Positions 1-64,000 of a DNA stretch of 64,000 nucleotides are shown piece by piece. The notes beneath the pieces were generated by a model. It was not told where the DNA came from. It searched no databases and worked only from the letters and a program-made list of their open reading frames with translations. The stretch lies in NCBI GenBank assembly GCA_000002445.1, contig CH464491.1, positions 4,640,001 through 4,704,000 of the forward strand. Direction: 5' to 3'. Origin of the DNA: Trypanosoma brucei. Lineage: Eukaryota. The position numbers and the translations under genes were made by a program. The first letter of the stretch is position 1. Each line of letters opens with the position of its first letter.

Positions 1-829
1 TATGTTTTGTTGGAAAGTGGTTTCCCGTTATACCAAACCTATGAGTGTTCTCATGGACTTCTTCCGACCTAAGCACTCGCTTCGCATAAGCAATGATGTC
101 GGGGATCCATGTGACTCGCAACTGTGGTAAATCAGCGGCCTTTTTCGCCATTTCGTCACAAACCTCATTCGGTTTCACGCCACAATGGCCAAACACAAAT
201 TGCAGTCGGATACGTATCTTCCTTCTCTGAACTTGAAGCAGAAGCCTCCATAGTCGTCTCAGAATTGTGTCCGTTACGGCTAGAGAGCCTGTCTGCAGTG
301 CTGTTAACATTGACAGCGAGTCAGAGAAGATGGACAACCTGCTCGGTGTGCTTCTGTATGCCGCAAGCCATTTCAGCAGCCGTTGCAGTCCTATCTCTAA
401 TGCTACGCATTCCGCTCTGTAACTGCATGAGAGTTCCCCTGCTCCGGTTTTGAGTGCACAAATCAGCGTGTTGTTTCTATAGAGCAGGGCAGCTGCCCCG
501 GACTTCTCACCGAGGGACACGGATTCATCAGTCCACAATTCGTAGTGCTCTCGCCGCGGTGACTCCTTTCCCCTCCGTGCAAAATGCCGTGCAATCCACT
601 TCTCAGAAGCCTCCCTTTTGACATCGTCAGGGTCATCAGCGCACACAGGCTTTATCTGCGTGTGAAATTGTGGTCAGCAGCTGTGGCGAAGCGTCGATGT
701 CTCTAGTGGGTGCTCGCGTGGCTCAATGTGGAGGTGGGGATAAGACCGCATGATGCGGGAATGTAAGACTCTGACTGGGTGTTTGCTGTGGTATACTTCT
801 TCAACACTGCGCCGCAAACATCCGCCTCG

Positions 830-2928
830 TCACTCACACATCAGCATGAATTTCATGCTGCGCACAAGAGTGGTCGTCTTGAGTGGCAGGAGGTTTGCTT
901 CCAGCAGAGAGTCCTCTTTGCGCGTCCCATGCGGTATGCCAGCTATGATGCGACTGGCTTTGTGTTGTGCTGATGCAAGGAGGTCGCGATTTCGTTTCGA
1001 AGCGTCCCAGTACCATACCTCAATGCCATACATGGTGTGTGCCTGTACGAGTTCCAGATGAAAAGCTCTCAACACTTGTCGTCTTGGCCCCCATGTAGAA
1101 GCTGAGATGGCTGCTATCTGCAGTAGTCTGAAGTCCATCTTGCGTCTCGTTTCGGCCGCATGTGTTGCCATCCCCTGCAGACACTGGAATGTTACTCCTA
1201 GAAGCTTCGGTGTCCTGTCAGCTCCTATTCTTTCGCCGTCCAGTTGTAATGTAAGGTGATAGCGCTCTGTACACCCGAAGAGTGTGCACTTTGTTTTCGC
1301 TACGTTGACAGATATGAAGTACTCTTTTGACCACTGTAACACCACGTTTAGACCGCATTGTAGTGTGTGGTTGATGACATCCCTCTCTGTGTGCCTCGCA
1401 AGTAGCGTCAGGTCGTCTGCAAAGAATCCGTGCTGCAGCAACGGCACTTCTGCAAGGCGCTGGCTCAACGAGTTCATGACAATAATGAACATGATTGGGC
1501 CAAGGACAGCTCCTTGTGGGACTCCTCGCTCAAATGTTCTGCTGCTGGAAATCTTCTCCTTGAATCTCACTCTGCCAGTTCGGTTACTCAGAAATGATAC
1601 GCACCACTTCACAATGTGGGGTGATACCTTCATTCTGTGCATTTTCCTCGCAATTTTGTCGTGGTCTACTGTATCGAATGCCTTCTCGTAGTCAACGAAT
1701 ACAGCACCCGTACGATATTGGTGCGTGGGACGGCAGAGGGCAGCGCGGATGTGCAGGAGTTGTTCGAGCGTTGAGCATCCGTGGCAAAAGCCTGATTGCT
1801 GCGTCGTCAGCTGGGACTCAACAGTGTCTCTAAGCCTCGCGGCAATTATGCGCTCCATGACTTTGCAGAGACAGCTCGTGGGCGTTACAGGCCTGTAAGA
1901 ATCGAGGTCCTCCGCCTTTTTTCCGGCATTCAGGATGGGGATGATAACACCGATCTTCCATGCAGACGGCACGACTCCCGTTCGTATGTTTTCATAGAAT
2001 AGCTTCAGAACAACATTCAGCGCTGTTCTACCGAGATGTTCAGTGCCTCGTTGTATAAGCAATCAGGTCCGGCTGCGGATCCACTCGGTAGCAGTTTGAT
2101 CGATCTCCGTAGTTCAGCCATCGTGATGAGACTGAACTCACTCGCTATCGTCTTTATTGGTGCCGGTGGGTGTGAGTCGGGGTGCCTTCTTGCGCGGGAC
2201 GAGTACAGTTTAATGAACCTCTCAGCTTGACGGTAGTCCGTGATGGCCGCGTTATCAACAAGTACAGCCGGTGTGGTTAGTGGTCGTGGCGCATATACCT
2301 TCTTGACAATGTGGCAACTGCAGCGGTCTGACACCGCAAGTCTGGAGCATAGCGTGCTCCATCTCTTCTTTGTGGTACGGTCCAGGATCTGCTTACGCGT
2401 GGTTACCAACTTTTCCCTTCGGTGGGAGGGTCCGCATCCAGCGATCTCTTCATCGAGTTTCGCGAGCTCAGGTGTCCAATGTGGTGGCGTTACTCTGCAG
2501 CCACGGGGGACGGAGACCTTCGTTGCAATGCGGATGGCGGAGCTCAATTTCTGTTCCAGGGTGTTGACGTTCTTCTCTCTACCAATTTTCCTGCAGAGCT
2601 CGTCAACCTTGAGACGGAAATTCCTCCAGTTAGCTTTTAGCCATGCGTACATGGGCTTTCGAAGCCGCGGGCAACTCAGTGCATCTGTGTCGTCTACAAC
2701 GATAACGTCGAAAAATATGTGATGGTGATCGCTATCGGGAGAATACAGCGATGTCCACGTGTACACTGTACAATTCCTTGACAGTGTCACATCAGGGGTG
2801 GACTCCCCGTGGTGGCGTGTGTAAATGGCGCACTCACCAGTGTTGCAGACCAGAAACTGGTTGTCAATGCACCACTGTGTGAGGGTTTCACCCTTGGTAT
2901 TTGGTGGGTTCGCGCGATCCCATGCCAA
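830..2928 (-). pseudogene. ingi pol reverse-transcriptase region, split over two frames (ORFs 2017-2928 and 830-2062).
   Basis: Contains the RT motif GFFADDLTLLA and is co-linear with the RT ORFs of the other copies. The frame break shows it is a pseudogene. Confidence 0.85.
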
Positions 2929-3602
2929 CGCGTGTGCGTTAGCGTCTGCACCGATGAGAGCTGGGCACCGTCAGTCGTCAGAAGCGTATCTAGGTCAGTT
3001 GCCGTGAAGGTGTGTTTTGGTGGGATGTATGCCGACGTGACAGTCAGCGCCGTTCCACGTGCAAGGTGAATTGTTGCATGCACTTGTTCAATGCGACCAA
3101 CAACGGCCATACCGGTCTCGACTGGTAGGTCCTCCCTCACTAGTATTGATACACCACCTCCTTTGCAGTTACGAGCTATTTCGTGATGTTGGTAGCCAGC
3201 AACGCTAAAGCAAGCCGCCTCTTCAGGCGTCATCCTTGTCTCGCTCAACAGACAAAAGGCGATCCGCTCATCAACAAGGGTTTTGTGGAGTGCTAATCTC
3301 TTTCCTTGAGATAGCCCGGCACAGTTCCACTGCATCCCGCGCAACGACGGGCCGGGATTCTCTTCCACATCACCGGACAGCAGCATCTTAGTGCGGATGA
3401 TACTGCTGATGGTACGCTGGCACGTGCCCAGGGACAGACAAATGAAAAACGGTGTCCCAGCAAGACGCTGCTGATCCTTGTGCTGTATGATGCTGTAGCC
3501 GGAGCAAAGCAGTGTTTCCCATGAAAGGAACGCTGCTGGCTCTTGGCTTCCCCCGATGATACGGGGTACTGGACCCTGGAACCACGTTGAGGTGGCCGGC
3601 AT
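2787..3602 (-). CDS. ingi pol N-terminal segment: apurinic/apyrimidinic-like endonuclease domain with 2A-like LLSGDVEENPGP motif. The pol frame is disrupted.
   Basis: 271-aa ORF, nearly identical to the APE segments of copies 1, 2 and 5. Confidence 0.85.
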   Translation of the reverse strand: MPATSTWFQGPVPRIIGGSQEPAAFLSWETLLCSGYSIIQHKDQQRLAGTPFFICLSLGTCQRTISSIIRTKMLLSGDVEENPGPSLRGMQWNCAGLSQGKRLALHKTLVDERIAFCLLSETRMTPEEAACFSVAGYQHHEIARNCKGGGVSILVREDLPVETGMAVVGRIEQVHATIHLARGTALTVTSAYIPPKHTFTATDLDTLLTTDGAQLSSVQTLTHTRWHGIARTHQIPRVKPSHSGALTTSFWSATLVSAPFTHATTGSPPLM

Positions 3603-3635
3603 CGCCAGGGAACGAAGCTCAAAGAAAGCGGCGCC

Positions 3636-4834
3636 ATGCAGCTATCCGGTCTAGCAAAAAAAATGGCAGGTGTTGCGGTAAAAGGCATAGCAGCAAAAGC
3701 AGCCAAACTGAAAGACAGTTTTCCGGAGGAAGCTTTGCCAGCAGACGCATCAAAACAAGCGGCAACTGCAGCAGCTAAAAAGCTCCGGGATGCGGCGTTC
3801 GGGGGAGTGGACACAGCACTAAGCACGCTAACTCAGGCAACGACGTTCGGCGGTACACCAGCAAACAACAGGGACGTCGAATGCAAGACACAGGGGCCGG
3901 GCAAAGGCACACATACTGCTCTAGCAGCGCTAGCATGTGTCTGCTGGCAGGGAAACACAAACACGGTGACACACGGTGTATGCAACAAAGCGATGGAAGG
4001 TCAAACAGGTTGGAACGGAAACAGCAACAAACCGGACGCGACGAGCCTTATCAAGCTCGGCAAAAGTTGCGGACCGGCCGGCAAACAAAAGGTAACAGCG
4101 GAGCGAATTCGTGCAGCCGTAAATTCACTGAGGAAGCTTATAACCGGCCACGACTCCGGCAACCTATACCTAGGCACTTTTATCACAACCGATTGCTCAG
4201 GATCAGCAGGAAGCGGTGTCTGCATCGAATTCACAAACTTAGCAGGCGGCACAGAAGACCCGCTGACCAAACTGCCCTGGATCAACAAGGTGGAGGCAGC
4301 GGCAGCCGAACTGGAGAAACTGACGCAGGTTTCGCACAAGGCGCAAGCAATCAACATCAACTAGGAGGAGCAGAAACCGAAGCGAACCAAGCGATCAAAC
4401 AGGCTGTGGCAGAAGCAGAAGAAATAAGTAAAGGTAACAACAACCCGACTGTAGTGGCGCCAGCACTAAGTAAGACAATCTGCGAAGCTCACAACAAGTC
4501 CAAGACGGAATGCCTAGGTGCTCAATGTAAATGGGGTGGCAAAAAGGATGATGACGGCCCATGCATAGTAAATGAAAGCAAAGTTGCAGAACAAACAACC
4601 CAAACAGGGGCAGGAGAAAAGAAAGACGGGGCAGCTTCAAATGGGTGTGCAAAACATGGAACCAATAAGGAGGCTTGTGAAAGTGACAAAACAGGCGACA
4701 AACAAAATTGTGCATGGAGGAAGGGGAAAGATAATGAAGATGACAAAGATACAGAGAAGTGCCGAAATGCTAGTTTTCTAGTAACCAAACAATTAGCCAT
4801 GATGGTTTCTGCATTTATGGCCTTGCTTTTTTAA
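3636..4834 (+). pseudogene. VSG: VSG pseudogene A. It is 5'-truncated exactly at the 5' end of ingi copy L and has an internal frameshift near 4360.
   Basis: ORF 3636-4364 encodes the middle-to-late VSG N-terminal domain (ALACVCWQG, GNLYLGTF, LPWINKVEAAAAELEKL). ORF 3881-4834, in another frame, encodes the cysteine-rich C-terminal domain ending in the GPI signal CRNASFLVTKQLAMMVSAFMALLF. There is no signal peptide, and about 130 N-terminal residues are missing. Confidence 0.9.
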
Positions 4835-4890
4835 AAGAATTTTTTCCCCTCAATTTTTCCTTTGCTAAAATTTTGCTATTTGAAAACTTC

Positions 4891-4906
4891 TGATATATTT
4901 TAACAC
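4891..4906 (+). promoter_or_regulatory. Conserved VSG 3'UTR 16-mer (TGATATATTTTAACAC).
   Basis: Exact match, ~55 nt downstream of the VSG-A stop codon. Confidence 0.85.
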
Positions 4907-5869
4907 CTAAATTCTGCCGAAAAATTAAACTGTTTTTGTAAAGTTTGTGATTCTGTAAATTTTTTGTTTTTCTTGCAACTAAAAGAATTTTTTCTCTTTT
5001 TTTATTCTTTTTTGGAATTTTTTAAGGGTTAGGTTTTTATTTTATGTTTTATGGTTTTTAATATTTTTAATTTTTCATTTTTATTTTATCGATTTTTTCT
5101 TTTTTCATTTTTGTGTTTTTTTAGACGTTCAGGGAAACAAAACCAACTTAAAGCTAAAGAGAAACTAGACAGGGTTAGTGTTATTAATTTTTGTGGGGTT
5201 TTTTCACTTCTTTTCAATTTTTATTCTTCTATAAATCGCTATTTTTTAAATTTTAAGTGATGCAGCGTATCTTTTTTGATGCAACTCTAACCATTATTTA
5301 CCCAGCACACAGCTGCGTCTTCATATTTTTACCTGCACCGTCAACTTGATTTGCTACTTTTTTTGATTTTGTGAATTTCAGCACCTCATTTCGCGTTACA
5401 TGCGGCTTTAAACTTTTTTTATAATGGCTAGCACGTAGAAGTTTCGCTGCTTGAAGCGATTTGCTTTTCAAGAGACGCTAACGAAAAATCTTAATATTTA
5501 GAAGTGGAAGAATATGGAGTTCGGTAGCTAAAGCCAGCTAACATAGCAGCCTGAACCGGTCGTGGCGCGGCACAGCAATTCCAGCCAAAGCAAGCGGATG
5601 CGGCGACCAGTTAACTGCAGCGTCAGCAGGGCAAAGCACGCATAACGCCATGCCACAACAGATCCGGCGGCGGCAGTCGAAGATCTCAGTGCAGGGCCCC
5701 ATAATCACGACAGGCAAAAATCCACCGCAAAAATCAACTAAAAAACACAACAGCTTAGTAATACCCAAGCGAGCACTGCGACTATGATGCCACTAAAAAC
5801 AAATGCAAACCAAACCTGAAACAGTAAAATAAAACACAGCAGCAGGAACAGGAGAGACAAATACCGTGG

Positions 5870-6100
5870 TGACTTGCAGTAAACATCAATCACAGCAAGC
5901 ATGTGAAGCGGAAAACAAGGATTTCAAACCGACTGAGTAAGCAGTATGTGGATGGATAGATTATGTTGACGGCACAGGCAAGCTTCCCAAACCTGAGTGC
6001 CGCTCTTCAAGTTTTTCTTGTCAATGAGAAATCGGCTATGAGTATAGCTGCTGCTTTGACGGGTTTTGCTGCACTCTATAATTATAAAATTATAGTACTT
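5870..6100 (+). pseudogene. VSG: VSG 3' fragment: a frameshifted C-terminal-domain and GPI-signal remnant.
   Basis: Translations across two frames give CSKHQSQQACEAENKDFKPTE ... ECRSSSF / FLVNEKSAMSIAAALTGFAAL. It is followed by an AT-rich 3'UTR-like tail and lies ~300 bp upstream of a 70-bp repeat. Confidence 0.6.
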
Positions 6101-6384
6101 TAAGGATTTTTGTAATTTCATGAATTTTTGTGAAACTCTTCTATGTTGAGAGGATTTGTTAAAATTTTATGAAATTTAATATATTATATTACTTTTTTTA
6201 AATCTTTGCGAAATATGAAAAATAATGAATTGTTTTTTAAAGAATACGTAATTTTTATGCGAAAGTGACCTTCAGAAAAAAGGTGTAACAAAGTAAGGTA
6301 ATGTGGTGTGAAAATGAGTGCTATTCTAATTTGGTTAATTTTTGTTTATTCTTATTCATTTTATAGATGTCAATTGGGACTATA

Positions 6385-6465
6385 AAGATGATAACAATAG
6401 GAGTGTATTGTAAGTGTGTCTTTACTAATATTATAATAAGAGTGGTGGTGGGAGTGACTGAAAAA
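6385..6465 (+). repeat. 70-bp repeat unit, single and degenerate.
   Basis: GATAACAATAGGAGTGTATTGTAAGTGTGTCTTTACTAATATTATAATAAGAGTG, located 1.8 kb upstream of VSG-B. Confidence 0.75.
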
Positions 6466-8292
6466 AAAGGAAACACTTAAACGACGGTATAGTGTAATAA
6501 CATTGAGTTAGTGGAAAGTAATGGGCAGGATTCACCAGGTATATTATTATAAAATAAAGTACTGAGGAACTGACGGGTTATACTCACTATGAAAACAGGA
6601 AATGAACAAAAAATCAACCTAAGAAAGAGCGTACAGGCTGTCTCATAAAGATCTGGAATTTAGTGGGTGCAAGAGACGTAGCTACTACGTTGTACGAACA
6701 AGTATCTACCGGAGGTGCTACTGAAAAAACTAAAAGGAAATATCGTTAACAAAATAAGAATCCGCGGATATAAAAAATGTAGGATCTCTATGAAGTTTGT
6801 AAAATCTATGCTAAAAGTTCCGATTTCCGTGTCTTTATGCTAGTTATATGTTAAGATATTTTAAGTAGTGAGTACCTTTCATGAGAGTGTTGCTTATACA
6901 TGGCTAATGGCGCGTATTAATAAGGAAAAATTTGAGAGGAGGGAACTGTTAGAACTTAAAATGACAAGTCTTAGCGCAAGCAGAATAATCCTAGGACAGA
7001 TAAACTCAAGCATAATCGAATGTTCATCCGTATGTGGAAGGAGCAAAATTGGTAGGTGCCTGTGTTGAAACCATGATATGGAGAAATACAAACAAATATA
7101 AGCAATAAAAAACATTAAATTTGAATTCTTATCTATGGAAATATGTATAGTACTTTCAAGGATGGTTGGACTGGGATTGCCAATGTTAGTTGAAAACAGC
7201 AATAGAAAGAAGGCGATGACATAGAGTTTAAAGTGCAAAAGTGAAAGCTGATGCGCTCGCTTTTTTAAAATTTCAGTAGCGGGATAATATAGAAAATAAA
7301 CAATTGCATTTTTTATTTCCACCTCAAACAAATAGGATTTAAAAGCATTTCACCAGAAAATAGTCTCCAGTTACCAGAAAGCACAAAACCACACAACTTT
7401 TCTCTAATAGAGATACACCGCAATATTATTTTCACACAACTAAAAGAACTCTGGCAACCAAAGCAAAAGCCGGCAAACTAAACTAAGAAATAAAGTCGAT
7501 TGTAAAGCAAGCATAACGACACCCGTCGAGTAGAAAAGCAGCCGCTAATAACCTATAAATCAGAAACAATTGCGCCGCTTCTGTTTGACTGGAAAGAGGT
7601 TTAGGCGGGCAGTGACGGCGGCAGCAGCAAAGCTGCGGGCGTCAAACCATTAGGCAGTGCTCAAGTCCACTAAAAATACTTCCATCAGCAGTTAGCAGAA
7701 ACAACCGCACAAAAACCGACAAGCACTCGGTCAGCTCAAAAACAGTGCACAAAAATGGAGCCAAAGGAAGGAAAGCTCGGTCACCCAACCAAGAAAGATA
7801 CCTTTTATTAGCGATTTCAGGCCATGCCGACAAACTTTTCATAGAAGTATAAGCAAGTTGCTAATTGATACCATACATCTTGGAAGCTCGACGGCGGATA
7901 CGGGGGCAGATGCATCCGACTCTAAGTAAACACAAAATGGAAGCAGATCACGTGATAAAATTTCTCAAAAACAAAAATATGTTTAAGTTGCAACTCCAAG
8001 TTTATGCAGCAACTTACAAAAAATCCGAATAGAAAGATGCTGCTGAAGTTCTGACTGCGTTGGAAAACAAGCCAATCAACAACCCACTAAGTGCTGCAGC
8101 CAACTCTCGTACATCAATTACACTTCCGGTGGTGACACTAGCGACAACGGAGAGCAGTATTCACTAGCCGTGGATGGTACTATCGGCAGACAAAATTAGG
8201 CGCAACTCCAGCCCAAAATCGCGTCAATGCTAAAGAGATTTTACTCGTTGTTTAAACTTTAGAAGGTAGCCCTATCCTTTAAGACACTGCCA

Positions 8293-10012
8293 ATGAAGCA
8301 AGAAAAGTTCATTTATATACTACTATGTTTTTCGGCGTTAGTGACCGTTGCTAACGCAGCAAACAAAAACGAACAAGAATTTGACCAGATGTGCCGGTTG
8401 TACAAGCTTTTAAGCGGCCCCATAACGATACCAGGATTGACTATCAGTCTAAGAAGCGATAGCACAGAGTCAGCCAATCAAATAACGCTCGGCATTTTGG
8501 ACAGAGCCCAAAAGATAAATATGTCAGTGGCAGAGCAACCGATGGTAGAAGTTTTAACGAACGCGGACAAATACAAAAACAAAGCTGCAATCGACGGTGA
8601 CGCCACAAAAAAGGGATATTTCAATCTAAAAGACGATTCCGAACTCGAGAAAATGCGAAACGCCTACAAAGAGGTTCTCGGCGCTCAGGGCGCTGAAAAG
8701 GCGTTTTCCAAAAAGTAAGGCAGAGCGCCAGAAAAAAAAAAGCAAAGGCAGTTACTGCGACCAGCAATGGCAAATCTATACCAAAACTTGGAAAACACCG
8801 CGGTGCTTTGCCAATACATCGAAGAAAAGCTACGGCAAACGATTGCAACGGCCAGGGTGCACATGGGTAAGGCGCTGTACGGCGCCAAGTATGCCGCAAC
8901 ACCAACAGATCTTCTCAGTTCGGCGGCACCACTACCAAAACCGGCTGCAGCAAACTTCCCTTGGCCGACCAGTGCGGACAGAAAAACAGCCTGTGCAAAG
9001 CCAGATGGTGACGACAGCACTAAAGCAGGCAATGCTCTGGCAACAGATGTGGTATGCATATGCATACGCAACCACTCAACCGGCCACGACATATGCGCTG
9101 CAGGGATCAGCCCAGCAGAAGCCAACTTTGCAGCCAGCAGGTCGCCGGCAAATGCGGAGGAAGCCTTCGAAAAAATTGTAGCGAAATGCAAACCAGGATC
9201 CGAGAAAATCACACTGTTAAACATAGCAAGCAAGCTCACAGAGGCTGTCCAAGCGGTGTACACCTGGTTAGGCAAAAATGTATTCACCGCAGCGGTGGCA
9301 AATGGTGAACCAAACGGCGCAGTGAAGCGCTTTAATTTCTATGGCATCACCGCCCTAGGCGGTGCAGCACCGGGTCGCGGGGCGACGGGCGCGACAACGC
9401 ACGCAATAGCAGGGGAAGGGGTGTGCATCGACTATTCTGCCTACCTCAAACCCACTAAAGGAATCCCTTGGATCAACAACATTGAAGCTGTAGCAGCGGA
9501 GCTAAAGAAGGGCAAGGAACTTTTTGCAGAATTGAACAGAGAGCTGGCGAAAGCAGTGGCACAAGAAAGACAAATGGAAACACTGCCGATAGTGTGCACT
9601 TTATTAACCCCAGCAGTAACAACAGCCCCAACAGAAACAAAATACAAGAAACCAACAGTAGAGGAGCAAAATAAATGCAAACTAAAAAACACAATTGCAG
9701 AAGAATGCCCGAGCAAGCACTGCAATTATGATGACACCAAAAAGCAGTGCAAAGCTAAACCAGGAACATAAACCACAGCAGTAGGAACAGGACCAGGAGA
9801 CCAAGCACGAGCACCAACAGGAGCAACTGGATGTGCGACACACAAAGATAAAACCGCTTGTGAAAATGACAAAAAAGATGGTAAGCAAAATTGTGCATGG
9901 ACGAAGGGGAAAGATAATGAAGATGACAAAGATACAGAGAAGTTTCGCTCTTCTAGTTATTTAAAAAAAATTGTACTTATCGTTTCTGGTCTTGCAAGTT
10001 TAGTGAAATTTT
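8293..10012 (+). pseudogene. VSG: VSG pseudogene B, with an in-frame stop at 8716 and frame changes before the C-terminal domain.
   Basis: Signal peptide MKQEKFIYILLCFSALVTVANA. N-domain ORFs 8293-8718 and 8767-9771. C-terminal domain in a third frame (DKTACENDKKDGKQNCAWTKGKDNEDDKDTEK...IVLIVSGLASLVKF). Confidence 0.9.
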
Positions 10013-10204
10013 GAGGATTCATAAAATTTAAGGATTTTTGCTCAATTTTATGAACTTTACTGAAATTTAATATATATAAACACCTTTTGATGCAAGTGCA
10101 CAGCTTTTTAAAATGCATATAATTTTGTATAATTGTGGCCTGTAGGTGTAAAGTAGTAGGGTAATAGCACATGAAGAATGAGTGCTACTCACATTTGGTT
10201 AATT

Positions 10205-10325
10205 TTATTTACATTGTTTATTTTGCGTGCAATAGTTGGGGTAATAATAATTATTATTATTATTATGATATAAGAGTGTTGTGAGTATATAAATACTAAT
10301 ATTACTATAAAAAGAGTTGTGAATG
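10205..10325 (+). repeat. 70-bp repeat: a (TAA)-like run plus the GAGTGTTGTGAGTATATAAATAC core.
   Basis: ATAATAATTATTATTATTATTATGATATAAGAGTGTTGTGAGTATATAAATACTAATATTACTATAAAAAG. It lies ~200 bp downstream of VSG-B and 1.65 kb upstream of VSG-C. Confidence 0.85.
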
Positions 10326-11970
10326 CTAAACAAAAAACTAAAACAGAAGCAGTTAAAACAATGGCAAGGGTGAAATAGGAGTGAGCGAGTGAATGGAGGA
10401 GAGAAGGTACGAGGAATATAATTAAAGAAAGCACAAAAATATAGAGAGTGTATGTAGTGGAGATGGAATGTTTGCAGTTTGAAGCACAAATATAACGATA
10501 CATATCATCATGCACGAGGAAATTATTCCCTGTATTTACTTGAAATGGATAGGTATTATAGCGCTGAAATGGTCGAGCTTAGTTTCAATCTGGTGGCGAC
10601 TCCTAATTTCTATTTGTGAATAATTAAAAGAAAAAGGACGTAACAGAAAGAAAAAACTGGATACGTTTGATGTAACGCAAGAGAATTCTTATCATATATT
10701 GTAATATGCATTAAATTGTGTGTAATATAATATTATCGATAGGAGAACTTTAAAACTTGGACTGTTAGTGGATTACCGTGGCCAGAAAAGAAGATTTAGT
10801 ACATGATGCCGCTCAAAATAGTCCATGCATCAAGTTACAGGGAAATTTATGAAGTAGAGGGAATTAAAGGAAATACACAACAAATTCAGTATTGATATAC
10901 TGGACAGACACTAAGAGCTTTGAAGGATGTGTTTCAGACCCATAACTAACAGTACGTACTAACAAAAGAAAAGCGACAAAAAGCACTTTAATTTTTTTTA
11001 ATTACAGATTCTTATCCAGCTGTTAAACAAATCACAACATATGATCACAAAAAGAAACTTGAGATCAATCGCATCTAGGAGAAACAGCAATGTTACATGG
11101 TTATTTCGAGTCAAAGTGGAATATACGAATCATGATAGGGCAAAATGACTTGCAACACTTAGATGCTAGATGCTTTGTATGTAAAATTTTTTTATAATTG
11201 TTTGTAGAAATGGAGGTGGGAATTGCTGCAAAAAATTAGGTATTTTATAGATTGACAGGGGGCATGTATTGGCTTTTTTAAGGTAGTTATTGTTGAGTGT
11301 GCGAAGTCTAAGCAGAATCTACCACCGAAACTAGTCAAAGTAGAAGTAAAAGGAACAAATCATTCAAACGGACATGATGGCAAAACAGAAAACTCAAAAA
11401 CAAAACAACTGAAACAATGTGACTAACTGCAGCTATAAAAAGATATTTGGCTAAATAATGAACATTCCGATACGACACAGAAAGCAAATGCTACGTATTT
11501 ACAACAAAATGGTTAAAAGTAGCTGAACAAATTGAAAAGAAACTTGTATTAATTCAGAAACAAAAAGAAGCTGTAGAAATCGACTATAACTTTAAAGAAG
11601 AGAAACGATGGAAACGTGTCAAGGACAAGGAAACCAGTCCACAGAGTAAAGAGGGTAACGAGAAAACCAAAAAAAAGCAGAAAGGTCACAACTGAACGCC
11701 AGGAACGTAAATTAACAACGTCTCTGCTAAATACCAAAAGAATTTTATATCAAACAATAAGGTGATTGTTTTTCGATCGAAAATTGGCATCGACAGTGCC
11801 AAAGCGGCTCAGGGGAAAAGAAACTTACATTTTAAATTAAAAAGAGCAGTTAGAAGCGATCATAGAACGATAACGCGAGCGACTGAGAAGCCGTTACACT
11901 GGAGTGGGAGAAACCACCACTTCTGTACCCCACCAGTGACTTTGTTACAGACAAAAGTTTAAGCAAGAGA

Positions 11971-13425
11971 ATGAACCGACTGCACCTAACAGCTATTTTA
12001 GTAATAAAAGCAGTCTTTGTTGGCGCTGAAGACGCCAAAGAGACAGATCTGACAACAGTCTGCCATGCAGCCATTTACTTAGCAGCACTTGAAGAACAGC
12101 TGTCGACAGAAGTAGAGGCCGCGAAAACTGATGTAACTGAACTGGACAACCAGCGCCGTAGGCTAACTTTGGCGGCCGAAATAGGAAGCGGTACCGACGC
12201 CGGCTGCTTGTTAGCGGCCGCAGCGGCGGCGGCGGCACAGCACACCAAAGAAGCATCAGAGGCAATAAATACTGCAATAAAAACCAAAGTTGAAGCCCTA
12301 AAACATCTAGCTCAATTCACAAAAACAGCGGAAGCAGCAGTAAAAATGTCAAACACAGAATTCTAAATCGGCAACAGCGCCCACAAAAAAGCGAGTGGCA
12401 CGACAACAGAACACAAGATGACACCAAAGATCAAAGCCCAATATCCATGCGTAGTTAAAAAGAGTGACAACAAATGGCAAACGGGAGGAAAAGAAATCAA
12501 GCCGAAACAAATAGCCAAATTTGTCACACCTGACAGTGAGACGATTTTAAAAAACCTAAACCCCGCGGTCATAACGGTGACCTACAATAGCGTCTGCGGC
12601 GGCGGAACAAGCTGGACGACGTGGACCGCTGCGCGAACGAGTTGCGGCATAAACGACGTCAGCAGTGTAGCCAACGGACCAACGGCCAAGCCGGCAGAAG
12701 CACCCGACGCCACGACAGGCAAACTTAAGAAACTCAAAATTTACAAAAGCGACAACCCTGAACGAGGGTGCGAGACGGAGACAAACAATGAAGGCAGCAC
12801 AAACGACGAGAAGAAAAGTCTTTACAAAATCTGCAAAGCACTAACAACTGGAATAAAAATGCCAACACCTCTAGACCTCACAGGGGCAGCTCTATCAGAA
12901 ATTCCTATAGTCAAACAAGTGGCAAAAGGCTGTCTCCGGCAATACAAAGACAAAACGGAAATGAAGCCAGCAGATAAGGAGAAGCTAACTGCATTTCTCA
13001 AAGACGCTTATACTGATTCTACAACCAAATTTGAAGCAAAGTTAAAAAAACTACTCGCGGATACAAAAATCCAAGTCTACAGGGGCGGCAAGGTACAGCC
13101 CGTTACAATCGACACTATCATCGACGACAGCGAAGAGCACGATGCATTATCCAGGCTTCGAGTAATTCGGGCCACAGCAACACTCGCATCGGACAAGAGT
13201 GTTGACACGACAAGCCAAATAGAATTAGGAAACAACGAAGGAGATAAAAAAGATGGGGATAATAAAACAAACACAGCTGATTGCACAGGCACTGAAGAAG
13301 GTAAATGTGACAAGACAAAATGCGATTGGAACGATGAGAAAAAACAGTGCAAAGTTAAAGAGGGAGCAGTTGTTATTTCTGCTGCAATCAAGGTCCTTCT
13401 TTTCCCTGCATTTTTGCTTTTCTAA
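11971..13425 (+). pseudogene. VSG: VSG pseudogene C, with an in-frame stop at 12363 that splits the N-domain.
   Basis: Signal peptide MNRLHLTAILVIKAVFVGA. ORFs 11971-12366 and 12418-13425. C-terminal domain CTGTEEGKCDKTKCDWNDEKKQCKVKEG plus GPI signal AVVISAAIKVLLFPAFLLF. Confidence 0.9.
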
Positions 13426-13464
13426 AGGAAATTTCCTCCTCATTTTTTCCACGCTGAAATTTTC

Positions 13465-13480
13465 TGATATATTTTAACAC
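13465..13480 (+). promoter_or_regulatory. Conserved VSG 3'UTR 16-mer (TGATATATTTTAACAC).
   Basis: Exact match, ~40 nt after the VSG-C stop. Confidence 0.85.
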
Positions 13481-13649
13481 TTTCTAGTAAAAATGTGAAA
13501 TTTTTCAAAATTATGAGAATTTAAAAATATGAAACTTCGACATAGTGCGCAACACTAGCATATAGGTATAAAGTATCAGAGTGATAGGATATGAAAAATG
13601 AATACTATTATAAATTTTTTACAAACTTGTTTTATTTTGTTTAGATTTG

Positions 13650-13800
<151 letters not shown>

Positions 13801-15569
13801 TGAAGGCAATGATATTGAAAACAGAATTGAAAGGTGAAATAAAAGTACTTAAAGCGATGACAAGGGTGCCATGTGGTCAGTAAGTGGTGCAGCGCCTAAG
13901 AGTAAGGCAAAGAAATGTGGACTATGCCCAGTTTCATACACAAACACGAAAATCGGCATCATCGTCATCATATACAAGGAGATGATACAGGCATATCAAG
14001 TATAGGTGGGTTCCAGTGTACACGGCACATGGAGCCTCTGCAAATAAAAAGAAGAAGCAATTCAAGTATTAGAGCTTTGAAATCACCGACTCAAAATTCA
14101 CTAAAGATGTATGTGAAGAATGCATTATTTGTGCTCAGAAAACTATCGCAGATAAGGACCAATTTGGCAGGGAGAATTCAGCTGAAAATGACACAAAAAT
14201 CGTTGAAAAGTTTTTTTTAGCTTCATAACTCCCAAGAGTAACGCAGCGACTCGGACTAAGAAGCTGATGAATGTCCCCAATATTTCATAAAGTAAAAATA
14301 GAGCCAACACTAAACTTATACAGATCTTCAACATGTGGAAATATGCATTAAATAAGCGACAAACAATCACCAATTAATATTCTATGTACCAACAGATAGT
14401 GTTAAAATAGTTAATAGTGAAACCTACACTTAGACGAGTTTGTGAAGTTATTAGAGAAAACAAAGCATTTGTTGTTCTAGGATGATGACAGGTAGAGGTT
14501 TGAAAAGCGAGTTTAAATGGAAGATTTAGGAGATTAGAAACGGTTTAACTTAGAATAATGCAGGTGAATAAAATCTAATAGTCAAAAACCATTAAAGAGC
14601 ACCCATTTGGAATTTACACTTGTTTTCATAAATGCGTTCTGTATTTATGTGTATAAAAAAGCAAAAAAACATGAAAAGTAATGGACCTAAAAAAGATTAG
14701 GTTCATTTGAAGGCAGACCGGTGTATTAAAAAAAGAAATGCACTGTATCATCAACAGAAAAGATTAGAGAGGAAAAAGCTAATGTTAGACGCCGCTTTGG
14801 GAGTGGCAATAGTGGCGGCAACAGGAAAGAACCTCGGCACGAGGCAACACTGACGAACAGTGCTGCAAACAACCGCAAATTTTTTTACGAAGCTTTGGCT
14901 CGGGAAAACACTTCTTTAGTAACGCAACTTTCTACAGAGACACGTTTTGAGGAGATAAAGAAAACACAAGACAGCAGCGTTTCGACATCCAACATGTATT
15001 TAAAATAAGTAATTTTACCAAGAAGAAAGGATCAAACCATAAAAATAGGGGTTCGGAAATGGTAATATCAACATGTTTAACTACTTAACATATAACTCAG
15101 CATAAAATTCAGAGAAAAAAGGAAATGTGAAAGGAGTAAGTCAAACCCAAATGTGTTTCGCACAGCTGCACAATGTATAGCCACTGGCGCAGTGAGCGTT
15201 TTCTAAAGAAGACCAGGCTCCGACACAAAGTTCAAGCTATAAACAAGTATCCTTCAGACAACACACGCCGATTTGTTTTATCTTCATTATCAAAATTGGT
15301 TATATAAAGCAAGAAAAAACAGGCCAAGGCGGCAACAGCAGCAGCTGACGAAAGAATCAAACAGAAATTATCAAGCACAGTCAAAGGACACCGTGGGAAA
15401 CTCAAGTTCGACCCAAACGAGTAAAGGCTTCGCAGTCAAAGGCACCAAACTGCGATCCCAACCCGGAGCCGAGGTCGAAGCAGCTGCAGTCCACAGACAG
15501 CAGAACAGAGAACGGAGCCCGGCCGTGCACAGGAAAAGCAACTCGGCAAGAAACAACCGCACGCGCACA

Positions 15570-16990
15570 ATGCAGCATAAGACCCGCAACGCTGGCACAG
15601 CACTAGCGATACTTGCGGCACTAACCCTTGCCAGCTCGGCCCAACTCCATGAGTTAACCAAAACCATCGCAAGCGCTTGCGACGCTGCAGACCACCTGCA
15701 GTGGATGATAAACCACATTGACAGAACTGTAGCTGAGCAAGAACGGCAGATTGCCGACGGCCAAAAAACACTCGCAAGGGCGACGGCAGCTGCCCTGCTG
15801 ACGGCGAACGCGGGATCGGCCCTGTGGGCTCCGCTGCTAGCGACTATAGCAGAGAAACTTGAAGCGGCGCATACGGCACTGCAGACAGCGAAAAAGGCAG
15901 CCAGAACCGTCATTCCCAATTTAGGCGAACTCAAAGGAGCAGAACAAACTGTCTACGAGCTAACAGACCTCGAACTAAGTGCCCACGCGGACCAGGCGTC
16001 GGCGACGTTCCTTGGCAGCAACGGTGTACACCTGATAGCATCACCCATAAACCGGCAGGAACCCAAGTGCACGTCGGAACTAAACAAGAGCCCGAGACAA
16101 AAGGCAGGACAACCGCGTACGCACGACGCAAAGACGACAATCGACATATATCAGGCAGAAACAATCGCAAAATCAGCAACAAAAACGACCGGCCCACGGC
16201 TCTGTTCCAAAAGCGGTGCGACTGCCAGCGATTGCGCTGACCACAATGGCGCACAGACAAACAACATGCGGATCACGGGCGGAAAAATCCTCAGATCGAA
16301 AAAGGTAACTTACGAATCAGCAAACGATGCCAGACCAGAGTTCAAGGCGGAATCAGCGCACACAACGACCAAAACCGTCCTGCCCACAACGCAATACGTA
16401 ACAGCGAAACTAGCAGGGCTTGCACCGATCGAAGACAAGCTATCAAAGCTAAACTTCAAAGCAAGCACGTTAAAAGACGTTGGGATGACGAAGGAACCAA
16501 CCTTCAAGAAAATAGCAGCAGCGATTTACTTACCCGATGTAAGCCCAAGCGAGCTTCAAAGCAAAGACCAGGACTTAACTCAACTGGTCGAAAAACATTA
16601 TGGCAACGAACAAGGCACATTCGACAACAAAGTGTGGGGCACCTTAGCTACACTAGGGATCCCAAAGGCCGCATTGCTGGCAACAGACGACCAGAAGGTA
16701 GGATCCACAGACAACCTGGCACAGCTACAAGCAGCCGTGGCTTATTCCATTATTCGGCTAACAAAATCTAAAACTGACAAGCCCTCAGGCACGACCAACA
16801 ATAAAGAGGAGGAAAATGGTAACAAAGCAGATGCATCAGCAGACAAAACAGGAGATAAGTCAGACGGGAATTAAAAAGATGAGGTTTGCACAGGCACTGA
16901 AGAAAAAGATTGTGACACGAAAAAGTGTGATTGGAATAAGTAAAAGAAAGAGTGTAAAGTTAAATGGGGGCAGAAGTTACCTCTTATGTG
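15570..16990 (+). pseudogene. VSG: VSG pseudogene D. It has an intact ~435-codon N-terminal domain ORF, a frameshift entering the C-terminal domain, and a 3' end truncated by ingi copy 1.
   Basis: Signal peptide MQHKTRNAGTALAILAALTLASSAQ. The ORF runs to 16874. A +1 frame then reads CTGTEEKDCDTKKCDWNK..KECKVKW directly into the ingi 5' end at 16991. The ORF-track start at 15273 is an upstream read-through, not a real start. Confidence 0.9.
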
Positions 16991-16998
16991 CCCTGGCG

Positions 16999-17814
16999 AT
17001 GCCGGCCACCTCAACGTGGTTCCAGGGTCCAGTACCCCGTATCATCGGGGGAAGCCAAGAGCCAGCAGCGTTCCTTTCATGGGGAACACTGCTTTGCTCC
17101 GGCTACAGCATCATACAGCACAAGGATCAGCAGCGTCTTGCTGGGACACCGTTTTTCATTTGTCGGTCCCTGGGCACGCGCCAGCGTACCATCAGCAGTA
17201 TCATCCGCACTAAGATGCTGCTGTCCGGTGATGTGGAAGAGAATCCCGGCCCGTCGTTGCGCGGGATGCAGTGGAACTGCGCCGGGCTATCTCAAGGAAA
17301 GAGATTAGCACTCCACAAAACCCTTGTTGATGAGCGGATCGCCTTTTGTCTGTTGAGCGAGACAAGGATGACGCCTGGAGAGGCGGCTTGCTTTAGCGTT
17401 GCTGGCTACCAACATCACGAAATAGCTCGTAACTGCAAAGGAGGTGGTGTATCAATACTAGTGAGGGAGGACCTACCAGTCGAGACCGGTATGGCCGTTG
17501 TTGGTCGCATTGAACAAGTGCATGCAACAATTCACCTTGCACGTGGAACGGCGCTGACTGTCACGTCGGCATACATCACACCAAAACACACCTTCACGGC
17601 AAATGACTTAGATACGCTTCTGACGACTGACGGTGCCCAGCTCTCATCGGTGCAGACGCTAACGCACACGCGTTGGCATGGGATCGCGCGAACCCACCAA
17701 ATACCAAGGGTGAAACCCTCACACAGTGGTGCATTGACAACCAGTTTCTGGTCTGCAACACTGGTGAGTGCACCATTTACACACGCCACCACGGGGAGTC
17801 CACCCCTGATGTGA
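16999..17814 (+). CDS. ingi pol segment 1: APE endonuclease domain with 2A-like LLSGDVEENPGP.
   Basis: MPATSTWFQGPVPRIIGG…TDGAQL. The frame is broken relative to the downstream RT ORF. Confidence 0.85.
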   Translation: MPATSTWFQGPVPRIIGGSQEPAAFLSWGTLLCSGYSIIQHKDQQRLAGTPFFICRSLGTRQRTISSIIRTKMLLSGDVEENPGPSLRGMQWNCAGLSQGKRLALHKTLVDERIAFCLLSETRMTPGEAACFSVAGYQHHEIARNCKGGGVSILVREDLPVETGMAVVGRIEQVHATIHLARGTALTVTSAYITPKHTFTANDLDTLLTTDGAQLSSVQTLTHTRWHGIARTHQIPRVKPSHSGALTTSFWSATLVSAPFTHATTGSPPLM

Positions 17815-19898
17815 CACTGTCAAGGAATTGTACAGTGTACACGTGGACATCGCTGTATTCTCCCGATAGCGATCACCATCACATATTTTTCGAGGTTATC
17901 GTTGGAGACGACACAGATGCACTGAGTTGCCCGCGGCTTCGAAAGCCCATGTGCGCATGGCTAAAAGCTAACTGGAGGAATTTCCGTCTCAAGGTTGACG
18001 AGCTCTGCAGGAAAATTGGTAGAGAGAAGAACGTCAACACCCTGGAACAGAAATTGAGCTCCGCCATCCGCATTGCGACGAAGGTCTCCGTCCCCCGTGG
18101 CTGCAACGCAACGCCACCACATTGGACACCTACGCTCGCGAAACTCGATGAAGAGATCGCTGGATGCGGACCCTCCCACCGAAGGGAAAAGTTGGTAACC
18201 ACGCGTAAGCAGATCCTGGACCGTACCACAAAGAAGAGATGGAGCACGCTATGCTCCAGACTTGCGGTGTCAGACCGCTGCAGTTGCCACATTGTCAAGA
18301 AGGTATATGCGGCACGACCACTAACCACACCGGCTGTACTTGTTGATAACGCGGCCATCACGGACTACCGTCAAGCTGAGAGGTTCATTAAACTGTACTC
18401 GTCCCGCGCAAGAAGGCACCCCGACTCACACCCACCGGCACCAATAAAGACGATAGCGAGTGAGTTCAGTCTCATCACGATGGCTGAACTACGGAGATCG
18501 ATCAAACTGCTACCGAGTGGATCCGCAGCCGGACCTGATTGCTTATACAACGAGGCACTGCAACACCTCGGTAGAACAGCGCTGAATGTTGTTCTGAGGC
18601 TATTCAATGAGAGCCTACGAACGGGAGTCGTGCCGTCTGCATGGAAGACTGGTGTTATCATCCCCATCCTGAATGCCGGAAAAAAGGCGGAGGACCTCGA
18701 TTCTTACAGGCCTGTAACGCCCACGAGCTGTCTCTGCAAAGTCATGGAGCGCATAATTGCCGCGAGGCTTAGAGACACTGTTGAGTCCCAGCTGACGACG
18801 CAGCAATCAGGCTTTTGCCACGGATGCTCAACGCTCGAACAACTCCTGCACATCCGCGCTGCCCTCTGCCGTCCCACGCACCAATATCGTACGGGTGCTG
18901 TATTCGTTGACTACGTGAAGGCATTTGATACAGTAGACCACGACAAAATTGCGAGGGAAATGCACAGAATGAAGGTATCACCCCACATTGTGAAGTGGTG
19001 CGTATCATTTCTGAGTAACCGAACTGGCAGAGTGAGATTCAAGGAGAAGCTTTCCAGCAGCAGAACATTTGAGCGAGGAGTGCCACAAGGAACTGTACTT
19101 GGCCCAATCATGTTCATTATTGTCATGAACTCGTTGAGCCAGCGCCTTGCAGAAGTGCCGTTACTGCAGCACGGATTCTTTGCAGACGACCTGACGCTAC
19201 TTGCGAGGCACACAGAGAGGGATATCATCAACCACACACTGCAATGCGGTCTAAACGTGGTGTTACAGTGGTCAAAAGAGTACTTCATGTCTGTCAACGT
19301 AGCGAAAACAAAGTGCACACTCTTCGGGTGTACAGAGCGCTATCACCTTACATTACAACTGGACGGCGAAAGAATAGGAGCTGACAGGACACCGAAGCTT
19401 CTAGGAATAACATTCCAGTGTCTGCAGGGGGTGGCAACACATGCGGCCGAAACGAGATGCAAGATGGACTTCAGACTACTGCAGATAGCAGCCATCTCAG
19501 CTTCTACATGGGGGCCAAGACGACAAGTGTTGAGAGCTTTTCATCTGGAACTCGTACAGGCACACACCATGTATGGCATTGAGGTATGGTACTGGGACGC
19601 TTCGAAACGAAGTCGCGACCTCCTTGCATCAGCACAAAACAAAGCCAGTCGCATCATAGCCGGCATACCGCATGGGACGCGCAAAGAGGACTCTCTGCTG
19701 GAAGCAAACCTCCTGCCACTCAAGACGACCACTCTTGTGCGCAGCATGAAATTCATGCTGATGTGTGATTCACGAGGCGGATGTTTGCGCTGCAGTGGTG
19801 AAGAAGTATACCACAGCAAACATCCAGTCAGAGTCTTACATTCCCGCATCATGCTGTCCTACCCCACCTCCACATTGAGCCACGCGAGCACCCACTAG
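17673..19898 (+). CDS. ingi pol segment 2: reverse transcriptase (741 aa).
   Basis: RT motifs including GFFADDLTLLARHTE. Confidence 0.85.
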   Translation: MAWDRANPPNTKGETLTQWCIDNQFLVCNTGECTIYTRHHGESTPDVTLSRNCTVYTWTSLYSPDSDHHHIFFEVIVGDDTDALSCPRLRKPMCAWLKANWRNFRLKVDELCRKIGREKNVNTLEQKLSSAIRIATKVSVPRGCNATPPHWTPTLAKLDEEIAGCGPSHRREKLVTTRKQILDRTTKKRWSTLCSRLAVSDRCSCHIVKKVYAARPLTTPAVLVDNAAITDYRQAERFIKLYSSRARRHPDSHPPAPIKTIASEFSLITMAELRRSIKLLPSGSAAGPDCLYNEALQHLGRTALNVVLRLFNESLRTGVVPSAWKTGVIIPILNAGKKAEDLDSYRPVTPTSCLCKVMERIIAARLRDTVESQLTTQQSGFCHGCSTLEQLLHIRAALCRPTHQYRTGAVFVDYVKAFDTVDHDKIAREMHRMKVSPHIVKWCVSFLSNRTGRVRFKEKLSSSRTFERGVPQGTVLGPIMFIIVMNSLSQRLAEVPLLQHGFFADDLTLLARHTERDIINHTLQCGLNVVLQWSKEYFMSVNVAKTKCTLFGCTERYHLTLQLDGERIGADRTPKLLGITFQCLQGVATHAAETRCKMDFRLLQIAAISASTWGPRRQVLRAFHLELVQAHTMYGIEVWYWDASKRSRDLLASAQNKASRIIAGIPHGTRKEDSLLEANLLPLKTTTLVRSMKFMLMCDSRGGCLRCSGEEVYHSKHPVRVLHSRIMLSYPTSTLSHASTH

Positions 19899-20080
19899 AG
19901 ACATCGACGCTCCGCCACAGCTGCTGACCACAATTTCACACGCAGATAAAGCCTGTGTGCGCTGATGACCCTGACAATGTCAAAAGGGAGGCTTCCGAAA
20001 AGTGGATTAAACGGCATTTTGCACGGAGGGGGAAGGAGTCACCGCGACGAGAGCACTACGAATTTTGAACTGATGAATCC

Positions 20081-21973
20081 GTGTCCCTCGGTGAGAAGTC
20101 CGGGGCAGCTGCCCTGCTCTATAGAAACAACACGCTGATTTGTGCACCCAAAACCGGAGCAGGGGAACTCTCATGCAGTTACAGAGCGGAATGCGTAGCA
20201 TTAGAGATAGGACTGCAACGGCTGCTGAAATGGCTTGCGGCATACAGAAGCACACCGAGCAGGTTGTCCATCTTCTCTGACTCGCTGTCAATGTTAACAG
20301 CACTGCAGACAGGCTCTCTAGCCGTAACGGACACAATTCTGAGACGACTATGGAGGCTTCTGCTTCAAGTTCAGAGAAGGAAGATACGTATCCGACTGCA
20401 ATTTGTGTTTGGCCATTGTGGAGTGAAACGGAATGAGGTTTGTGACGAAATGGCGAAAAAGGCCGCTGATTTACCACAGTTGCGAGTCACATGGATCCCC
20501 GACATCATTGCTTATGCGAAGCGAGTGCTTAGGTCGGAAGAAGTCCATGAGAACACTCATAGGTTTGGTATAACGGGAAACCACTTTCCAACAAAACATA
20601 AAGAAGAACTGACGAGGGAAGAAGAAACGGGACTGGAACGCTTTCGGGTTGGGTCTTCAAGACACTATGGATGGATGTTGCGAAAGATCAACCCGAGTGT
20701 GCCTCCACAGTGCCGATGGTGTAACCCGCAACATGCAGCGATCGGGCCAACAATACAAACAGCCTCAACTGTTGCGACACGTACTCTTCAGAGAACCTCC
20801 GAACCGACCAAATGTACGGAATGTGATGCCACATACCAATGCCGCTCGAGTGCTGTAACGCACATGGTAAACAAACATGGCTTTGTGCGAGCTGATGCCC
20901 TCCGGAGGATCAAATACGGCGATGCAACACCTGCAGTGGACATCCCCCCGGAGCCCCCTCCAGTGGTGGCGATTGTTCCTCTACCATCGAGCACACGAGT
21001 CCCAATGAGAGCACATGTGCTTCATTGTACCCTCTGTGCCTCCAAATTCGCAGTGCCAGGCCGACTACTACACCACCTTCAAACAATACATGGCATAGGC
21101 AGCGGTAGTTGCCGCGTGGAAAGGGGGCGAGAAAACGAAGACTCAGTGCAAGGAGATGGTAGAGCCCCAGCAGCGCCAGCCTCTCAGGATACACGGAAGC
21201 TGCCGTTTCAATGTGACCTGTGCGAGGCGAGCATTGGTACACGCTCTTCCCTGTCACTACACAAGAAATTCAAACATAAGAGCATAGTGACGGAGGACGG
21301 TACCGTGGTGGTGGTGCAATTCCCTCGTAAGCGTGCCCGTGAGGGAAACGTTGACGTCCCGGGGAAAGGCGAGGTGCAGTGTGGTGTGTGCCAAAAAGTG
21401 CTCAGTTGCAGGGACTCCCTCATCCGACACTGTAAGGCTTTCCACAAAGGTGAGGGAATCGAGCTTAAATGCAGCAAAAGCATGAAATTGTGTGCCACTG
21501 ATTCCCCGCATACAAACACATCCATGTTGGTGTGCCCGACATGCGGAAGTCAGTGTGCTAGCAAAACTGGCCTCACCCTACATCAAAAGAAGATGCACGA
21601 TATGAAGGTAGAGCACGCTGTTACCAGCCAACGCGGCGACTGCGAAGAAACGTCACTGCACTTGATGAGCTGTCCCGGTTTGAAGGAGTTACGTGTCAGG
21701 TTTGCGGTAGAAAGTGTGTGTGTGCAGGATGTATGTTTCTTTAAAAGGCTGGCGCAGTTTCTCATTGCGGTTGAACGGAGCAGGCCGCAGGTGAAGTCTT
21801 CCCCTAATGTAACAGTCATACAACCCACTCTCCCTTCTGCAACTTCCCCCCTTATTGCTGAGAGTGGAGCTAGCAGGAAAAGCACTGGACGCAGGAATAG
21901 TCCAGACACCCTCAGAGACAGAGAGGGTATGCAGTCAACAAGCAACAGAAACAGAAAGAGGGGAAGAGAATAA
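20081..21973 (+). CDS. ingi pol segment 3: RNase H plus five C2H2-type zinc fingers (630 aa).
   Basis: RNase H region WTDGSV / AECVALEIGL / FSDSLS / GHCGVKRNEVCDEMAKKA. Zinc fingers include CTECDATYQCRSSAVTHMVNKHG, CTLCASKFAVPGRLLHHLQTIHG, CDLCEASIGTRSSLSLHKKFKHK, CGVCQKVLSCRDSLIRHCKAFHKG and CPTCGSQCASKTGLTLHQKKMH. Confidence 0.85.
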   Translation: MSLGEKSGAAALLYRNNTLICAPKTGAGELSCSYRAECVALEIGLQRLLKWLAAYRSTPSRLSIFSDSLSMLTALQTGSLAVTDTILRRLWRLLLQVQRRKIRIRLQFVFGHCGVKRNEVCDEMAKKAADLPQLRVTWIPDIIAYAKRVLRSEEVHENTHRFGITGNHFPTKHKEELTREEETGLERFRVGSSRHYGWMLRKINPSVPPQCRWCNPQHAAIGPTIQTASTVATRTLQRTSEPTKCTECDATYQCRSSAVTHMVNKHGFVRADALRRIKYGDATPAVDIPPEPPPVVAIVPLPSSTRVPMRAHVLHCTLCASKFAVPGRLLHHLQTIHGIGSGSCRVERGRENEDSVQGDGRAPAAPASQDTRKLPFQCDLCEASIGTRSSLSLHKKFKHKSIVTEDGTVVVVQFPRKRAREGNVDVPGKGEVQCGVCQKVLSCRDSLIRHCKAFHKGEGIELKCSKSMKLCATDSPHTNTSMLVCPTCGSQCASKTGLTLHQKKMHDMKVEHAVTSQRGDCEETSLHLMSCPGLKELRVRFAVESVCVQDVCFFKRLAQFLIAVERSRPQVKSSPNVTVIQPTLPSATSPLIAESGASRKSTGRRNSPDTLRDREGMQSTSNRNRKRGRE

Positions 21974-22727
21974 TAAACGAATAACAAAAATCAAAACAAA
22001 AGGATTGCTAATTGACATCTTTTAGAGAGTCTGGGGTGGGGGCTTCTCGCCCCATCTGCTGTATTCCGTTCAACTGCGGAAAAACAACAAAAATTATAGA
22101 GAGTGTGTTAGGCTGAATAAAAAAGGGAGACTCTGCCACAGTCGCCAGACCGATAGCATCTCAGGGCTCTACAGTGATGGCTGATGCCCGAGCCTGTGGG
22201 GGGAAACTCCCACGAAGGCACGAAGAAAAATTTTTAAAAAATGTTCTTCTATTGAAAGAAAATCTGCATTCACACTATGCAAGGTTACTTTCTTGTTTAA
22301 GCGTTTGACATCAGGATTCATGAGCAGAATAAAAACCACAGTTGCTACAATCTCTCTACTTGTACAAATTTTTTTTTGAGTATAATATGGAGAATCTGTG
22401 GTTGCTCCTTCGTCTTCCTGTGGGGCCGTGAATACAGTTGATTTGTTTTGTTCCTGTGTAGAGCACTATCATAGCACATAACGTAAAACGTTTAGTAGCC
22501 ATGTACACAGCACTAAATCTCTCCATCTCTTTCCACTCCATCATCTCCCGTGCATTTTCAATTCATTTTTTAAAATTAAAACTAACCATGTTTTATCTAC
22601 ATTTCTTTCTCTCTCCCCTTTAATAATATTCTTCGTGCTCTCTCTCACACCCCCTCTTATTTCCATTGCACAAAAATATCGCTTTAAGTGCTTCTATTAT
22701 TCTAGTCCATTTATTCTTCAACACTGT

Positions 22728-22832
22728 TCTTATTATAATATTCGTATATATATACACTCACAACACTCCCCTATTATTATTATTATTATTATCATTATTA
22801 TTACTTCTGTTATTATTATTAGCATTTTAACC
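22728..22832 (-). repeat. 70-bp repeat, reverse orientation.
   Basis: CTTATTATAATATTCGTATATATATACACTCACAACACTCCCCTATTATTATT…, the reverse complement of the 70-bp core plus a TAA run. It lies ~265 bp downstream of minus-strand VSG-E. Confidence 0.85.
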
Positions 22833-23094
22833 CTAACTAATGTTCATAAAATAAACCAAAAAAAATCAGTATAACACCCATTTTTCATACCTATAATCTT
22901 ACTACTTTACACACGGGTTACTTTCATACAAAACTTTTTCATATTTTTACATTTTCACTAATCTGTGCATTATCGCCAAAAAGTGTCAAAGCATATCAAA
23001 TTTTCTCAAAGTAGCAAAGTTTCATAAATTTCACAAAACTGAGAAAAAAGTTTATAATGATAGAATTCTACCAAATACATAAAGAAAGAAGCTA

Positions 23095-24619
23095 TCAGAT
23101 CCATTTTTTATTTACGAGAACACTACAATTTCGGCACCTAAGCTTGTCCTTATCCTTGTCACCTTCACCGTCTTTCTTCCACGCACATACATGTTTCTCC
23201 TTCCCTTCATTCATTTTCTCACAAGCGTTTTTATCATTGAAGTGCGCTGCACACCCCGTTGTTTTTTCTCCTGCTTCTCCTCCTGCTCCTCCTGTATTGG
23301 TCTGAGTTGTATCTTTACTCTCATCTTCTTTGGATGTGCCTTTGTCCTCAGTATTTCCATCCCATTTGCAGTTATTTTCTGTGCAGGTTTCATTTGTGGT
23401 GTGCCGCCTGAAAGCTTTGGCGCTGGGCGCTGTTTTGTGCGGCTTTGTTGCAGACTGTGTAGCGGTGATTTCATCGGGGTCGGCTGCTAGTGTCTGTAGG
23501 GCTTGCTTTAAGCTCCTCAGCCGCATGCTTATGGTATGGCGAAGGTTCGCCTTTTTATGGATACTATCCATAGCTTCTGCCGCCTCTCTGAGGGCTACCA
23601 TCCAAGGTATTGTTGTTCCGGCTGCTTTCGTATAGGCCTTTTTGTATTGGACGCAGCGACCATTGTTGTTGTTGGCGCTGTCGCCGTCGCACCCTGTGTT
23701 GCCGGTGCCGTCGATTTTCCCCAGAAAGAAGGCTTTGTCGAAATTGGTTGTTTGTGGTTGAGATATTAACTTGATAAAGTTCTGCAGTGCCGTGTTTATT
23801 GTTTCTTTAGTTAAATGCACAGCATTTGATATCCTGTCACAGTGGTACCGGAATTTTACCCAGTCTGTTTGAGCGTCAGTGCCTGCTGTGAGCGCCACGG
23901 CCGGGTTGTTTTCAAGTTTGTGCGCACTTTGAGTCCGCCGGCTGCGCCGCCGCTGTGTTTGCCACAGAGGCACATCACATCCTGTTTGAGGCTCGCTCCG
24001 GCAATGTTATCTGTTTCCGTGCCGGCCGGGCTGCTACAAGTTCAGGCCATTGTTTTGCCGAGCGGAATGGTTTTAGCAACTGAATCTGTTGGTTCGTTTC
24101 CGATTAATGCCTCTTTTAGTTTTTTTTTCGACCGTTTGGACGTCTTTTGAAAAGTCTGTGTTGGCTATGTCGTCTTCTAAAAGTACTGCTTCGCGTGCTA
24201 GTCTGTGAAGTTGATTAGTTGTTTCTTTCTTGAGTTTCCGGTTCGCCCACTTTAGTAACACCTCGTTTCCGTTATTATTTTTGTTGTATTTTGCGCCTTT
24301 TTTGCCGAAGCCCCAGGCTTGTTGGGTGCATGCCTGTTTTGCGCTGTTCGATTCATCTAGCTGAACATACTCCTTTTCGAGTCTTTCTATTGCCGCTGCT
24401 GTTACGTTTTGGCCGCCTGCGGTTAGGTTTACCGCTGCTATGACATCTATTATGTCGCTGTCGGTTATGTCGTCTTTGGGGCCGCTGTAAGGCGCTTTCG
24501 CTATGGCCACGAGCGCGCAGATCGATGCGTAGGCTTCGGCCTTGTCTGCCGCTGTCGGTTCAGCTGCCTCTACTGGTTTGAAGCTAGCGCACAGTAGCAA
24601 AAAAAGCGCCGCTAGTCAT
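23095..24619 (-). pseudogene. VSG: VSG pseudogene E, with a frameshift between 23973 and 24073 and a GPI signal truncated by a stop.
   Basis: Signal peptide MTSGAFFLLLCASFKPVEA (ATG at 24619). ORFs 24073-24600 and 23095-23973 (CTENNCKWDGNTEDK…CAWKKDGEGDKDKDKLRCRNCSVLVNKKWI*). Confidence 0.88.
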
Positions 24620-25639
24620 ATTCTGGCTGGGTCCTGTTGTGGCATCGCCAGGAACGGTGGTTGCAACAGCTTTTTCTACACTACATTAAGGAAAGGGGCA
24701 AATGTCGGCGATTGTGGTGACAACTGTTGCGGGGTAGTATCTTATTTTTTTTGGCCTCGCGGCGCTGGGGCGGAGTGTGTGACTTCTTGCTCGATTGGCG
24801 CCGTTTTGGCTGTTTTTTATTTTCGAATTTTCGATATAATTCTGAAAGTGGTATAACATACCGCGTTGTCTTTTGGGGCGGCCGTATATCGTGTCCAGAC
24901 TTTATTCGGTGCCACCTTCTTGGCATTGTTCAGAGTCCTATCCGTTTATTGCACAGACGGTTTTTTTTTCCAGAATTTGATGGAAAATATCAGTTTGGGT
25001 TGTAGATCGTCGTCAAGGATCCACGGACTCTGGGTTTGCTTTACGCTACTCCGTCAATGATGCCCTGTTCCTTATGAAGTACGAAAAAACACCTTCCTTT
25101 TCCTTTTGCCTCTATACCCTTTTGGCCACATGTGGGCCCCATGAAAAATACTAGACACACTACTATTTGCAACACTCTGCTCTCACCACTTGGCATACGT
25201 TTCCACTATCAAATTAAAACTCACTGCTGCCCCAAAAATATCTCCGTAATCGCTTCACTCAGAAATAGACGTGTCAAATATTGGTATCACCTCCCTCTAA
25301 TGTATCACCATATTATGTGCTGTGCTGTTCGGGGGTTATTTGTTTCATTCGGTATTCTCGCTTCTTTTCATTCTCCTGTCACCGCTTCTGCCTGTAGTAT
25401 AGCAAACAAATTTGGCCTGTACGCAACACTCTTCCTCTTCCTTATTGTCCCCTCCCTCATGTCCTTCTGTATGATAGTGGTGGCCGATTTTCGTGTTTGT
25501 GTATGAAACTGAGCATACTCCATCTCTCTTTGTCTTACTCTTAGGCACTGCACCACTTAGCGACTCCATAGCACCCTTGTCATCGCTTTGGGTACTTTTA
25601 TTTTACCTTTCCATTTTGTTTTAAACATTATCACCCTTG

Positions 25640-26150
<511 letters not shown>

Positions 26151-26402
26151 ATATTGGTTGAAAATAAAATAAATGAAATTATAATATTTCATGATTTCTC
26201 TCGCTTTTCATACCATATCACTTCATTGACTTGTGATCATAGGCCGCTATCATGTACATTTTACTAAAATTTTCACAAATATATTATTTTTTAATTTTAA
26301 TAAATTTTAATAATTATCTCATTTTAATCGAAAAGCGTTAAAATAATCAAACTCTTTTTAAAATATTAAAGTCTAATAAATTTTTTTAAAAAAGGGGGAT
26401 AA

Positions 26403-27906
26403 TTAAAACAGCAAGGCCACAAATGCAGAAACCATGAGGGCGAATTGTTTGTTTGCCAGAATAGAGGAATCTTTGCTCTTGTTTTCTTCCCATTGGAAGT
26501 TTTCAGTGCATTCTTTTTGTTGTTTGTTTTTGCACTCCTCTTTCTTGGCATCTTCTTTTTTTTTCCTCTGCCTGGGTTGGCTTGTGATCCGGGTCCACTA
26601 CACACTTTTTATTTTCGCCTGTGCCTTCCCATTTGCAACCTTCTTTGCACTTATATTCTTTCCCTTTCTTTTCGCACGTTGCGTCTGTCTCAGAGTTTTC
26701 TTACCGTATTTGGTCGCCTTCCGGTGACTTTTTGTTGCTTCCTGGTATCTCCGCCGCCGGCTGCATGGACGTTTGGTATGTGCGCTTCGCGAGGTCTATT
26801 AGTCCCTGAATACTTTGTGCCTGTACTTCTACGCTGTGGCGCTTCTGCGTCATCTCTTTCATTGCTTCTGCGGCGTCCGTGAGATGTTCAACCCAGCTTA
26901 TGCCTCTGTGTCCGCGTTGAGTACCGGCTGCTGCGAACTTCGCCGTATAGTCGACACACGTTTTGTCAGTGGTTCCATCGCAGTCGCTGCCAGTGTCTTT
27001 TCCCAGGTAAAACTTGATTAAGTTGGTGTCCCCTTTGCTGTGGATGCCGGCGATGAGTTGCGTTACTAGTGTTGTCAGTATCGTCTCCGTCACCTTTGCT
27101 GGTTTGCCTTTTGGGCATTCTTGTAGTACTGCGTTTAGCGCGTTCGGGCGGTTTGGGTTTGTCCAGTCGCACGCTATGTTTGCGTTTTTGCATGCCTGTG
27201 TGTTGCTGCCGCTGGCCTGACAGCACAGACACATTAGGTCCCCTGCAATGCTTTTTCCGCCGTTCGTGTTGCAGGCGTCGCTGTAGGTTGCAGTGTCTTG
27301 GTACGTCGTGCCCGGTTTAGGAGTAAAATCTGTTATGCCTGTTCCAAATAGAGCTTGAGATATTAGTTCTTTGACTTTTGTTGCGCCGCCTGTTGTTGCT
27401 TCTTCTTTCAGCTTGTTGTAGGTTGTTAGCTTGCCGCTCAGAGCTGTTAGAGTGTGATTTATTGTTTTGTGAGCTGCCCGTCTTGCAAATCCTTGGGGCG
27501 GGGGTGGGTTTAGCTTGCGCCACTCTCTGCCTTCTGATGAGCCGCCTGAAGCTTGGTAGTCTACTTGCCACTGTTTAAATGTCTCTTTCCAGTGCGTTGC
27601 GAAAGGCTCCTTGGCGTTGTTTGCTGATCTTTTTTCCCAGGTGTCTGTCTCCGGGTTTCCTGAGAAAAGCTTCTGCCACGCTTCTTCGCTTGTTGACATA
27701 TTAAGTTTTCGCAGCTCGTCTATTTGCTGGTCGAAAGAAAGTAGTGGGCTGCCGGCGTCAGGCTCGACGCCGTTTAGTGCTAGTGCGCTGCAGAGTAGGT
27801 GCATATCGGCTGCGGTTTGTGCTTCGAATGCCCCTTGTAGTTTGGTCGGTAACTGAATTAGTAGCGTGATCAGAGTCAGCGCCAGCTTGACTTTATTCGC
27901 GGCCAT
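26403..27906 (-). pseudogene. VSG: VSG pseudogene F. It has an intact 401-codon N-domain ORF and frameshifts in the C-terminal domain.
   Basis: ORF 26701-27906 starts MAANKVKLALTLITLLIQLPTKLQG. C-terminal-domain pieces appear in two other frames (CKEGCKWEGTGENKKC; KKEECKNKQQKECTENFQWEENKSKDSSILANKQFALMVSAFVALLF*, stop at 26403-26405). Confidence 0.9.
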
Positions 27907-29289
27907 TTGTCTAATTGCCGCTATACACGTCTCAGGTTTTGTTGTTGTTCTGCGGCAGGAACCAATGTTTCTGTGTTCTATTGATTACCCTTGGCCTGTG
28001 GTTACAGCTTATACGCTTAGTTAAATCCACACAAAGCAGAAGATTATGAGGTAACAGTGCCACTTAAAATTCCGAGGTATACGCGTGTTGCAAAATATAT
28101 AAATTATTGTTATAAATAATCGATTTTTAATATGTTAAACATATGAAAGAGTGGTTTTTTCCATAGAAACAGATAATCTCCATGACCTAAATTTGTTTTT
28201 AAAGAACGTTTCTACTTATATTTTAAATTTATATATGTTTATATACACATATATTGAATCTGTCATTTATGATCGTTTCATGCTTCTGCTATCGGCAAGA
28301 TTGTCTCCTCCAGACGAATTATCTAGCACGATAGGACGCTGACACTTTGGACGTACGCATGAATTTGAGCATTTCGTATTGTGAGACTGGTTTAGCGTCA
28401 ATCTTCTTGTTTCTTGCTAGACAGTTGTGTTCCCCGATGCGCTGTTTTGCTTTCACATTTTTTGATACGGTTCAGCAATGCCTAGGCAGTGTTTATTCTT
28501 ATATGAAGTATCCTTTCCTTGTAATGGTTCGCGGGGTTTCTATTAAGCCAGTAGGGGAAGCTTATCATAACAAAGTTACTGTTCATCGTACAAAGTTCTC
28601 CTGCACCCGCATATATATGCTATTTTCAACATTTGCCGATTTTTTATCCTTCGTCTTCTTCTGTCAACCGTAATCCATTAGTATTACTAGTTTAAAACTT
28701 CTGTTTTCGATAATATCATATTGTTTTCCACAAACGCTAACCATTATTACTAAATCATATGAGAACATAGCTTTGACGGTGTTTTACACTTATTTAATCC
28801 CTTTTTTCTGTTTGTTCTTCAGAGCTGGATATTAGGATCTACAATCAAATTAAAAGATGCAATCTTCATCATCTCCGCAGTAGAATCAGGTAATTTTTGT
28901 CTGAAATGTGGAGCGCAATATACTTTTGTATTATTAACCACTGTGCTCTTTTACAGCTCATCCAGTTCTTCTACTCTGCATTTGCTTTCTTAATTTTTAG
29001 TTTACTATCTCTCCTACCAATGATGATGTAGCAACTCTATTAGGCCTTTATACTGTACTATGTTTGCGCCTCATTGTCACCTCCGGTTTTCTCTTGGGTA
29101 TGATGATAGTCATTTCCACAGTTGTGTTTGACACTGCGCATATTTAATCTTTTTTCTTTCTCTTTCTTAGTAAAAACTACCGTGCCCCATTTATTCACTC
29201 ATTTAAGCCTGTTGTACTTTTGCTATTGTTTTAAGTGATTTTATTTTCTGTTGCTTCTATTTCCTTTTTCCATTTAGTTGTAACCACAA

Positions 29290-29920
<631 letters not shown>

Positions 29921-30183
29921 TATTTTAAATTCTAAATTTTAATAAAATCGCTAAAATAAATAAACAAAAACCATATTAGAATAGTACTCATTTTTCTTAC
30001 CATATTTTTCTACTTCTTTATACGCGTATGCCACAGTTACGCAGATTTTACGAAATTTATATTTTCAAAAAATTTCACTGACTTTCATCTTTTTATTAAA
30101 CATTGTTTTAATATATCAAATATTAGTGAATTAAAAAAAATATTCACAAATCCCATAAAGATGAGCATGAGTCAAAAATGTAC

Positions 30184-31707
30184 TAGAATGCTACCAAACT
30201 CACAAGAGAAGCAGCAATCAGAGAAAATTTCTTATTCACAAGAAAACTGGAATCTTTGCAAGCATTATTCTCCCACTTACAATCCGGAGATTTGCTCTCG
30301 CCTTGTCTTTACCCTCACATTTTTTCGTTGTTCGTGCCATTGCTTGTTATTATGTTCCTGCTGTGGCTTCTGTTCCTGGTTTAGGTTTGCATTCCTTTGT
30401 TGTTATGTTATAGACGCAGTCGCTGTGTGGGCATTTATCTGCGCTTTCTGCTGGTGATTTGCATTTTGTCGGTTGCTCCACAGTTTTGTCTGAGTTCGGT
30501 GCCGGCATGGTTGTTATGCTCTGGATCTTGCTTACCACTGATGTGGAAATTTCCTTTGCTTCGGTGATGGCCAGCTTTAGTAAATGGTTTGCCTGATTGT
30601 CGCCCGCGTTATGTTGTTCGCGGACCGCAAGCGACCCTGCCAGTTGCAGCAGACTGTCTATCCACGGCGCTTTTTTAGCGTTTCCTCTTTGCCAGTTTTG
30701 TAGCCTGTTAACTTTACACAGATGCCCGCGGTGTTAGCCCCTGTGCAGTCGCTTATGAATGCCCCAAGGTAGCCATTGCCGTTTTTTACCTTTACAAGCC
30801 TTCTAATTCTGTTTATTGCTGTCCGCAAAGTGTTTGACGTGAGCTCTGTAACTGCTGTGTGGCCGCAGCTTTCGTAAAGTGTTTTTAAGTCCGTGGCTGT
30901 CGGTCCTGTAGTCGCGCTTGTCCAGGGCGCGGCTTGTGCTACCGCCTGTCCGCAGACATCCTGCTGGGCTGCAGCATGGGCTTTGTGACAAAGGCATGCT
31001 AGGGCGGCTAGCGCAGTTGCTGTTTTGTCGTTACCACTGGCTATTTCGCACAGGGCGTTCCTTTCTGGGGTGTTTGGGTTTGCGCCGAAAACTTTGGTCG
31101 GCTTGGGGTTGCCACCTGCGAGGGCATCCTCGCCAAATGCCGCGGTGTTGAGAGTTTTACTGATTGCGTCTGGGGCCAGCTTACCGGGGTCGGCGACATC
31201 GGCATGTATCGACATGAAAATCTTGTGTGCTCTAGCTGCTATTGGTCTGATGAGCGCTGCTGCTGCTTGTCGCTGCGTGTCTGAAACTTTGTGTAGGTTA
31301 AACTCCTCTGCTGCTGCGTTCTTAGTTTCGATTTTGAGTTCCGTTGCCAGCTGTAGCCACTTTGGCCACATGCCATCCCAATTATTGTGGTTGATACCCG
31401 CCGCTTTTGGGTCGTTATGTGGATGCTGTTTGTCTCCGTTCTTGAAAAACATGTCGATCCACCATGACGGTTCTAGTGTCATGTTCAGTTTCATTAACTT
31501 GTTGTAGTCAGCTTCTGCTGCGTTTGCCAACTCAGGGGCCTTTGGGCTTGCAATTGCCAGCATTATGAGTTCGCATACCGCATTGTATTCTGCTATATTC
31601 TCCCCGGTTCCTACGTTTGCTTGGCCCGTCTTCAGTGCCATGACCAGGGTCAGAAGTGATATAAGGATTATCTTCATTGGGTTTTTGCTGCCTCTTCTAT
31701 TTTTCAT
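30184..31707 (-). pseudogene. VSG: VSG pseudogene G, with multiple frame changes in the C-terminal domain.
   Basis: ORF 30658-31707 starts MKNRRGSKNPMKIILISLLTLVMALKTGQA and contains …ALAALACLCHKA…. C-terminal-domain pieces: 30350-30538 (KCKSPAESADKCPHSDCVYNITTKECKPKPG), then CKWENNACKDSSFLVNKKFSLIAASLVSLVAF* (stop at 30184-30186). A 16-mer-like GTTTTAATATATCA sits downstream at 30105-30118. Confidence 0.88.
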
Positions 31708-32439
31708 TAAGTACCTTGTTGGGAACGATCGTTAGAAATGTTTTTACTGCCTTAAGTGATAACTTAATTAGGCATGCCAAATGAGCCGCCTTGACGTTAA
31801 ACGCTTCTGACAAAACGATTATAACAGTTAATAAGTACGGGTGTGTTTTTCCTGGTTCTGGTTGCGCTGCAGCTGACATCTAAAATTATAGAGCCACTTT
31901 TGCTTGCACTTTATCTTTTCTTCCTACAACGCTACCATCATGTTGGTTTTCAAACCCAATACCACCAAAAGGTCTCCCATAAGTCCTGGAAGCATGCCAG
32001 AAATCAATCACTTCTAACGTACATTTATTCTTGTGTATTTCACCTACTCTTTGCACCGTTCTCGCTAAAAAATGCACTAAGAAATTTAGCGACAGCAGCT
32101 ACACAGAATTCAAACCAGCTTTTTTAACGCCAACATTGGAAGCAACAAGCACCTATTCACCAGCACCGCTACTAATTTTGCGGCCGACCTCCCCCACTGT
32201 TGTGTAAAGACTAGTGATTTTTCTTGCATACAAGCTGATGCTCAATGCCTATTCCCTCGCCATTCGCTGCCGCATATGCCAGCCTTACTGCTACCTTAGG
32301 CTCAAACATTGCCGCTTGGGTGCGTATGATATATTTGGTGGAGCTTTCGCACTCACATCAGCTTAAAAGCTTCTTGTAAGGTAAGTCATCCACAAATGCA
32401 ATCAAATAGCTTCTGTCACCAGAATGTTGCTCTTCATTC

Positions 32440-32535
32440 CGTTCTTTTCATCACCGTTCTTATATTAACGATAAAAACTCGCAACACACTCCTATCATTA
32501 TCATTACTAATATCTATAAAATAAACAAAATAAAC
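32440..32535 (-). repeat. Degenerate 70-bp repeat unit, reverse orientation.
   Basis: CGATAAAAACTCGCAACACACTCCTATCATTATCATTACTAATATC. Confidence 0.65.
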
Positions 32536-32656
32536 CATATTAAAAAAAACTAAGAACAATGCTCATTTGTAACACCTTATTACCCTACTATTTTACACTT
32601 ATAGGGAACTATCATAGAAAATTTCAAAATTTCCAATTTTAAGAGTTTTTACAAAT

Positions 32657-32672
32657 GTGTTAAAATGTATCA
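32657..32672 (-). promoter_or_regulatory. VSG 3'UTR 16-mer on the minus strand (TGATACATTTTAACAC, 15/16).
   Basis: The plus strand reads GTGTTAAAATGTATCA, ~90 nt downstream of the VSG-H coding end. Confidence 0.75.
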
Positions 32673-32759
32673 AATCCTCTCAAAACAGAAAATTTTTAAA
32701 ATTTTCATATAATGGAGAAAACATCCTTAGAGTTGTAAAATCATAAAATAATACAGAAC

Positions 32760-34313
32760 TTATAAATGCAGAAACAATCACAGCAATTTCTTATTCACAA
32801 GAAAACTGGAATCTTTGAATTTTTCTTCTATCCATCCGCATTTCTCTTCGACTCCTGTGGCTAGTGCTGCATTCTCGGCCTCACATTCCTTTTTTCGTGT
32901 GGTAAGAGCACTTTTTACCTGCTTTGTTTCTTTCTTCTGCTTTTCTGCTTTTTGTTTGCCTTCCTCACTCAATGTGCACTTTTTGCCTTCCACATTACTT
33001 TCATCGTAAGTGCACCCCCTACCTTCTAATTTTTTACAGGCTTCTTTGTCGTCTTTTGCTGAATTGCATTCTTTTTCGGCTTTCTCTGCTTTGCCTTCTT
33101 GTTCTTGACCTTCTTGACCCTGCTCTTTCTTTTTAGGTTGCGTTACTGCGTTGCTGGTCGGTTGAATTGCTAGATGTAAGATTGTCGCTAGGGTTTCGTT
33201 AAGTGCTGTCAGTGTTGTTTCAGCTGTCCTTTGTTCCGCGTTTTCACGCTCTGCTTGCTGAAGAGAGGCTGCGGTTGCTTTTAAGCTGTTAAGCCATTCC
33301 GGTCCCTGTCTGACATTGCTAGCTTTTGTGAATGCGGCACATGCTCCTTTGCCATTTGCCGCCTCGCCATCGCAAGCTGCGGTGTTGCTGCCTGCTTGGA
33401 CGGCACCGATGTAATTGACTTTGCCGTCGTTGCCTTTGGGTTCATTTAATAACGCCCCTAGGTCTGATGCAATCTTCAGTAAATGGCTTGCCGTAAGTAC
33501 AGTCGGTTCTGGTGCTACTGCTTTGCAGTGGTTTTCTATTGTTAGCCAGTCTGCTATGCTACTGCCTTGATTCCAGGCGGTCTGCTGTTGTGTTGCTGTC
33601 GCGTAGCAAGCCGTGTTGCTGGTGTCGTCGCTGTTGCCGCTTGATCATAGGCATGCTATGGTTGCTGCAACCGACTTTGTCGCTGACGCTCCTGCGGTCG
33701 TCGGGCCCGCGCCGCATTGCGTTTGTCTGTCAGCTCCTGCGCCGAGTAATTTGGGTGCATTCTTCTCTTGTCCTCCGTACACTGCTGTTGCCAGCAGCGT
33801 TGCTGTGTCCCTGTCCGTCTCTGTTGTCTGAGTTTGTGGCCTGAGTTTGCTTCCAACGGTTTCTATCGCTTGCACTGTTTTTAGGAGTCGCTCTTTTAGT
33901 CCTGACTTGTCTTTAGCTAGCCGCTCCAGCTTGAGTTGTTCGATTGCTGGAAGGTTCTTGAGGTATTGCGCTGCGCTTTGACATGCCTGCCTTTTGCTCG
34001 TCGCACATGGTTCTGGCAGATTTTGTGCGCTTTGCTCGGCTGAAGATGCGTCGTTACTCTGTTGCGCCAGTTTTGTTATCGCTGCGTTTTCGTTCATGAC
34101 TAACCGCATGTGCGCCGCCATTGCCGCAATCTTTACTGCTTCATTTGACGGACTTTCATACCCCTTGGTTGCTGACGTGCTGGTAACTGCTTGACACAGC
34201 AATGTAAAGGGTTTCCTATTGATGCCGTTGACGGGACCGGCTGCGTGTGTGCGCCGAGCTAGCATTGATGCCACTAGTGCCAACTTTATAATCAGCATTT
34301 TGTTTATTAACAT
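32760..34313 (-). pseudogene. VSG: VSG pseudogene H. The N-domain ORF is 222 codons, then frameshifted, and the GPI signal is frameshifted.
   Basis: ORF 33645-34313 starts MLINKMLIIKLALVASMLARRTHA. C-terminal domain 32778-32993 (KCTLSEEGKQKAEKQKKETKQVK…CEAENAALATGVEEKCGWIEEKFKDSSFLVNKKLL*), with …AVIVSAFI in the adjacent frame. Confidence 0.88.
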
Positions 34314-35649
34314 TGCGGCTACGTTTACAGTCCGTTTTCTGTTTGTGTTGCGCTAAAGATATGCACAATTTCCCTACTTGTGTTTGTGGGTGTTATTCTT
34401 TTTTACTGGTTGTGGTCTCTGAGGCTGTTGTCTTGCTTCGTCTACTGGATGCTGATCGTATTTGTTTGCACAATGTGCTCATGGAAAAAAAGCCGTTTCC
34501 ACACTGGTTGGTGCTAACGGAGGACTGCTGTTAGACAATTGTTCTCGTTGCTTAAGGTGCGTAGCCAGAAATTAAGTCAATATTTTGCCTTGGGCTCTTT
34601 ATTGCTCTTTGAAATACCACAAAACAACCTTCTACCCATTTTCCCTATCACTCCTATTATATTTATGTTAAGCACTCTTAGCTCCTATACTTTCCGTTAA
34701 TAACATTGTTGAAAAATCCTTACCATTGTCCATGATTCTCAGGAAATGTTTGGAAACTAAGTTAGTCGCTTCATTTTTCCACTGTTGAATGAAATCCCCT
34801 CACTTACAATTTACATTCATTGCTGTTATTCTCCTCATTTGTAGTTCGTATTTTTTTCGGTGTTAATCTTTTATTTAGCTACGCTTCATATATTGTTTCA
34901 TTTTCTGTATTCTCTGTGTTTTTATATGCTCTTGTTGTCGTTGTGTGTGAAACGTCTGCTCGCATTATTTTTGTATGACGCCTCTTTTTCGCGTATAACC
35001 AATTGTTGATAGGTGATAGCTTGTTTTGTAATCCGAACCGGACGTTACCTCCATTTAAACACTTCTAGCTCTTCTTTATCGTCAGTCATCACATTTCCTC
35101 TCTATTCCCTTTATTAGGCAAACAACGCCCCATATTCACTCTATCAACTAGCACCGACTTCTAAACTTAATTCTTAAATTGTAGATCCGCTATCATGACA
35201 AAATACACAGCTGCTACCGCATCAGTTGTTGTATTTATTATTTTCGATTAACGTCCGGCGCTTTATCAACTCCTGTTCTTCTTTATGTATTATTTTCCTC
35301 TGTGTTACGTAGCATCGCGTACACTTGTGTCGTTCTAGATTTCCACTACTTTTTTTTTCCTGACACTGTTTATGAACATAATGTGCAGATTCTATTCGGT
35401 CTGTAGATTGTATACTGCACCCTTTCTCTCCCTCATCTCTCTCCTTATCCTCTGCTTGTTTATTATGATGACAATCTTTATGCTTGTGTTTTCCACTGCT
35501 CATGTTACATCTTCATTTCTGTTTTTGTCTTTCTGCGTTTCCTTATATAATATTCTTTGTACTCTCTTTCACATATTTCCCCACTCACTCCCATTACACC
35601 ATTGCCATTGTTTTTGGTGTTTCCGCATCTGCTGCCAATTGGTTATCAT

Positions 35650-35775
35650 TACTGCTCTTATTATAATATTAGTAGACACACTCACAACACTCTCCTATTA
35701 TTATTATTATTACTGCTCATATTATAGTATTCGTATATAAACACTCACAACAATCGTCCTATTATTCTTGCTACT
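35650..35775 (-). repeat. Two 70-bp repeat units, reverse orientation.
   Basis: CTTATTATAATATTAGTAGACACACTCACAACACTCTCCTATTATTATT… and CTCATATTATAGTATTCGTATATAAACACTCACAACAATCGTCCTATTATT. Confidence 0.85.
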
Positions 35776-36099
35776 CTTAATGTTACTGCTATAACCCAAA
35801 GCAATAACTAAGAATTGGAAGTAAAATTATGGAAAAAATATTACAGAATAGCGGTTTCTTTTAATACCTTATCAACGTCCAATTTCACACCCATAGGTCA
35901 ATTCATACACATTTCTTAATTTTTATAATTCTCAAATTTTCACTAGTTTGCGGTTTTTCATGAAAAGTTTTAAAGCTAATTAAATTTTAGTAGTTGGAGC
36001 ACATTCTCTCAAAATAAGAAATTTCATAAATTTGAGCAAAAATCCTTATATTCTTAAAATGCTTTCATACTTATATAAGCAACTGTCATCAGGGAGACT

Positions 36100-37506
36100 T
36101 TCTTATTGACGAGAAAACTGAAGTCTATGCACTTGTTTTCTTCCTATTTACAATTCTGTGCTTTTTTACAGGCGTCCTGTGTTGAATGGCTGCGCAAACC
36201 TCATCTTTTTTATCCCCGTCTTTCTTGTCTCCTGATTTGTCTTCTGTGCTTGTTTTCTTATCAGATTCTTTTTCCTCATACTTTGAGCCGGTTGCTGTTT
36301 CTTTGGGTTTGAGGAGTTCGGTTTTTCGCAAAACCGCGATCGCTGATCACACTTTAGAGCCTGCCACAATTTTAGACAGTTGCTCACTCCCCGTGTTCTC
36401 GCCGCTTGCATATTGGTATTCTGTTGTTGCCGCTCCCTTGATGTAAGTGCTTTCGAAAGATTCAGTATCCTTTCCAAAAACGTCGTTTAGTATGTTCTCT
36501 GTCTTCGTATTTGTTGCTTTCTTTCTCTCCGTACAACGTTGCTATAGCGTCTTTGATGTGCTGGTTACCAGCTAGGTTATCTAGTTTGATCGCACTTAGC
36601 GCTTGAAGTTGCGCTGATTGTTCTAGGCCCTTGCAGATAACAGCTGTGACTTCGCCGTCAGTTGGCCAAAGCTTCTTAGTGACTCCTTGTAAGTCGCCAC
36701 ACACTTTTGTGCTTCTGCCGGTTTTGAGCTCTGTGTCTGTCCCTGCTAGCGTTGCGAAAAGCTTGTTTGACCACAGTATCAGCCTGATTTTGCGGTTGTT
36801 GGCTCCGGAGGTCTCACCGTCTGAGCACTTCAGGTTGTCGGTGTCTTACCCCCAGTTCTGTCCTGCGTTGTCGGCTTTTGTACATTTGAGTATTGGTTTG
36901 CCAAACAAAGCTAGAGATTTGAGCTTGTCGTCCTTTATTAAGCTTATTTTGGTGGTCTTTGCATCCGCTAGTGTTGTGCCTTCGTGCGTTATTTGTCCTT
37001 TGCCGTCTAGATCACAGTTTAGCACCGCCGCCGGTGTTGGGTTTAAGTTCGAGCTGGATGTCTGGGGTTGCGCTTGGCCAACCGCTGACTGCGTCGATGT
37101 CATCTGAAATTTTGCCTGTGTTCAGTAGCATTTCTTGTGCCACAGCGCCAATTCTACGGTTGATTACTATTGCCGCCGTCGCGGTTGTCTGCTCTAAATT
37201 TGATAGCTTGGTTTACTGTGCTGCATTTTCCGCCTCGTCCATTGCGTGAAGCAGAGCAAATGCAATTCGCTTTTTGCCTGTTGCTTTTAGGCTCGTCGCG
37301 TCCGGTGTTTCGCCTGCCTTTGGTTCGCGCTGAGGGTTTGACGGGCGTCTACAGTTTTCCGCTAGTTGTCTGCTAGCTTTTTTGCTAGATACTGCAGGAG
37401 CCAACAAGGGGTGTTCAGCTTGTTTGAGGGGCTGCTGTCTTCTATCGTTGTTGCAAGTGCTGCCGTAACTACCACTATTGCCACGAGTAATAGCTTTTAC
37501 GTTTGT
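36100..37506 (-). pseudogene. VSG: VSG pseudogene I, with an in-frame stop at codon 8 and frameshifts. Its start codon lies ~65 bp from the 5' end of ingi copy 2.
   Basis: The minus-strand start reads MNRTRQT*KLLLVAIVVVTAALA. N-domain pieces 37213-37407 and 36846-37103 (…LKCTKADNAGQNWG). C-terminal-domain pieces 36125-36477, ending in a DFSFLVNKKVS-type GPI-signal remnant. Confidence 0.8.
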
Positions 37507-37583
37507 CTAGTTCGATTCATCTGCTTGAATGTGTAACTTGTTAGTTTGATGCTGTATGCTTGCTTGTCTTAGCCACCCTGGCG

Positions 37584-39986
37584 ATGCATGCTACCTCAAC
37601 GTGGTTCCAGGGTCCAGTACCCCGTATCATCGGGGGAAGCCAAGAGCCAGCAGCGTTCCTTTCATGGGGAACACTGCTTTGCTCCGGATACGGCATCATA
37701 CAGCACAGGGATCAGCAGTGTCTTGCTGGGACACCGTTTTTCATTTGTCGGTCCCTGGGCACGCGCCAGCGTACCATCAGCAGTATCATCCGCACTAAGA
37801 TGCTGCTGTCCGGTGATGTGGAAGAGAATCCCGGCCCGTCGTTGCGCGGGATGCAGTGGAACTGCGCCGGGCTATCTCAAGGAGAGAGATTAGCACTCCA
37901 CAAAACCCTTGTTGATGAGCGGATCGCCTTTTGTCTGTTGAGCGAGACAAGGATGACGCCTGGAGAGGCGGCTTGCTTTAGCGTTGCTGGCTACCAACAT
38001 CACGAAATAGCTCGTAACTGCAAAGGAGGTGGTGTATCAATACTAGTGAGGGAGGACCTACCAGTCGAGACCGGTATGGCTGTTGTTGGTCGCATTGAAC
38101 AAGTGCATGCAACAATTCACCTTGCACGTGGAACGGCGCTGACTGTCACGTCGGCATACATCCCACCAAAACACACCTTCACGGCAACTGACCTAGATAC
38201 GCTTCTGACGACTGACGGGGCCCAGCTCATCGGTGTAGAGGCTAACGCACACGCGTTGGCATGGGATCGCGCGAGCCCACCAAATACCAAGGGTGAAACC
38301 CTCACACAGTGGTGCATTGACAACCAGTTTCTGGTCTGCAACACTGGTGAGTGCGCCATTTACACACGCCACCACGGGGAGTCCACCCCTGATGTGACAC
38401 TGTCAAGGAATTGTACAGTGTACACGTGGGCATCGCTGTATTCTTCCGATAGCGATCACCATCACATATTTTTCGAGGTTATCGTTGGAGACGACACAGA
38501 TGCACTGAGTTGCCCGCGGCTTCGAAAGCCCATGTACGCATGGCTAAAAGCTGACTGGAGGAATTTCCGTCTCAAGGTTGACGAGCTCTGCAGGAAAATT
38601 GGTAGAGAGAAGAACGTCAACACCCTGGAACAGAAATTGAGCTCCGCCATCTGCATTGCAACGAAGGTCTCCGTCCCCCGTGGCTGCAGAGTAACGCCAC
38701 CACATTGGACACCTGAGCTCGCGAAACTCGATGAAGAGATCGCTGGATGCGGACCCTCCCACCGAAGGGAAAAGTTGGTAGCCACGCGTAAGCAGATCCT
38801 GGACCGTACCACAAAGAAGAGATGGAGCACGCTATGCTCCAGACTTGCGGTGTCAGACCGCTGCAGTTGGCACATTGTCAAGAAGGTATATGCGCCACGA
38901 CCACTAACCACACCGGCTGTACTTGTTGATAACGCGGCCATCACGGACTACCGTCAAGCTAAGAGGTTCATTAAACTGTACTCGTCCCGCGCAAGAAGGC
39001 ACCCCGACTCACACCCACCGGCACCAATAAAGACGATAGCGAGTGAGTTCAGTCCCATCACGATGGCTGAACTACGGAGATCGATCAAACTGCTACCGAG
39101 TGGATCCGCAGCCGGACCTGATTGCTTATACAACGAGGCACTGCAACATCTCGGCAGAACAGCGCTGAATGTTGTTCTGAGGCTATTCAATGAGAGCCTA
39201 CGAACGGGAGTCGTGCCACCTGCATGGAAGACTGGTGTTATCATCCCCATCCTGAAGGCCGCAAAAAAGGGGGAGGACCTCGAATCTTATAGGCCTGTGA
39301 CGCTCACGAGCTGTCTCTGCAAAGTCATGGAACGCATAATTGCCGCGAGACTTAGAGACACTGTTGAGTCCCAGCTGACGCCGCAGCAATCAGGCTTTCG
39401 CCCCGGATGCTCAACGCTCGAACAACTCCTGCACGTCCGCGCTGCCCTCTGCCGTCCAACGCACCAATATCGTACGGGTGCTGTATTCGTTGACTACGAG
39501 AAGGCATTTGATACAGTAGACCACGACAAAATTGCGAGGGAAATGCACAGAATGAAGGTATCATCCCACATTGTGAAGTGGTGCGTATCATTTCTGAGTA
39601 ACCGAACTGGCAGAGTGAGATTCAAGGAGAAGCTTTCCAGAAGCAGAACATTTGAGCGAGGAGTGCCACAAGGAACTGTCCTTGGCCCAATCATGTTCAT
39701 TATTGTCATGAACTCGTTGAGCCAACGCCTTGCAGAAGTGCCGTTACTGCAGCACGGATTCTTTGCAGACGACCTGACGCTACTTGCGAGGCACACAGAG
39801 AGGAATGTCATCAACCACACAGTACAATGCGGTCTCAACGTGGTGTTACAGTGGTCAAAAAAGGACTTTATGTCTGTCAACGTAGCGAAAACAAAGTGCA
39901 CACTCTTCGGGTGTATAGAGCGCCACCCCCTTACATTACAACTGGACGGCGAAAGAATAGGAGCTGACAGGCACCGAAGCTTCTAG
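37584..39986 (+). CDS. ingi pol: APE endonuclease and N-terminal RT fused in one ORF (~800 aa). This is the longest open frame in the window.
   Basis: MHATSTWFQGPVP…LLSGDVEENPGP…through the RT to GERIGADRHRSF*. The downstream RNase H and zinc-finger parts are in other frames, so the element is still a pseudogene. Confidence 0.8.
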   Translation: MHATSTWFQGPVPRIIGGSQEPAAFLSWGTLLCSGYGIIQHRDQQCLAGTPFFICRSLGTRQRTISSIIRTKMLLSGDVEENPGPSLRGMQWNCAGLSQGERLALHKTLVDERIAFCLLSETRMTPGEAACFSVAGYQHHEIARNCKGGGVSILVREDLPVETGMAVVGRIEQVHATIHLARGTALTVTSAYIPPKHTFTATDLDTLLTTDGAQLIGVEANAHALAWDRASPPNTKGETLTQWCIDNQFLVCNTGECAIYTRHHGESTPDVTLSRNCTVYTWASLYSSDSDHHHIFFEVIVGDDTDALSCPRLRKPMYAWLKADWRNFRLKVDELCRKIGREKNVNTLEQKLSSAICIATKVSVPRGCRVTPPHWTPELAKLDEEIAGCGPSHRREKLVATRKQILDRTTKKRWSTLCSRLAVSDRCSWHIVKKVYAPRPLTTPAVLVDNAAITDYRQAKRFIKLYSSRARRHPDSHPPAPIKTIASEFSPITMAELRRSIKLLPSGSAAGPDCLYNEALQHLGRTALNVVLRLFNESLRTGVVPPAWKTGVIIPILKAAKKGEDLESYRPVTLTSCLCKVMERIIAARLRDTVESQLTPQQSGFRPGCSTLEQLLHVRAALCRPTHQYRTGAVFVDYEKAFDTVDHDKIAREMHRMKVSSHIVKWCVSFLSNRTGRVRFKEKLSRSRTFERGVPQGTVLGPIMFIIVMNSLSQRLAEVPLLQHGFFADDLTLLARHTERNVINHTVQCGLNVVLQWSKKDFMSVNVAKTKCTLFGCIERHPLTLQLDGERIGADRHRSF

Positions 39987-40012
39987 GAGTAACATTCCAG
40001 TGTCTGCAAGGA

Positions 40013-42379
40013 ATGGCAACACATGCGGCAGAGACAAGACGCAAGATGGACTTCAGACTACTGCAGATAGCAGCCATCTCAGCTTCTACATGGGGGCCAA
40101 GACGACAAGTACTGAGAGCTTTTTATCTAGCACTCGTACAGGCACATACCATGTATGGCATTGAGGTATGGTACTGGGACGCTTCGAAACGAAGTCGCGA
40201 TCTCCTTGCAGCAGCACAACACAAAGCCAGTCGAATCATAGCTGGCATACCGCATGGGACGCGCAAAGAGGACTCTCTGCTGGAAGCAAACCTCCTGCCA
40301 CTCAAGACGACCACTCTTGTGCGCAGCATGAAATTCATGCTGATGTGTGAGTCACGAGGCGGATGTTTGCGGCGCAGTGCTGAGGAAGTATACCACAGAA
40401 AACACCCAGACAGAGTCTTACATTCCCGCATCATGCGGTCTTATCCCCACCTCCGCATTGAGCCACGCGAGCACCCACTAGAGACATCGACGCTCCGCCA
40501 CAGCTGCCGATCACTATTTCACACGCAGATAAAGCCTGCGTGCGCTGATGACTCTGACGGTGTCAAAAGGGAGGCTTCCGAAAAGTGGATTGCACGGCAT
40601 TTTGCACGGAGGGGGAAGGAGCCACCGCGACGAGAGCACTACGAATTGTGGACTGATGGATCCGTGTCCCTCGGTGAGAAGTCCGGAGCAGCTGCCCTGC
40701 TCTATAGAAACAACACGCTGATTTGTGCACCCAAGACCGGAGCAGGGGAACTCTCATGTAGTTACAGAGCGGAATGCGTAGCATTAGAGATAGGACTGCA
40801 ACGGCTGCTGAAATGGCTTCCGGCATACAGAAGCACACCGAGCAGGTTGTCCATCTTCTCTGACTCGCTGTCAATGTTAACAGCACTGCAGACAGGCCTC
40901 CTAGCCGTAACGGACCCAATTCTAAGATGACTATGGAGGCTTCTGCTTCAAGTTCAGAGAAGGAAGATACGTATCCGACTGCAATTTGTGTTTGGCCATT
41001 GTGGCGTGAAACGGAATGAGGTTTGCGATGAAATGGCCAAAAAGGCCGCTGATTTACCACAGCTGCGAGATACATGGATCCCCGACATCATTGCTTATGC
41101 GAAGCGAGTGCTTAGGTCGGAAGAAGTCCATGAGAACACTCATAGGTTTGGTATCACGGGCAACCACTTTCCAACAAAACATAAAGAAGAACTGACGAGG
41201 GAAGAAGAAACGGGACTGGCACGGTTTCGGGTTGGGTCTTCAAGGCACTATGGATGGATGTTGCGAAAGATCAACCCGAGTGTGCCTCCACAGTGCCGAT
41301 GGTGCAACCCGCAACATGTAGCGATAGGGCCAACAATACAAACAGTCCCACCTGTTGCGACACGCACTCTTCAGAGAACCTCCGAACCGACCAAATGTAC
41401 GGAATGTGATGCCACATACCAATGCCGCTCGAGTGCTGTAACGCATATGGTAAACAAACACGTCTTTGTGCGAGCTGATGCCCTCCGGAGGATCAAATAC
41501 GGCGATGCAACACCTGCAGTGGACATCCCCCCGGAGCCCCCTCCAGTGGTGGTGATCGTTCCTCTACCATCGAGCACACGAGTCCCGATGAGACCGTAGG
41601 TGCTTTATTGTACCCTCTGTGCCTCCAAATTCGCAGTGCCAGGCCGACTATTACACCACCTTAGAACAATACATGGCATAGGTAGCGGTAGTTGCCGCGT
41701 GAAAAGGGGGCGAGAGAACGAGGACTCAGTGCAAGGAGATGGTAGATCCCCAGCAGCGCCAGCCTCTCAGGATACACGGAAGCTGCCATTTCAATGTGAC
41801 CTGTGCGAGGCGAGCTTCGGTACACGCTCTTCCCTGTCACTACACAAGAAATTCAAACATAAGAGCATGGTGACGGAGGACGGTACCGTGGTGGTGGTGC
41901 AATTCCCTCGTAAGCGTGCCCGTGAGGGAAACGTTGACGCCCCGGGGAAGGGCGAGGTGCAGTGTGGTGTGTGCCAAAAAGTGCTCAGTTGCAGGGACTC
42001 CCTCATCCGACACTGTAAGGCTTTCCACAAAGGTGAGGGAGTCGAGCTTAAATGCAGCAAAAGCACAAAATTGTGTGCCACTGATTCCCCGCATACAAAC
42101 ACATCCATGTTGGTGTACCCGACATGCGGAAGGCAGTGTGCTAACAAAACTGGCCTCACCCTACATCAAAAGAAGATGCACGGTATGAAGGTAGAGCGCG
42201 CTGTTACCAGCCAACGCGGCGACTGCGAAGAAACGTCGCTGCACTTGATGAGCTGTCCCGGTTTGAAGGAGTTACGTGTCAGTTTTGCGGTAGAAGGTGT
42301 GTGTGTGTGCAGGATGTATGTTTTTCCAAAAGGCTGGTGTAGTTTCTCATTGCGGTTGAACGGAGCCGGCCGCAGGTGA
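40013..42379 (+). pseudogene. ingi pol C-terminal RT, RNase H and C2H2 zinc-finger region, split into three ORFs (40013-40930, 40988-41599, 41600-42379).
   Basis: Co-linear with copy 1 segments 19400-21973. Stops at 40930 and 41599. Confidence 0.85.
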
Positions 42380-42837
42380 AGTCCTCACCTAAGGTAACAG
42401 TCATACAACCCACTCTCCCTTCTGCAACTTCCCCCCTTATTGCCGAGTGTGGAGCTAGCAGGAAAAGCACCGGACGCGGGAGTAGTCCAGACACCCTCAG
42501 AGACAGAGGAGGTATGCAGTCAGCAAGCAACAAAAACAGAAAGAGGGAGAGGGGGAGAGAATAATAAACAAATAACAAAAATCAAAACAAAAGGACTGCT
42601 AATTGACATCTTTTGGAGAGTCCGGGGTGGGGGGCTTCTCGCCCCATCTGCTGTATTCTGTTCAACTGCGGAGCTACAACAAAAATTATAGAGGGTGTGT
42701 TAGGATGAATAAAAAAAGGGAGACTCTGCCACAGTCGCCAGACCGATAGCATCTCAGGGCTCTACGGTGATGGCTGATGGCCGCGCCAGTGGGGGGAAAC
42801 TCTCACGAAGGCACGAAGAAAATTCCAAAAAAAAAAA

Positions 42838-43491
42838 TGAGCTGGGCACCGTCAGTTGTCAGAAGCGTATCTAGGTCAGTTGCCGTGAATGTGTATTTTG
42901 GTGGGATGTATCCCGACGTGACAGTCAGCGCCGTTTCACGTGCAAGGTGAAATGTTGCATGCACTTGTTCAATGCGACCAATAACGGCTATACCGGTCTC
43001 GACTGGTAGGTCCCCCCTCACTAGTATTGATACACCACCTCCTTTGCAGTTACGAGCTATTCCGTGATGTTGGTAGCCAGCAACGCTAAAGCAAGCCGCC
43101 CCTCCAGGCGTCATCCTTGTCTCACTCAACAAACAAAAGGCGATCCGCTCATCAACAAGGGTTTTGTGGAGTGCTAATCTCTTTCCTTGAGATAGCCCGG
43201 CGCAGTTCCACTGCATCCCGCGCGACGACGGGCCGGGATTCTCTTCCACATCACCGGACAGCAGCATCTTAGTGCGGATGATACTGCTGATGACACGCTG
43301 GCACGTGCCCAGGGACCGACAAATGAAAAACGGTGTCCCAGCAAGACGCTGCTGATCCCTGTGCTGTATGATGCCGTAGCCGGAGCAAAGCAGTGTTCCC
43401 CATGAAAGGAGCGCTGCTGGCTCTTGGCTTCCCCCGATGATACGGGGTACTGGACCCTGGCACCACGTTGAGGTGGCCGGCATCGCCAGGG
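42838..43491 (-). mobile_element. Inverted ingi 5' segment (ingi nt 1 to ~654), forming the 5' part of composite copy 3.
   Basis: The reverse complement begins CCCTGGCGATGCCGGCCACCTCAACGTGGTGCC… and encodes MPATSTWCQGPVPRIIGG…LLSGDVEENPGP…TDGAQL (ORF 42803-43483, minus). It abuts the poly(A) of copy 2 with no intervening unique sequence. Confidence 0.9.
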
Positions 43492-46400
43492 GGTGCCCAG
43501 CTCATCGGTGCAGACGCTAACGCACACGCTTTGGCATGGGATCGCGCGAGCCCACCAAATACCAAGGGTGAAACCCTCACACAGTGGTGCATTGACAACC
43601 AGTTTCTGGTCTGAAACACTGGTGAGTGCACCAGGTACGCGCGCCACCACGGGGAGTCCACCCCTGATGTGACAATATCAAGGAATTGCACAGTGTACAC
43701 GTGGACATCGCTGTATTCTCCCGATAGTGATCACCATCACATATTTTTTGACGTTATCGTTGGAGACGACACAGATGCACTGAGTTGCCCGCGGCTTCGA
43801 AAGCCCATGTACGCATGGCTAAAAGCTGACTGGAGGAATTTCCGTCTCAAGGTTGACGAGCTCTGCAGGAAAATTGGTAGGGAGAAGAACGTCAACACCC
43901 TGGAACAGAAATTGAGCTCCACCATCCGCATTGTGACGAAGGTTTTCGTCCCCCGTGGCTGCAGAGCAACCCCACCACATTGGACACCTGAGCTCGCGAA
44001 ACTCAATGAAGAGATCGCTGGATGCGGACCCTCCCATCGAAGGGAAAAGTTGGTAGCCACGCGTAAGCAGATACTGGACCGTACCACAAAGAAGAGATGG
44101 AGCACGCTATGCTCCAGACTTGCGGTGTCAGACCGCTGCAGTTGGCACATTGTCAAGAAAGTATATGCGCCACGACCACTAACCACACCGGCTGTACTTG
44201 TTGATAACGCGGCCATCACGGACTACCGTCAAGCTGAGAGGTTCATTAAACTGTACTCGTCTTGCGCAAGAAGACACCCCGACTCACACCCACCGGCACC
44301 CATAAAGACGATATAGCGAGTGAGTTCAGTCCCATCACGATGGCTGAACTATGGAGATCGATCAAACTGCTACCGAGTGGATCCGCAGCAAGAACTGATT
44401 GCTTACACAACGAGGCACTGCAACATCTCGGCAGAACAGCGCTGAATGTTGTTCTGAGGCTATTCAATGAGAGCCTACGAACGGGAGTCGTGTCGCCTCC
44501 ATGGAAGACTGGTGTTATCATCCCCATCCTGAAGGCCGGAAAAAAGGCGGAGGACCTCGAATCTTACAGGCCTGTGACGCTCACGAGCTCTCTTCAAAGT
44601 CATGGAGCGCATCATTGCCACGAGGCTTAGAGACATTGTTGAGTTCCAGCTGACGCCGCAGCAATCAGGCTTTCGCCCCGGATGCTCAACGCTCGAACAA
44701 CTCCTGCACGTCCGCGCTGCCCTCTGCCGTCCCACGCACAAATATCGTACGGGTGCTGTATTTGTCGACTACGAGAAGGCATTTGATACAGTAGAACACA
44801 ACAGAATTGCGAGGGAAATGCACAGAATGAAGGTATCACCCCACATTTTGAAGTGGTGCGTATGATTTCCGAGTAACCGAACTGGCAGAGTGAGATTCAA
44901 GGAGAAGCTTTCCAGAAGCAGAACATTTGAGCGAGGAGTGCCACAAGGAACTGTCCTTGGCCCAATCATGTTCATTATTGTCATGAACTCGTTGAGCCAA
45001 CGCCTTGCAGAAGTGCCGTTACTGCAGCACGGATTCTTTGCAGACGACCTGACGCTACTTGCGAGGCACACAGAGAGGAATGTCATCAACCACACAGTAC
45101 AATGCGGTCTCAACGTGGTGTTACAGTGGTCAAAAAAGGACTTTATGTCTGTCAACGTAGCGAAAACAAAGTGCACACTCTTCGGGTGTATAGAGCGCCA
45201 CCCCCTTACATTACAACTGGACGGCGAAAGAATAGGAGCTGACAGGACACCGAAGCTTCTAGGAGTAACATTCCAGTGTCTGCAAGGAATGGCAACACAT
45301 GCGGCAGAGACAAGACGCAAGATGGACTTCAGACTACTGCAGATAGCAGCCATCTCAGCTTCTACATGGGGGCCAAGACGACAAGTACTGAGAGCTTTTT
45401 ATCTAGCACTCGTACAGGCACACACCATGTATGGCATTGAGGTATGGTACTGGGACGCTTCGGAACGAAGTCGCGATCTCCTTTCAGCAGCACAACACAA
45501 AGCCAGTCGAATCATAGCTGGCATACCGCATGGGACGCGCAAAGAGGACTCTCTGCTGGAAGCAAACCTCCTGCCACTCAAGACGACCACTCTTGTGCGC
45601 AGCATGAAATTCATGCTGATGTGTGAGTCACGAGGCGGATGTTTGCGGCGCAGTGCTGAGGAAGTATACCACAGAAAACACCCAGACAGAGTCTTACATT
45701 CCCGCATCATGCGGTCTTATCCCCACCTCCGCATTGAGCCACGCGAGCACCCACTAGAGACATCGACGCTCCGCCACAGCTGCCGACCGCTATTTCACAC
45801 GCAGATAAAGCCTGTGTGCGCTGATGACTCTGACGGTGTCAAAAGGGAGGCTTCCGAAAAGTGGATTGCACGGCATTTTGCACGGAGGGGGAAGAGCGAC
45901 CGCGGCGAGAGCACTAAGAATTGTGAACTGATGGATCCGGTCCCTCGGGAGNNNNNNNNNNNNNNNNNNNNNNNNNNNNNNNNNNNNNNNNNNNNNNNNN
46001 NNNNNNNNNNNNNNNNNNNNNNNNNNNNNNNNNNNNNNNNNNNNNNNNNNNCCGCGCCGCCGGAGAGTCATGAGAACCTCATAGGTTTGGTATNCACGGG
46101 CAACCACTTTTCCAACAAAACATAAAGAAGAACTGACGAGGGAAGAAGAAACGGGACTGGAACGCTTTCGGGTTGGGTCTTCAAGACACTATGGATGGAT
46201 GTTGCGAAAGATCAACCCGAGTGTGCCTCCACAGTGCCGATGGTGTAACCCGCAACATGCAGCGATCGGGCCAACAATACAAACAGCCTCAACTGTTGCG
46301 ACACGTACTCTTCAGAGAACCTCCGAACCGACCAAATGTACGGAATGTGATGCCACATACCAATGCCGCTCGAGTGCTGTAACGCATATGGTAAACAAAC

Positions 46401-47768
46401 ATGGCTTTATGCGAGCTGATGCCCTCCGGAGGATCAAATACGGCGATGCAACACCTGCAGTGGACATCCCCCCGGAGCCCCCTCCAGTGGTGGCGATTGT
46501 TCCTCTACCATCGAGCACACGAGTCCCGATGAGACCGCAGGTGCTTCATTGTACCCTCTGTGCCTCCAAATTCGCAGTGCCAGGCCGACTATTACACCAC
46601 CTTCAAACAATACATGGCATAGGTAGCGGTAGTTGCCGCGTGGAAAGGGGGCGAGAAAACGAGGACTCATTGCAAGGAGATGGTAGAGCCCCAGCAGCGC
46701 CAGCCCCTCAGGATACACGGAAGCTGCCGTTTCAATGTGACCTGTGCGAGGCGAGCTTCGGTACACGCTCTTCCCTGTCACTACACAAGAAATTCAAACA
46801 TAAGAGCATAGTGACGGAGGACGGTACCGTGGTGGTGGTGCAAATCCCTCGTAAGCGTGCCCGTGAGGGAAACGTTGACGTCCCGGGGAAAGGCGAGGTG
46901 CAGTGTGGTGTGTGCCAAAAAGTGCTCAGTTGCAGGGACTCCCTCATCCGACACTGTAAGGCTTTCCACAAAGGTGAGGGAATCGAGCTTAAATGCAGCA
47001 AAAGCACAAAATTGTGTGCCACTGATTCCCCGCATACAAACGCATCCATGTTGGTGTGCCCGACATGCGGAAGTCAGTGTGCTAGCAAAACTGGCCTCAC
47101 CCTATATCAAAAGAAGATGCACGGTATGAAGGTAGAGCACGCTGTTACCAGCCAACGCGGCGACTGCGAAGAAACGTCACTGCACTTGATGAGCTGTCCC
47201 GGTTTGAAGGAGTTACGTGTCAGGTTTGCGGTAGAAAGTGTGTGTGTGCAGGATGTATGTTTCTTTAAAAGGCTGGCGCAGTTTCTCATTGCGGTTGAAC
47301 GGAGCAGGCCGCAGGTGAAGTCTTCCCCTAATGTAACAGTCATACAACCCACTCTCCCTTCTGCAACTTCCCCCCTTATTGCCGACTGTGGAGCTAGCAG
47401 GAAAAGCACCGGACGCAGGAATAGTCCAGACACCCTCAGAGACAGAGGGGGTATGCAGTCAACAAGCAACAGAAACAGAAAGAGGGGAAGAGAATAATAA
47501 ACGAATAACAAAAATCAAAACAAAAGGATTGCTAATTGACATCTTTTTGAGAGTCCGGGGTGGGGGGCTTCTCGCCCCATCTGCTGTATTCCGTTCAACT
47601 GCGGAAATACAACAAAAATTATAGAGAGTGTGTTAGGCTGAATAAAAAAGGGAGAATCTGCCACAGTCGCCAGACCGATAGCATCTCAGGGCTCTACAGT
47701 GATGGCTGATGGCCGCGCCAGTGGGGGGAAACTCCCACGAAGGCACGAAGAAAATTCCAAAAAAAAAA
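43492..47768 (+). mobile_element. ingi copy 3, forward portion from ingi nt ~642 to the poly(A). It includes a 100-N gap at 45952-46051.
   Basis: Starts GGTGCCCAGCTCATCGGTGCAGACGCTAACGCACACGC (ingi APE ...GAQLIGADANAHA). Pol ORFs 43669-44316, 44262-44865, 44890-46125 and 46199-47497 (zinc fingers). The 3' RIME-half ends in poly(A) at 47768. Confidence 0.93.
45952..46051. other. Assembly gap (100 N) inside ingi copy 3. About 440 bp of ingi sequence is expected here.
   Basis: The flanks correspond to ~20095 and ~20540 of copy 1. Confidence 0.9.
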
Positions 47769-47869
47769 GTCCGCTGCCAGCCTGTACTTTTTCTGTATCT
47801 TCAGTAGGTCCTGCCTTTGTGTACGCCGCCTGCTGATTCCTGCTGTGAGTTCCTTCTGTAGCTCAGTCA

Positions 47870-48031
47870 AATAAACTCCTCCTTGCGGACGTCCGTTATC
47901 TGGTCCGGGCCAGTGTCAGCATCGGTTATGGCTGCCCCTGCCGCCGGGTCTGTCGCGGACAGCAGTGCTAGCGCCGTTGCAGCCGCGGCCAACAGCTGCT
48001 CCGAGCTTCTTGAGCTTTTTACTTCGTTCAT
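47870..48031 (-). pseudogene. VSG: Putative VSG 5' fragment (signal-peptide region), cut off by the 3' end of ingi copy 3.
   Basis: Minus-strand ORF MNEVKSSRSSEQLLAAAATALALLSATDPAAGAAITDADTGPDQITDVRKEEFI*. It is GC-rich relative to its surroundings. It starts 1.75 kb from the reversed 70-bp repeats at 49780-50100, which is the spacing seen for every other cassette here. No diagnostic VSG motif is present. Confidence 0.4.
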
Positions 48032-49779
48032 CACTTAACCTTCACCTGGATGGTAAATGAATTAATAAATGAACTATGGATTTAGTGCAAGTGTCGATGT
48101 TTTCTCCGCATTTTCCGTAAAAAAAAAACAGATTTCCACTGTGAACCAAAATGTAGGGCAGACATCCAACGCTTTTTCGGAGGCACCTGATATGTTCGTG
48201 GAGCCACTTCTTCAGGTCTTGTTTGCTGGCTGAGTGTGTCGCTTCCTGGATACTGTATCTTGAATATCTGACTCAATCTATTGTCGGGAAAACTGACCTC
48301 TACCTGCCTTGTGCACCTTTTACTTTTGATTGTCGTCTTTGATTTCAGGTTCGTGTATTGTCGTAGAAATTTGTATGTTTTTTGTCTAACTTTACTAGCT
48401 ACTGCAATTGCCTTTCTTCTAAAGAAGAAATTTTCGATAGAAAATTTTGTTAATCTTTGATCCCCAGTTGTTTCAAATTTTCTCTCATTCTGTTTAACCT
48501 TCCTTTTTTTGGTCACCTATTTCCTTTACTCAAGAATTCAGTCTCTACGATTTGAGAGCTACGTTGAGGGTGTCTCCATGGGTGAGAATTCTGTTAAAAA
48601 CACGCAGTTTAATAGCAATTTTTCTGCTTTCTATTGCAATGTGTTTCACTCCGCATCTATATCTATTGCTTCTATTGCTGAATAAGTCTAATTCTTTTCT
48701 GCTATAAAACCTGATTCTTTTATATAAACTTGGTTATTAAAATCTTATGGTTTCTACTGTGGTCTATTTTCCTGTAAATTTGGCTTGTTACTTTTAAATT
48801 CATTTACAATGTAACGTCTGCGCATAGTCCCCGACCGTGCGTCCAGGCTAGGATTCCTTCGAACAACGACTGTTTCGAGGCTGATTGTGCAAGTGGCATT
48901 ATAGTCAATTTTACAACTACCTTGGCTTCTTCGAAACCTTTATTCTAGTTATTAAATGGGTTCAGTTTGAACTTAATATTTAGCGAACAAACATTTTATG
49001 CAGGTTAATCTTTGGACCTGTGCCAGCATGGAAATAGTGTAGATTTTATACCAACTATATCTACTTCACAACCCTTTCCAGAAGATTCATACATGTGCTA
49101 ATTTAATCATTTTCCGCGTCTTTATTCTACTTTTTTGTTTTTCAATGGTAATCAATTAGAATTACTGGTTTCAACATTCTTCTTTCCGATAGAATTATAT
49201 TGTTTTCCACAAATTTTAGTGTGTACTAGTATATCTGATGAAAACATTTCTTTAAATTTACCTGACACTTACCTATTCTCTTTCTCCTTCTCCATTTATT
49301 GATTTTTTTCACAACCGTACATTAGGATCTGACATCAGCTTAAATTTCCATTCAACACCATTTTTGCAGCAACATCTATCCACTTCTGTGTGAAATGTGG
49401 GACATCACAGGTTTATTCTCATGTATTATCTTCTTAGTTCTGGACTCTCATGTCTACTGTCTTTTTATTTAGTTTTTTCTTTCCTTGTCTTCCGTTTTCT
49501 TTCACACACCTTGGGATAACATCACTGCCCCATATGGCATGTACACATTCCACTCTGTCACTCCTTAATCTCATTGTGTATGATGATGCTCATCATCATT
49601 TTTGTGCATGCAACTGTACATATTCTATCTCCTTCATCATATCCCTCTTTGTATTTCGGCGTTTCAACTAATAATATTACACTTTCTTCCTCACTGTATT
49701 ACCACCTTACTGCCATTACACCCTTGTACATTGTTTCAAGTGCATCTTATAGAGGGTCATTTAGCCTACACCACCACTA

Positions 49780-50100
49780 TTATTATAATATTTGTATATA
49801 CTCACTCACAACACTCTCCTATTATTACTATCATCATTATCATTATCATTATTATTATCATTACTGCTGTTATTATAATATTCGTATATGCACTCTCACA
49901 ACACTCTCCTATTATTATTATGATTACTATCATTACTGTTCTTATTATAACATTCGTATATACACTCTCACAACACTTTCCTATTATTATTATCATTATT
50001 ATCATTATTATTATTATTACTGCTCGTATTATAATATTCGTATATACACACTCACCACACTATACTATTATTATTATTACTATTATAATCCTAAATAATA
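49780..50100 (-). repeat. Array of four 70-bp repeat units, reverse orientation.
   Basis: Four tandem copies of …TATAATATTCGTATATACACTCTCACAACACTCTCCTATTATTATTAT…, separated by ATT/ATC runs. Confidence 0.9.
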
Positions 50101-50336
50101 TCCATAAAATAGACAGAATTTTATATTATCACTCATTTACTATACTCCAATATCATGTTATTTTACACTCATATGCCACTTTCATAGAAATATTTATTAT
50201 TCTAAAATTTTTGACATTTTTATCGATAGTGTTAATATATCGAAAAATTTAGCAAACTTTTTCAAATTCTCACAAACGGATAATTTCACTAATTTCATAA
50301 AATGATTCAAAAAGCTTTTACCAAAAATTCTTTAAA

Positions 50337-50724
50337 ATGTTATGCTATAATCAAAAAAGCAAGTACAAGAGGAGCCTTGTTAATTACAAATGAGTTGCTT
50401 CCTGTGGTGTTTGTGTTTTTTCCACCATTCTCTACTTTCGCCCCACCTTTTGCTACGCACTCATCTTCCTTATATTCACATTTATCGCTGTTGCACTCGG
50501 TTGCAGTGTTGCCCTTGCATATCTTAGGTTGCTGTTCTGTTGGCTCCTTCTTGGACTTCGCAACTAACTGCTGAGCCATGTGTTGACCTTGCAAATAGCT
50601 TAGTGCTACATCGCCTTGAGGGGTGCCTGCTAGGCTTTTTATTTTCCCTTTCGCTGCATTGTCCCCCTGGCCGTACACAATCTCTTCGTCTTCGACCGCC
50701 TTAACAAATTTGTTTTGGAAGTTG
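50337..50724 (-). pseudogene. VSG: VSG 3' fragment (C-terminal domain plus GPI signal), separated from its 5' part by ingi copy 4.
   Basis: Minus ORF …ICKGNTATECNSDKCEYKEDECVAKGGAKVENGGKNTNTTGSNSFVINKAPLVLAFLIIA*. Its upstream end runs directly into the poly(T) (reverse poly(A)) of ingi copy 4. Confidence 0.8.
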
Positions 50725-53700
50725 TTTTTTTTTAAATTTCCTTCGTGCCTTCGTGGGAGTTTCCCCCCACTGGCGCGGCCATCAGCCATCACTGTAGAGC
50801 CCTGAGATGCTATCGGTCTGGCGACTGTGGCAGAGTCTCCCTTTTTTATTCAGCCTAACACACTCTCTATAATTTTTGTTGTAGCTCCTCAGTTGAACGG
50901 AATACAGCAGATGGGGCGAGAAGCCCCCCACCCCAGACTCTCTAAAAGATGTCAATTAGCAATCCTTTTGTTTTGATTTTTGTTATTCGTTTATTATTCT
51001 CTTCCCCTCTTTCTGTTTCTGTTGCTTGTTGACTGCATACCCCCTCTGTCTCTGAGGGTGTCTGGACTATTCCTGCGTCCGGTGCTTTTCCTGCTAGCTC
51101 CACGGTCGGCAATAAGGGGGGAAGTTGCAGAAGGGAGAGTGGGTTGTATGACTGTTACATTAGGGGAAGACTTCACCTGCGGCCTGCTCCGTTCAACCGC
51201 AATGAGAAATTGCGCCAGCCTTTTAAAGAAACATACATCCTGCACACACACACTTTCTACCGCAAACCTGACACGTAACTCCTTCAAACCGGGACAGCTC
51301 ATCAAGTGCAGTGACGTTTCTTCGCAGTCGCCGCGTTGGCTGGTAACAGCGTGCTCTACCTTCATACCGTGCATCTTCTTTTGATATAGGGTGAGGCCAG
51401 TTTTGCTAGCACACTGCCTTCCGCATGTCGGGCACACCAACATGGATGCGTTTGTATGCGGGGAATCAGTGGCACACAATTTTGTGCTTTTGCTGCATTT
51501 AAGCTCGATTCCCTCACCTTTGTGGAAAGCCTTACAGTGTCGGATGAGGGAGTCCCTGCAACTGAGCACTTTTTGGCACACACCACACTGCACCTCGCCT
51601 TTCCCCGGGACGTCAACGTTTCCCTCACGGGCACGCTTACGGGGGAATTGCACCACCACCACGGTACCGTCCTCCGTCACTATGCTCTTATGTTTGAATT
51701 TCTTGTGTAGTGACAGGGAAGAGCGTGTACCAATGCTCGCCTCGCACAGGTCACATTGAAACGGCAGCTTCCGTGTATCCTGAGGGGCTGGCGCTGCTGG
51801 GGCTCTACCATCTCCTTGCAATGAGTCCTCGTTCTCTCGCCCCCTTTTGACGCGGCAACTACCGCTGCCTATGCCATGTATTGTTTGAAGGTGGTGTAGT
51901 AGTCGGCCTGGCACTGCGAATTTGGAGGCACAGAGGGTACAATGAAGCACCTGCGGTCTCATCGGGACTCGTGTGCTCGATGGTAGAGGAACAATCGCCA
52001 CCACTGGAGGGGGCTCCGGGGGGATGTCCACTGCAGGTGTTGCATCGCCGTATTTGATCCTCCGGAGGGCATCAGCTCGCATAAAGCCATGTTTGTTTAC
52101 CATATGCGTTACAGCACTCGAGCGGCATTGGTATGTGGCATCACATTCCGTACATTTGGTCGGTTCGGAGGTTCTCTGAAGAGTACGTGTCGCAACAGTT
52201 GAGGCTGTTTGTATTGTTGGCCCGATCGCTGCATGTTGCGGGTTACACCATCGGCACTGTGGAGGCACACTCGGGTTGATCTTTCGCAACATCCATCCAT
52301 AGTGTCTTGAAGACCCAACCCGAAAGCGTTCCAGTCCCGTTTCTTCTTCCCTCGTCAGTTCTTCTTTATGTTTTGTTGGAAAGTGGTTGCCCGTGATACC
52401 AAACCTATGAGTGTTCTCATGGACTTCTTCCGACATAAGCACTCGCTTCGCATAAGCAATGATGTCGGGGATCCATGTGACTCGCAACTGTGGTAAATCA
52501 GCGGCCTTTTTCGCCATTTCGTCACAAACCTCATTCGGTTTCACGCCACAATGGCCAAACACAAATTGCAGTCGGATACGCATCTTTCTTCTCTGAACTT
52601 GAAGCAGAAGCCTCCATAGTCGTCTCAGAATTGGGTCCGTTACGGCTAGAGAGCCTGTCTGCAGTGCTGTTAACATTGACAGCGAGTCAGAGAAGATGGA
52701 CAACCTGCTCGGTGTGCTTCTGTATGCCGGAAGCCATTTCAGCAGCCGTTGCAGTCCTATCTCTAATGCTACGCATTCCGCTCTGTAACTGCATGAGAGT
52801 TCCCCTGCTCCGGTTTTGAGTGCACAAATCAGCGTGTTGTTTCTATAGAGCAGGGCAGCTGCCCCGGACTTCTCACCGAGGGACACGGATTCATCAGTTC
52901 AAAATTCGTAGTGCTCTCGTCGCGGTGACTCCTTCCCCCTCCGTGCAAAATGCCGTGCAATCCACTTCTCAGAAGCCTCCCTTTTGACATCGTCAGGGTC
53001 ATCAGCGCACACAGGCTTTATCTGCGTGTGAAATTGTGGTCAGCAGCTGTGGCGAAGCGTCGATGTCTCTAGTGGGTGCTCGCGTGGCTCAATGTGGAGG
53101 TGGGGATAAGACCGCATGATGCGGGAATGTAAGACTCTGACTGGGTGTTTGCTGTGGTATACTTCCTCACCACTGCGCCGCAAAAATCCGCCTCGTGACT
53201 CACACATCAGCATGAATTTCATGCTGCGCACAAGAGTGGTCGTCTTGAGTGGCAGGAGGTTTGCTTCCAGCAGAGAGTCCTCTTTGCGTGTTCCATGTGG
53301 TATGCCGGCTATGATGCGACTGGCTTTGTTTTGTGCTGATGCAAGGAGGTCGCGACTTCGTTTCGAAGCGTCCCAGTACCATACCTCAATGCCATACATG
53401 GTGTGTGCCTGTACGAGTTCCAGATGAAAAGCTCTCAGTACTTGTCGTCTTGGCCCCCATGTAGAAGCTGAGATGGCTGCTATCTGCAGTAGTCTGAAGT
53501 CCATCTTGCGTCTCGTTTCGGCCGCATGTGTTGCCATCCCCTGCAGACACTGGAATGTTATTCCGAGAAGCTTCGGTGTCCTGTCAGCTCCTATTCTTTC
53601 GCCGTCCAGTTGTAATGTAAGGTGATAGCGCTCTATACACCCGAAGAGTGTGCACTTTGTTTTCGCTACGTTGACAGACATGAAGTACTCTTTTGACCAC

Positions 53701-55186
53701 TGTAACACCACGTTTAGACCGCATTGTAGTGTGTGGTTGATGACATCCCTCTCTGTGTGCCTCGCAAGTAGCGTCAGGTCGTCTGCAAAGAATCCGTGCT
53801 GCAGTAACGGCACTTCTGCAAGGCGTTGGCTCAACGAGTTCATGACAATAATGAACATGATTGGGCCAAGTACAGTTCCTTGTGGCACTCCTCGCTCAAA
53901 TGTTCTGCTGCTGGAAAGCTTCTCCTTGAATCTCACTCTGCCAGTTCGGTTACTCAGAAATGATACGCACCACTTCACAATGTGGGGTGATACCTTCATT
54001 CTGTGCATTTCCCTCGCAATTTTGTCGTGGTCTACTGTATCGAATGCCTTCTCGTAGTCAACGAATACAGCACCCGTACGATATTGGTGCGTGGGGCGGC
54101 AGAGGGCAGTGCGGACGTGCAGGAGTTGTTCGAGCGTTGAGCATCCGTGGCAAAAGCCTGATTGCTGCGTCGTCAGCTGGGACTCAACAGTGTCTCTAAG
54201 CCTCGCGGCAATTATGCGCTCCATGACTTTGCAGAGACAGCTCGTGGGCGTCACAGGCCTGTAAGAATCGAGGTCCTCCGCCTTTTTTCCGGCATTCAGG
54301 ATGGGGATGATAACACCAGTCTTCCATGCAGGCGGCACGACTCCCGTTCGTAGGCTCTCATTGAATAGCCTCAGAACAACATTCAGCGCTGTTCTACCGA
54401 GGTGTTGCAGTGCCTCGTTGTATAAGCAATCAGGTCCGGTTGCGGATCCACTCAGTAGCTGTTTGATCGATCTCCGTAGTTCAGCCATCGTGATGAGACT
54501 GAACTCACTCGCTATCGTCTTTACGGGTGCCGGTGTTGTTAGTGGTCATTGCGCATATACCTTCTTGACAATGTGCCAACTGCAGCGGTCTGACACCGCA
54601 AGTCTGGAGCATAGCGTGCTCCATCTCTTCTTTGTGGTACGGTCCAGGATCTGCTTACGCGTGGCTACCAACTTTTCCCTTCGGTGGGAGGGTCCGCATC
54701 CAGCGATCTCTTCATCGAGTTTCGCGAGCGCAGGTGTCCAATGTGGTGGCGGAGCTCAATTTCTGTTCCAGGGTGTTGACGTTCTTCTCTCTACCAATTT
54801 TCCTGCAGAGCTCGTCAACCTTGAGACGGAAATTCCTCCAGTTAGCTTTTAGCCATGCGTACATGGGCTTTCGAAGCCGCGGGCAACTCAGTGCATCTGT
54901 GTCGTCTCCAACGATAACGTCGAAAAATATGTGATGGTGATCGCTATCGGGAGAATACAGCGATGTCCACGTGTACACTGTGCAATTCCTTGACAGTGTC
55001 ACATCAGGGGTGGACTCCCCGTGGTGGCGCGCGTACCTGGTGCACTCACCAGTGTTGCAGACCAGAAACTGGTTGTCAATGCACCACTGTGTGAGGGTTT
55101 CACCCTTGGTATTTGGTGGGCTCGCTCGATCCCATGCCAACGCGTGTGCGTTAGCGTCTGCACCGATGAGCTGGGCACCGTCAGTC
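50725..55186 (-). mobile_element. ingi retrotransposon, copy 4. The 3' end is intact; the 5' ~600 bp is lost in a scaffold gap. It has internal deletions of ~100 bp and ~50 bp relative to copy 1.
   Basis: Poly(T) at 50725-50733 followed by the reverse-complemented 3' RIME-half. Minus ORFs 50994-52886 (RNase H/zinc fingers, 630 aa), 53040-54488 (RT) and 54712-55186 (APE, partial). Deletions are seen near 54530 and 54750 when aligned by eye to 2150-2560. Confidence 0.93.
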
Positions 55187-55286
55187 NNNNNNNNNNNNNN
55201 NNNNNNNNNNNNNNNNNNNNNNNNNNNNNNNNNNNNNNNNNNNNNNNNNNNNNNNNNNNNNNNNNNNNNNNNNNNNNNNNNNNNNN
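55187..55286. other. Assembly gap (100 N).
   Basis: Run of 100 n. Confidence 1.
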
Positions 55287-55485
55287 AATGCTTGCTATGA
55301 TGCTGGCCGCTTGACCTTTGGGCCCCTGCAGATTTTTTTTCGTCAGGTGGGAGGTGAAGAACAACATGGGCACTACCCGGAAGCGCACTGTTTCCCGCGA
55401 CGGTGTGACGCAACGGCCCCAGCGTTTCTCCCGCAAATGTTACAACGGGGAAACCGCATGCAACCGGGCGATTTTCGTTTAAGTC

Positions 55486-55991
55486 CCTGGGGGGGCCGGC
55501 CACCTCAACGTGGTGCCAGGGTGCAGTACCCCGTATCATCGGGGGAAGCCAAGAGCCAACAGCGTTCCTTTCATGGGGAACACTGCTGTGCTCCGGATAC
55601 GGCGTCATACAGCACAGGGATCAGCAGCGTCTTGCTGGGACACCGGTCTTCATTTGTCGGTCCCTGGGCACGTGGCAAGCGTGCCATCGGCACTATCATC
55701 CGCACTAAAATGCTGCTGTCTGGTGATGTGGACCTCAAAAAAAGGATTGCTAATTGACAACTTTTGGAGAGTCTAGGGTGGGGGGCTTCTCGCCCCATCT
55801 GCTGTATTCCGTTCATATGCGGAAATACAACAAAAATTATAGAGGGTGTGTTAGGATGAATGAAAAAGGGAGACTCTGCCACAGTCGCCAGACCGATAGC
55901 ATCTCAGGGCTCTACGGTGATGGCTGATGGCCGCGCCAGTGAGGGGAAACTCCCACGAAGGCACGAAGACAACTTTTAAAAAAAAAAAAAG
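55486..55991 (+). mobile_element. RIME (~506 bp): ingi 5' ~250 bp fused to ingi 3' ~250 bp.
   Basis: Starts CCCTGGGGGGGCCGGCCACCTCAACGTGGTGCCAGGGTGCAGTACCCCGTATCATCGGGGG. The internal junction near 55730 reads …CTGTCTGGTGATGTGGA|CCTCAAAAAAAGGATTGCTAATTGACAAC…, then the 3' RIME-half and poly(A) follow to 55991. Confidence 0.93.
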
Positions 55992-56957
55992 TGAATGTAC
56001 AACGAATCGCACACTCAAAATAATGACTTTCCATCAAATAAATAGTGAACTGGACACCTCGGCTTCTTGCACAGAAACCTTCATACAATCGTATCTGTGC
56101 GCACCTTATGTAACAAATGGTAGAGAAAAATTAGGAGAATACATGAAAAGGTGAAAGGGGCGTCGACGATTAAGAAAAAAAAATATTTCGGGCACATCAC
56201 TCAGTGTAAAATATTAAACACAATATGTGACATCCATCTGGTAGAAATGAAAACCGTAAACGACACGCTCTGTAGGAAATTACGGTTAGGCAGCTAAGTA
56301 TTAATATCTGATGTAAACAATGTTGCAATGTTTTCATTAACACATATGTGCTTCTACAAAAAATGCATATCGTATCTAATGTTAACATCGTTAAGTAATA
56401 AAAAAAACGAATTAAAGTAACCAAATTTTAAAAAGGGATCATACGCTCGTTGTTAACTGTGCTTACTGCCGAGAGGTTAATTTTGATAGAGTCCACAACC
56501 CTCCTAACACAGAGTTATACCGTGACATCACCTGCCGTGATTATTTGTTTCCACACTCTTTTGTTGATGTTTTCCCCGTTTACTCTTCTCCTTCCTCTCT
56601 TTTATTGATTTCCCACAGCCGCTCTTTCATGATTTACATCCATGTCGGTTACTTCCCCTCCCCGCAATATTTTCAATAGCTAACATAGCGACGGTATTAA
56701 CATTAAATTGCACAAGGTAATGTTTCATACTGTTGGCCCAAAATAAATGAACATATTTGCGATCTTCCTCACTTCATTTGCCCGCTGTATCGTTGCACAA
56801 TTGTTGGCGTCTCATCTTTCTGACGGCAACATGCTGAGCACAAATAACTCCCCACCCAAATTCATTCATAAAATTTCCCAAAAACATATCCCTATTCGCA
56901 TCACATGTTAGAAGGACAGGATTCTCGAGCATATTAAGGGCTGTTCCTGTTTTGTTA

Positions 56958-57640
56958 TCATGTGATCCAGCAGTTTGGAATTGCAACATCACCACCGTTT
57001 ATTTTTCGTTGATTTTCAACTTCGGTGGTTGTGTCGCAATCCACAACAAACAAGGTATCAAATAGTGGGAAAATGGGTGGGAACCCGTAAAGTTGCATGG
57101 TGTGTGGAGAGTTGATTGTTCCCTCATGGATATTTGGAAGGCGCTGTGCTTTACCGAAGTTCAGGAAAATATCGCTCAGGCGGTTCAACACGCTGACATC
57201 CTGCATCGTTTCCTGTTTCCACTCCGCGGTTGCGGGCAATGACCCTATCATGTCAATAAAAGGAAATAATACCCTGGGAAAATCGAAAGCACTTGCGGCA
57301 TCACCTTCAAAACACAAGACAAAACTGATCTGTATATGAGTGACTCTCCTCACACAATGTTGTCGTGCAACGTCTCTGCGCGACTGGAAAGTTACCACCC
57401 TCAATGCGGATTCAAAGTGCAGCGTGCACACATACGTTTCGGAATCTCCTGTACGATAGATGCGACCAAGGTTGATGAATTTATGCAGCAGCAGTCTTCC
57501 AATCCATTTGCCATATGGGCGCAACGTTCCAAGATACAACACAGACATATATATATATATATATATGCATGCATGAACTCCTATAAAATATGCGGTAACA
57601 GGCAATACTCTGGCATCATGCTTTAGTTTGTGAAGGAGAA
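56958..57640 (-). other. Unassigned ~230-codon open frame flanking the 3' end of ingi copy 5. It may be a remnant of an ingi-targeted subtelomeric gene, for example an RHS-family pseudogene, but this is not recognised from the sequence.
   Basis: ORF 56958-57701 (minus) reads from inside the ingi 3' end through unique sequence (…VLPVTAYFIGVHACIYIYIY…HFESALRVVTFQSRRDVARQHCVRRVTHIQISFVLCFEGDAASAFDFPRVLFPFIDMIGSLPATAEWKQETMQDVSVLNRLSDIFLNFGKAQRLPNIHEGTINSPHTMQLYGFPPIFPLFDTLFVVDCDTTTEVENQRKINGGDVAIPNCWIT*). It contains no VSG or ingi motifs. Confidence 0.3.
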
Positions 57641-60600
57641 TTTTTTTTTTTANAATTTTCTTCGTGCCTTCGTGGGAGTTTCCCCCCACTGGCGCGGCCA
57701 TCAGCCATCACTGTAGATCCCTGAGATGCTATCGATCTGGCGACTGTGGCAGAGTCTCCATTTTTTTTTCGGCCTAACACACTCTCTATAATTTTTGTTG
57801 TAGCTCCGCAGTTGAACGGAATACAGCAGATGGGGCGAGAAGTCTCCCACCCCAGACTCTCCCAAAGATGTCAATTAGCAATCCTTTTGTTTTGATTTTT
57901 GTTATTCGTTTATTATTCTCTTCCCCTATTTCTGTTTCTGTTGCTTGTTGACTGTATACCCCCTCTGTCTCTGAGGGTGTCTGGACTATTCCTGCGTCCG
58001 GTGCTTTTCCTGCTGGCTCCACACTCGGCAATAAGGGGGGAAGTTGCAGAAGGGAAAGTGGGTTGTATGACTTTTACCTTAGGTGAGGACTTCACCTGTG
58101 GCCGGCTCCGTTCAACCGCAATGAGAAACTGTGCCAGCCTTTTAGAGAAACATACATCCTGCACACACACACCTTCTACCGCAAACCTGACACGTAACTC
58201 CTTCAAACCGGGACAGCTCATCAGGTGCAGCGACGTTTCTTCGCAGTCGCCGCGTTGGCTCGTAACAGTGCGCTCTGCCCCCATACCGTGCATCTTCTTT
58301 TGATGTAGGGTGAGGCCAGTTTTGCTAGCACACTGCCTTCCGCATGTCTGGCACACCAACATGGATGTGTTTGTATGCGGGGAATCAGTGGCACCCAATT
58401 TTGTGATTTTGCTGCATTTAAGCTCGACTCCCTCACCTTAGTGGAAAGCCTTACAGTGTCGGATGAGGGAGGCCCCGCAACTGAGCACTTTTTTGGCACA
58501 CACCACACTGCACCTCGCCCTTCCCCGGGACGTCAACGTTTCCCTCACGGGCACGCTTACGAGGGAATTGCACCAACACCACGGTACCGTCCTCCGTCAC
58601 TATGCTTTTATGTTTGAATTTCTTGTGTAGTGACAGGGAAGAGCGTGTACCGAAGCTCGCCTCGCACAGGTCACATTGAAACGGCAGCTTCCGTGTATCC
58701 TGAGAGGCTGGCGCTGCTGGGGCTCTACCATCTCCTTGCACTGAGTCTTCGTTTTCTCGCCCCCTTTTCACGCGGCAACTACCGCTGCCTATGCCATGTA
58801 TTGTTCTAAGGTGGTGTAATAGTCGGCCTGGCACTGCGAATTTGTAGGCACAGAGGGTACAATGAAGCACCTGCGGTCTCATCGGGACTCGTGTGCTCGA
58901 TGGTAGAGGAACGATCGCCACCACTGGAAGGGGCTCCGGGGGGATGTCCACTGCAGGTCTTGCATCGCCGTATTTGATCCTCCGGAGGGCATCAGCTCGC
59001 ACAAAGCCATGTTTGTTTACCATGTGCGTTACAGCACTCGAGCGGCATTGGTATGTGGCATCACATTCCGTACATTTGGTGGATTCGGAGGTTCTCTGAA
59101 GAGTGCGTGTCGCAACAGGTGTGGTTGTTTGTATTGTTGGCCCTATCGCTGCATGTTGCGGGTTACACCATCGGCACTGTGGAGGCACACTCGGGTTGAT
59201 CTTTCGCAACATCCATCCATAGTGTCTTGAAGACCCAACCCGAAAGCGTGCCAGTGCCGTTTCTTCTTCCCTCGTCAGTTCTTCCTTATTTTTTGTTGGA
59301 AAGTGGTTGCCTGTAATACCAAACCTATGAGTGTTCTCATGGACTTCTTCCGACCTAAGCACTCGCTTCGCGTAAGCAATGATGTCCGTTATCCATGTGT
59401 CTCGCAACTGTGGTAAATCAGCGGCCTTTTTGGCCATGTCATCACAAACCTCATTCCGTTTCACGCCACAATGGCCAAATACAAATTGCAGTCGGATACG
59501 CATCTTCCTTCTCTGAACTTGAAGCAGAAGCCTCCATAGTCGTCTCAGAATTGGGTCCGTTACTGCTAGGGGGCCTGTCTGCAGTGCTGTTAACATTGAC
59601 AGCGAGTCAGAGAAGATGGACAACCTGCTCGGTGTGCTTCTGTATGCCGGAAGCCATTTCAGCAGCCGTTGCAGTCCTATCTCTAATGCTACGCATTCCG
59701 CTCTGTAACTGCATGAGAGTTCCCCTGCTCCTGTCTTGGGTGCACAAATCAGCGTGTTGTTTCTATAGAGCAGGGCAGCTGCTCCGGACTTCTCACCGAG
59801 GGACACGGATCCATCAGTCCACAATTCGTGGTGCTCTCGCCGCGGTGGCTCCTTCCCCCTCCGTGCAAAATTCCGTTCAATCCACTTTTCGGAAGCCTCC
59901 CTTTTGACATCGTCAGGGTCATCAGCGCACACAGGCTTTATCTGCGTGTGAAATATCGGTCGGCAGCTGTGGCGGAGCGTCGATGTCTCTAGTGGGTGCT
60001 CGCGTGGCTCAATGCGGAGGTGGGGGTAGGCCAGCATGATGCGGGAATGTAAGACTCGGCTTGGGTGTTTGCTGTGGTATACTTTTTCAGCACTGCGCCG
60101 AAAAACATCGGCCTCGTGACTCACACATCAGCATGAATTTCATGCTGCGCACAAGAGTGGTCGTCTTGAGTGGCAGGAGGTTTGCTTCCAGCAGAGAGTC
60201 CTCTTTGCGCGTCCCATGTGGTATGCCGGCTATGATGCGACTGGCTTTGTGTTGTGCTGATGCAAGGAGGTCGCGACTTCGTTCCGAAGCGTCCCAGTAC
60301 CATACCTCAATGCCATACATGGTGTGTGCCTGTACGAGTGCTAGATAAAAAGCTCTCAGTACTTGTCGTCTTAGCCCCCATGTAGAAGCTGAGATGGCTG
60401 CTATCTGCAGTAGTCTGAAATCCATCTTGCGTCTCGTTTTGGCCGCATGTGTTGCCATCCCTTGCAGACTCTGGAATGTTACTCCTAGAAGCTTCGGTGT
60501 CCTGTCAGCTCCTATTCTTTCGCCGTCCAGTTGTAATGTAAGGGGGTGACGCTCTATACACCCGAAGAGTGTGCACTTTGTTTTCGCTACGTTGACAGAC

Positions 60601-62790
60601 ATGAAGTACTCTTTTGACCACCGTAACACCACGTTTAGACCGCATTGTAGTGTGTGGTTGATGACATCCCTCTCTGTGTGCCTCGCAAGTAGCGTCAGGT
60701 CGTCTGCAAAGAATCCGTGCTGCAGTAACGGCACTTCTGCAAGGCGTTGGCTCAACGAGTTCATGACAATAATGAACATGATTGGGCCAAGTACAGTTCC
60801 TTGTGGCACTCCTCGCTCAAATGTTCTGCTGCTGGAAAGCTTCTCCTTGAATCTCACTCTGCCAGTTCGGTTACTCAGAAATGATACGCACCACTTCACA
60901 ATGGGGTTATACCTTCATTCTGTGCATTTCCCTCGCAATTTTGTCGTGGTCTACTGTATCAAATGCCTTCTCGTAGTCAACGAATACAGCACCCGTACGA
61001 TATTGGTGCGTGGGACGGCAGAGGGCAGCGCGGATGTGCAGGAGTTGTTCGAGCGTTGAGCATCCGTGGCAAAAGCCTGATTGCTGCGTCGTCAGCTGGG
61101 ACTCAACAGTGTCTCTAAGCCTCGCGGCAATTATGCGCTCCATGACTTTGCAGAGACAGCTCGTGGGCGTCACAGGCCTGTAAGAATCGAGGTCCTCCGC
61201 CTTTTTTCCGGCATTCAGGATGGGGATGATAACACCAGTCTTCCATGCAGGCGGCACGACTCCCGTTCGTAGGCTCTCATTGAATAGCCTCAGAACAACA
61301 TTCAGCGCTGTTCTACCGAGGTGTTGCAGTGCCTCGTTGTATAAGCAATCAGGTCCGGCTGCGGATCCACTCGGTAGCAGTTTGATCGATCTCCGTAGTT
61401 CAGCCATCGTGATGAGACTGAACTCACTCGCTATCGTCTTTATTGGTGCCGGTGTTGTTAGTGGTCATTGCGCATATACCTTCTTGACAATGTGGCAACT
61501 GCAGCGGTCTGACACCGCAAGTCTGGAGCATAGCGTGCTCCATCTCTTCTTTGTGGTACGGTCCAGGACCTGCTTACCCGTGGCTACCAACTTTTCCCTT
61601 CGGTAGGAGGGTCCGCATCCAGCGATCTATTCATAGAGTTTCGCGAGCTCAGGTGTCCAATGTGGTGGCGTTACTCTGCAGCCACGGGGGACGGAGACCT
61701 TCGTTGCAATGCGGATGGCGGAGCTCAATTTCTGTTCCAGGGTGTTGACGTTCTTCTCTCTACCAATTTTCCTGCAGAGCTCGTCAACCTTGAGACGGAA
61801 ATTCCTCCAGTCAGCTTTTAGCCATGCGTACATGGGCTTTCGAAGCCGCGGGCAACTCAGTGCATCTGTGTCGTCTCCAACGATAACCTCGAAAAATATG
61901 TGATGGTGATCGCTATCGGAAGAATACAGCGATGCCCACGTGTACACTGTACAATTCCTTGACAGTGTCACATCAGGGGTGGACTCCCCGTGGTGGCGTG
62001 TGTAAATGGTGCACTCACCAGTGTTGCAGACCAGAAACTGGTTGTCAATGCACCACTGTGTGAGGGTTTCACCCTTGGTATTTGGTGGGCTCGCGCGATC
62101 CCATGCCAACCCGTGTGCGTTAGCGTCTGCACCGATGAGAGCTGGGCACCGTCAGTCGTCAGAAGCGTATCTAGGTCATTTGCCGTGAAGGTGTGTTTTG
62201 GTGGGATGTATGCCGACGTGACAGTCAGCGCCGTTCCACGTGCAAGGTGAATTGTTGCATGCACTTGTTCAATGCGACCAACAACGGCTATACCGGTCTC
62301 GACTGGTAGGTCCCCCCTCACTAGTATTGATACACCACCTCCTTTGCAGTTACGAGCTATTCCGTGATGTTGGTAGCCAGCAACGCTAAAGCAACCCGCC
62401 CTTTCAGGCGTCATCCTTGTCTCACTCAACAAACAAAAGGCGATCCGCTCATCAACAAGGGTTTTGTGGAGTGCTAATCTCTTTCCTTGAGATAGCCCGG
62501 CGCAGTTCCACTGCATCCCGCGCAACGACGGGCTGGGATTCTCTTCCATATCACCGGACAGCAGCATCTTAGTGCGGATGATACTGCTGATGGCACGCTG
62601 GCACGTGCCCAGGGACCGACAAATGAAAAACGGTGTCCCAGCAAGACGCTGCTGATCCCTGTGCTGTATGATGCCGTAGCCGGAGCACAGCAGTGTTCCC
62701 CATGAAAGGAATGCTGCTGGCTCTTGCTTTCCCCGATGATACGGGGTACTGGACCCTGGAACCACGTTGAGGTGGCCGGCATCGCCAGGG
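57641..62790 (-). mobile_element. ingi retrotransposon, copy 5, full length (~5.15 kb), degenerate.
   Basis: Poly(T) at 57641-57652 plus the reverse-complemented 3' RIME-half. Minus ORFs 57913-58398, 58451-60124 (RNase H/zinc fingers), 60087-60899 and 60907-61407 (RT), 61627-62109 and 61968-62891 (APE). The 5' terminus CCCTGGCGATGCCGGCCACCTCAACGTGG is reverse-complemented, ending at 62790. The 2A-like motif is degenerate (LLSGDMEENPSP). Confidence 0.95.
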
Positions 62791-64000
62791 ACCGTGAGGG
62801 GAACCGCCCAACCCGTGGTAGGGTTGTTCGATGCTTTCCGACTTGCAGCCGCTCTTTCCATGGTGATAGCATCTTGGTCTGAAATCGCCAATTTTAGCTC
62901 GTATTTCCGAGCTGCTTTCCTTGCCAGCCTTTAAATGGTCTTCCAAACATAATCGAAGCGGCGTAAATATTGCCTATTCAATCGTTACCTGATCCATTTT
63001 AGCGACAAAGTCTCCACATCCACCTGTTGTAACGGTAACTCCTGTTTCTCAGTATCAGAGGCCACCTTGGTTTGATGGGTGCGTCGGAGAATGCTGTGTC
63101 CCTGAAATAAAGGTCCTGTCCTCTTATTCCTCCTCGTTGGATTTGGAACCTTCCACAGTGACGTAGCCCACTTCCCCTCCGTTTCTACATGAGCGCCGTT
63201 AAATCTACTGACTTGTTTAGTACTGCCACGGACGGTCCCAAATAGCTAACAGTGCTCCGACGAAATTCCATGGGGTCCGTGTGTTTTTCCATCTGGGCAA
63301 GAATGCATGGATAGAGGTCTTTTTGTATCACCGCTGCGGAAACATGAGGTAGAGACCCCCTTTTATAGAATGTACTGTCATTCCGTAAGGTTTCAGAATG
63401 TTTTCCATGCCTCTTGTGCTGATGGTGGTTATTTTTTCTTCATCCGCCCTCTGCCTTACGACTTTCTTCAACTTTTTGGCGTCCTCGCAGGCGATGACCG
63501 CATATCTCGCTGCTCTGTGAATGTCCAACTTGAAGGTCTTTGGGAGGATCACCCAGTCGACGATCAGTGCTCCCTCGACCTAAGGATGAGCGACAAAATT
63601 TTCCTTTTGCAGAGAAGCAATCTCTCCCCAACGGCTGGCAGTGACCCAAGCCAGACGCATGGCTACTCGATCTCTTTCCAGTTCCGTTGTGTCGACTATC
63701 ATGTCCAACTCCTACCTCTGCATGGGGCGGGCCTGCTTTATTGATTTTTCACCACTTTTCTCTGCAAACCCGACAAAAAGATTCTTTCTGGCGTCTTTCA
63801 CTCCACTAGCATCGACAAAAGAGTTCTTGTACACCTCACGGCGCTGCTTTTGGCCAGTTCCAAACTCACAATGAAGATGGGAACATTCTCTTTGCTTGGC
63901 TCCACGTTGTGTTTTGCCGCAAACTCGCAGAATCTTCTGAGAATCGACCGCCGCTGCTCCCAAGTTGACTGTCTCCTCATGACCCTTGCTATGCAATTCG

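Follow-up and report, generated by a model that had tools for sequence, protein, structure and literature searches.

The window analyzed here, a stretch of 64,000 nucleotides, belongs to the silent VSG array on chromosome 11 of T. brucei TREU927 (4,640,001-4,704,000). Self-BLAST of this window detected five copies of ingi together with a nested ingi piece and a RIME, and ingi elements have been described within VSG arrays before (PMC3553974). The features are collected in Table 1, with positions counted from the first letter of the window.

Table 1. Retroelements, VSG genes and VSG fragments of the window
Feature	Position	Strand	Description
ingi copy L	1-3610	(-)	element positions 1-3610 visible; 5' end at 3610
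VSG-A	3611-4834	(+)	B-type pseudogene, 5'-truncated; C-terminal domain present; conserved 3'UTR 16-mer at 4891
VSG-B	8293-10014	(+)	B-type pseudogene, frameshift
VSG-C	11971-13425	(+)	A-type pseudogene, two ORFs
VSG-D	15570-16990	(+)	A-type; cut ~45 bp short of expected stop by c1 5' end
ingi copy c1	16991-22241	(+)	5251 bp, full length
array intergenic DNA	22242-23094	(-)	distal cassette upstream region, 70-bp-repeat-like stretch, VSG-E 3'UTR
VSG-E	23095-24640	(-)	B-type pseudogene
VSG-F	26403-27906	(-)	B-type pseudogene
VSG-G	30183-31707	(-)	B-type pseudogene
VSG-H	32750-34313	(-)	B-type pseudogene
VSG-I	36054-37520	(-)	full-length pseudogene, heavily frameshifted; stop at codon 8
ingi copy c2	37576-42838	(+)	full length
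inverted ingi 5' piece	42839-43491	(-)	element positions 1-653; directly between c2 poly(A) tail and c3
ingi copy c3	43492-47768	(+)	element positions 642-5251; N gap 45952-46051
putative VSG-K 5' fragment	47769-48031	(-)	~88 codons, one frameshift; cut by c3 poly(A) end
VSG-J 3' fragment	50340-50724	(-)	last 128 codons: N-domain end and C-terminal domain; cut by c4 poly(A) end
ingi copy c4	50725-55186	(-)	element positions 635-5251, internal deletions; ends at N gap 55187-55286
RIME	55485-55988	(+)	ingi 1-247 and 5004-5251; non-VSG GC-rich DNA on both sides
ingi copy c5	57640-62790	(-)	full length; no VSG flank

All ingi junctions in the window lie at canonical termini, i.e. CCCTGGCGATGC... 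at the 5' side or poly(A) at the 3' side, and every ingi copy starts with CCCTGGCGATGCCGGCCACCTCAACGTGG and ends in an A-run. The elements resemble Tbingi/TbRIME (ingi4 subclade) in their length of 5.25 kb, in the RIME halves at their ends, in the 5' signature CCCTGGCGATGCCGGCCACC... and in the poly(A) tail. Like Tbingi, they encode endonuclease, reverse-transcriptase and RNase H domains, with Pfam matches to Exo_endo_phos_2 (1.4e-10; APE-type), RVT_1 (4e-43), RNase_H (7e-10) and zf-C2H2 (4e-5). Copies L, c1 and c2 are catalogued as ingi in the TREU927 dataset, where copy L is entered as a complete element (chr11 4,638,357-4,643,610). In the case of c1, the reverse transcriptase, RNase H and zinc finger ORFs are degenerate; c2 has an 808-aa ORF with endonuclease and reverse-transcriptase domains. 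Unlike in Tbingi, the ORFs are broken in all copies of the window, which are thus old and inactive. The RIME (~500 bp) consists of two halves (55485-55732, ingi 1-247; 55737-55984, ingi 5004-5251) followed by a poly(A) run to 55988, and its flank is also found on chr8 at 862,642 in the dataset.

Pfam VSG_B, Trypan_glycop or Trypan_glycop_C matches were obtained for VSG A, B, D, E, F, G and H, and a weak, sub-threshold Trypan_glycop match for VSG-C (E = 0.007). GPI-signal tails are present in VSG B, F, G, H, I and J, and the conserved VSG 3'UTR 16-mer occurs eight times against 0.8 expected. For the VSG-J fragment, homology to the C-terminal sequence of a VSG was detected (E = 1.5e-9). As judged from its sequence, fragment K would be a plausible VSG N-terminus: its 88 codons include a signal peptide, its N-terminus is A-type-like, its best match within the window is the equivalent position of the VSG-C N-terminus (weak, E = 0.14), and upstream it shares homology with the corresponding region of VSG-F, consistent with a cassette context. 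Neither a Pfam match nor a database homologue was found for this fragment. Pseudogenes account for two-thirds of the VSGs in arrays (PMC3467770) and, like that silent archive, the window holds truncated VSGs devoid of start, C-terminus or upstream region amid frameshifted full-length pseudogenes. Unlike in the archive in general, the four truncations (VSG A, D, K and J) and the one upstream-region loss (VSG-I) are each traceable to an ingi terminus.

The initial annotation held that every ingi/VSG junction falls inside or within ~65 bp of VSG coding sequence (CDS) and named five of them, whose coordinates were all exact to the base. Clear VSG sequence flanks four of these (A, D, I and J), but the generalization to every junction fails at the c1 3' end (22241|22242), which was omitted there and lies in cassette upstream/intergenic DNA; the nearest VSG CDS, ending at the VSG-E stop (23095), is 853 bp away. 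The copy L junction (3610|3611) is situated in the VSG-A N-domain as proposed, its flank beginning at position 119 of 352 of the Pfam VSG_B profile (E = 5e-40). The c1 5' junction (16990|16991) is likewise in the VSG-D C-terminus: the alignment with VSG-C reaches the junction, in the GPI-signal part, ~45 bp before the expected stop. The c2 5' junction (37575|37576) is indeed just upstream of VSG-I, although the ATG is at 37520 and the only upstream sequence left is 55 bp (37521-37575) and not 65. The c3 3' junction (47768|47769) adjoins fragment K, a plausible VSG flank. The c4 junction (50725|50724) is inside VSG-J. It had been assigned to the C-terminal domain but falls where the N-domain ends, as the first cysteine of the C-terminal domain lies ~57 codons further downstream. 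As for the other element ends, no VSG sequence was found at the flanks of c5 and RIME, the c2 3' end and the c3 5' end are both within another ingi, and the c4 5' end is lost in the N gap.

The window is similar to RHS (retrotransposon hot spot) genes in that ingi ends lie inside a subtelomeric multigene family. However, in RHS genes ingi/RIME occupy one fixed in-frame position, and among the TREU927 dataset flanks many are RHS-type sites (GTPGIGKS coding region) with the consensus TGGTGTTGGCT. No fixed insertion hot spot of this type was found among the five VSG junctions, which fall at five different cassette positions (N-domain codon ~120, GPI signal, 5'UTR, codon 88 and N-domain end). Elsewhere in the genome, two VSG C-terminal domains (dataset flanks f20 and f25) may represent a fixed insertion site.

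Ingi and RIME show 12-bp target-site duplications and a relative site specificity (PMC3820030, citing Bringaud et al. 2004). An empirical insertion-site matrix was derived from 83 non-redundant TREU927 ingi/RIME flanks, with the loci of this window left out, giving the consensus A(-34), TGSnGTnGGnT at -26 to -16 and T(-12). Like Tbingi, the 5' flanks of the window fit the conserved pattern 13-26 bp upstream, re-derived here from the 83 genomic flanks. The inspection of junction flanks for an insertion-site consensus, suggested in the initial annotation, gave matches among the 62,590 possible array sites: copy L scored 10.0 (rank 3; 80th percentile of true sites), c1 at VSG-D 9.3 (rank 8; 77th percentile) and c2 at VSG-I 5.2 (rank ~193, top 0.3%; 45th percentile). 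Scores of the further flanks were 8.3 (RIME), 3.8 (c5) and -6.0 (nested inverted piece). Because of these ranks, the L, c1 and c2 5' junctions are taken as genuine endonuclease-chosen insertions. In the TREU927 dataset, the identical 100-bp VSG-D flank with a complete ingi is also present on chr9 at 203,525.

Of the non-ingi array positions, 44.8% are VSG CDS, or 0.48 with 65-bp margins. The binomial probability of at least five of six junctions in or near CDS is then 0.09, and that of at least four of six strictly in CDS is 0.25; CDS hits by the junctions are not beyond chance. By the matrix, good target sites are predicted to be as dense in VSG CDS as in the intergenic DNA of the array: CDS accounts for 0.43-0.58 of them at all thresholds vs 0.448 of positions. 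The proposed bias of insertion or retention toward VSG CDS was consequently not borne out, although with a sample of six junctions, five of which lean to CDS, a modest real bias is possible. Chromatin/nucleosome accessibility or recurrent target motifs in conserved VSG codons might cause such a preference, which would fit the five junctions within CDS or at most 55 bp off it. A rough look at ~16 other array-located 5' flanks of chromosomes 9 and 11 points in the same direction, with ~9/16 (~56%) appearing VSG-coding and just two AT-rich intergenic, in a classification that was subjective and in which Pfam backed only 2 of 10 peptides. Moreover, in the two diverged C-terminal domains at f20 and f25, a RIME 5' fragment follows the same '..VC(C/R)WIxxIxG' codons, and the DNA of these sites (TGCnGnTGGAT) fits the target consensus (scores 8.3 and 10.2). 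Nevertheless, 9/16 is no different from 45%, the 65-bp margin was picked post hoc, and an intergenic location is plain for junction 22241|22242 as well as for several dataset flanks (f43, f66). Together with the window probabilities of ~0.09-0.25 and the equal target density, this makes a real preference for VSG CDS highly improbable. That most junctions are in or near CDS is probably a small-sample result of the 45% coding density, and no targeting rule.

Target-site duplications were compared as 12-bp flanks. Own-flank pairs matched at 6 of 12 positions at most, and all 36 combinations at 7 of 12 at most, with one exception: the c2 3' flank and the 5' flank of the inverted piece, the nested pair, agree at 12 of 12. 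These 12 bp, GGTGCCCAGCTC (element positions 642-653), are present twice, at 42839-42850 (reverse complement) and 43492-43503. The nested copy thereby has one target-site duplication like that of Tbingi, whereas the five array copies and the RIME are each without their own. The left and right flanks of any one ingi copy were never two halves of one VSG and are not colinear; c1, for instance, has a (+) VSG tail on one side and a (-) cassette upstream region on the other. The copies are also mosaic, the identity of one pair swinging from 93% to 99.4% along its length (c2 vs c3, 94.8% at 1499-1998 and 99.4% at 1999-2498; c3 vs c4, 93.6% to 99.4%). In addition, the plus-strand genes VSG A-D are enclosed by the inverted pair L(-)/c1(+), the remaining VSGs are all on the minus strand, and a flip between inverted ingi segments is seen at the nested c2/inverted piece/c3 locus.

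The absent 12-bp duplications, the non-colinear flanks and the mosaic copies therefore suggest that later ingi-ingi recombination (inversion, deletions) split the flank pairs. We read the missing duplications as a secondary loss through inter-element recombination and not as non-membership in ingi. The earlier view of ingi copies as preferred recombination substrates and breakpoints is thus supported inside the ingi bodies, but the VSG|ingi junctions themselves, with exact termini and consensus target sites, are not breakpoints. Ectopic recombination of ingi/RIME is reported to cause rearrangements in T. brucei (PMC2854126), and the window is similar in that copies in inverted and in direct orientation lie on either side of an inverted gene block and of deleted segments, are mosaic and have exchanged flanks. 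Unlike in the reported cases, we infer the rearrangements here, within the silent VSG array of one strain. Analogues in other organisms are Ty- and L1/Alu-mediated rearrangements.

Flank linkage over the 5.2-kb repeats rests on the TREU927 assembly, and both mosaicism and missing duplications could partly be assembly chimeras. In that case the junctions would be real, and the flank pairing, strand switch and mosaics would come from mis-joined or collapsed repeats in a Sanger-era subtelomere. The window does contain four 100-N gaps and two single Ns, with one gap within c3 and one within c4, the contig 46052-55186 starts and stops inside inverted ingi copies, and the copies are 94-98% identical over more than the read length. 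However, a single gap-free contig (1-25874) covers L, VSG A-D, c1 and the next 3.6 kb rightward, a second contig (29765-45951) contains the junctions of c2, the inverted piece and c3, and a divergence of 2-6% suffices to separate copies in clone-based finishing. The position of junctions in CDS is in any case independent of linkage across ingi copies. Overall, we regard an assembly artefact as quite unlikely.

Altogether the pattern is probably ordinary, known biology, namely insertion into a ~45% coding array followed by recombination between copies. Firstly, ingi would have inserted by endonuclease-dependent target-primed reverse transcription into the silent subtelomeric VSG array, where a hit on a gene would cost little, since nearly all array genes are already pseudogenes. 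Each VSG|ingi junction would be one surviving half of an insertion. Secondly, homologous recombination and gene conversion among the 5.2-kb copies would have parted both flanks of each insertion. From the logic of the flanks we infer an inversion between L and c1, the head-to-head pair, which would have left VSG A-D as the sole plus-strand genes of the array, and two losses of array DNA, by recombination between direct copies or at insertion. The first loss (~1.2 kb) would have taken VSG-A codons 1-120 and the proximal upstream region, and the second (~3.5 kb) the region upstream of VSG-I as far as and including the 3' part of VSG-K. As an outcome, VSG fragments now adjoin intact ingi ends.

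Alternatively, the array DNA could have been lost at insertion itself, in single retrotransposition events with large target-site deletions, as known for mammalian L1. When the L x c1 inversion is undone, the c1 flanks (VSG-A codon 120 and distal cassette upstream DNA) line up on the minus strand, lacking ~1.2 kb between them; those of the compound formed by c2 and c3 (VSG-I at -55, VSG-K codon 88) are also colinear, with ~3.5 kb missing, and absent target-site duplications would be consistent with such events. On the other hand, the strand switch and the c1 flanks on opposite strands need an extra inversion, the mosaic copies and the nested-element flip show ingi-ingi recombination at work here, and we know of no report of ingi target deletions. 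Loss at insertion is accordingly an unlikely account of the missing segments. Recombination between two elements, the preferred reading, predicts reciprocal junctions in which poly(A) is followed by TTGAGCTTCGTT, ACCTCTTATGTG or TTGTCTTAGCCA, and reciprocal ingi 5' ends after GTCCGCTGCCAG, CAACTTCCAAAA or TGTTCTTCTATT; no reciprocal partner junction is present within the window.

Beyond the window, it is very doubtful that ingi/RIME junctions in VSG arrays are enriched in CDS genome-wide beyond target-site availability. A possible cause of such an enrichment is that conserved VSG codons, e.g. those of the C-terminal-domain 'C-x-W-I' (TGCnGnTGGAT), recreate the recognition pattern of the ingi endonuclease. 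If the enrichment were true, ingi would systematically give rise to VSG fragments and recombination anchors within the antigen archive.

Self-comparison resolved five copies of a 5.25-kb repeat, together with a 653-bp inverted piece and a 0.5-kb element composed of the repeat's two ends. Because of its opening sequence, CCCTGGCGATGCCGGCCACC..., and its terminal poly(A), the repeat was identified as the ingi retrotransposon; its broken ORFs encode an APE-type endonuclease, a reverse transcriptase, an RNase H and a C2H2 zinc finger, and the 0.5-kb composite of its ends is RIME. The DNA between the repeats consists of VSG genes and pseudogenes (Pfam VSG_B, Trypan_glycop and Trypan_glycop_C matches), with the usual features of VSG cassettes, namely a conserved 3'UTR 16-mer (8 found against 0.8 expected) and AT-rich, 70-bp-repeat-like spacers. 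Long (TAA/ATT)n tracts at 25588-26151 and 29231-29942 lie inside the 70-bp-repeat regions separating the cassettes, each interrupted by a 100-N gap; the spacers there may differ in length from the assembly. That VSG arrays contain ingi is established (PMC3553974), as is the fact that array VSGs are mostly pseudogenes with truncations (PMC3467770).

The initial annotation had placed every ingi/VSG junction of this array within or near VSG coding sequence (CDS), and its five junction coordinates are all exact. In the case of ingi copy L, the 5' end indeed falls in the N-domain of VSG-A; the VSG resumes at position 119 of the 352 in the Pfam profile, and no stop interrupts its frame as far as the junction. 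The 5' end of copy c1 falls, as described, in the VSG-D C-terminus, about 45 bp before the expected stop, and the alignment with VSG-C reaches the junction. The 5' end of copy c2 is just upstream of VSG-I, at a distance of 55 bp (ATG at 37520) and not 65 bp. Copy c4 does end in a VSG fragment (VSG-J) at its 3' side, but at the end of the N-domain instead of within the C-terminal domain; the junction adjoins the final 128 VSG codons, with homology to VSG C-terminal sequence at E = 1.5e-9. At the 3' end of copy c3 the coordinate holds, while the VSG identity of the adjoining 5' fragment, VSG-K, is weakly supported: the fragment has 88 codons and a signal peptide and occupies the expected VSG start position in the cassette, a homologue search with it gave no matches, and Pfam at E <= 10 gave nothing useful for VSG-K, the fragment VSG-J or the VSG-D tail. 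An exact protein look-up of five window ORFs, one of them across the c1 junction, matched no record.

The word 'every' did not survive. The 3' end of c1 lies in upstream/intergenic cassette DNA, with the nearest CDS 853 bp away. A VSG remnant at this flank (a minus-strand GPI-signal-like peptide, LNKKVTLHSVNADFL) was considered and rejected, as it showed no similarity to window VSGs and no Pfam match. Furthermore, the junctions of copy c5 and of RIME are in non-VSG DNA, the c2 3' end and the c3 5' end are both inside another ingi, and copy c4 disappears into an N gap before its 5' end. The c4 contig stops at element position 635 (55150-55286), a few bases past the nested-insertion site 642-653 of c3, and the 198 bp that follow the gap (55287-55484) have no match elsewhere within the window.

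With CDS boundaries set by start codons and GPI-signal stops, VSG CDS amounts to 44.8% of the candidate positions available in the array outside ingi (31.7 kb), and by arithmetic from the same boundaries to about 48% with 65-bp margins. Five of six junctions lie in or near CDS (binomial P = 0.09, using a 65-bp margin that is post hoc, picked once the data had been seen), and four of six lie strictly within it (binomial P = 0.25). In this sample of six, the CDS-junction pattern is within chance. Altogether, the earlier observation is largely accurate, overstated, and not beyond chance.

To stand in for the insertion-site consensus that Bringaud et al. 2004 published for ingi, an empirical matrix was built on 83 non-redundant flanks, with the window's own loci left out. 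The flanks came from the PMC4660242 supplement, which gives 100 bp upstream of every TREU927 ingi/RIME. Copies L, c1, c2 and c5 each have their 5' flank there verbatim, which locates the window on TREU927 chromosome 11 (NT_165288) at 4,640,001-4,704,000. The resulting pattern (A at -34; T-G-S-n-G-T-n-G-G-n-T at -26 to -16; T at -12) agrees with the conserved pattern published for the DNA ahead of the 12-bp target-site duplication (PMC3820030). When the flanks were checked against this matrix, those of L, c1 and c2 fitted it. Their ranks among all possible insertion points on the array's two strands mark these junctions, therefore, as genuine endonuclease-selected sites and not random breakpoints.

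Ingi junctions with VSG or cassette DNA (window positions) and insertion-site matrix results
Junction	Position	Matrix score	Percentile among true sites	Rank of 62,590
L 5' end	3610	10.0	80th	3rd
c1 5' end	16991	9.3	77th	8th
c1 3' end	22241/22242			
c2 5' end	37576	5.2	45th	~193rd
c3 3' end	47768			
c4 3' end	50725			

A matrix scan found VSG CDS and intergenic array DNA equally rich in good target sites, with CDS taking a share of 0.43-0.58 across thresholds and 0.45-0.49 by probability mass. The sequence preference of the enzyme therefore predicts no CDS bias. With matrix targets even in both compartments and P = 0.09 for five of six junctions, the proposed bias of insertion or retention towards VSG CDS is unsupported.

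A rough wider sample took in about 16 further 5' flanks assigned to the chr9 and chr11 arrays, where we take them to lie. About 9 translate VSG-like, 2 are AT-rich intergenic and 5 other or unknown; the 56% that are VSG-like are no different from 45%, in a classification that is subjective, because Pfam backs only 2 of 10 short flank peptides. A 3-mer logistic classifier of VSG CDS against intergenic DNA was rejected as a CDS caller and served as no more than a rough guide: its grouped cross-validated accuracy was only 83.5%, and it placed the VSG-D flank, lysine-rich sequence from the C-terminal domain, in the wrong class (P = 0.15).

Two diverged VSG C-terminal domains bear truncated RIME 5' fragments directly past '..VC(C/R)WIxxIxG' (PMC4660242 supplement 1, rows NT_165288 37564 and 113874, chunk coordinates). 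The coding DNA there, TGCnGnTGGAT, agrees with the matrix pattern for insertion sites (8.3 and 10.2), and VC(C/R)WIxxIxG may be a recurrent ingi/RIME target in VSG C-terminal domains. The 100-bp VSG-D/ingi flank (16891-16990) is found identically ahead of a complete ingi at TREU927 chr9 203,525-208,778, and the flank of the window's RIME (55385-55484) also precedes a RIME at chr8 862,642. Rather than being unique events, these junctions are therefore portions of segmental duplications shared between chromosomes.

Ingi and RIME are known to recombine and to cause rearrangements (PMC2854126). No element has a 12-bp target-site duplication in its own flanks, with no own pair above 6/12. Pairing each 5' flank with each 3' flank (36 pairs in all), also across copies in search of exchanged duplications, gave 7/12 at best, save for one exact pair, that of a nested locus. 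The two flanks of one copy are never both halves of a single VSG. Copy c1 links a plus-strand VSG tail with a cassette upstream region on the minus strand, an arrangement that is beyond what a single insertion can make. VSG-A to VSG-D (3611-16990) are the sole plus-strand VSGs and are bounded exactly by L(-) and c1(+), inverted head to head and the most identical pair of copies (98-99% over the first 1.5 kb). Such an arrangement suggests that ingi-ingi recombination between L and c1 inverted 13.4 kb of DNA. Reversing that inversion would put every VSG on the minus strand; c1 would then have VSG-A codon 120 on one side and distal cassette upstream DNA on the other, in colinear order but short of about 1.2 kb. 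The c2-c3 compound, in a similar way, lies between VSG-I position -55 and VSG-K codon 88, again in colinear order but short of about 3.5 kb.

Among the copies at 16991-62790, the identity of one pair can shift from about 93% to 99.4% across adjacent 500-bp windows; c2 and c3, for example, share 94.8% at 1499-1998 and 99.4% at 1999-2498. Such mosaic copies indicate gene conversion or crossing-over, or else assembly mixing. The rearrangement history is one that we infer, and since two of the four 100-N gaps in the window fall inside ingi copies, flank linkage across the repeats rests on the assembly. The initial annotation had alternatively seen ingi copies as preferred substrates and breakpoints of cassette rearrangements. 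Their role as recombination substrates is supported, with the correction that the breakpoints lie inside ingi bodies and the VSG/ingi junctions are original insertion sites. If two-element recombination is true, reciprocal junctions would show TTGAGCTTCGTT, ACCTCTTATGTG or TTGTCTTAGCCA after a poly(A) tail, or GTCCGCTGCCAG, CAACTTCCAAAA or TGTTCTTCTATT ahead of an ingi 5' end (CCCTGGCGATGC).

At the nested locus, ingi 1-653 comes right behind the c2 poly(A) in reverse complement, and ingi 642-5251 comes next. The 12 bp GGTGCCCAGCTC (ingi positions 642-653) occur exactly on either side of the inverted piece, a duplication of canonical target-site-duplication length. In the simplest history, one ingi would have landed inside another in reverse orientation, and a flip would later have taken place between the inverted 5' segments of 653 bp. 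Twin priming could also have produced the inverted 653-bp piece; we rank it below nested insertion and flip because the overlap has exactly the 12-bp target-site-duplication length. The nested target site has a poor matrix score (-6.0).

The 5' flank of c5 (62791-64000, minus strand) is a degenerate ORF whose motifs (AMRLAWVTASRWGEI..., HSIKGG) resemble those of tyrosine recombinases. Homologues of it in T. theileri, T. grayi and T. vivax carry the annotation trans-sialidase, probably wrongly; one has a weak Phage_integrase match (E = 0.07). The ORF is probably a VIPER/DIRS-like retroelement remnant.

If VSG CDS really were a target of ingi, the element would serve as a built-in mutagen and a recombination scaffold moulding the archive of immune-evasion antigens. 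The evidence points the opposite way, to ordinary consensus-site insertions into an array that is nearly half coding, with the copies later shuffled by recombination. The biology is already known, and this one locus offers a clean worked example of how ingi copies fragment VSGs, switch strands and delete DNA within a subtelomeric array.

What the first reader, a model, noticed from the sequence alone, without database searches (positions are those of the whole stretch)
16991..22832. ingi copy 1 sits exactly at the VSG orientation switch and lacks an obvious target-site duplication, suggesting a recombination breakpoint
All VSG cassettes left of copy 1 (3636-16990) are on the + strand, and all to the right (23095-37506) are on the - strand. 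The 5' end of copy 1 cuts VSG-D inside its C-terminal domain (...CDWNK..KECKVKW|ingi). The 3' flank (22246-22700) is not the rest of VSG-D. It is the region downstream of the reversed 70-bp repeat at 22728-22832, which belongs to the minus-strand cassette series. By periodicity a minus-strand VSG is expected at about 19.7-21.2 kb, where the ingi now is. The 12 bp before the element (ACCTCTTATGTG) and the sequence after its A-tract (TGTTCTTCTATTG) do not form a direct repeat. Together with the inverted partner ingi at 1-3610, whose 5' end likewise truncates VSG-A, this looks like inversion or translocation by ingi-ingi homologous recombination rather than simple insertion.
Basis: partly seen in the sequence, partly recalled or inferred. 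Interest (0 to 1): 0.55.

Follow-up and report, generated by a model that had tools for sequence, protein, structure and literature searches.

The report
Hybrid ingi at VSG strand switch
A complete, young ingi retrotransposon in a Trypanosoma brucei TREU927 chromosome 11 VSG array joins two oppositely oriented blocks of VSG cassettes and lacks its target-site duplication; this is the usual footprint of recombination between two ingi copies, a known kind of event, and the neighbouring inverted copy proposed as partner is not supported.

Summary
The window is T. brucei TREU927 chromosome 11: VSG-D is exactly XP_829764.1.

**What is there**
- A full-length ingi (16991-22241, + strand) sits between plus-strand VSG cassettes (3611-16990) and minus-strand cassettes (22242-37575 and beyond).
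- Its 5' end cuts VSG-D 12 codons before the stop. Its 3' end abuts unique DNA that runs into a minus-oriented 70-bp repeat.
- There is no 12-bp duplication (6/12 matches, chance level). The element has only 0.7% private substitutions, so decay cannot explain this.
- The 5' flank matches the published Tbingi target signature at 6 of 10 positions (P about 0.03). All five 5' flanks in the window match it (joint P below 5e-6).

**Interpretation**
- Both junctions look like real insertion junctions, but from two different insertions. The element is therefore most likely a hybrid made by ingi-ingi homologous recombination.
- The specific idea of an inversion with copy L is not supported. L's 5' flank is VSG-A coding sequence from about codon 130, and the copy 1 3' flank does not encode the missing N-terminus. 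The cross-TSD match is 7/12 (P about 0.09), and there is no SNP breakpoint (P = 0.22).
- A mis-join in this gapped assembly cannot be excluded, and no cross-strain DNA was reachable.

This is a known kind of event and of low interest.

The parts
1..3610 (-). ingi copy L (element positions 1-3610, cut by the window edge). It is in inverted orientation to copy 1, with its 5' end at 3610.
   Evidence: blastn gives 98.1% identity to copy 1. Its 5' flank matches the Tbingi target signature at 6/10 positions.
3611..4834 (+). VSG-A', a pseudogene lacking about 130 N-terminal residues where it meets the 5' end of L. It keeps its C-terminal domain, and the 3'UTR 16-mer lies just downstream at 4891-4906.
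   Evidence: Pfam VSG_B profile positions 119-347 and Trypan_glycop_C. tblastn aligns it to residues 134-346 of a paralogue. The 16-mer was found.
15570..16990 (+). VSG-D. The 434-aa ORF 15570-16874 is exactly XP_829764.1 of TREU927. The C-terminal domain carries in-frame stops and a frameshift. The last 12 codons, the stop and the 3'UTR are missing.
16957..16990 (+). The 34-nt 5' flank of copy 1. It matches the published Tbingi/TbRIME target signature; the last 12 nt (ACCTCTTATGTG) would be the 5' TSD copy.
   Evidence: Signature taken from PMC3820030 section 3.3. Score 6/10 against a background mean of 2.58; P(score >=6) = 0.027-0.035.
16991..22241 (+). ingi copy 1, full length (5251 bp) with intact 5' and 3' ends. 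Its coding capacity is broken into three ORFs.
   Evidence: Collinear with the other copies. Exo_endo_phos, RVT_1, RNase_H and zf-C2H2 hits. 0.70% private substitutions.
22226..22241 (+). A/T-rich 3' tail of copy 1 (AAAAATTTTTAAAAAA), of the same form as the tails of the other copies.
22242..22603 (.). Unique 362-bp 3' flank. It is not the remainder of VSG-D, encodes no VSG, and has no homologue in the window. It is contiguous with the minus-oriented 70-bp-repeat region.
22604..22933 (-). 70-bp-repeat region of a minus-strand cassette whose VSG is missing. That VSG is expected at about 19.8-21.3 kb, where the ingi now lies.
   Evidence: Homology to 25582-25726, 29252-29385 and 35528-35712 in the same orientation, and to 13712-13858 in the opposite orientation. 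Repeat core at 22765 on the - strand.
23095..24600 (-). First VSG (frameshifted pseudogene) of the minus-strand series.
   Evidence: Pfam VSG_B and Trypan_glycop_C hits.
37576..47770 (+). ingi c2/c3 complex interrupting the minus series: a full-length ingi, then the reverse complement of ingi 1-653, then ingi 642 to its end. An exact 12-bp inverted duplication, GGTGCCCAGCTC, brackets the inverted piece. This is context showing ingi-ingi rearrangement in the same region.

Best explanation
Copy 1 is a hybrid ingi. One ingi retrotransposed, in sense orientation, into the GPI-signal codons of VSG-D in a plus-oriented array. Another ingi of the same young subfamily retrotransposed into the upstream region of a cassette in a minus-oriented array, about 490 bp from its 70-bp repeat. 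A later homologous crossover inside the two 5.25-kb elements joined the 5' part and 5' flank of the first to the 3' part and 3' flank of the second.

This leaves one intact-looking element with no target-site duplication, sitting exactly where the two arrays now converge. Steps shown: intact ends, non-contiguous flanks, no TSD, a young element, and the target signature at the 5' flank. Steps inferred: the crossover itself and its partner.

The geometry is unresolved. It could be a deletion between two direct copies that removed the original convergence point, an inversion, or an exchange with another subtelomere. The neighbouring inverted copy L is probably not the partner.
For: - Both element termini are complete and of the same form as in the other copies.
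- VSG-D stops 12 codons before its stop codon. Neither its remainder nor the 16-mer 3'UTR motif follows the element.
- The 3' flank runs directly into a 70-bp repeat of the opposite cassette series.
- The TSD test gives 6/12, which is chance level. With 0.70% private substitutions in copy 1, decay is excluded.
- The 5' flank matches the published Tbingi target signature at 6/10 positions, P about 0.03. The five 5' flanks in the window score 5-8/10, joint P below 5e-6. So 5' flanks here are genuine insertion sites that stay attached to 5' halves.
- None of the four testable units in the window (c1, c2+c3, RIME, c5) has a TSD.
- Copies c3 and c5 show significant similarity breakpoints relative to the other copies.
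- The c2/c3 complex has an internal inversion bracketed by an exact 12-bp inverted duplication. Exchange between ingi copies is therefore evident in this region.
- The literature states that ingi and RIME recombine and cause rearrangements between T. brucei subspecies (PMC2854126).
Against: - No reciprocal product or matching TSD partner is present in the window.
- No SNP breakpoint can be located in copy 1 relative to its closest relatives. Against L, P = 0.22. The c1/c4 change at about position 4870 is seen in all pairs and looks like rate heterogeneity.
- The signature match of the copy 1 flank alone is only moderately significant.
- The assembly has 100-N gaps nearby, so a mis-join through a 5-kb repeat would look identical.
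- No other strain or read data could be consulted.
Confidence: 0.55

Rival explanations
1. Assembly mis-join. The TREU927 subtelomere assembly collapsed or chimerised two different ingi copies, possibly from different haplotypes or chromosomes, and so fused a plus-strand contig end to a minus-strand contig end.
For: - The window is a scaffolded draft region with four 100-N gaps and two single Ns. Two of the gaps lie inside ingi copies.
- ingi is a repeat of about 5.25 kb with many copies.
- No TSD and non-contiguous flanks are exactly what a chimeric join gives.
Against: - Copy 1 is gap-free.
- It differs by about 1.8-2.3% from its closest relatives in the window, roughly one difference per 50 bp. 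Sanger reads could normally discriminate copies at that level.
- The other elements in the window also lack TSDs, which would need several independent mis-joins.
Confidence: 0.15
2. One reading: a crossover between the inverted pair L and copy 1 flipped the 13.4-kb block 3611-16990. That block formerly lay in minus orientation as part of the minus series.
For: - L and copy 1 are inverted, 98.1% identical, and have their 5' ends facing the block.
- Undoing the inversion would put all VSGs in the window on one strand.
- The c2/c3 structure may be a local example of inversion between inverted ingi segments.
Against: - The reconstructed pre-inversion element would have L's 5' flank (VSG-A from about codon 130) and the copy 1 3' flank. 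That flank neither encodes the missing VSG-A N-terminus nor resembles a VSG, so at least one more event is still needed.
- The cross-TSD match is 7/12, P about 0.09.
- There is no breakpoint in the copy 1/L differences, although a reciprocal crossover need not leave one.
Confidence: 0.12
3. Rearrangement made during retrotransposition itself. Reverse transcription was primed at the site at 22242, and the 5' end of the cDNA was joined to a distant break in VSG-D. Alternatively, an ingi cDNA was captured in the repair of a double-strand break between two arrays. Either gives a TSD-less element that bridges unrelated DNA.
For: - The full tail abuts the 3' flank directly, and there is no TSD.
- From general knowledge, such insertion-coupled deletions and rearrangements are documented for human L1.
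Against: - In this model the 5' junction would be an arbitrary site. Instead it matches the Tbingi target signature at 6/10 positions in the correct register, P about 0.03, like the other 5' flanks here.
- The element is full length to nucleotide 1. That is unusual for break-capture events.
Confidence: 0.1
4. An ordinary insertion into VSG-D at an already existing convergence point. The TSD and the VSG-D tail were lost afterwards by point mutation or by a small non-homologous deletion.
For: VSG arrays are rich in decayed pseudogenes, and several cassettes here lack the conserved 16-mer.
Against: - At 0.7% private substitutions, TSD decay to 6/12 has P below 1e-4.
- A deletion would have to end exactly at the last A of the tail.
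- The 3' flank is not any part of a VSG-D-type tail or 3'UTR.
Confidence: 0.05

Closest known systems
ingi/RIME-mediated rearrangements in T. brucei genomes (T. b. brucei 927 versus T. b. gambiense comparison, PMC2854126)
   Same: The same element family acts as a dispersed homology substrate. [quoted passage not shown]
   Different: Those cases were defined by comparing two genomes, mostly in chromosome cores. Here the evidence is a footprint within one genome (no TSD, mismatched flanks) in a subtelomeric VSG array, and the partner is not identified.
Canonical Tbingi/TbRIME insertion (ingi4 subclade): 12-bp TSD preceded by a conserved target signature (Bringaud et al. 2004, as summarised in PMC3820030)
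   Same: A full-length element with the characteristic 5' start, an A-rich tail, endonuclease/RT/RNase H/zinc-finger coding capacity, and an upstream signature match of 6/10.
   Different: The defining 12-bp direct repeat is absent, and the two flanks are not contiguous target DNA.
Retroelement recombination-mediated deletions and inversions (human L1/Alu, yeast Ty) - from general knowledge, not tested here
   Same: A hybrid element with intact ends, no TSD, and flanks from two different loci.
   Different: In those systems the ancestral state is usually recovered from an outgroup genome.
Chimeric RHS pseudogenes around ingi/RIME in T. brucei (Bringaud et al. 2002, as summarised in PMC7563717)
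   Same: Subtelomeric genes interrupted by ingi or RIME, with homologous recombination invoked to explain mixed flanks.
   Different: The interrupted genes here are VSG cassettes rather than RHS. As summarised there, the crossover involves the RHS 5' region upstream of the insertion site, not necessarily the retroelement itself.

Membership tests
Tbingi (ingi4 subclade) non-LTR retrotransposon | Conserved 5' terminus and full-length collinearity with other ingi and RIME copies | tested here: met
   The element starts CCCTGGCGATGCCGGCCACC like all other copies. It aligns over 5.25 kb at 94-98% identity. Its ends (1-247 and 5004-5251) match the 500-bp RIME at 55485-55984.
Tbingi (ingi4 subclade) non-LTR retrotransposon | Coding capacity for AP-type endonuclease, reverse transcriptase, RNase H and zinc finger | tested here: met
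   Exo_endo_phos (E = 2.5e-4, below Pfam's cut-off), RVT_1 (E = 7e-42), RNase_H (E = 1.7e-6) and zf-C2H2_4, spread over three broken ORFs. This is a degenerate, non-autonomous copy.
Tbingi (ingi4 subclade) non-LTR retrotransposon | A-rich 3' tail | tested here: met
   The tail AAAAATTTTTAAAAAA at 22226-22241 has the same form as in the other five copies.
Tbingi (ingi4 subclade) non-LTR retrotransposon | 12-bp target-site duplication | tested here: not met
   6/12 matches at the junction, which is the mode of the null distribution. No match at any offset, and none to any other copy's flank.
Tbingi (ingi4 subclade) non-LTR retrotransposon | Upstream target signature AxxxxxxxTxxxGTxGGxTxxx^xTxTxxTxxxxx | tested here: met
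   6/10 positions in fixed register, P = 0.027-0.035. The five 5' flanks together give P below 5e-6.
Hybrid element left by ectopic recombination between two retroelement copies | Both termini intact, but flanks not contiguous and no TSD | tested here: met
Hybrid element left by ectopic recombination between two retroelement copies | A reciprocal product, or parental sites with matching (swapped) TSDs | tested here: not met
   There is no swapped TSD among the five 5' and six 3' flanks in the window; the maximum is 8/12, within the null. The rest of the genome, including L's 3' flank, could not be reached.
Hybrid element left by ectopic recombination between two retroelement copies | An internal change of parentage (SNP breakpoint) | tested here: inconclusive
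   Copy 1 stays closest to L and c4 along its whole length. Against L the maximum chi-square P is 0.22. Clear breakpoints exist in c3 and c5. If both parents belonged to the same 2%-divergent subfamily, a breakpoint would be invisible.
Subtelomeric VSG cassette array | Upstream 70-bp repeat, then a VSG (pseudo)gene, repeating every 3-4 kb in one orientation | tested here: met
   Pfam VSG domains and 70-bp cores alternate on the + strand left of copy 1 and on the - strand to its right.

The most novel reading that the evidence does not exclude
Recombination between subtelomeric ingi copies may be so frequent that essentially every element in this part of the VSG archive is a hybrid. Here 0 of 4 testable units keep a TSD, although all 5' flanks keep the insertion signature. 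On this reading, inverted ingi pairs such as L and copy 1 act as hinges that flip or exchange whole blocks of VSG cassettes. That would make ingi a main architect of array strand switches and of archive reshuffling between strains.
Probability: 0.2. Interest if true: 0.45.

Novelty: new member of a known kind. Interest (0 to 1): 0.25.

Why it matters
VSG arrays are the silent archive for antigenic variation, so how they are reshuffled bears on how fast the repertoire diverges between strains. A documented ingi-ingi junction at an array strand switch would be one more concrete example of retroelements shaping that archive. The principle is already accepted for T. brucei and for eukaryotes in general. 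This locus lies in the long-published reference genome, so the gain is incremental. It also serves as a caution about possible mis-joins in the TREU927 subtelomeres.

Tried and rejected
- **Cross-strain or orthologous locus comparison.** Four encoding-contig look-ups returned nothing: VSG-D, the VSG at 26701-27906, the Lister 427 paralogue P0001, and the exact TREU927 protein P0003. No T. brucei DNA beyond the window was reachable. The other collections hold no trypanosome genomes, so they were not scanned.
- **TSD search.** Ungapped best-match scans compared every 5' flank with every 3' flank, and the two 12-mers were searched window-wide with up to 2 mismatches. Only chance-level matches appeared.
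- **Continuity test for the L x copy 1 inversion.** ORF and tblastn searches for the VSG-A N-terminus in 22242-22730 were negative.
- **SNP mosaic test.** Sliding identity, segment-wise divergence and maximum chi-square with permutation found no breakpoint for copy 1 against L.
- **Search for an orphan VSG tail next to any ingi 3' end.** The 16-mer motif was used as the probe. None was found.
- **Large duplications or an inverted duplication between the plus and minus blocks.** Only the 70-bp-repeat regions are shared.
- **Rfam scan of 16800-23000.** No hits.
- **Literature.** Marcello & Barry 2007, Bringaud 2002 and Bringaud 2009 are not held in the library. What earlier work says about ingi at array strand switches could therefore not be checked.
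- **3' transduction.** Considered and rejected, because no second A-tract plus TSD follows within the minus cassettes.
Full report
**Source.** The 434-aa ORF of VSG-D (window 15570-16871) is identical to XP_829764.1/EAN80652.1, 'variant surface glycoprotein (VSG), putative, Trypanosoma brucei brucei TREU927', on a 5,261,801-bp record. By my own knowledge of record sizes, that is chromosome 11 of the reference genome. The window contains four 100-N gaps (25875, 29665, 45952, 55187) and two single Ns. It is therefore a scaffolded subtelomeric region.

**Layout of the window.** blastn with copy 1 as query gives these elements:

| Element | Coordinates | Strand | Notes |
|---|---|---|---|
| L | 1-3610 | - | element positions 1-3610, 98.1% identical to copy 1, cut by the window edge |
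| copy 1 | 16991-22241 | + | full length |
| c2 | 37576-42838 | + | full length |
| c3 | 42839-47770 | mixed | reverse complement of 1-653, then 642 to the end; contains a gap |
| c4 | 50726-55186 | - | 5' end lost in a gap |
| RIME | 55485-55984 | + | 500 bp |
| c5 | 57645-62790 | - | full length |

- Pfam VSG domains lie on the + strand at 3636-4834, 8767-9771 and 15273-16874. They lie on the - strand at 23095-24600, 26701-27906, 30658-31707 and 33645-34313.
- VSG-C (11971-13425, + strand) has a typical signal peptide and C-terminal domain.
- 70-bp-repeat cores are on + at 10277 and 13768, and on - at 22765, 25670, 29890, 35689/35752 and 49813-50059.
- ingi and RIME make up about 40% of the window, so mere proximity of a switch to an ingi is not remarkable. 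What matters is the junction anatomy.

**5' junction.**
- The element starts at 16991 with the same bases as every other copy.
- VSG-D was aligned with the 92%-identical Lister 427 VSG P0001, which ends ...CKVKEGAAVISYV|MKAPLLLALLLS. It was also aligned at DNA level with VSG-C in this window.
- VSG-D runs, with two in-frame stops and a frameshift, up to ...TCTTATGTG (S-Y-V). It then lacks 12 codons, the stop and the 3'UTR with the TGATATATTTTAACAC motif. That motif is present after VSG-A and VSG-C.

**3' junction.**
- The tail AAAAATTTTTAAAAAA (22226-22241) has the same form as in the other copies, so the 3' end is complete.
- The next 362 bp (22242-22603) have no homologue in the window. They contain only ORFs of 62 aa or less, and VSG queries find nothing there.
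- From 22604 the sequence is homologous to the other 70-bp-repeat regions, in the orientation of the minus series.
- In the minus series the VSG starts are 2.6-3.8 kb apart, and the 70-bp repeat lies 1.0-1.35 kb upstream of each start. The VSG belonging to this repeat would therefore have lain at about 19.8-21.3 kb, under the present ingi.

**No target-site duplication, and not through age.**
- ACCTCTTATGTG against TGTTCTTCTATT gives 6/12. For random 12-mers the best match to this flank is 6 or 7 in most trials.
- Neither 12-mer occurs next to another ingi end.
- Copy 1 has 37 private substitutions in 5253 compared sites, or 0.70%.
- Even at 5% divergence between the two repeat copies, 5 or more mismatches in 12 has P = 1.8e-4. 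Decay is excluded.

**The 5' flank looks like a genuine insertion site.**
- PMC3820030 (section 3.3) gives the Tbingi/TbRIME target signature as 5'-AxxxxxxxTxxxGTxGGxTxxx^xTxTxxTxxxxx-3'. The 12 nt after the first nick form the TSD.
- Scored in fixed register, the flanks give: L 6/10, copy 1 6/10, c2 8/10, RIME 6/10 and c5 5/10.
- The background mean over the window is 2.58, with P(>=6) = 0.027. In 200,000 draws of five random positions, none reached the observed sum of 31.
- The 5' flanks here are therefore original retrotransposition targets. For copy 1 alone the evidence is moderate, with a likelihood ratio of roughly 10 by my estimate.
- An ingi that had inserted normally at this site would be followed by ACCTCTTATGTG and the rest of VSG-D. 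It is not.

**Inference.**
- Both ends are precise element termini, as insertion junctions are, and the 5' flank also carries the target signature. Yet they belong to two different loci.
- The simplest single event giving this is a homologous crossover within two ingi copies.
- A secondary deletion would have to end exactly at the last A of the tail.
- A rearrangement made during retrotransposition would not be expected to place the 5' end on a signature-bearing site.

**Is L the partner? The tests possible inside the window say no.**
- A crossover between inverted copies swaps 3' flanks. L's 5' TSD candidate (TTGAGCTTCGTT) should then equal the copy 1 3' flank. It matches at 7/12 at one of three offsets, P about 0.09.
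- L's 5' flank is VSG-A coding sequence starting at about residue 130. For the reconstructed parental element to be a simple insertion, 22242 onward would have to encode the VSG-A N-terminus on the minus strand. It does not. The inversion model therefore still needs another event.
- The 65 copy 1/L differences are spread without a significant breakpoint (maximum chi-square 5.5, permutation P = 0.22). At 39 of the 65 sites, one of the two copies differs from every other copy that can be compared there.
- A reciprocal crossover need not leave a detectable pattern, so the SNP test is uninformative rather than negative.

**Context that raises the prior for ingi-ingi exchange here.**
- None of the four testable units (c1, c2+c3, RIME, c5) has a TSD, and no swapped pair exists in the window.
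- Similarity between copies is mosaic. c5 is 1.0-1.1% from c1 and c4 in 1501-2300 but 5.2-5.3% in 2301-3600. c3 is 6.5-7.5% from c1 and c4 in 2301-3600 but 0.9-1.6% in 3601-4870. The breakpoints have permutation P = 0.001.
- In the c2/c3 complex, the reverse complement of ingi 1-653 is bracketed by an exact 12-bp inverted duplication, GGTGCCCAGCTC. One reading is a nested antisense insertion with a 12-bp TSD at ingi 642-653, followed by inversion between the 653-bp inverted 5' segments. That reproduces the observed order exactly, but the site scores only 1/10 on the target signature. The other reading is twin priming, by analogy with human L1.
- PMC2854126 states that ingi and RIME recombine and cause rearrangements.

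**What could not be done.**
- No other T. brucei assembly or read set was reachable.
- The ancestral arrangement, the partner element and the correctness of the assembly therefore remain open.
- Key papers on TREU927 array structure are not held in the library.

**Verdict.** The general interpretation, a recombination junction at an ingi, is the best-supported explanation at about 0.55. The specific L x copy 1 inversion is disfavoured at about 0.12, and an assembly mis-join remains a real rival at about 0.15. The phenomenon is of a known kind and of low to moderate interest.

Noticed in passing
window 42839-43503 (within the c2/c3 complex 37576-47770): Directly after the poly(A) of c2 comes the reverse complement of ingi 1-653, followed by ingi 642 to its end. 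The inverted piece is bracketed by an exact 12-bp inverted duplication, GGTGCCCAGCTC (rc of 42839-42850 equals 43492-43503). Twelve bp is the ingi TSD length. Two readings fit: a nested antisense insertion followed by inversion between the inverted 5' segments, or a twin-priming-type 5' inversion. The inverted piece is 4.1% divergent from the 5' end of c2.
   Followed up: partly
window: 5' flanks at 3611-3644(-), 16957-16990(+), 37542-37575(+), 55451-55484(+), 62791-62824(-): All five ingi/RIME 5' flanks match the published Tbingi target signature at 5-8 of 10 positions (joint P below 5e-6). Four of the five also share ATG at positions -27 to -25, whereas the quoted signature lists only the T. 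Yet none of the four units with both ends present (c1, c2+c3, RIME, c5) has a 12-bp TSD.
   Followed up: partly
window 50340-50725 (- strand), next to the 3' end of ingi c4: The poly(A) of c4 is followed on the same strand by the C-terminal part of a VSG. It has a cysteine-rich C-terminal-domain motif and a hydrophobic GPI-signal-like end, ...SNSFVINKAPLVLAFLIIA. This ingi therefore sits inside a minus-strand VSG, and the minus series continues to at least 50.7 kb. Pfam gave no hit. A BLASTP comparison to the C-terminal domain of VSG-C gave E = 0.009.
   Followed up: partly
window ingi copies c3 (42839-47770) and c5 (57645-62790): Similarity among ingi copies is mosaic. c5 is about 1% from c1 and c4 only in element positions 1501-2300. 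c3 is 0.9-1.6% from c1 and c4 only in 3601-4870, and 5-7% elsewhere. This indicates gene conversion or recombination among copies, or recombinant source elements.
   Followed up: partly
window 25875-25974, 29665-29764, 45952-46051, 55187-55286; single Ns at 46094 and 57653: There are 100-N assembly gaps: two inside long (TAT)n runs of 70-bp-repeat regions and two inside ingi copies. The 5' end of c4 is lost in one of them. Structure in this region should be treated as a draft.
   Followed up: no
window 15570-16874: VSG-D is carried in the databases as a protein (XP_829764.1, 'VSG, putative', 434 aa). In fact it ends at an internal stop within its C-terminal region and lacks a usable C-terminal domain and GPI signal, so it is effectively a pseudogene.
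   Followed up: yes
window 55985-57644 and 62791-64000: The DNA flanking the RIME and c5 at the right end of the window has no VSG, ingi or Pfam-recognisable content in its longer ORFs and no repeats within the window. Its nature (RHS or DIRE remnants?) was not established.
   Followed up: partly

What the first reader, a model, noticed from the sequence alone, without database searches (positions are those of the whole stretch)
42838..43504. ingi copy 3 has its 5' 654 bp inverted in place, with a 13-bp duplication at the junction
Directly after the poly(A) of copy 2 (42837), the sequence is the reverse complement of ingi nt 1 to ~654 (42838-43491). Its 5' terminus faces the forward remainder of the same element, which starts at ingi nt ~642 (43492 onward). 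The 13-mer GGTGCCCAGCTCA occurs at both ends of the inverted block: reverse-complemented at 42838-42850 and forward at 43492-43504. So the inversion breakpoint is the same ingi position on both sides, with 13 bp duplicated. This is the signature of a 5' inversion as produced by twin priming in mammalian L1, or of a small palindrome-mediated rearrangement. I am not aware of it being a described feature of trypanosome ingi elements. It could instead be a misassembly, given the collapsed ingi repeats and N gaps nearby.
Basis: seen in the sequence. Interest (0 to 1): 0.6.

Follow-up and report, generated by a model that had tools for sequence, protein, structure and literature searches.

The report
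Inverted ingi 5' end, probably nested insertion
A 654-bp head piece of a trypanosome ingi retrotransposon really does sit backwards in front of the rest of the element, but it is most simply explained by one ingi having jumped into another followed by a flip between their matching head ends (in the parasite or in the assembly), not by a new L1-style 'twin priming' event.

Summary
Window 42838-43491 is the reverse complement of ingi nt 1-654. The forward remainder starts at nt 642 (43492). GGTGCCCAGCTCA sits inverted at both ends of the block; the repeat is 14 nt if A42837/T43505 is counted.

The block is not foreign. A high-divergence tract (about nt 510-2020) runs straight across the breakpoint, so the block's breakpoint-proximal end and the forward part belong to one old element.

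The twin-priming reading fits the topology only. The supposed target, the tail of copy 2, has no ingi endonuclease signature in any register. There is no flanking target-site duplication (TSD). Junction microhomology is 1 nt and 0 nt. The "inserted" element looks older than its supposed target.

Inverting the segment between the two inverted 641-bp 5' arms (37576-38216 and 42851-43491) gives a textbook nested insertion. A full-length 5262-bp ingi then lies in opposite orientation inside an older ingi, flanked by a perfect 13/14-bp direct repeat (ingi TSD is 12 bp). The target signature scores 6/10 when anchored on the first-strand nick.

Best explanation (about 0.6): nested insertion plus a flip between the inverted arms, either by recombination or by assembler orientation choice. 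Twin priming is about 0.15. Interest is low to moderate.

The parts
37542..37575 (+). Left flank of copy 2. It is a canonical ingi4 endonuclease target signature; the predicted 12-bp TSD is TTGTCTTAGCCA (37564-37575).
   Evidence: Scores 8/10 on AxxxxxxxTxxxGTxGGxTxxx^xTxTxxTxxxxx (signature taken from PMC3820030). The 12-mer occurs nowhere else in the window.
37576..38216 (+). Left 641-bp arm, ingi nt 1-641 of 'copy 2'. In the nested model, its first ~145 to 500 nt are the 5' end of the older host element W.
   Evidence: BLAST map. It differs from the right arm at 26/641 positions with no indels; the longest identical runs are 68, 50 and 49 nt. Five of its 7 private substitutions lie in nt 1-144, and nt 150-1000 are nearly identical to copy A.
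38217..42837 (+). Body and poly(A) (42827-42837) of 'copy 2', ingi nt 642-5262. This is the young guest element Q in the nested model. Its own copy of the 13-mer reads GGGGCCCAGCTCA.
   Evidence: Private substitutions are 0.57%. The longest ORF, 808 aa, starts at the element's 5' end. One search shows its own 13-mer allele.
42837..42850 (-). Left copy of the repeat: reverse complement of ingi nt 642-654 (13 nt), plus the ambiguous A42837. It directly follows the poly(A).
42851..43491 (-). Right 641-bp arm: reverse complement of ingi nt 641..1, ending exactly at nt 1. Together with 42838-42850 it forms the 'inverted block'.
   Evidence: 95.9% identity to copy 2. Private substitutions are 3 in nt 1-500 and 7 in nt 501-641.
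43492..43505 (+). Right copy of the repeat: GGTGCCCAGCTCA (ingi nt 642-654) plus T655. It abuts rc(nt 1) bluntly.
43494..43527 (-). Host-strand 34-mer (reverse complement of ingi nt 644-677). It matches the ingi4 target signature when anchored on the first-strand nick, assuming a 14-nt TSD ATGAGCTGGGCACC.
   Evidence: Scores 6/10 at shift 2; the background probability of 6 or more is 2.7%. The register ending at nt 654 scores 7/10. The region is GT-rich, so several registers score well.
43505..45951 (+). Forward remainder of 'copy 3' (ingi nt 655-3103), the 3' side of the older host element W. It carries stops and frameshifts.
   Evidence: Private substitutions are 1.68% overall and about 2.9% in nt 501-2020. 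There is an in-frame TGA at about 43612.
45952..46051 (.). 100-N gap inside copy 3. The link to the 3' part and to the right flank rests on scaffolding only.
   Evidence: The last 60 nt before the gap carry three 1-nt deletions.
46052..47768 (+). ingi nt 3543-5261 plus a poly(A) of 10 A, placed as the 3' end of copy 3. The right flank reads GTCCGCTGCCAG...
   Evidence: It is 98.4% identical to copy E.
42803..43483 (-). 226-aa ORF, the N-terminal endonuclease part of the ingi protein. It is open through the whole inverted block and runs across the left junction into the poly(T).
   Evidence: There is no exact copy on record. The best relatives are annotated ingi fragments from T. equiperdum and T. 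b. gambiense, and none carries the junction-specific C-terminus.

Best explanation
Both novel junctions are the ordinary ends of one retrotransposition event. A young, full-length ingi (guest Q) inserted in opposite orientation into an older ingi (host W) at host nt 642-654/655, duplicating 13-14 bp of host sequence as its TSD.

That insertion placed the two elements' first 641 bp in inverted orientation, 4.6 kb apart. The segment between these arms (window 38217-42850) was then flipped. The flip came either from homologous recombination between the arms in the parasite, or from the assembler threading the inverted repeat in the wrong orientation.

After the flip, the guest's poly(A) end faces the host's nt 654..1, which is the 'inverted block'. 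The guest's former 5' junction, rc(nt 1)|host nt 642, lies at the other end of the block.

Shown: the geometry, the exact termini, the perfect repeat, and the shared origin of the block's proximal end and the forward part. Inferred: the order of events, the recombination step, and whether the flip is biological.
For: 1. An in-silico inversion of 38217-42850 yields host(1..641)-GGTGCCCAGCTCA-[5262-bp minus-strand ingi from poly(T) to CCCTGG]-GGTGCCCAGCTCA-host(655..). This is a perfect direct repeat around a full-length element.
2. The repeat length of 13-14 bp is close to the fixed 12-bp ingi TSD (PMC3820030).
3. Both junctions are element termini. The arm ends exactly at nt 1 and the other side is a poly(A). 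This explains why the block sits directly after another ingi's poly(A).
4. Anchored on the first-strand nick, the host strand scores 6/10 on the ingi4 signature. Genuine flanks score 4-9/10 (n=11), and the background probability of 6 or more is 2.7%.
5. The ingi antisense strand has 32 sites scoring 7/10 or more, against 5 on the sense strand, so opposite-orientation nesting is expected. Locus L004 (T. equiperdum) shows a minus-strand ingi fragment abutting a plus-strand ingi nt 1 at such a site.
6. The host looks older than the guest: 1.68% versus 0.57% private substitutions, and more stops and frameshifts.
7. A high-divergence tract (8, 5, 9, 4, 9, 10 private sites per 250 nt over nt 501-2000) crosses the breakpoint from the block into the forward part. 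This fits the block's proximal end being host sequence.
8. The block's nt 1-500 is as little diverged as the guest (0.6%), while copy 2's nt 1-144 is as diverged as the host. The likelihood ratio is about 3-27 for swapped linkage.
9. Copy 2 and copy 3 are nearly identical over nt 2021-3100 (10/1077) yet 4-5.6% from all other copies. This indicates sequence exchange between the two.
10. The arms are 95.9% identical with no indels and have identical runs of up to 68 nt.
11. Recombination between inverted copies of a retrotransposon is a documented cause of inversions in primates (PMC2603318).
Against: - The TSD would be 13-14 bp, not the canonical 12 bp.
- Anchored on the 5' junction with a 12-bp TSD, the signature score is only 1/10. 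The 6/10 match depends on choosing the register, which gives about 8% after allowing three registers, and the region is GT-rich.
- The model needs a second event (the flip). Recombination across the longer 4.6-kb inverted arms would be expected to be at least as frequent and would give a different arrangement.
- The host's own TSD (TTGTCTTAGCCA) is not found after copy 3's poly(A). However, that flank lies beyond an N gap, and none of the 9 other evaluable ingi/RIME has a TSD either.
- The mosaic signal in the arms is statistically weak.
- No other genome or read data could be brought to bear.
Confidence: 0.6

Rival explanations
1. Twin priming. A single ingi RNA was reverse-transcribed from two primers: the bottom-strand nick on the poly(A), and the top-strand 3'-OH, here the end of copy 2's poly(A), annealed internally at nt 654/655. 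The second cDNA ran off the RNA's 5' end at nt 1. The first reached nt 642. The two were then joined.
For: The topology is exactly that of L1 5' inversions, with an overlap of 13 nt. The inverted arm ends exactly at nt 1. That is where the RNA 5' end is expected, because the element's first 77 nt act as a self-cleaving HDV-like ribozyme or promoter in this clade (PMC4035085). A blunt junction is compatible with RT end-to-end template jumping (PMC2912911). The block's proximal end and the forward part are cognate. It needs only one event. The T-tract opposite a poly(A) would be a good primer for another poly(A) tail.
Against: The target has no ingi4 signature: 0/10, and below 5/10 in all registers of the reconstructed empty site. 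All 11 genuine flanks score 4 or more. No TSD flanks the unit. Microhomology is 1 nt and 0 nt, whereas 5'-inverted L1s are the class richest in microhomology (PMC2912911). Copy 3 is more diverged and degenerate than copy 2, although it must have been inserted after it. It is an unexplained coincidence that the overlap equals the ingi TSD length and that the left neighbour is exactly another ingi's poly(A) end. The searched library holds no paper with both 'ingi' and 'twin priming', and the only three with 'twin priming' and trypanosom* are on L1 or RTE-related SINEs by title and were not read.
Confidence: 0.15
2. Assembly orientation error, a sub-case of the best explanation counted within its 0.6. 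The genome holds only the simple nested insertion, and the assembler threaded the two 96%-identical inverted 641-bp arms the wrong way. The 4.6-kb segment between them is therefore drawn in the wrong orientation.
For: Any inverted repeat longer than the reads leaves the orientation of the enclosed segment undetermined. The region is visibly hard to assemble. There are 100-N gaps inside copy 3 (45952) and at the 5' side of copy E (55187), the latter only 7 nt beyond the same 13-mer. There are single N's at 46094 and 57653 and indel errors at a contig end. The un-flipped form is a textbook structure.
Against: The contig runs without gaps or indels through copy 2, both junctions and 2.4 kb of copy 3, and the block keeps an open 226-aa ORF. 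The arms differ at 26 sites, enough for reads of 700 nt or more to be threaded correctly. A single Sanger-length read could span the whole 654-bp block with both junctions. The sequencing technology is unknown.
Confidence: 0.25
3. In-place DNA inversion of the first 654 bp of a direct head-to-tail ingi tandem. One break was blunt, at poly(A)|nt 1. The other was staggered by 13 nt at nt 641/654 and was filled in on both ends before rejoining.
For: It produces exactly the observed inverted 13-bp duplication at both ends of the inverted segment (inference). Staggered-break inversions with inverted duplications are known in other organisms (own knowledge).
Against: It requires a prior tandem in which a poly(A) abuts nt 1 with not a single base of flank or TSD between them, and a break exactly at that boundary. 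It also requires blunt end joining with 0-1 nt of microhomology. T. brucei is known to lack classical NHEJ and to repair by microhomology-mediated joining (own knowledge). It does not explain the age difference or the mosaic of the arms.
Confidence: 0.05
4. Chimeric misassembly. The 654-bp block belongs to another ingi elsewhere in the genome, for example the missing 5' end of copy E, and was wrongly placed here.
For: There are collapsed repeats and gaps nearby. Copy E's contig ends at ingi nt 635, and its last 20 nt overlap the start of the block with one mismatch at the terminal base.
Against: The block's nt 501-641 has 5% private substitutions, like copy 3's adjoining tract (2.9%) and unlike copy E (0.4%) or any other copy. 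The likelihood ratio is about 10^3. Overlap-based misjoins occur inside homology and do not create two novel blunt junctions exactly at nt 1 and at a poly(A) end that share one 13-mer.
Confidence: 0.05

Closest known systems
L1 5' inversion by twin priming (Ostertag & Kazazian 2001; features as summarised in PMC2912911)
   Same: An inverted 5' segment is followed by the forward 3' segment of the same element, with a short overlap at the inversion point. The two parts are cognate.
   Different: There is no TSD around the unit and no endonuclease target signature at the supposed target. Microhomology is almost absent. The inverted arm is full-length to nt 1. The left neighbour is another element's poly(A) end. 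The 'insert' looks older than its target.
Canonical ingi/RIME insertion with a 12-bp TSD downstream of the ingi4 target signature (Bringaud et al. 2004, as cited in PMC3820030)
   Same: After un-flipping, a full-length element runs from CCCTGG to poly(A) and is flanked by a perfect direct repeat. The signature scores 6/10 when anchored on the first-strand nick. The guest is younger than the host. The orientation is opposite to the host, where signature-like sites are 6 times more frequent.
   Different: The repeat is 13-14 bp rather than 12. The arrangement as drawn needs an additional inversion.
Retrotransposon recombination-mediated inversion (RRMI) between inverted L1/Alu copies (PMC2603318)
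   Same: A segment bounded by two inverted copies of the same retroelement family is inverted, with no gain or loss of sequence and with chimeric arms.
   Different: Here the arms are the 5' ends of a guest and its own host element, 641 bp long at 95.9% identity. No un-inverted allele is available to prove the event.
Orientation ambiguity of a segment between inverted repeats in assemblies (for example the plastid small single-copy region between the inverted repeats)
   Same: The two orientations are indistinguishable to reads shorter than the repeat.
   Different: The arms differ at 26 sites, so they are resolvable in principle.

Membership tests
Twin-primed 5'-inverted non-LTR insertion | An inverted 5' segment abuts the forward 3' segment of the same element, with a small overlap or deletion at the inversion point. 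| tested here: met
   rc(1-654) is followed by 642 onward, a 13-nt overlap. The two parts share a divergence tract across the breakpoint.
Twin-primed 5'-inverted non-LTR insertion | A target-site duplication flanks the whole inverted-plus-forward unit. | tested here: inconclusive
   The left flank is CC(A)11 and the right flank is GTCCGCTGCCAG, so there is no duplication. However, the 3' end lies beyond an N gap, and none of the 9 other ingi/RIME examined has a TSD either.
Twin-primed 5'-inverted non-LTR insertion | The insertion site carries the element's endonuclease target signature. | tested here: not met
   0/10 for the 34 nt left of the block. No register of the reconstructed empty site reaches 5/10 at the junction. 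Genuine flanks score 4-9/10 (n=11).
Twin-primed 5'-inverted non-LTR insertion | Microhomology at the 5' junction (target versus internal RNA site) and at the inversion junction. | tested here: not met
   1 nt (A/T655) and 0 nt. Five G's are retained although a 2-nt GG overlap was available. This feature is frequent but not obligatory in L1 (PMC2912911).
Twin-primed 5'-inverted non-LTR insertion | The insert is younger than the DNA it was primed from. | tested here: not met
   Copy 3 has 1.68% private substitutions and several stops. Copy 2 has 0.57% and an 808-aa ORF. Caveat: divergence may be inherited from an old source copy.
TSD-flanked nested ingi insertion (after un-flipping) | A complete element is bounded by nt 1 (CCCTGG) and poly(A). 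| tested here: met
   The simulated un-flip gives a 5262-bp element with both termini intact.
TSD-flanked nested ingi insertion (after un-flipping) | A direct repeat of host sequence of about 12 bp lies at both ends. | tested here: met
   There is a perfect 13-bp repeat (14 bp with the ambiguous A). This is 1-2 bp longer than the canonical 12 bp.
TSD-flanked nested ingi insertion (after un-flipping) | The ingi4 signature lies upstream of the first-strand cleavage site. | tested here: inconclusive
   6/10 when anchored on the nick with a 14-nt TSD, and 1/10 when anchored on the 5' junction with a 12-nt TSD.
TSD-flanked nested ingi insertion (after un-flipping) | The host element is older than the guest. 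| tested here: met
Inversion by recombination between inverted retroelement copies (RRMI type) | Homologous inverted arms lie at both ends of the inverted segment. | tested here: met
   37576-38216 versus 42851-43491: 615/641 identical, no indels.
Inversion by recombination between inverted retroelement copies (RRMI type) | The arms are chimeric, each part host and part guest. | tested here: inconclusive
   Private-site distribution favours a switch at about nt 145-500, with a likelihood ratio of 3-27. This rests on only 17 sites.
Inversion by recombination between inverted retroelement copies (RRMI type) | The un-inverted allele exists in a related genome or in reads. | not testable with these tools
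   No T. brucei read sets and no orthologous VSG-array assemblies were reachable.

The most novel reading that the evidence does not exclude
The structure is a genuine twin-primed ingi insertion. It would have been primed from a nick at the end of a neighbouring ingi's poly(A), independently of the endonuclease signature. To my knowledge (own recall, not a systematic check) that would be the first evidence for twin priming in a trypanosomatid retroposon; the searched library holds no paper with both 'ingi' and 'twin priming'.
Probability: 0.15. Interest if true: 0.55.

Novelty: new member of a known kind. Interest (0 to 1): 0.25.

Why it matters
If the nested-insertion reading is right, this is an ordinary product of two known processes: retroposon nesting, and recombination or assembly ambiguity between inverted repeats. 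Three practical points follow.

- It marks a spot in a VSG array where the drawn orientation of a 4.6-kb segment should not be trusted without long reads.
- It illustrates how ingi clusters can reshuffle subtelomeric arrays.
- It gives a cautionary example. A structure with the exact topology of an L1 twin-priming inversion can arise from a TSD-flanked nested insertion plus one flip. Surveys for 5' inversions in repeat-rich genomes should test that alternative.

Only the less likely twin-priming reading would add something new to retrotransposon biology.

Tried and rejected
**Searches that found nothing**
- Exact-protein look-ups of the junction-spanning 226-aa ORF and of four neighbouring VSG or flank ORFs, meant to find the same locus in other assemblies: nothing on record.
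- Homology search with the junction ORF: only ordinary ingi fragments from T. equiperdum, T. b. gambiense, T. grayi and T. theileri, and none with the junction-specific C-terminus.
- Homology search with the 401-aa VSG: no relatives at E below 1e-30, so the source strain could not be identified.
- Junction 22-mer searched in JGI metagenome contigs and in the six fetched loci: no match. This was expected, as these are not trypanosome collections.
- Rfam scan of 42700-43700 for a ribozyme at the arm's nt 1: no family matched.

**Tests that turned out uninformative**
- DNA fold of the block: it only pairs the 14-nt arms. This gives no support for a pre-existing palindrome.
- TSD tests. None of the ingi/RIME in the window or in loci L001-L004 has a 12-bp TSD, so the absence of a TSD here does not discriminate between models.

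**Models rejected**
- Two independent nested insertions at the same site. Copy 2's 5' flank is a bona fide non-ingi target (8/10), and the model needs three events.
- A 5'-truncated copy 3 inserted at the 5' boundary of a minus-strand ingi. The 13-nt coincidence would be unexplained and there is no TSD.
- The block as copy E's missing 5' end. Its divergence profile does not fit.

**Correction of an earlier conclusion**
I first concluded that the nested model fails the target-signature test (1/10). That depended on anchoring at the 5' junction with a 12-nt TSD. Anchoring on the first-strand nick gives 6/10.
Full report
**1. Observation**

The window is a T. brucei-group subtelomeric VSG array. 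ORFs match Pfam VSG_B, Trypan_glycop and Trypan_glycop_C. It is crowded with ingi retroposons and holds four 100-N gaps.

I used the full-length copy at 37576-42837 as the reference. It is 5262 bp with poly(A) at 42827-42837, and I call it 'copy 2'. BLAST against it maps the elements as follows:

| Window | Strand | ingi nt | Note |
|---|---|---|---|
| 1-3610 | - | 1-3608 | cut by window start |
| 16991-22229 | + | full length | copy A |
| 37576-42837 | + | full length | copy 2 |
| 42838-43491 | - | 1-654 | the inverted block, 95.9% identity, no indels |
| 43492-45951 | + | 642-3103 | copy 3, forward part |
| 45952-46051 | . | | N gap |
| 46061-47768 | + | 3543-5261 | plus poly(A) |
| 50725-55186 | - | 635-5260 | copy E, ends at an N gap |
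| 55485-55988 | + | | RIME |
| 57641-62790 | - | full length | copy F |

The repeat finder gives a perfect 14-nt inverted repeat at 42837-42850 / 43492-43505.

The inverted arm ends exactly at ingi nt 1 (CCCTGG). That position is fixed by eleven other element 5' ends. The junction with nt 642 is blunt.

**2. Is the block foreign?**

The block is 3-4% different from every other copy in the window, so it is not a duplicated piece of assembly.

I aligned eight copies and counted substitutions private to each. The reconstructed copy 3 (block nt 1-641 plus forward nt 642-3103) gives 2, 1, 8, 5, 9, 4, 9, 10, 2, 0, 1, 0, 5 private sites per 250 nt.

A high-divergence tract therefore runs from about nt 510 to about nt 2020, straight across the breakpoint. 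Block nt 501-641 carries 7 private sites in 141 nt (5%). That resembles the adjoining forward part (2.9%) and is unlike copy E (0.4%) or any other copy.

The breakpoint-proximal end of the block and the forward part thus belong to one old element. It also excludes the idea that the block is copy E's missing 5' end.

**3. Testing twin priming**

The topology fits. The further predictions do not.

- **Target signature.** The published Tbingi target signature is 5'-AxxxxxxxTxxxGTxGGxTxxx^xTxTxxTxxxxx-3', with a 12-nt TSD after the first-strand nick (PMC3820030).
  - Eleven genuine 5' flanks score 4-9 of 10. Five are in the window. Six are in T. equiperdum or T. b. gambiense loci fetched through annotated ingi fragments.
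  - Only 9% of all window positions score 5 or more.
  - The 34 nt left of the block, which is copy 2's tail, score 0/10. No register of the reconstructed empty site reaches 5 at the junction.
- **TSD.** No TSD flanks the unit. This test is weak for two reasons. The 3' end lies beyond an N gap. None of the other nine ingi/RIME examined has a TSD either, which points to frequent recombination among copies.
- **Microhomology.** It is 1 nt and 0 nt at the two junctions. In L1, 5'-inverted copies are the class richest in microhomology (PMC2912911).
- **Relative age.** Copy 3 would have to post-date copy 2, since it would be primed from copy 2's poly(A) end. Yet it is about three times more diverged (1.68% versus 0.57% private sites) and more degenerate.
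- **Literature.** The searched library holds no paper with both 'ingi' and 'twin priming'. Three papers hold 'twin priming' and trypanosom*; their titles concern L1 and RTE-related SINEs, and I did not read them.

**4. An alternative that explains both junctions**

Both novel junctions are retroelement termini, and both abut the same 13-mer in the element's own orientation:
- poly(A)|TGAGCTGGGCACC on the plus strand;
- TGAGCTGGGCACC|CCCTGG on the minus strand.

That is what a TSD looks like, except that the two ends lie on opposite strands.

I inverted in silico the segment between the two inverted 641-bp 5' arms, window 38217-42850. This turns the arrangement into the following:

host(1..641)-GGTGCCCAGCTCA-[5262-bp full-length minus-strand ingi]-GGTGCCCAGCTCA-host(655..)

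This is a textbook nested insertion with a perfect 13/14-bp direct repeat. The points in its favour are:

- It explains why the block sits directly after another ingi's poly(A).
- It explains why the duplication is TSD-sized.
- It explains why the arm ends at nt 1.
- It explains why the host looks older than the guest.
- The ingi antisense strand carries 32 signature-like sites (7/10 or more) against 5 on the sense strand. Opposite-orientation nesting is therefore expected.
- One of the six fetched loci, L004, shows a minus-strand ingi fragment abutting a plus-strand ingi nt 1 at such a site.

The target-signature result depends on the anchor:
- Anchored on the 5' junction with a 12-nt TSD, the host site scores only 1/10.
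- Anchored on the first-strand nick with the 14-nt repeat as TSD, it scores 6/10. The background probability of 6 or more is 2.7%, or about 8% after allowing three registers.
- The region is GT-rich, so this is supportive but not strong.

**5. The flip**

The arms differ at 26 of 641 positions, have no indels, and contain identical runs of up to 68 nt.

Two observations suggest exchange between the two elements:
- Copy 2 and copy 3 are almost identical over nt 2021-3100 (10/1077), while both are 4-5.6% from all other copies.
- The private-site pattern is what a crossover at about nt 145-500 predicts. Copy 2's nt 1-144 is diverged like the host. The block's nt 1-500 is as clean as the guest. 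The likelihood ratio is roughly 3-27, resting on few sites.

Inversions by recombination between inverted retrotransposon copies are well documented in primates (PMC2603318).

The same picture would arise if the assembler threaded the inverted arms the wrong way. The sequence alone cannot separate a biological flip from an in-silico one. The nearby gaps keep the assembly variant alive. One of them lies only 7 nt beyond the same 13-mer in copy E. There are also indel errors at a contig end.

**6. Other models**

- **In-place inversion of a perfect head-to-tail tandem** by one blunt and one 13-nt-staggered break reproduces the structure. It needs a tandem with no flank at all, and blunt end joining. 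I rate it at about 0.05.
- **A palindrome-mediated origin** is not supported. The inverted repeat is a product of the rearrangement, and ingi nt 1-30 and nt 625-670 share no meaningful complementarity.

**7. Verdict**

| Model | Estimate |
|---|---|
| Nested ingi-in-ingi insertion with a 13/14-bp TSD, followed by a flip between the inverted 5' arms | about 0.6 |
| - of which a real recombination event | about 0.35 |
| - of which an assembly orientation choice | about 0.25 |
| Twin priming | about 0.15 |
| In-place inversion by staggered break | about 0.05 |
| Block belongs to another locus | about 0.05 |

Twin priming remains possible and would be the interesting outcome. It fails four of five defining tests here.

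I could not reach reads or orthologous loci from other T. brucei genomes with these tools. The decisive tests are two junction PCRs or long reads, plus a comparison of the orthologous locus in other strains.

Noticed in passing
window 55160-55186 (copy E, minus strand) and N gap 55187-55286: Copy E's contig ends at ingi nt 635, only 7 nt beyond the same 13-mer GGTGCCCAGCTCA that bounds the inverted block. E reads normally through the 13-mer. A random contig end falling this close has a chance of about 1-2%. The cause is unknown: it could be assembly behaviour at this site, or a real truncation or interruption of E.
   Followed up: partly
window ingi/RIME at 16991-22229, 37576-47768, 55485-55988, 57641-62790; L001 9993-15254; L002 2486-7750; L003 9777-15033; L004 9993-15247: None of these complete elements is flanked by the expected 12-bp target-site duplication, although their 5' flanks carry the ingi4 target signature (4-9/10). 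This suggests that 5' and 3' flanks have been reshuffled by recombination or gene conversion among copies in VSG arrays. Some of the loci come from a chromosome-scale T. equiperdum assembly.
   Followed up: partly
window 39596-40675 (copy 2 nt 2021-3100) versus 44870-45951 (copy 3): Copy 2 and copy 3 differ at only 10/1077 positions here, while each is 4-5.6% from all other copies. Elsewhere they differ by 3-5%. This looks like a gene-conversion tract between the two neighbours.
   Followed up: partly
ingi nt 654/655: window 2956-2957, 17644-17645, 62137-62138; also L001: A 2-nt TC insertion immediately after the 13-mer (CAGCTC[TC]ATCGG) is present in the first copy (window 1-3610) and in copies A, F and L001. 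It is absent from copy 2, copy 3, E and L002. It shifts the ingi reading frame right after ...DGAQL, as seen in the annotated fragments P0001 and P0004 versus P0006 and P0007.
   Followed up: partly
window 54529-54535 (copy E) and 61448-61454 (copy F): Copies E and F share a deletion of about 98 bp covering ingi nt 1343-1440. E has a further small deletion (nt 1075-1119).
   Followed up: no
L004 9304-9993 (T. equiperdum CM010679.1): A minus-strand ingi 3' fragment (nt 4571-5258) lies 3 nt from the nt 1 of a full-length plus-strand ingi. The position scores 7/10 on the target signature on the antisense strand of ingi. The rest of the host element is missing downstream.
   Followed up: partly
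ingi reference (copy 2), both strands: Sites scoring 7/10 or more on the ingi4 target signature are six times more frequent on the antisense strand of ingi (32) than on the sense strand (5). This predicts that ingi-in-ingi insertions should be mostly head-to-head or tail-to-tail.
   Followed up: no
window 45890-45951 and single N's at 46094, 57653: Three single-base deletions relative to all other copies occur in the last 60 nt before the N gap in copy 3, and isolated N's lie inside ingi copies. These are signs of low-quality consensus at contig ends. The two junctions of the inverted block show no indels.
   Followed up: no
window 49780-50086 and 35643-35766: Imperfect AT-rich tandem repeats with periods of about 61-90 bp (TTATTATTATCATTA...ACACTCACAACA) lie in VSG-array intergenic regions. 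They may be the 70-bp-type repeats found upstream of VSG genes (interpretation from own knowledge).
   Followed up: no
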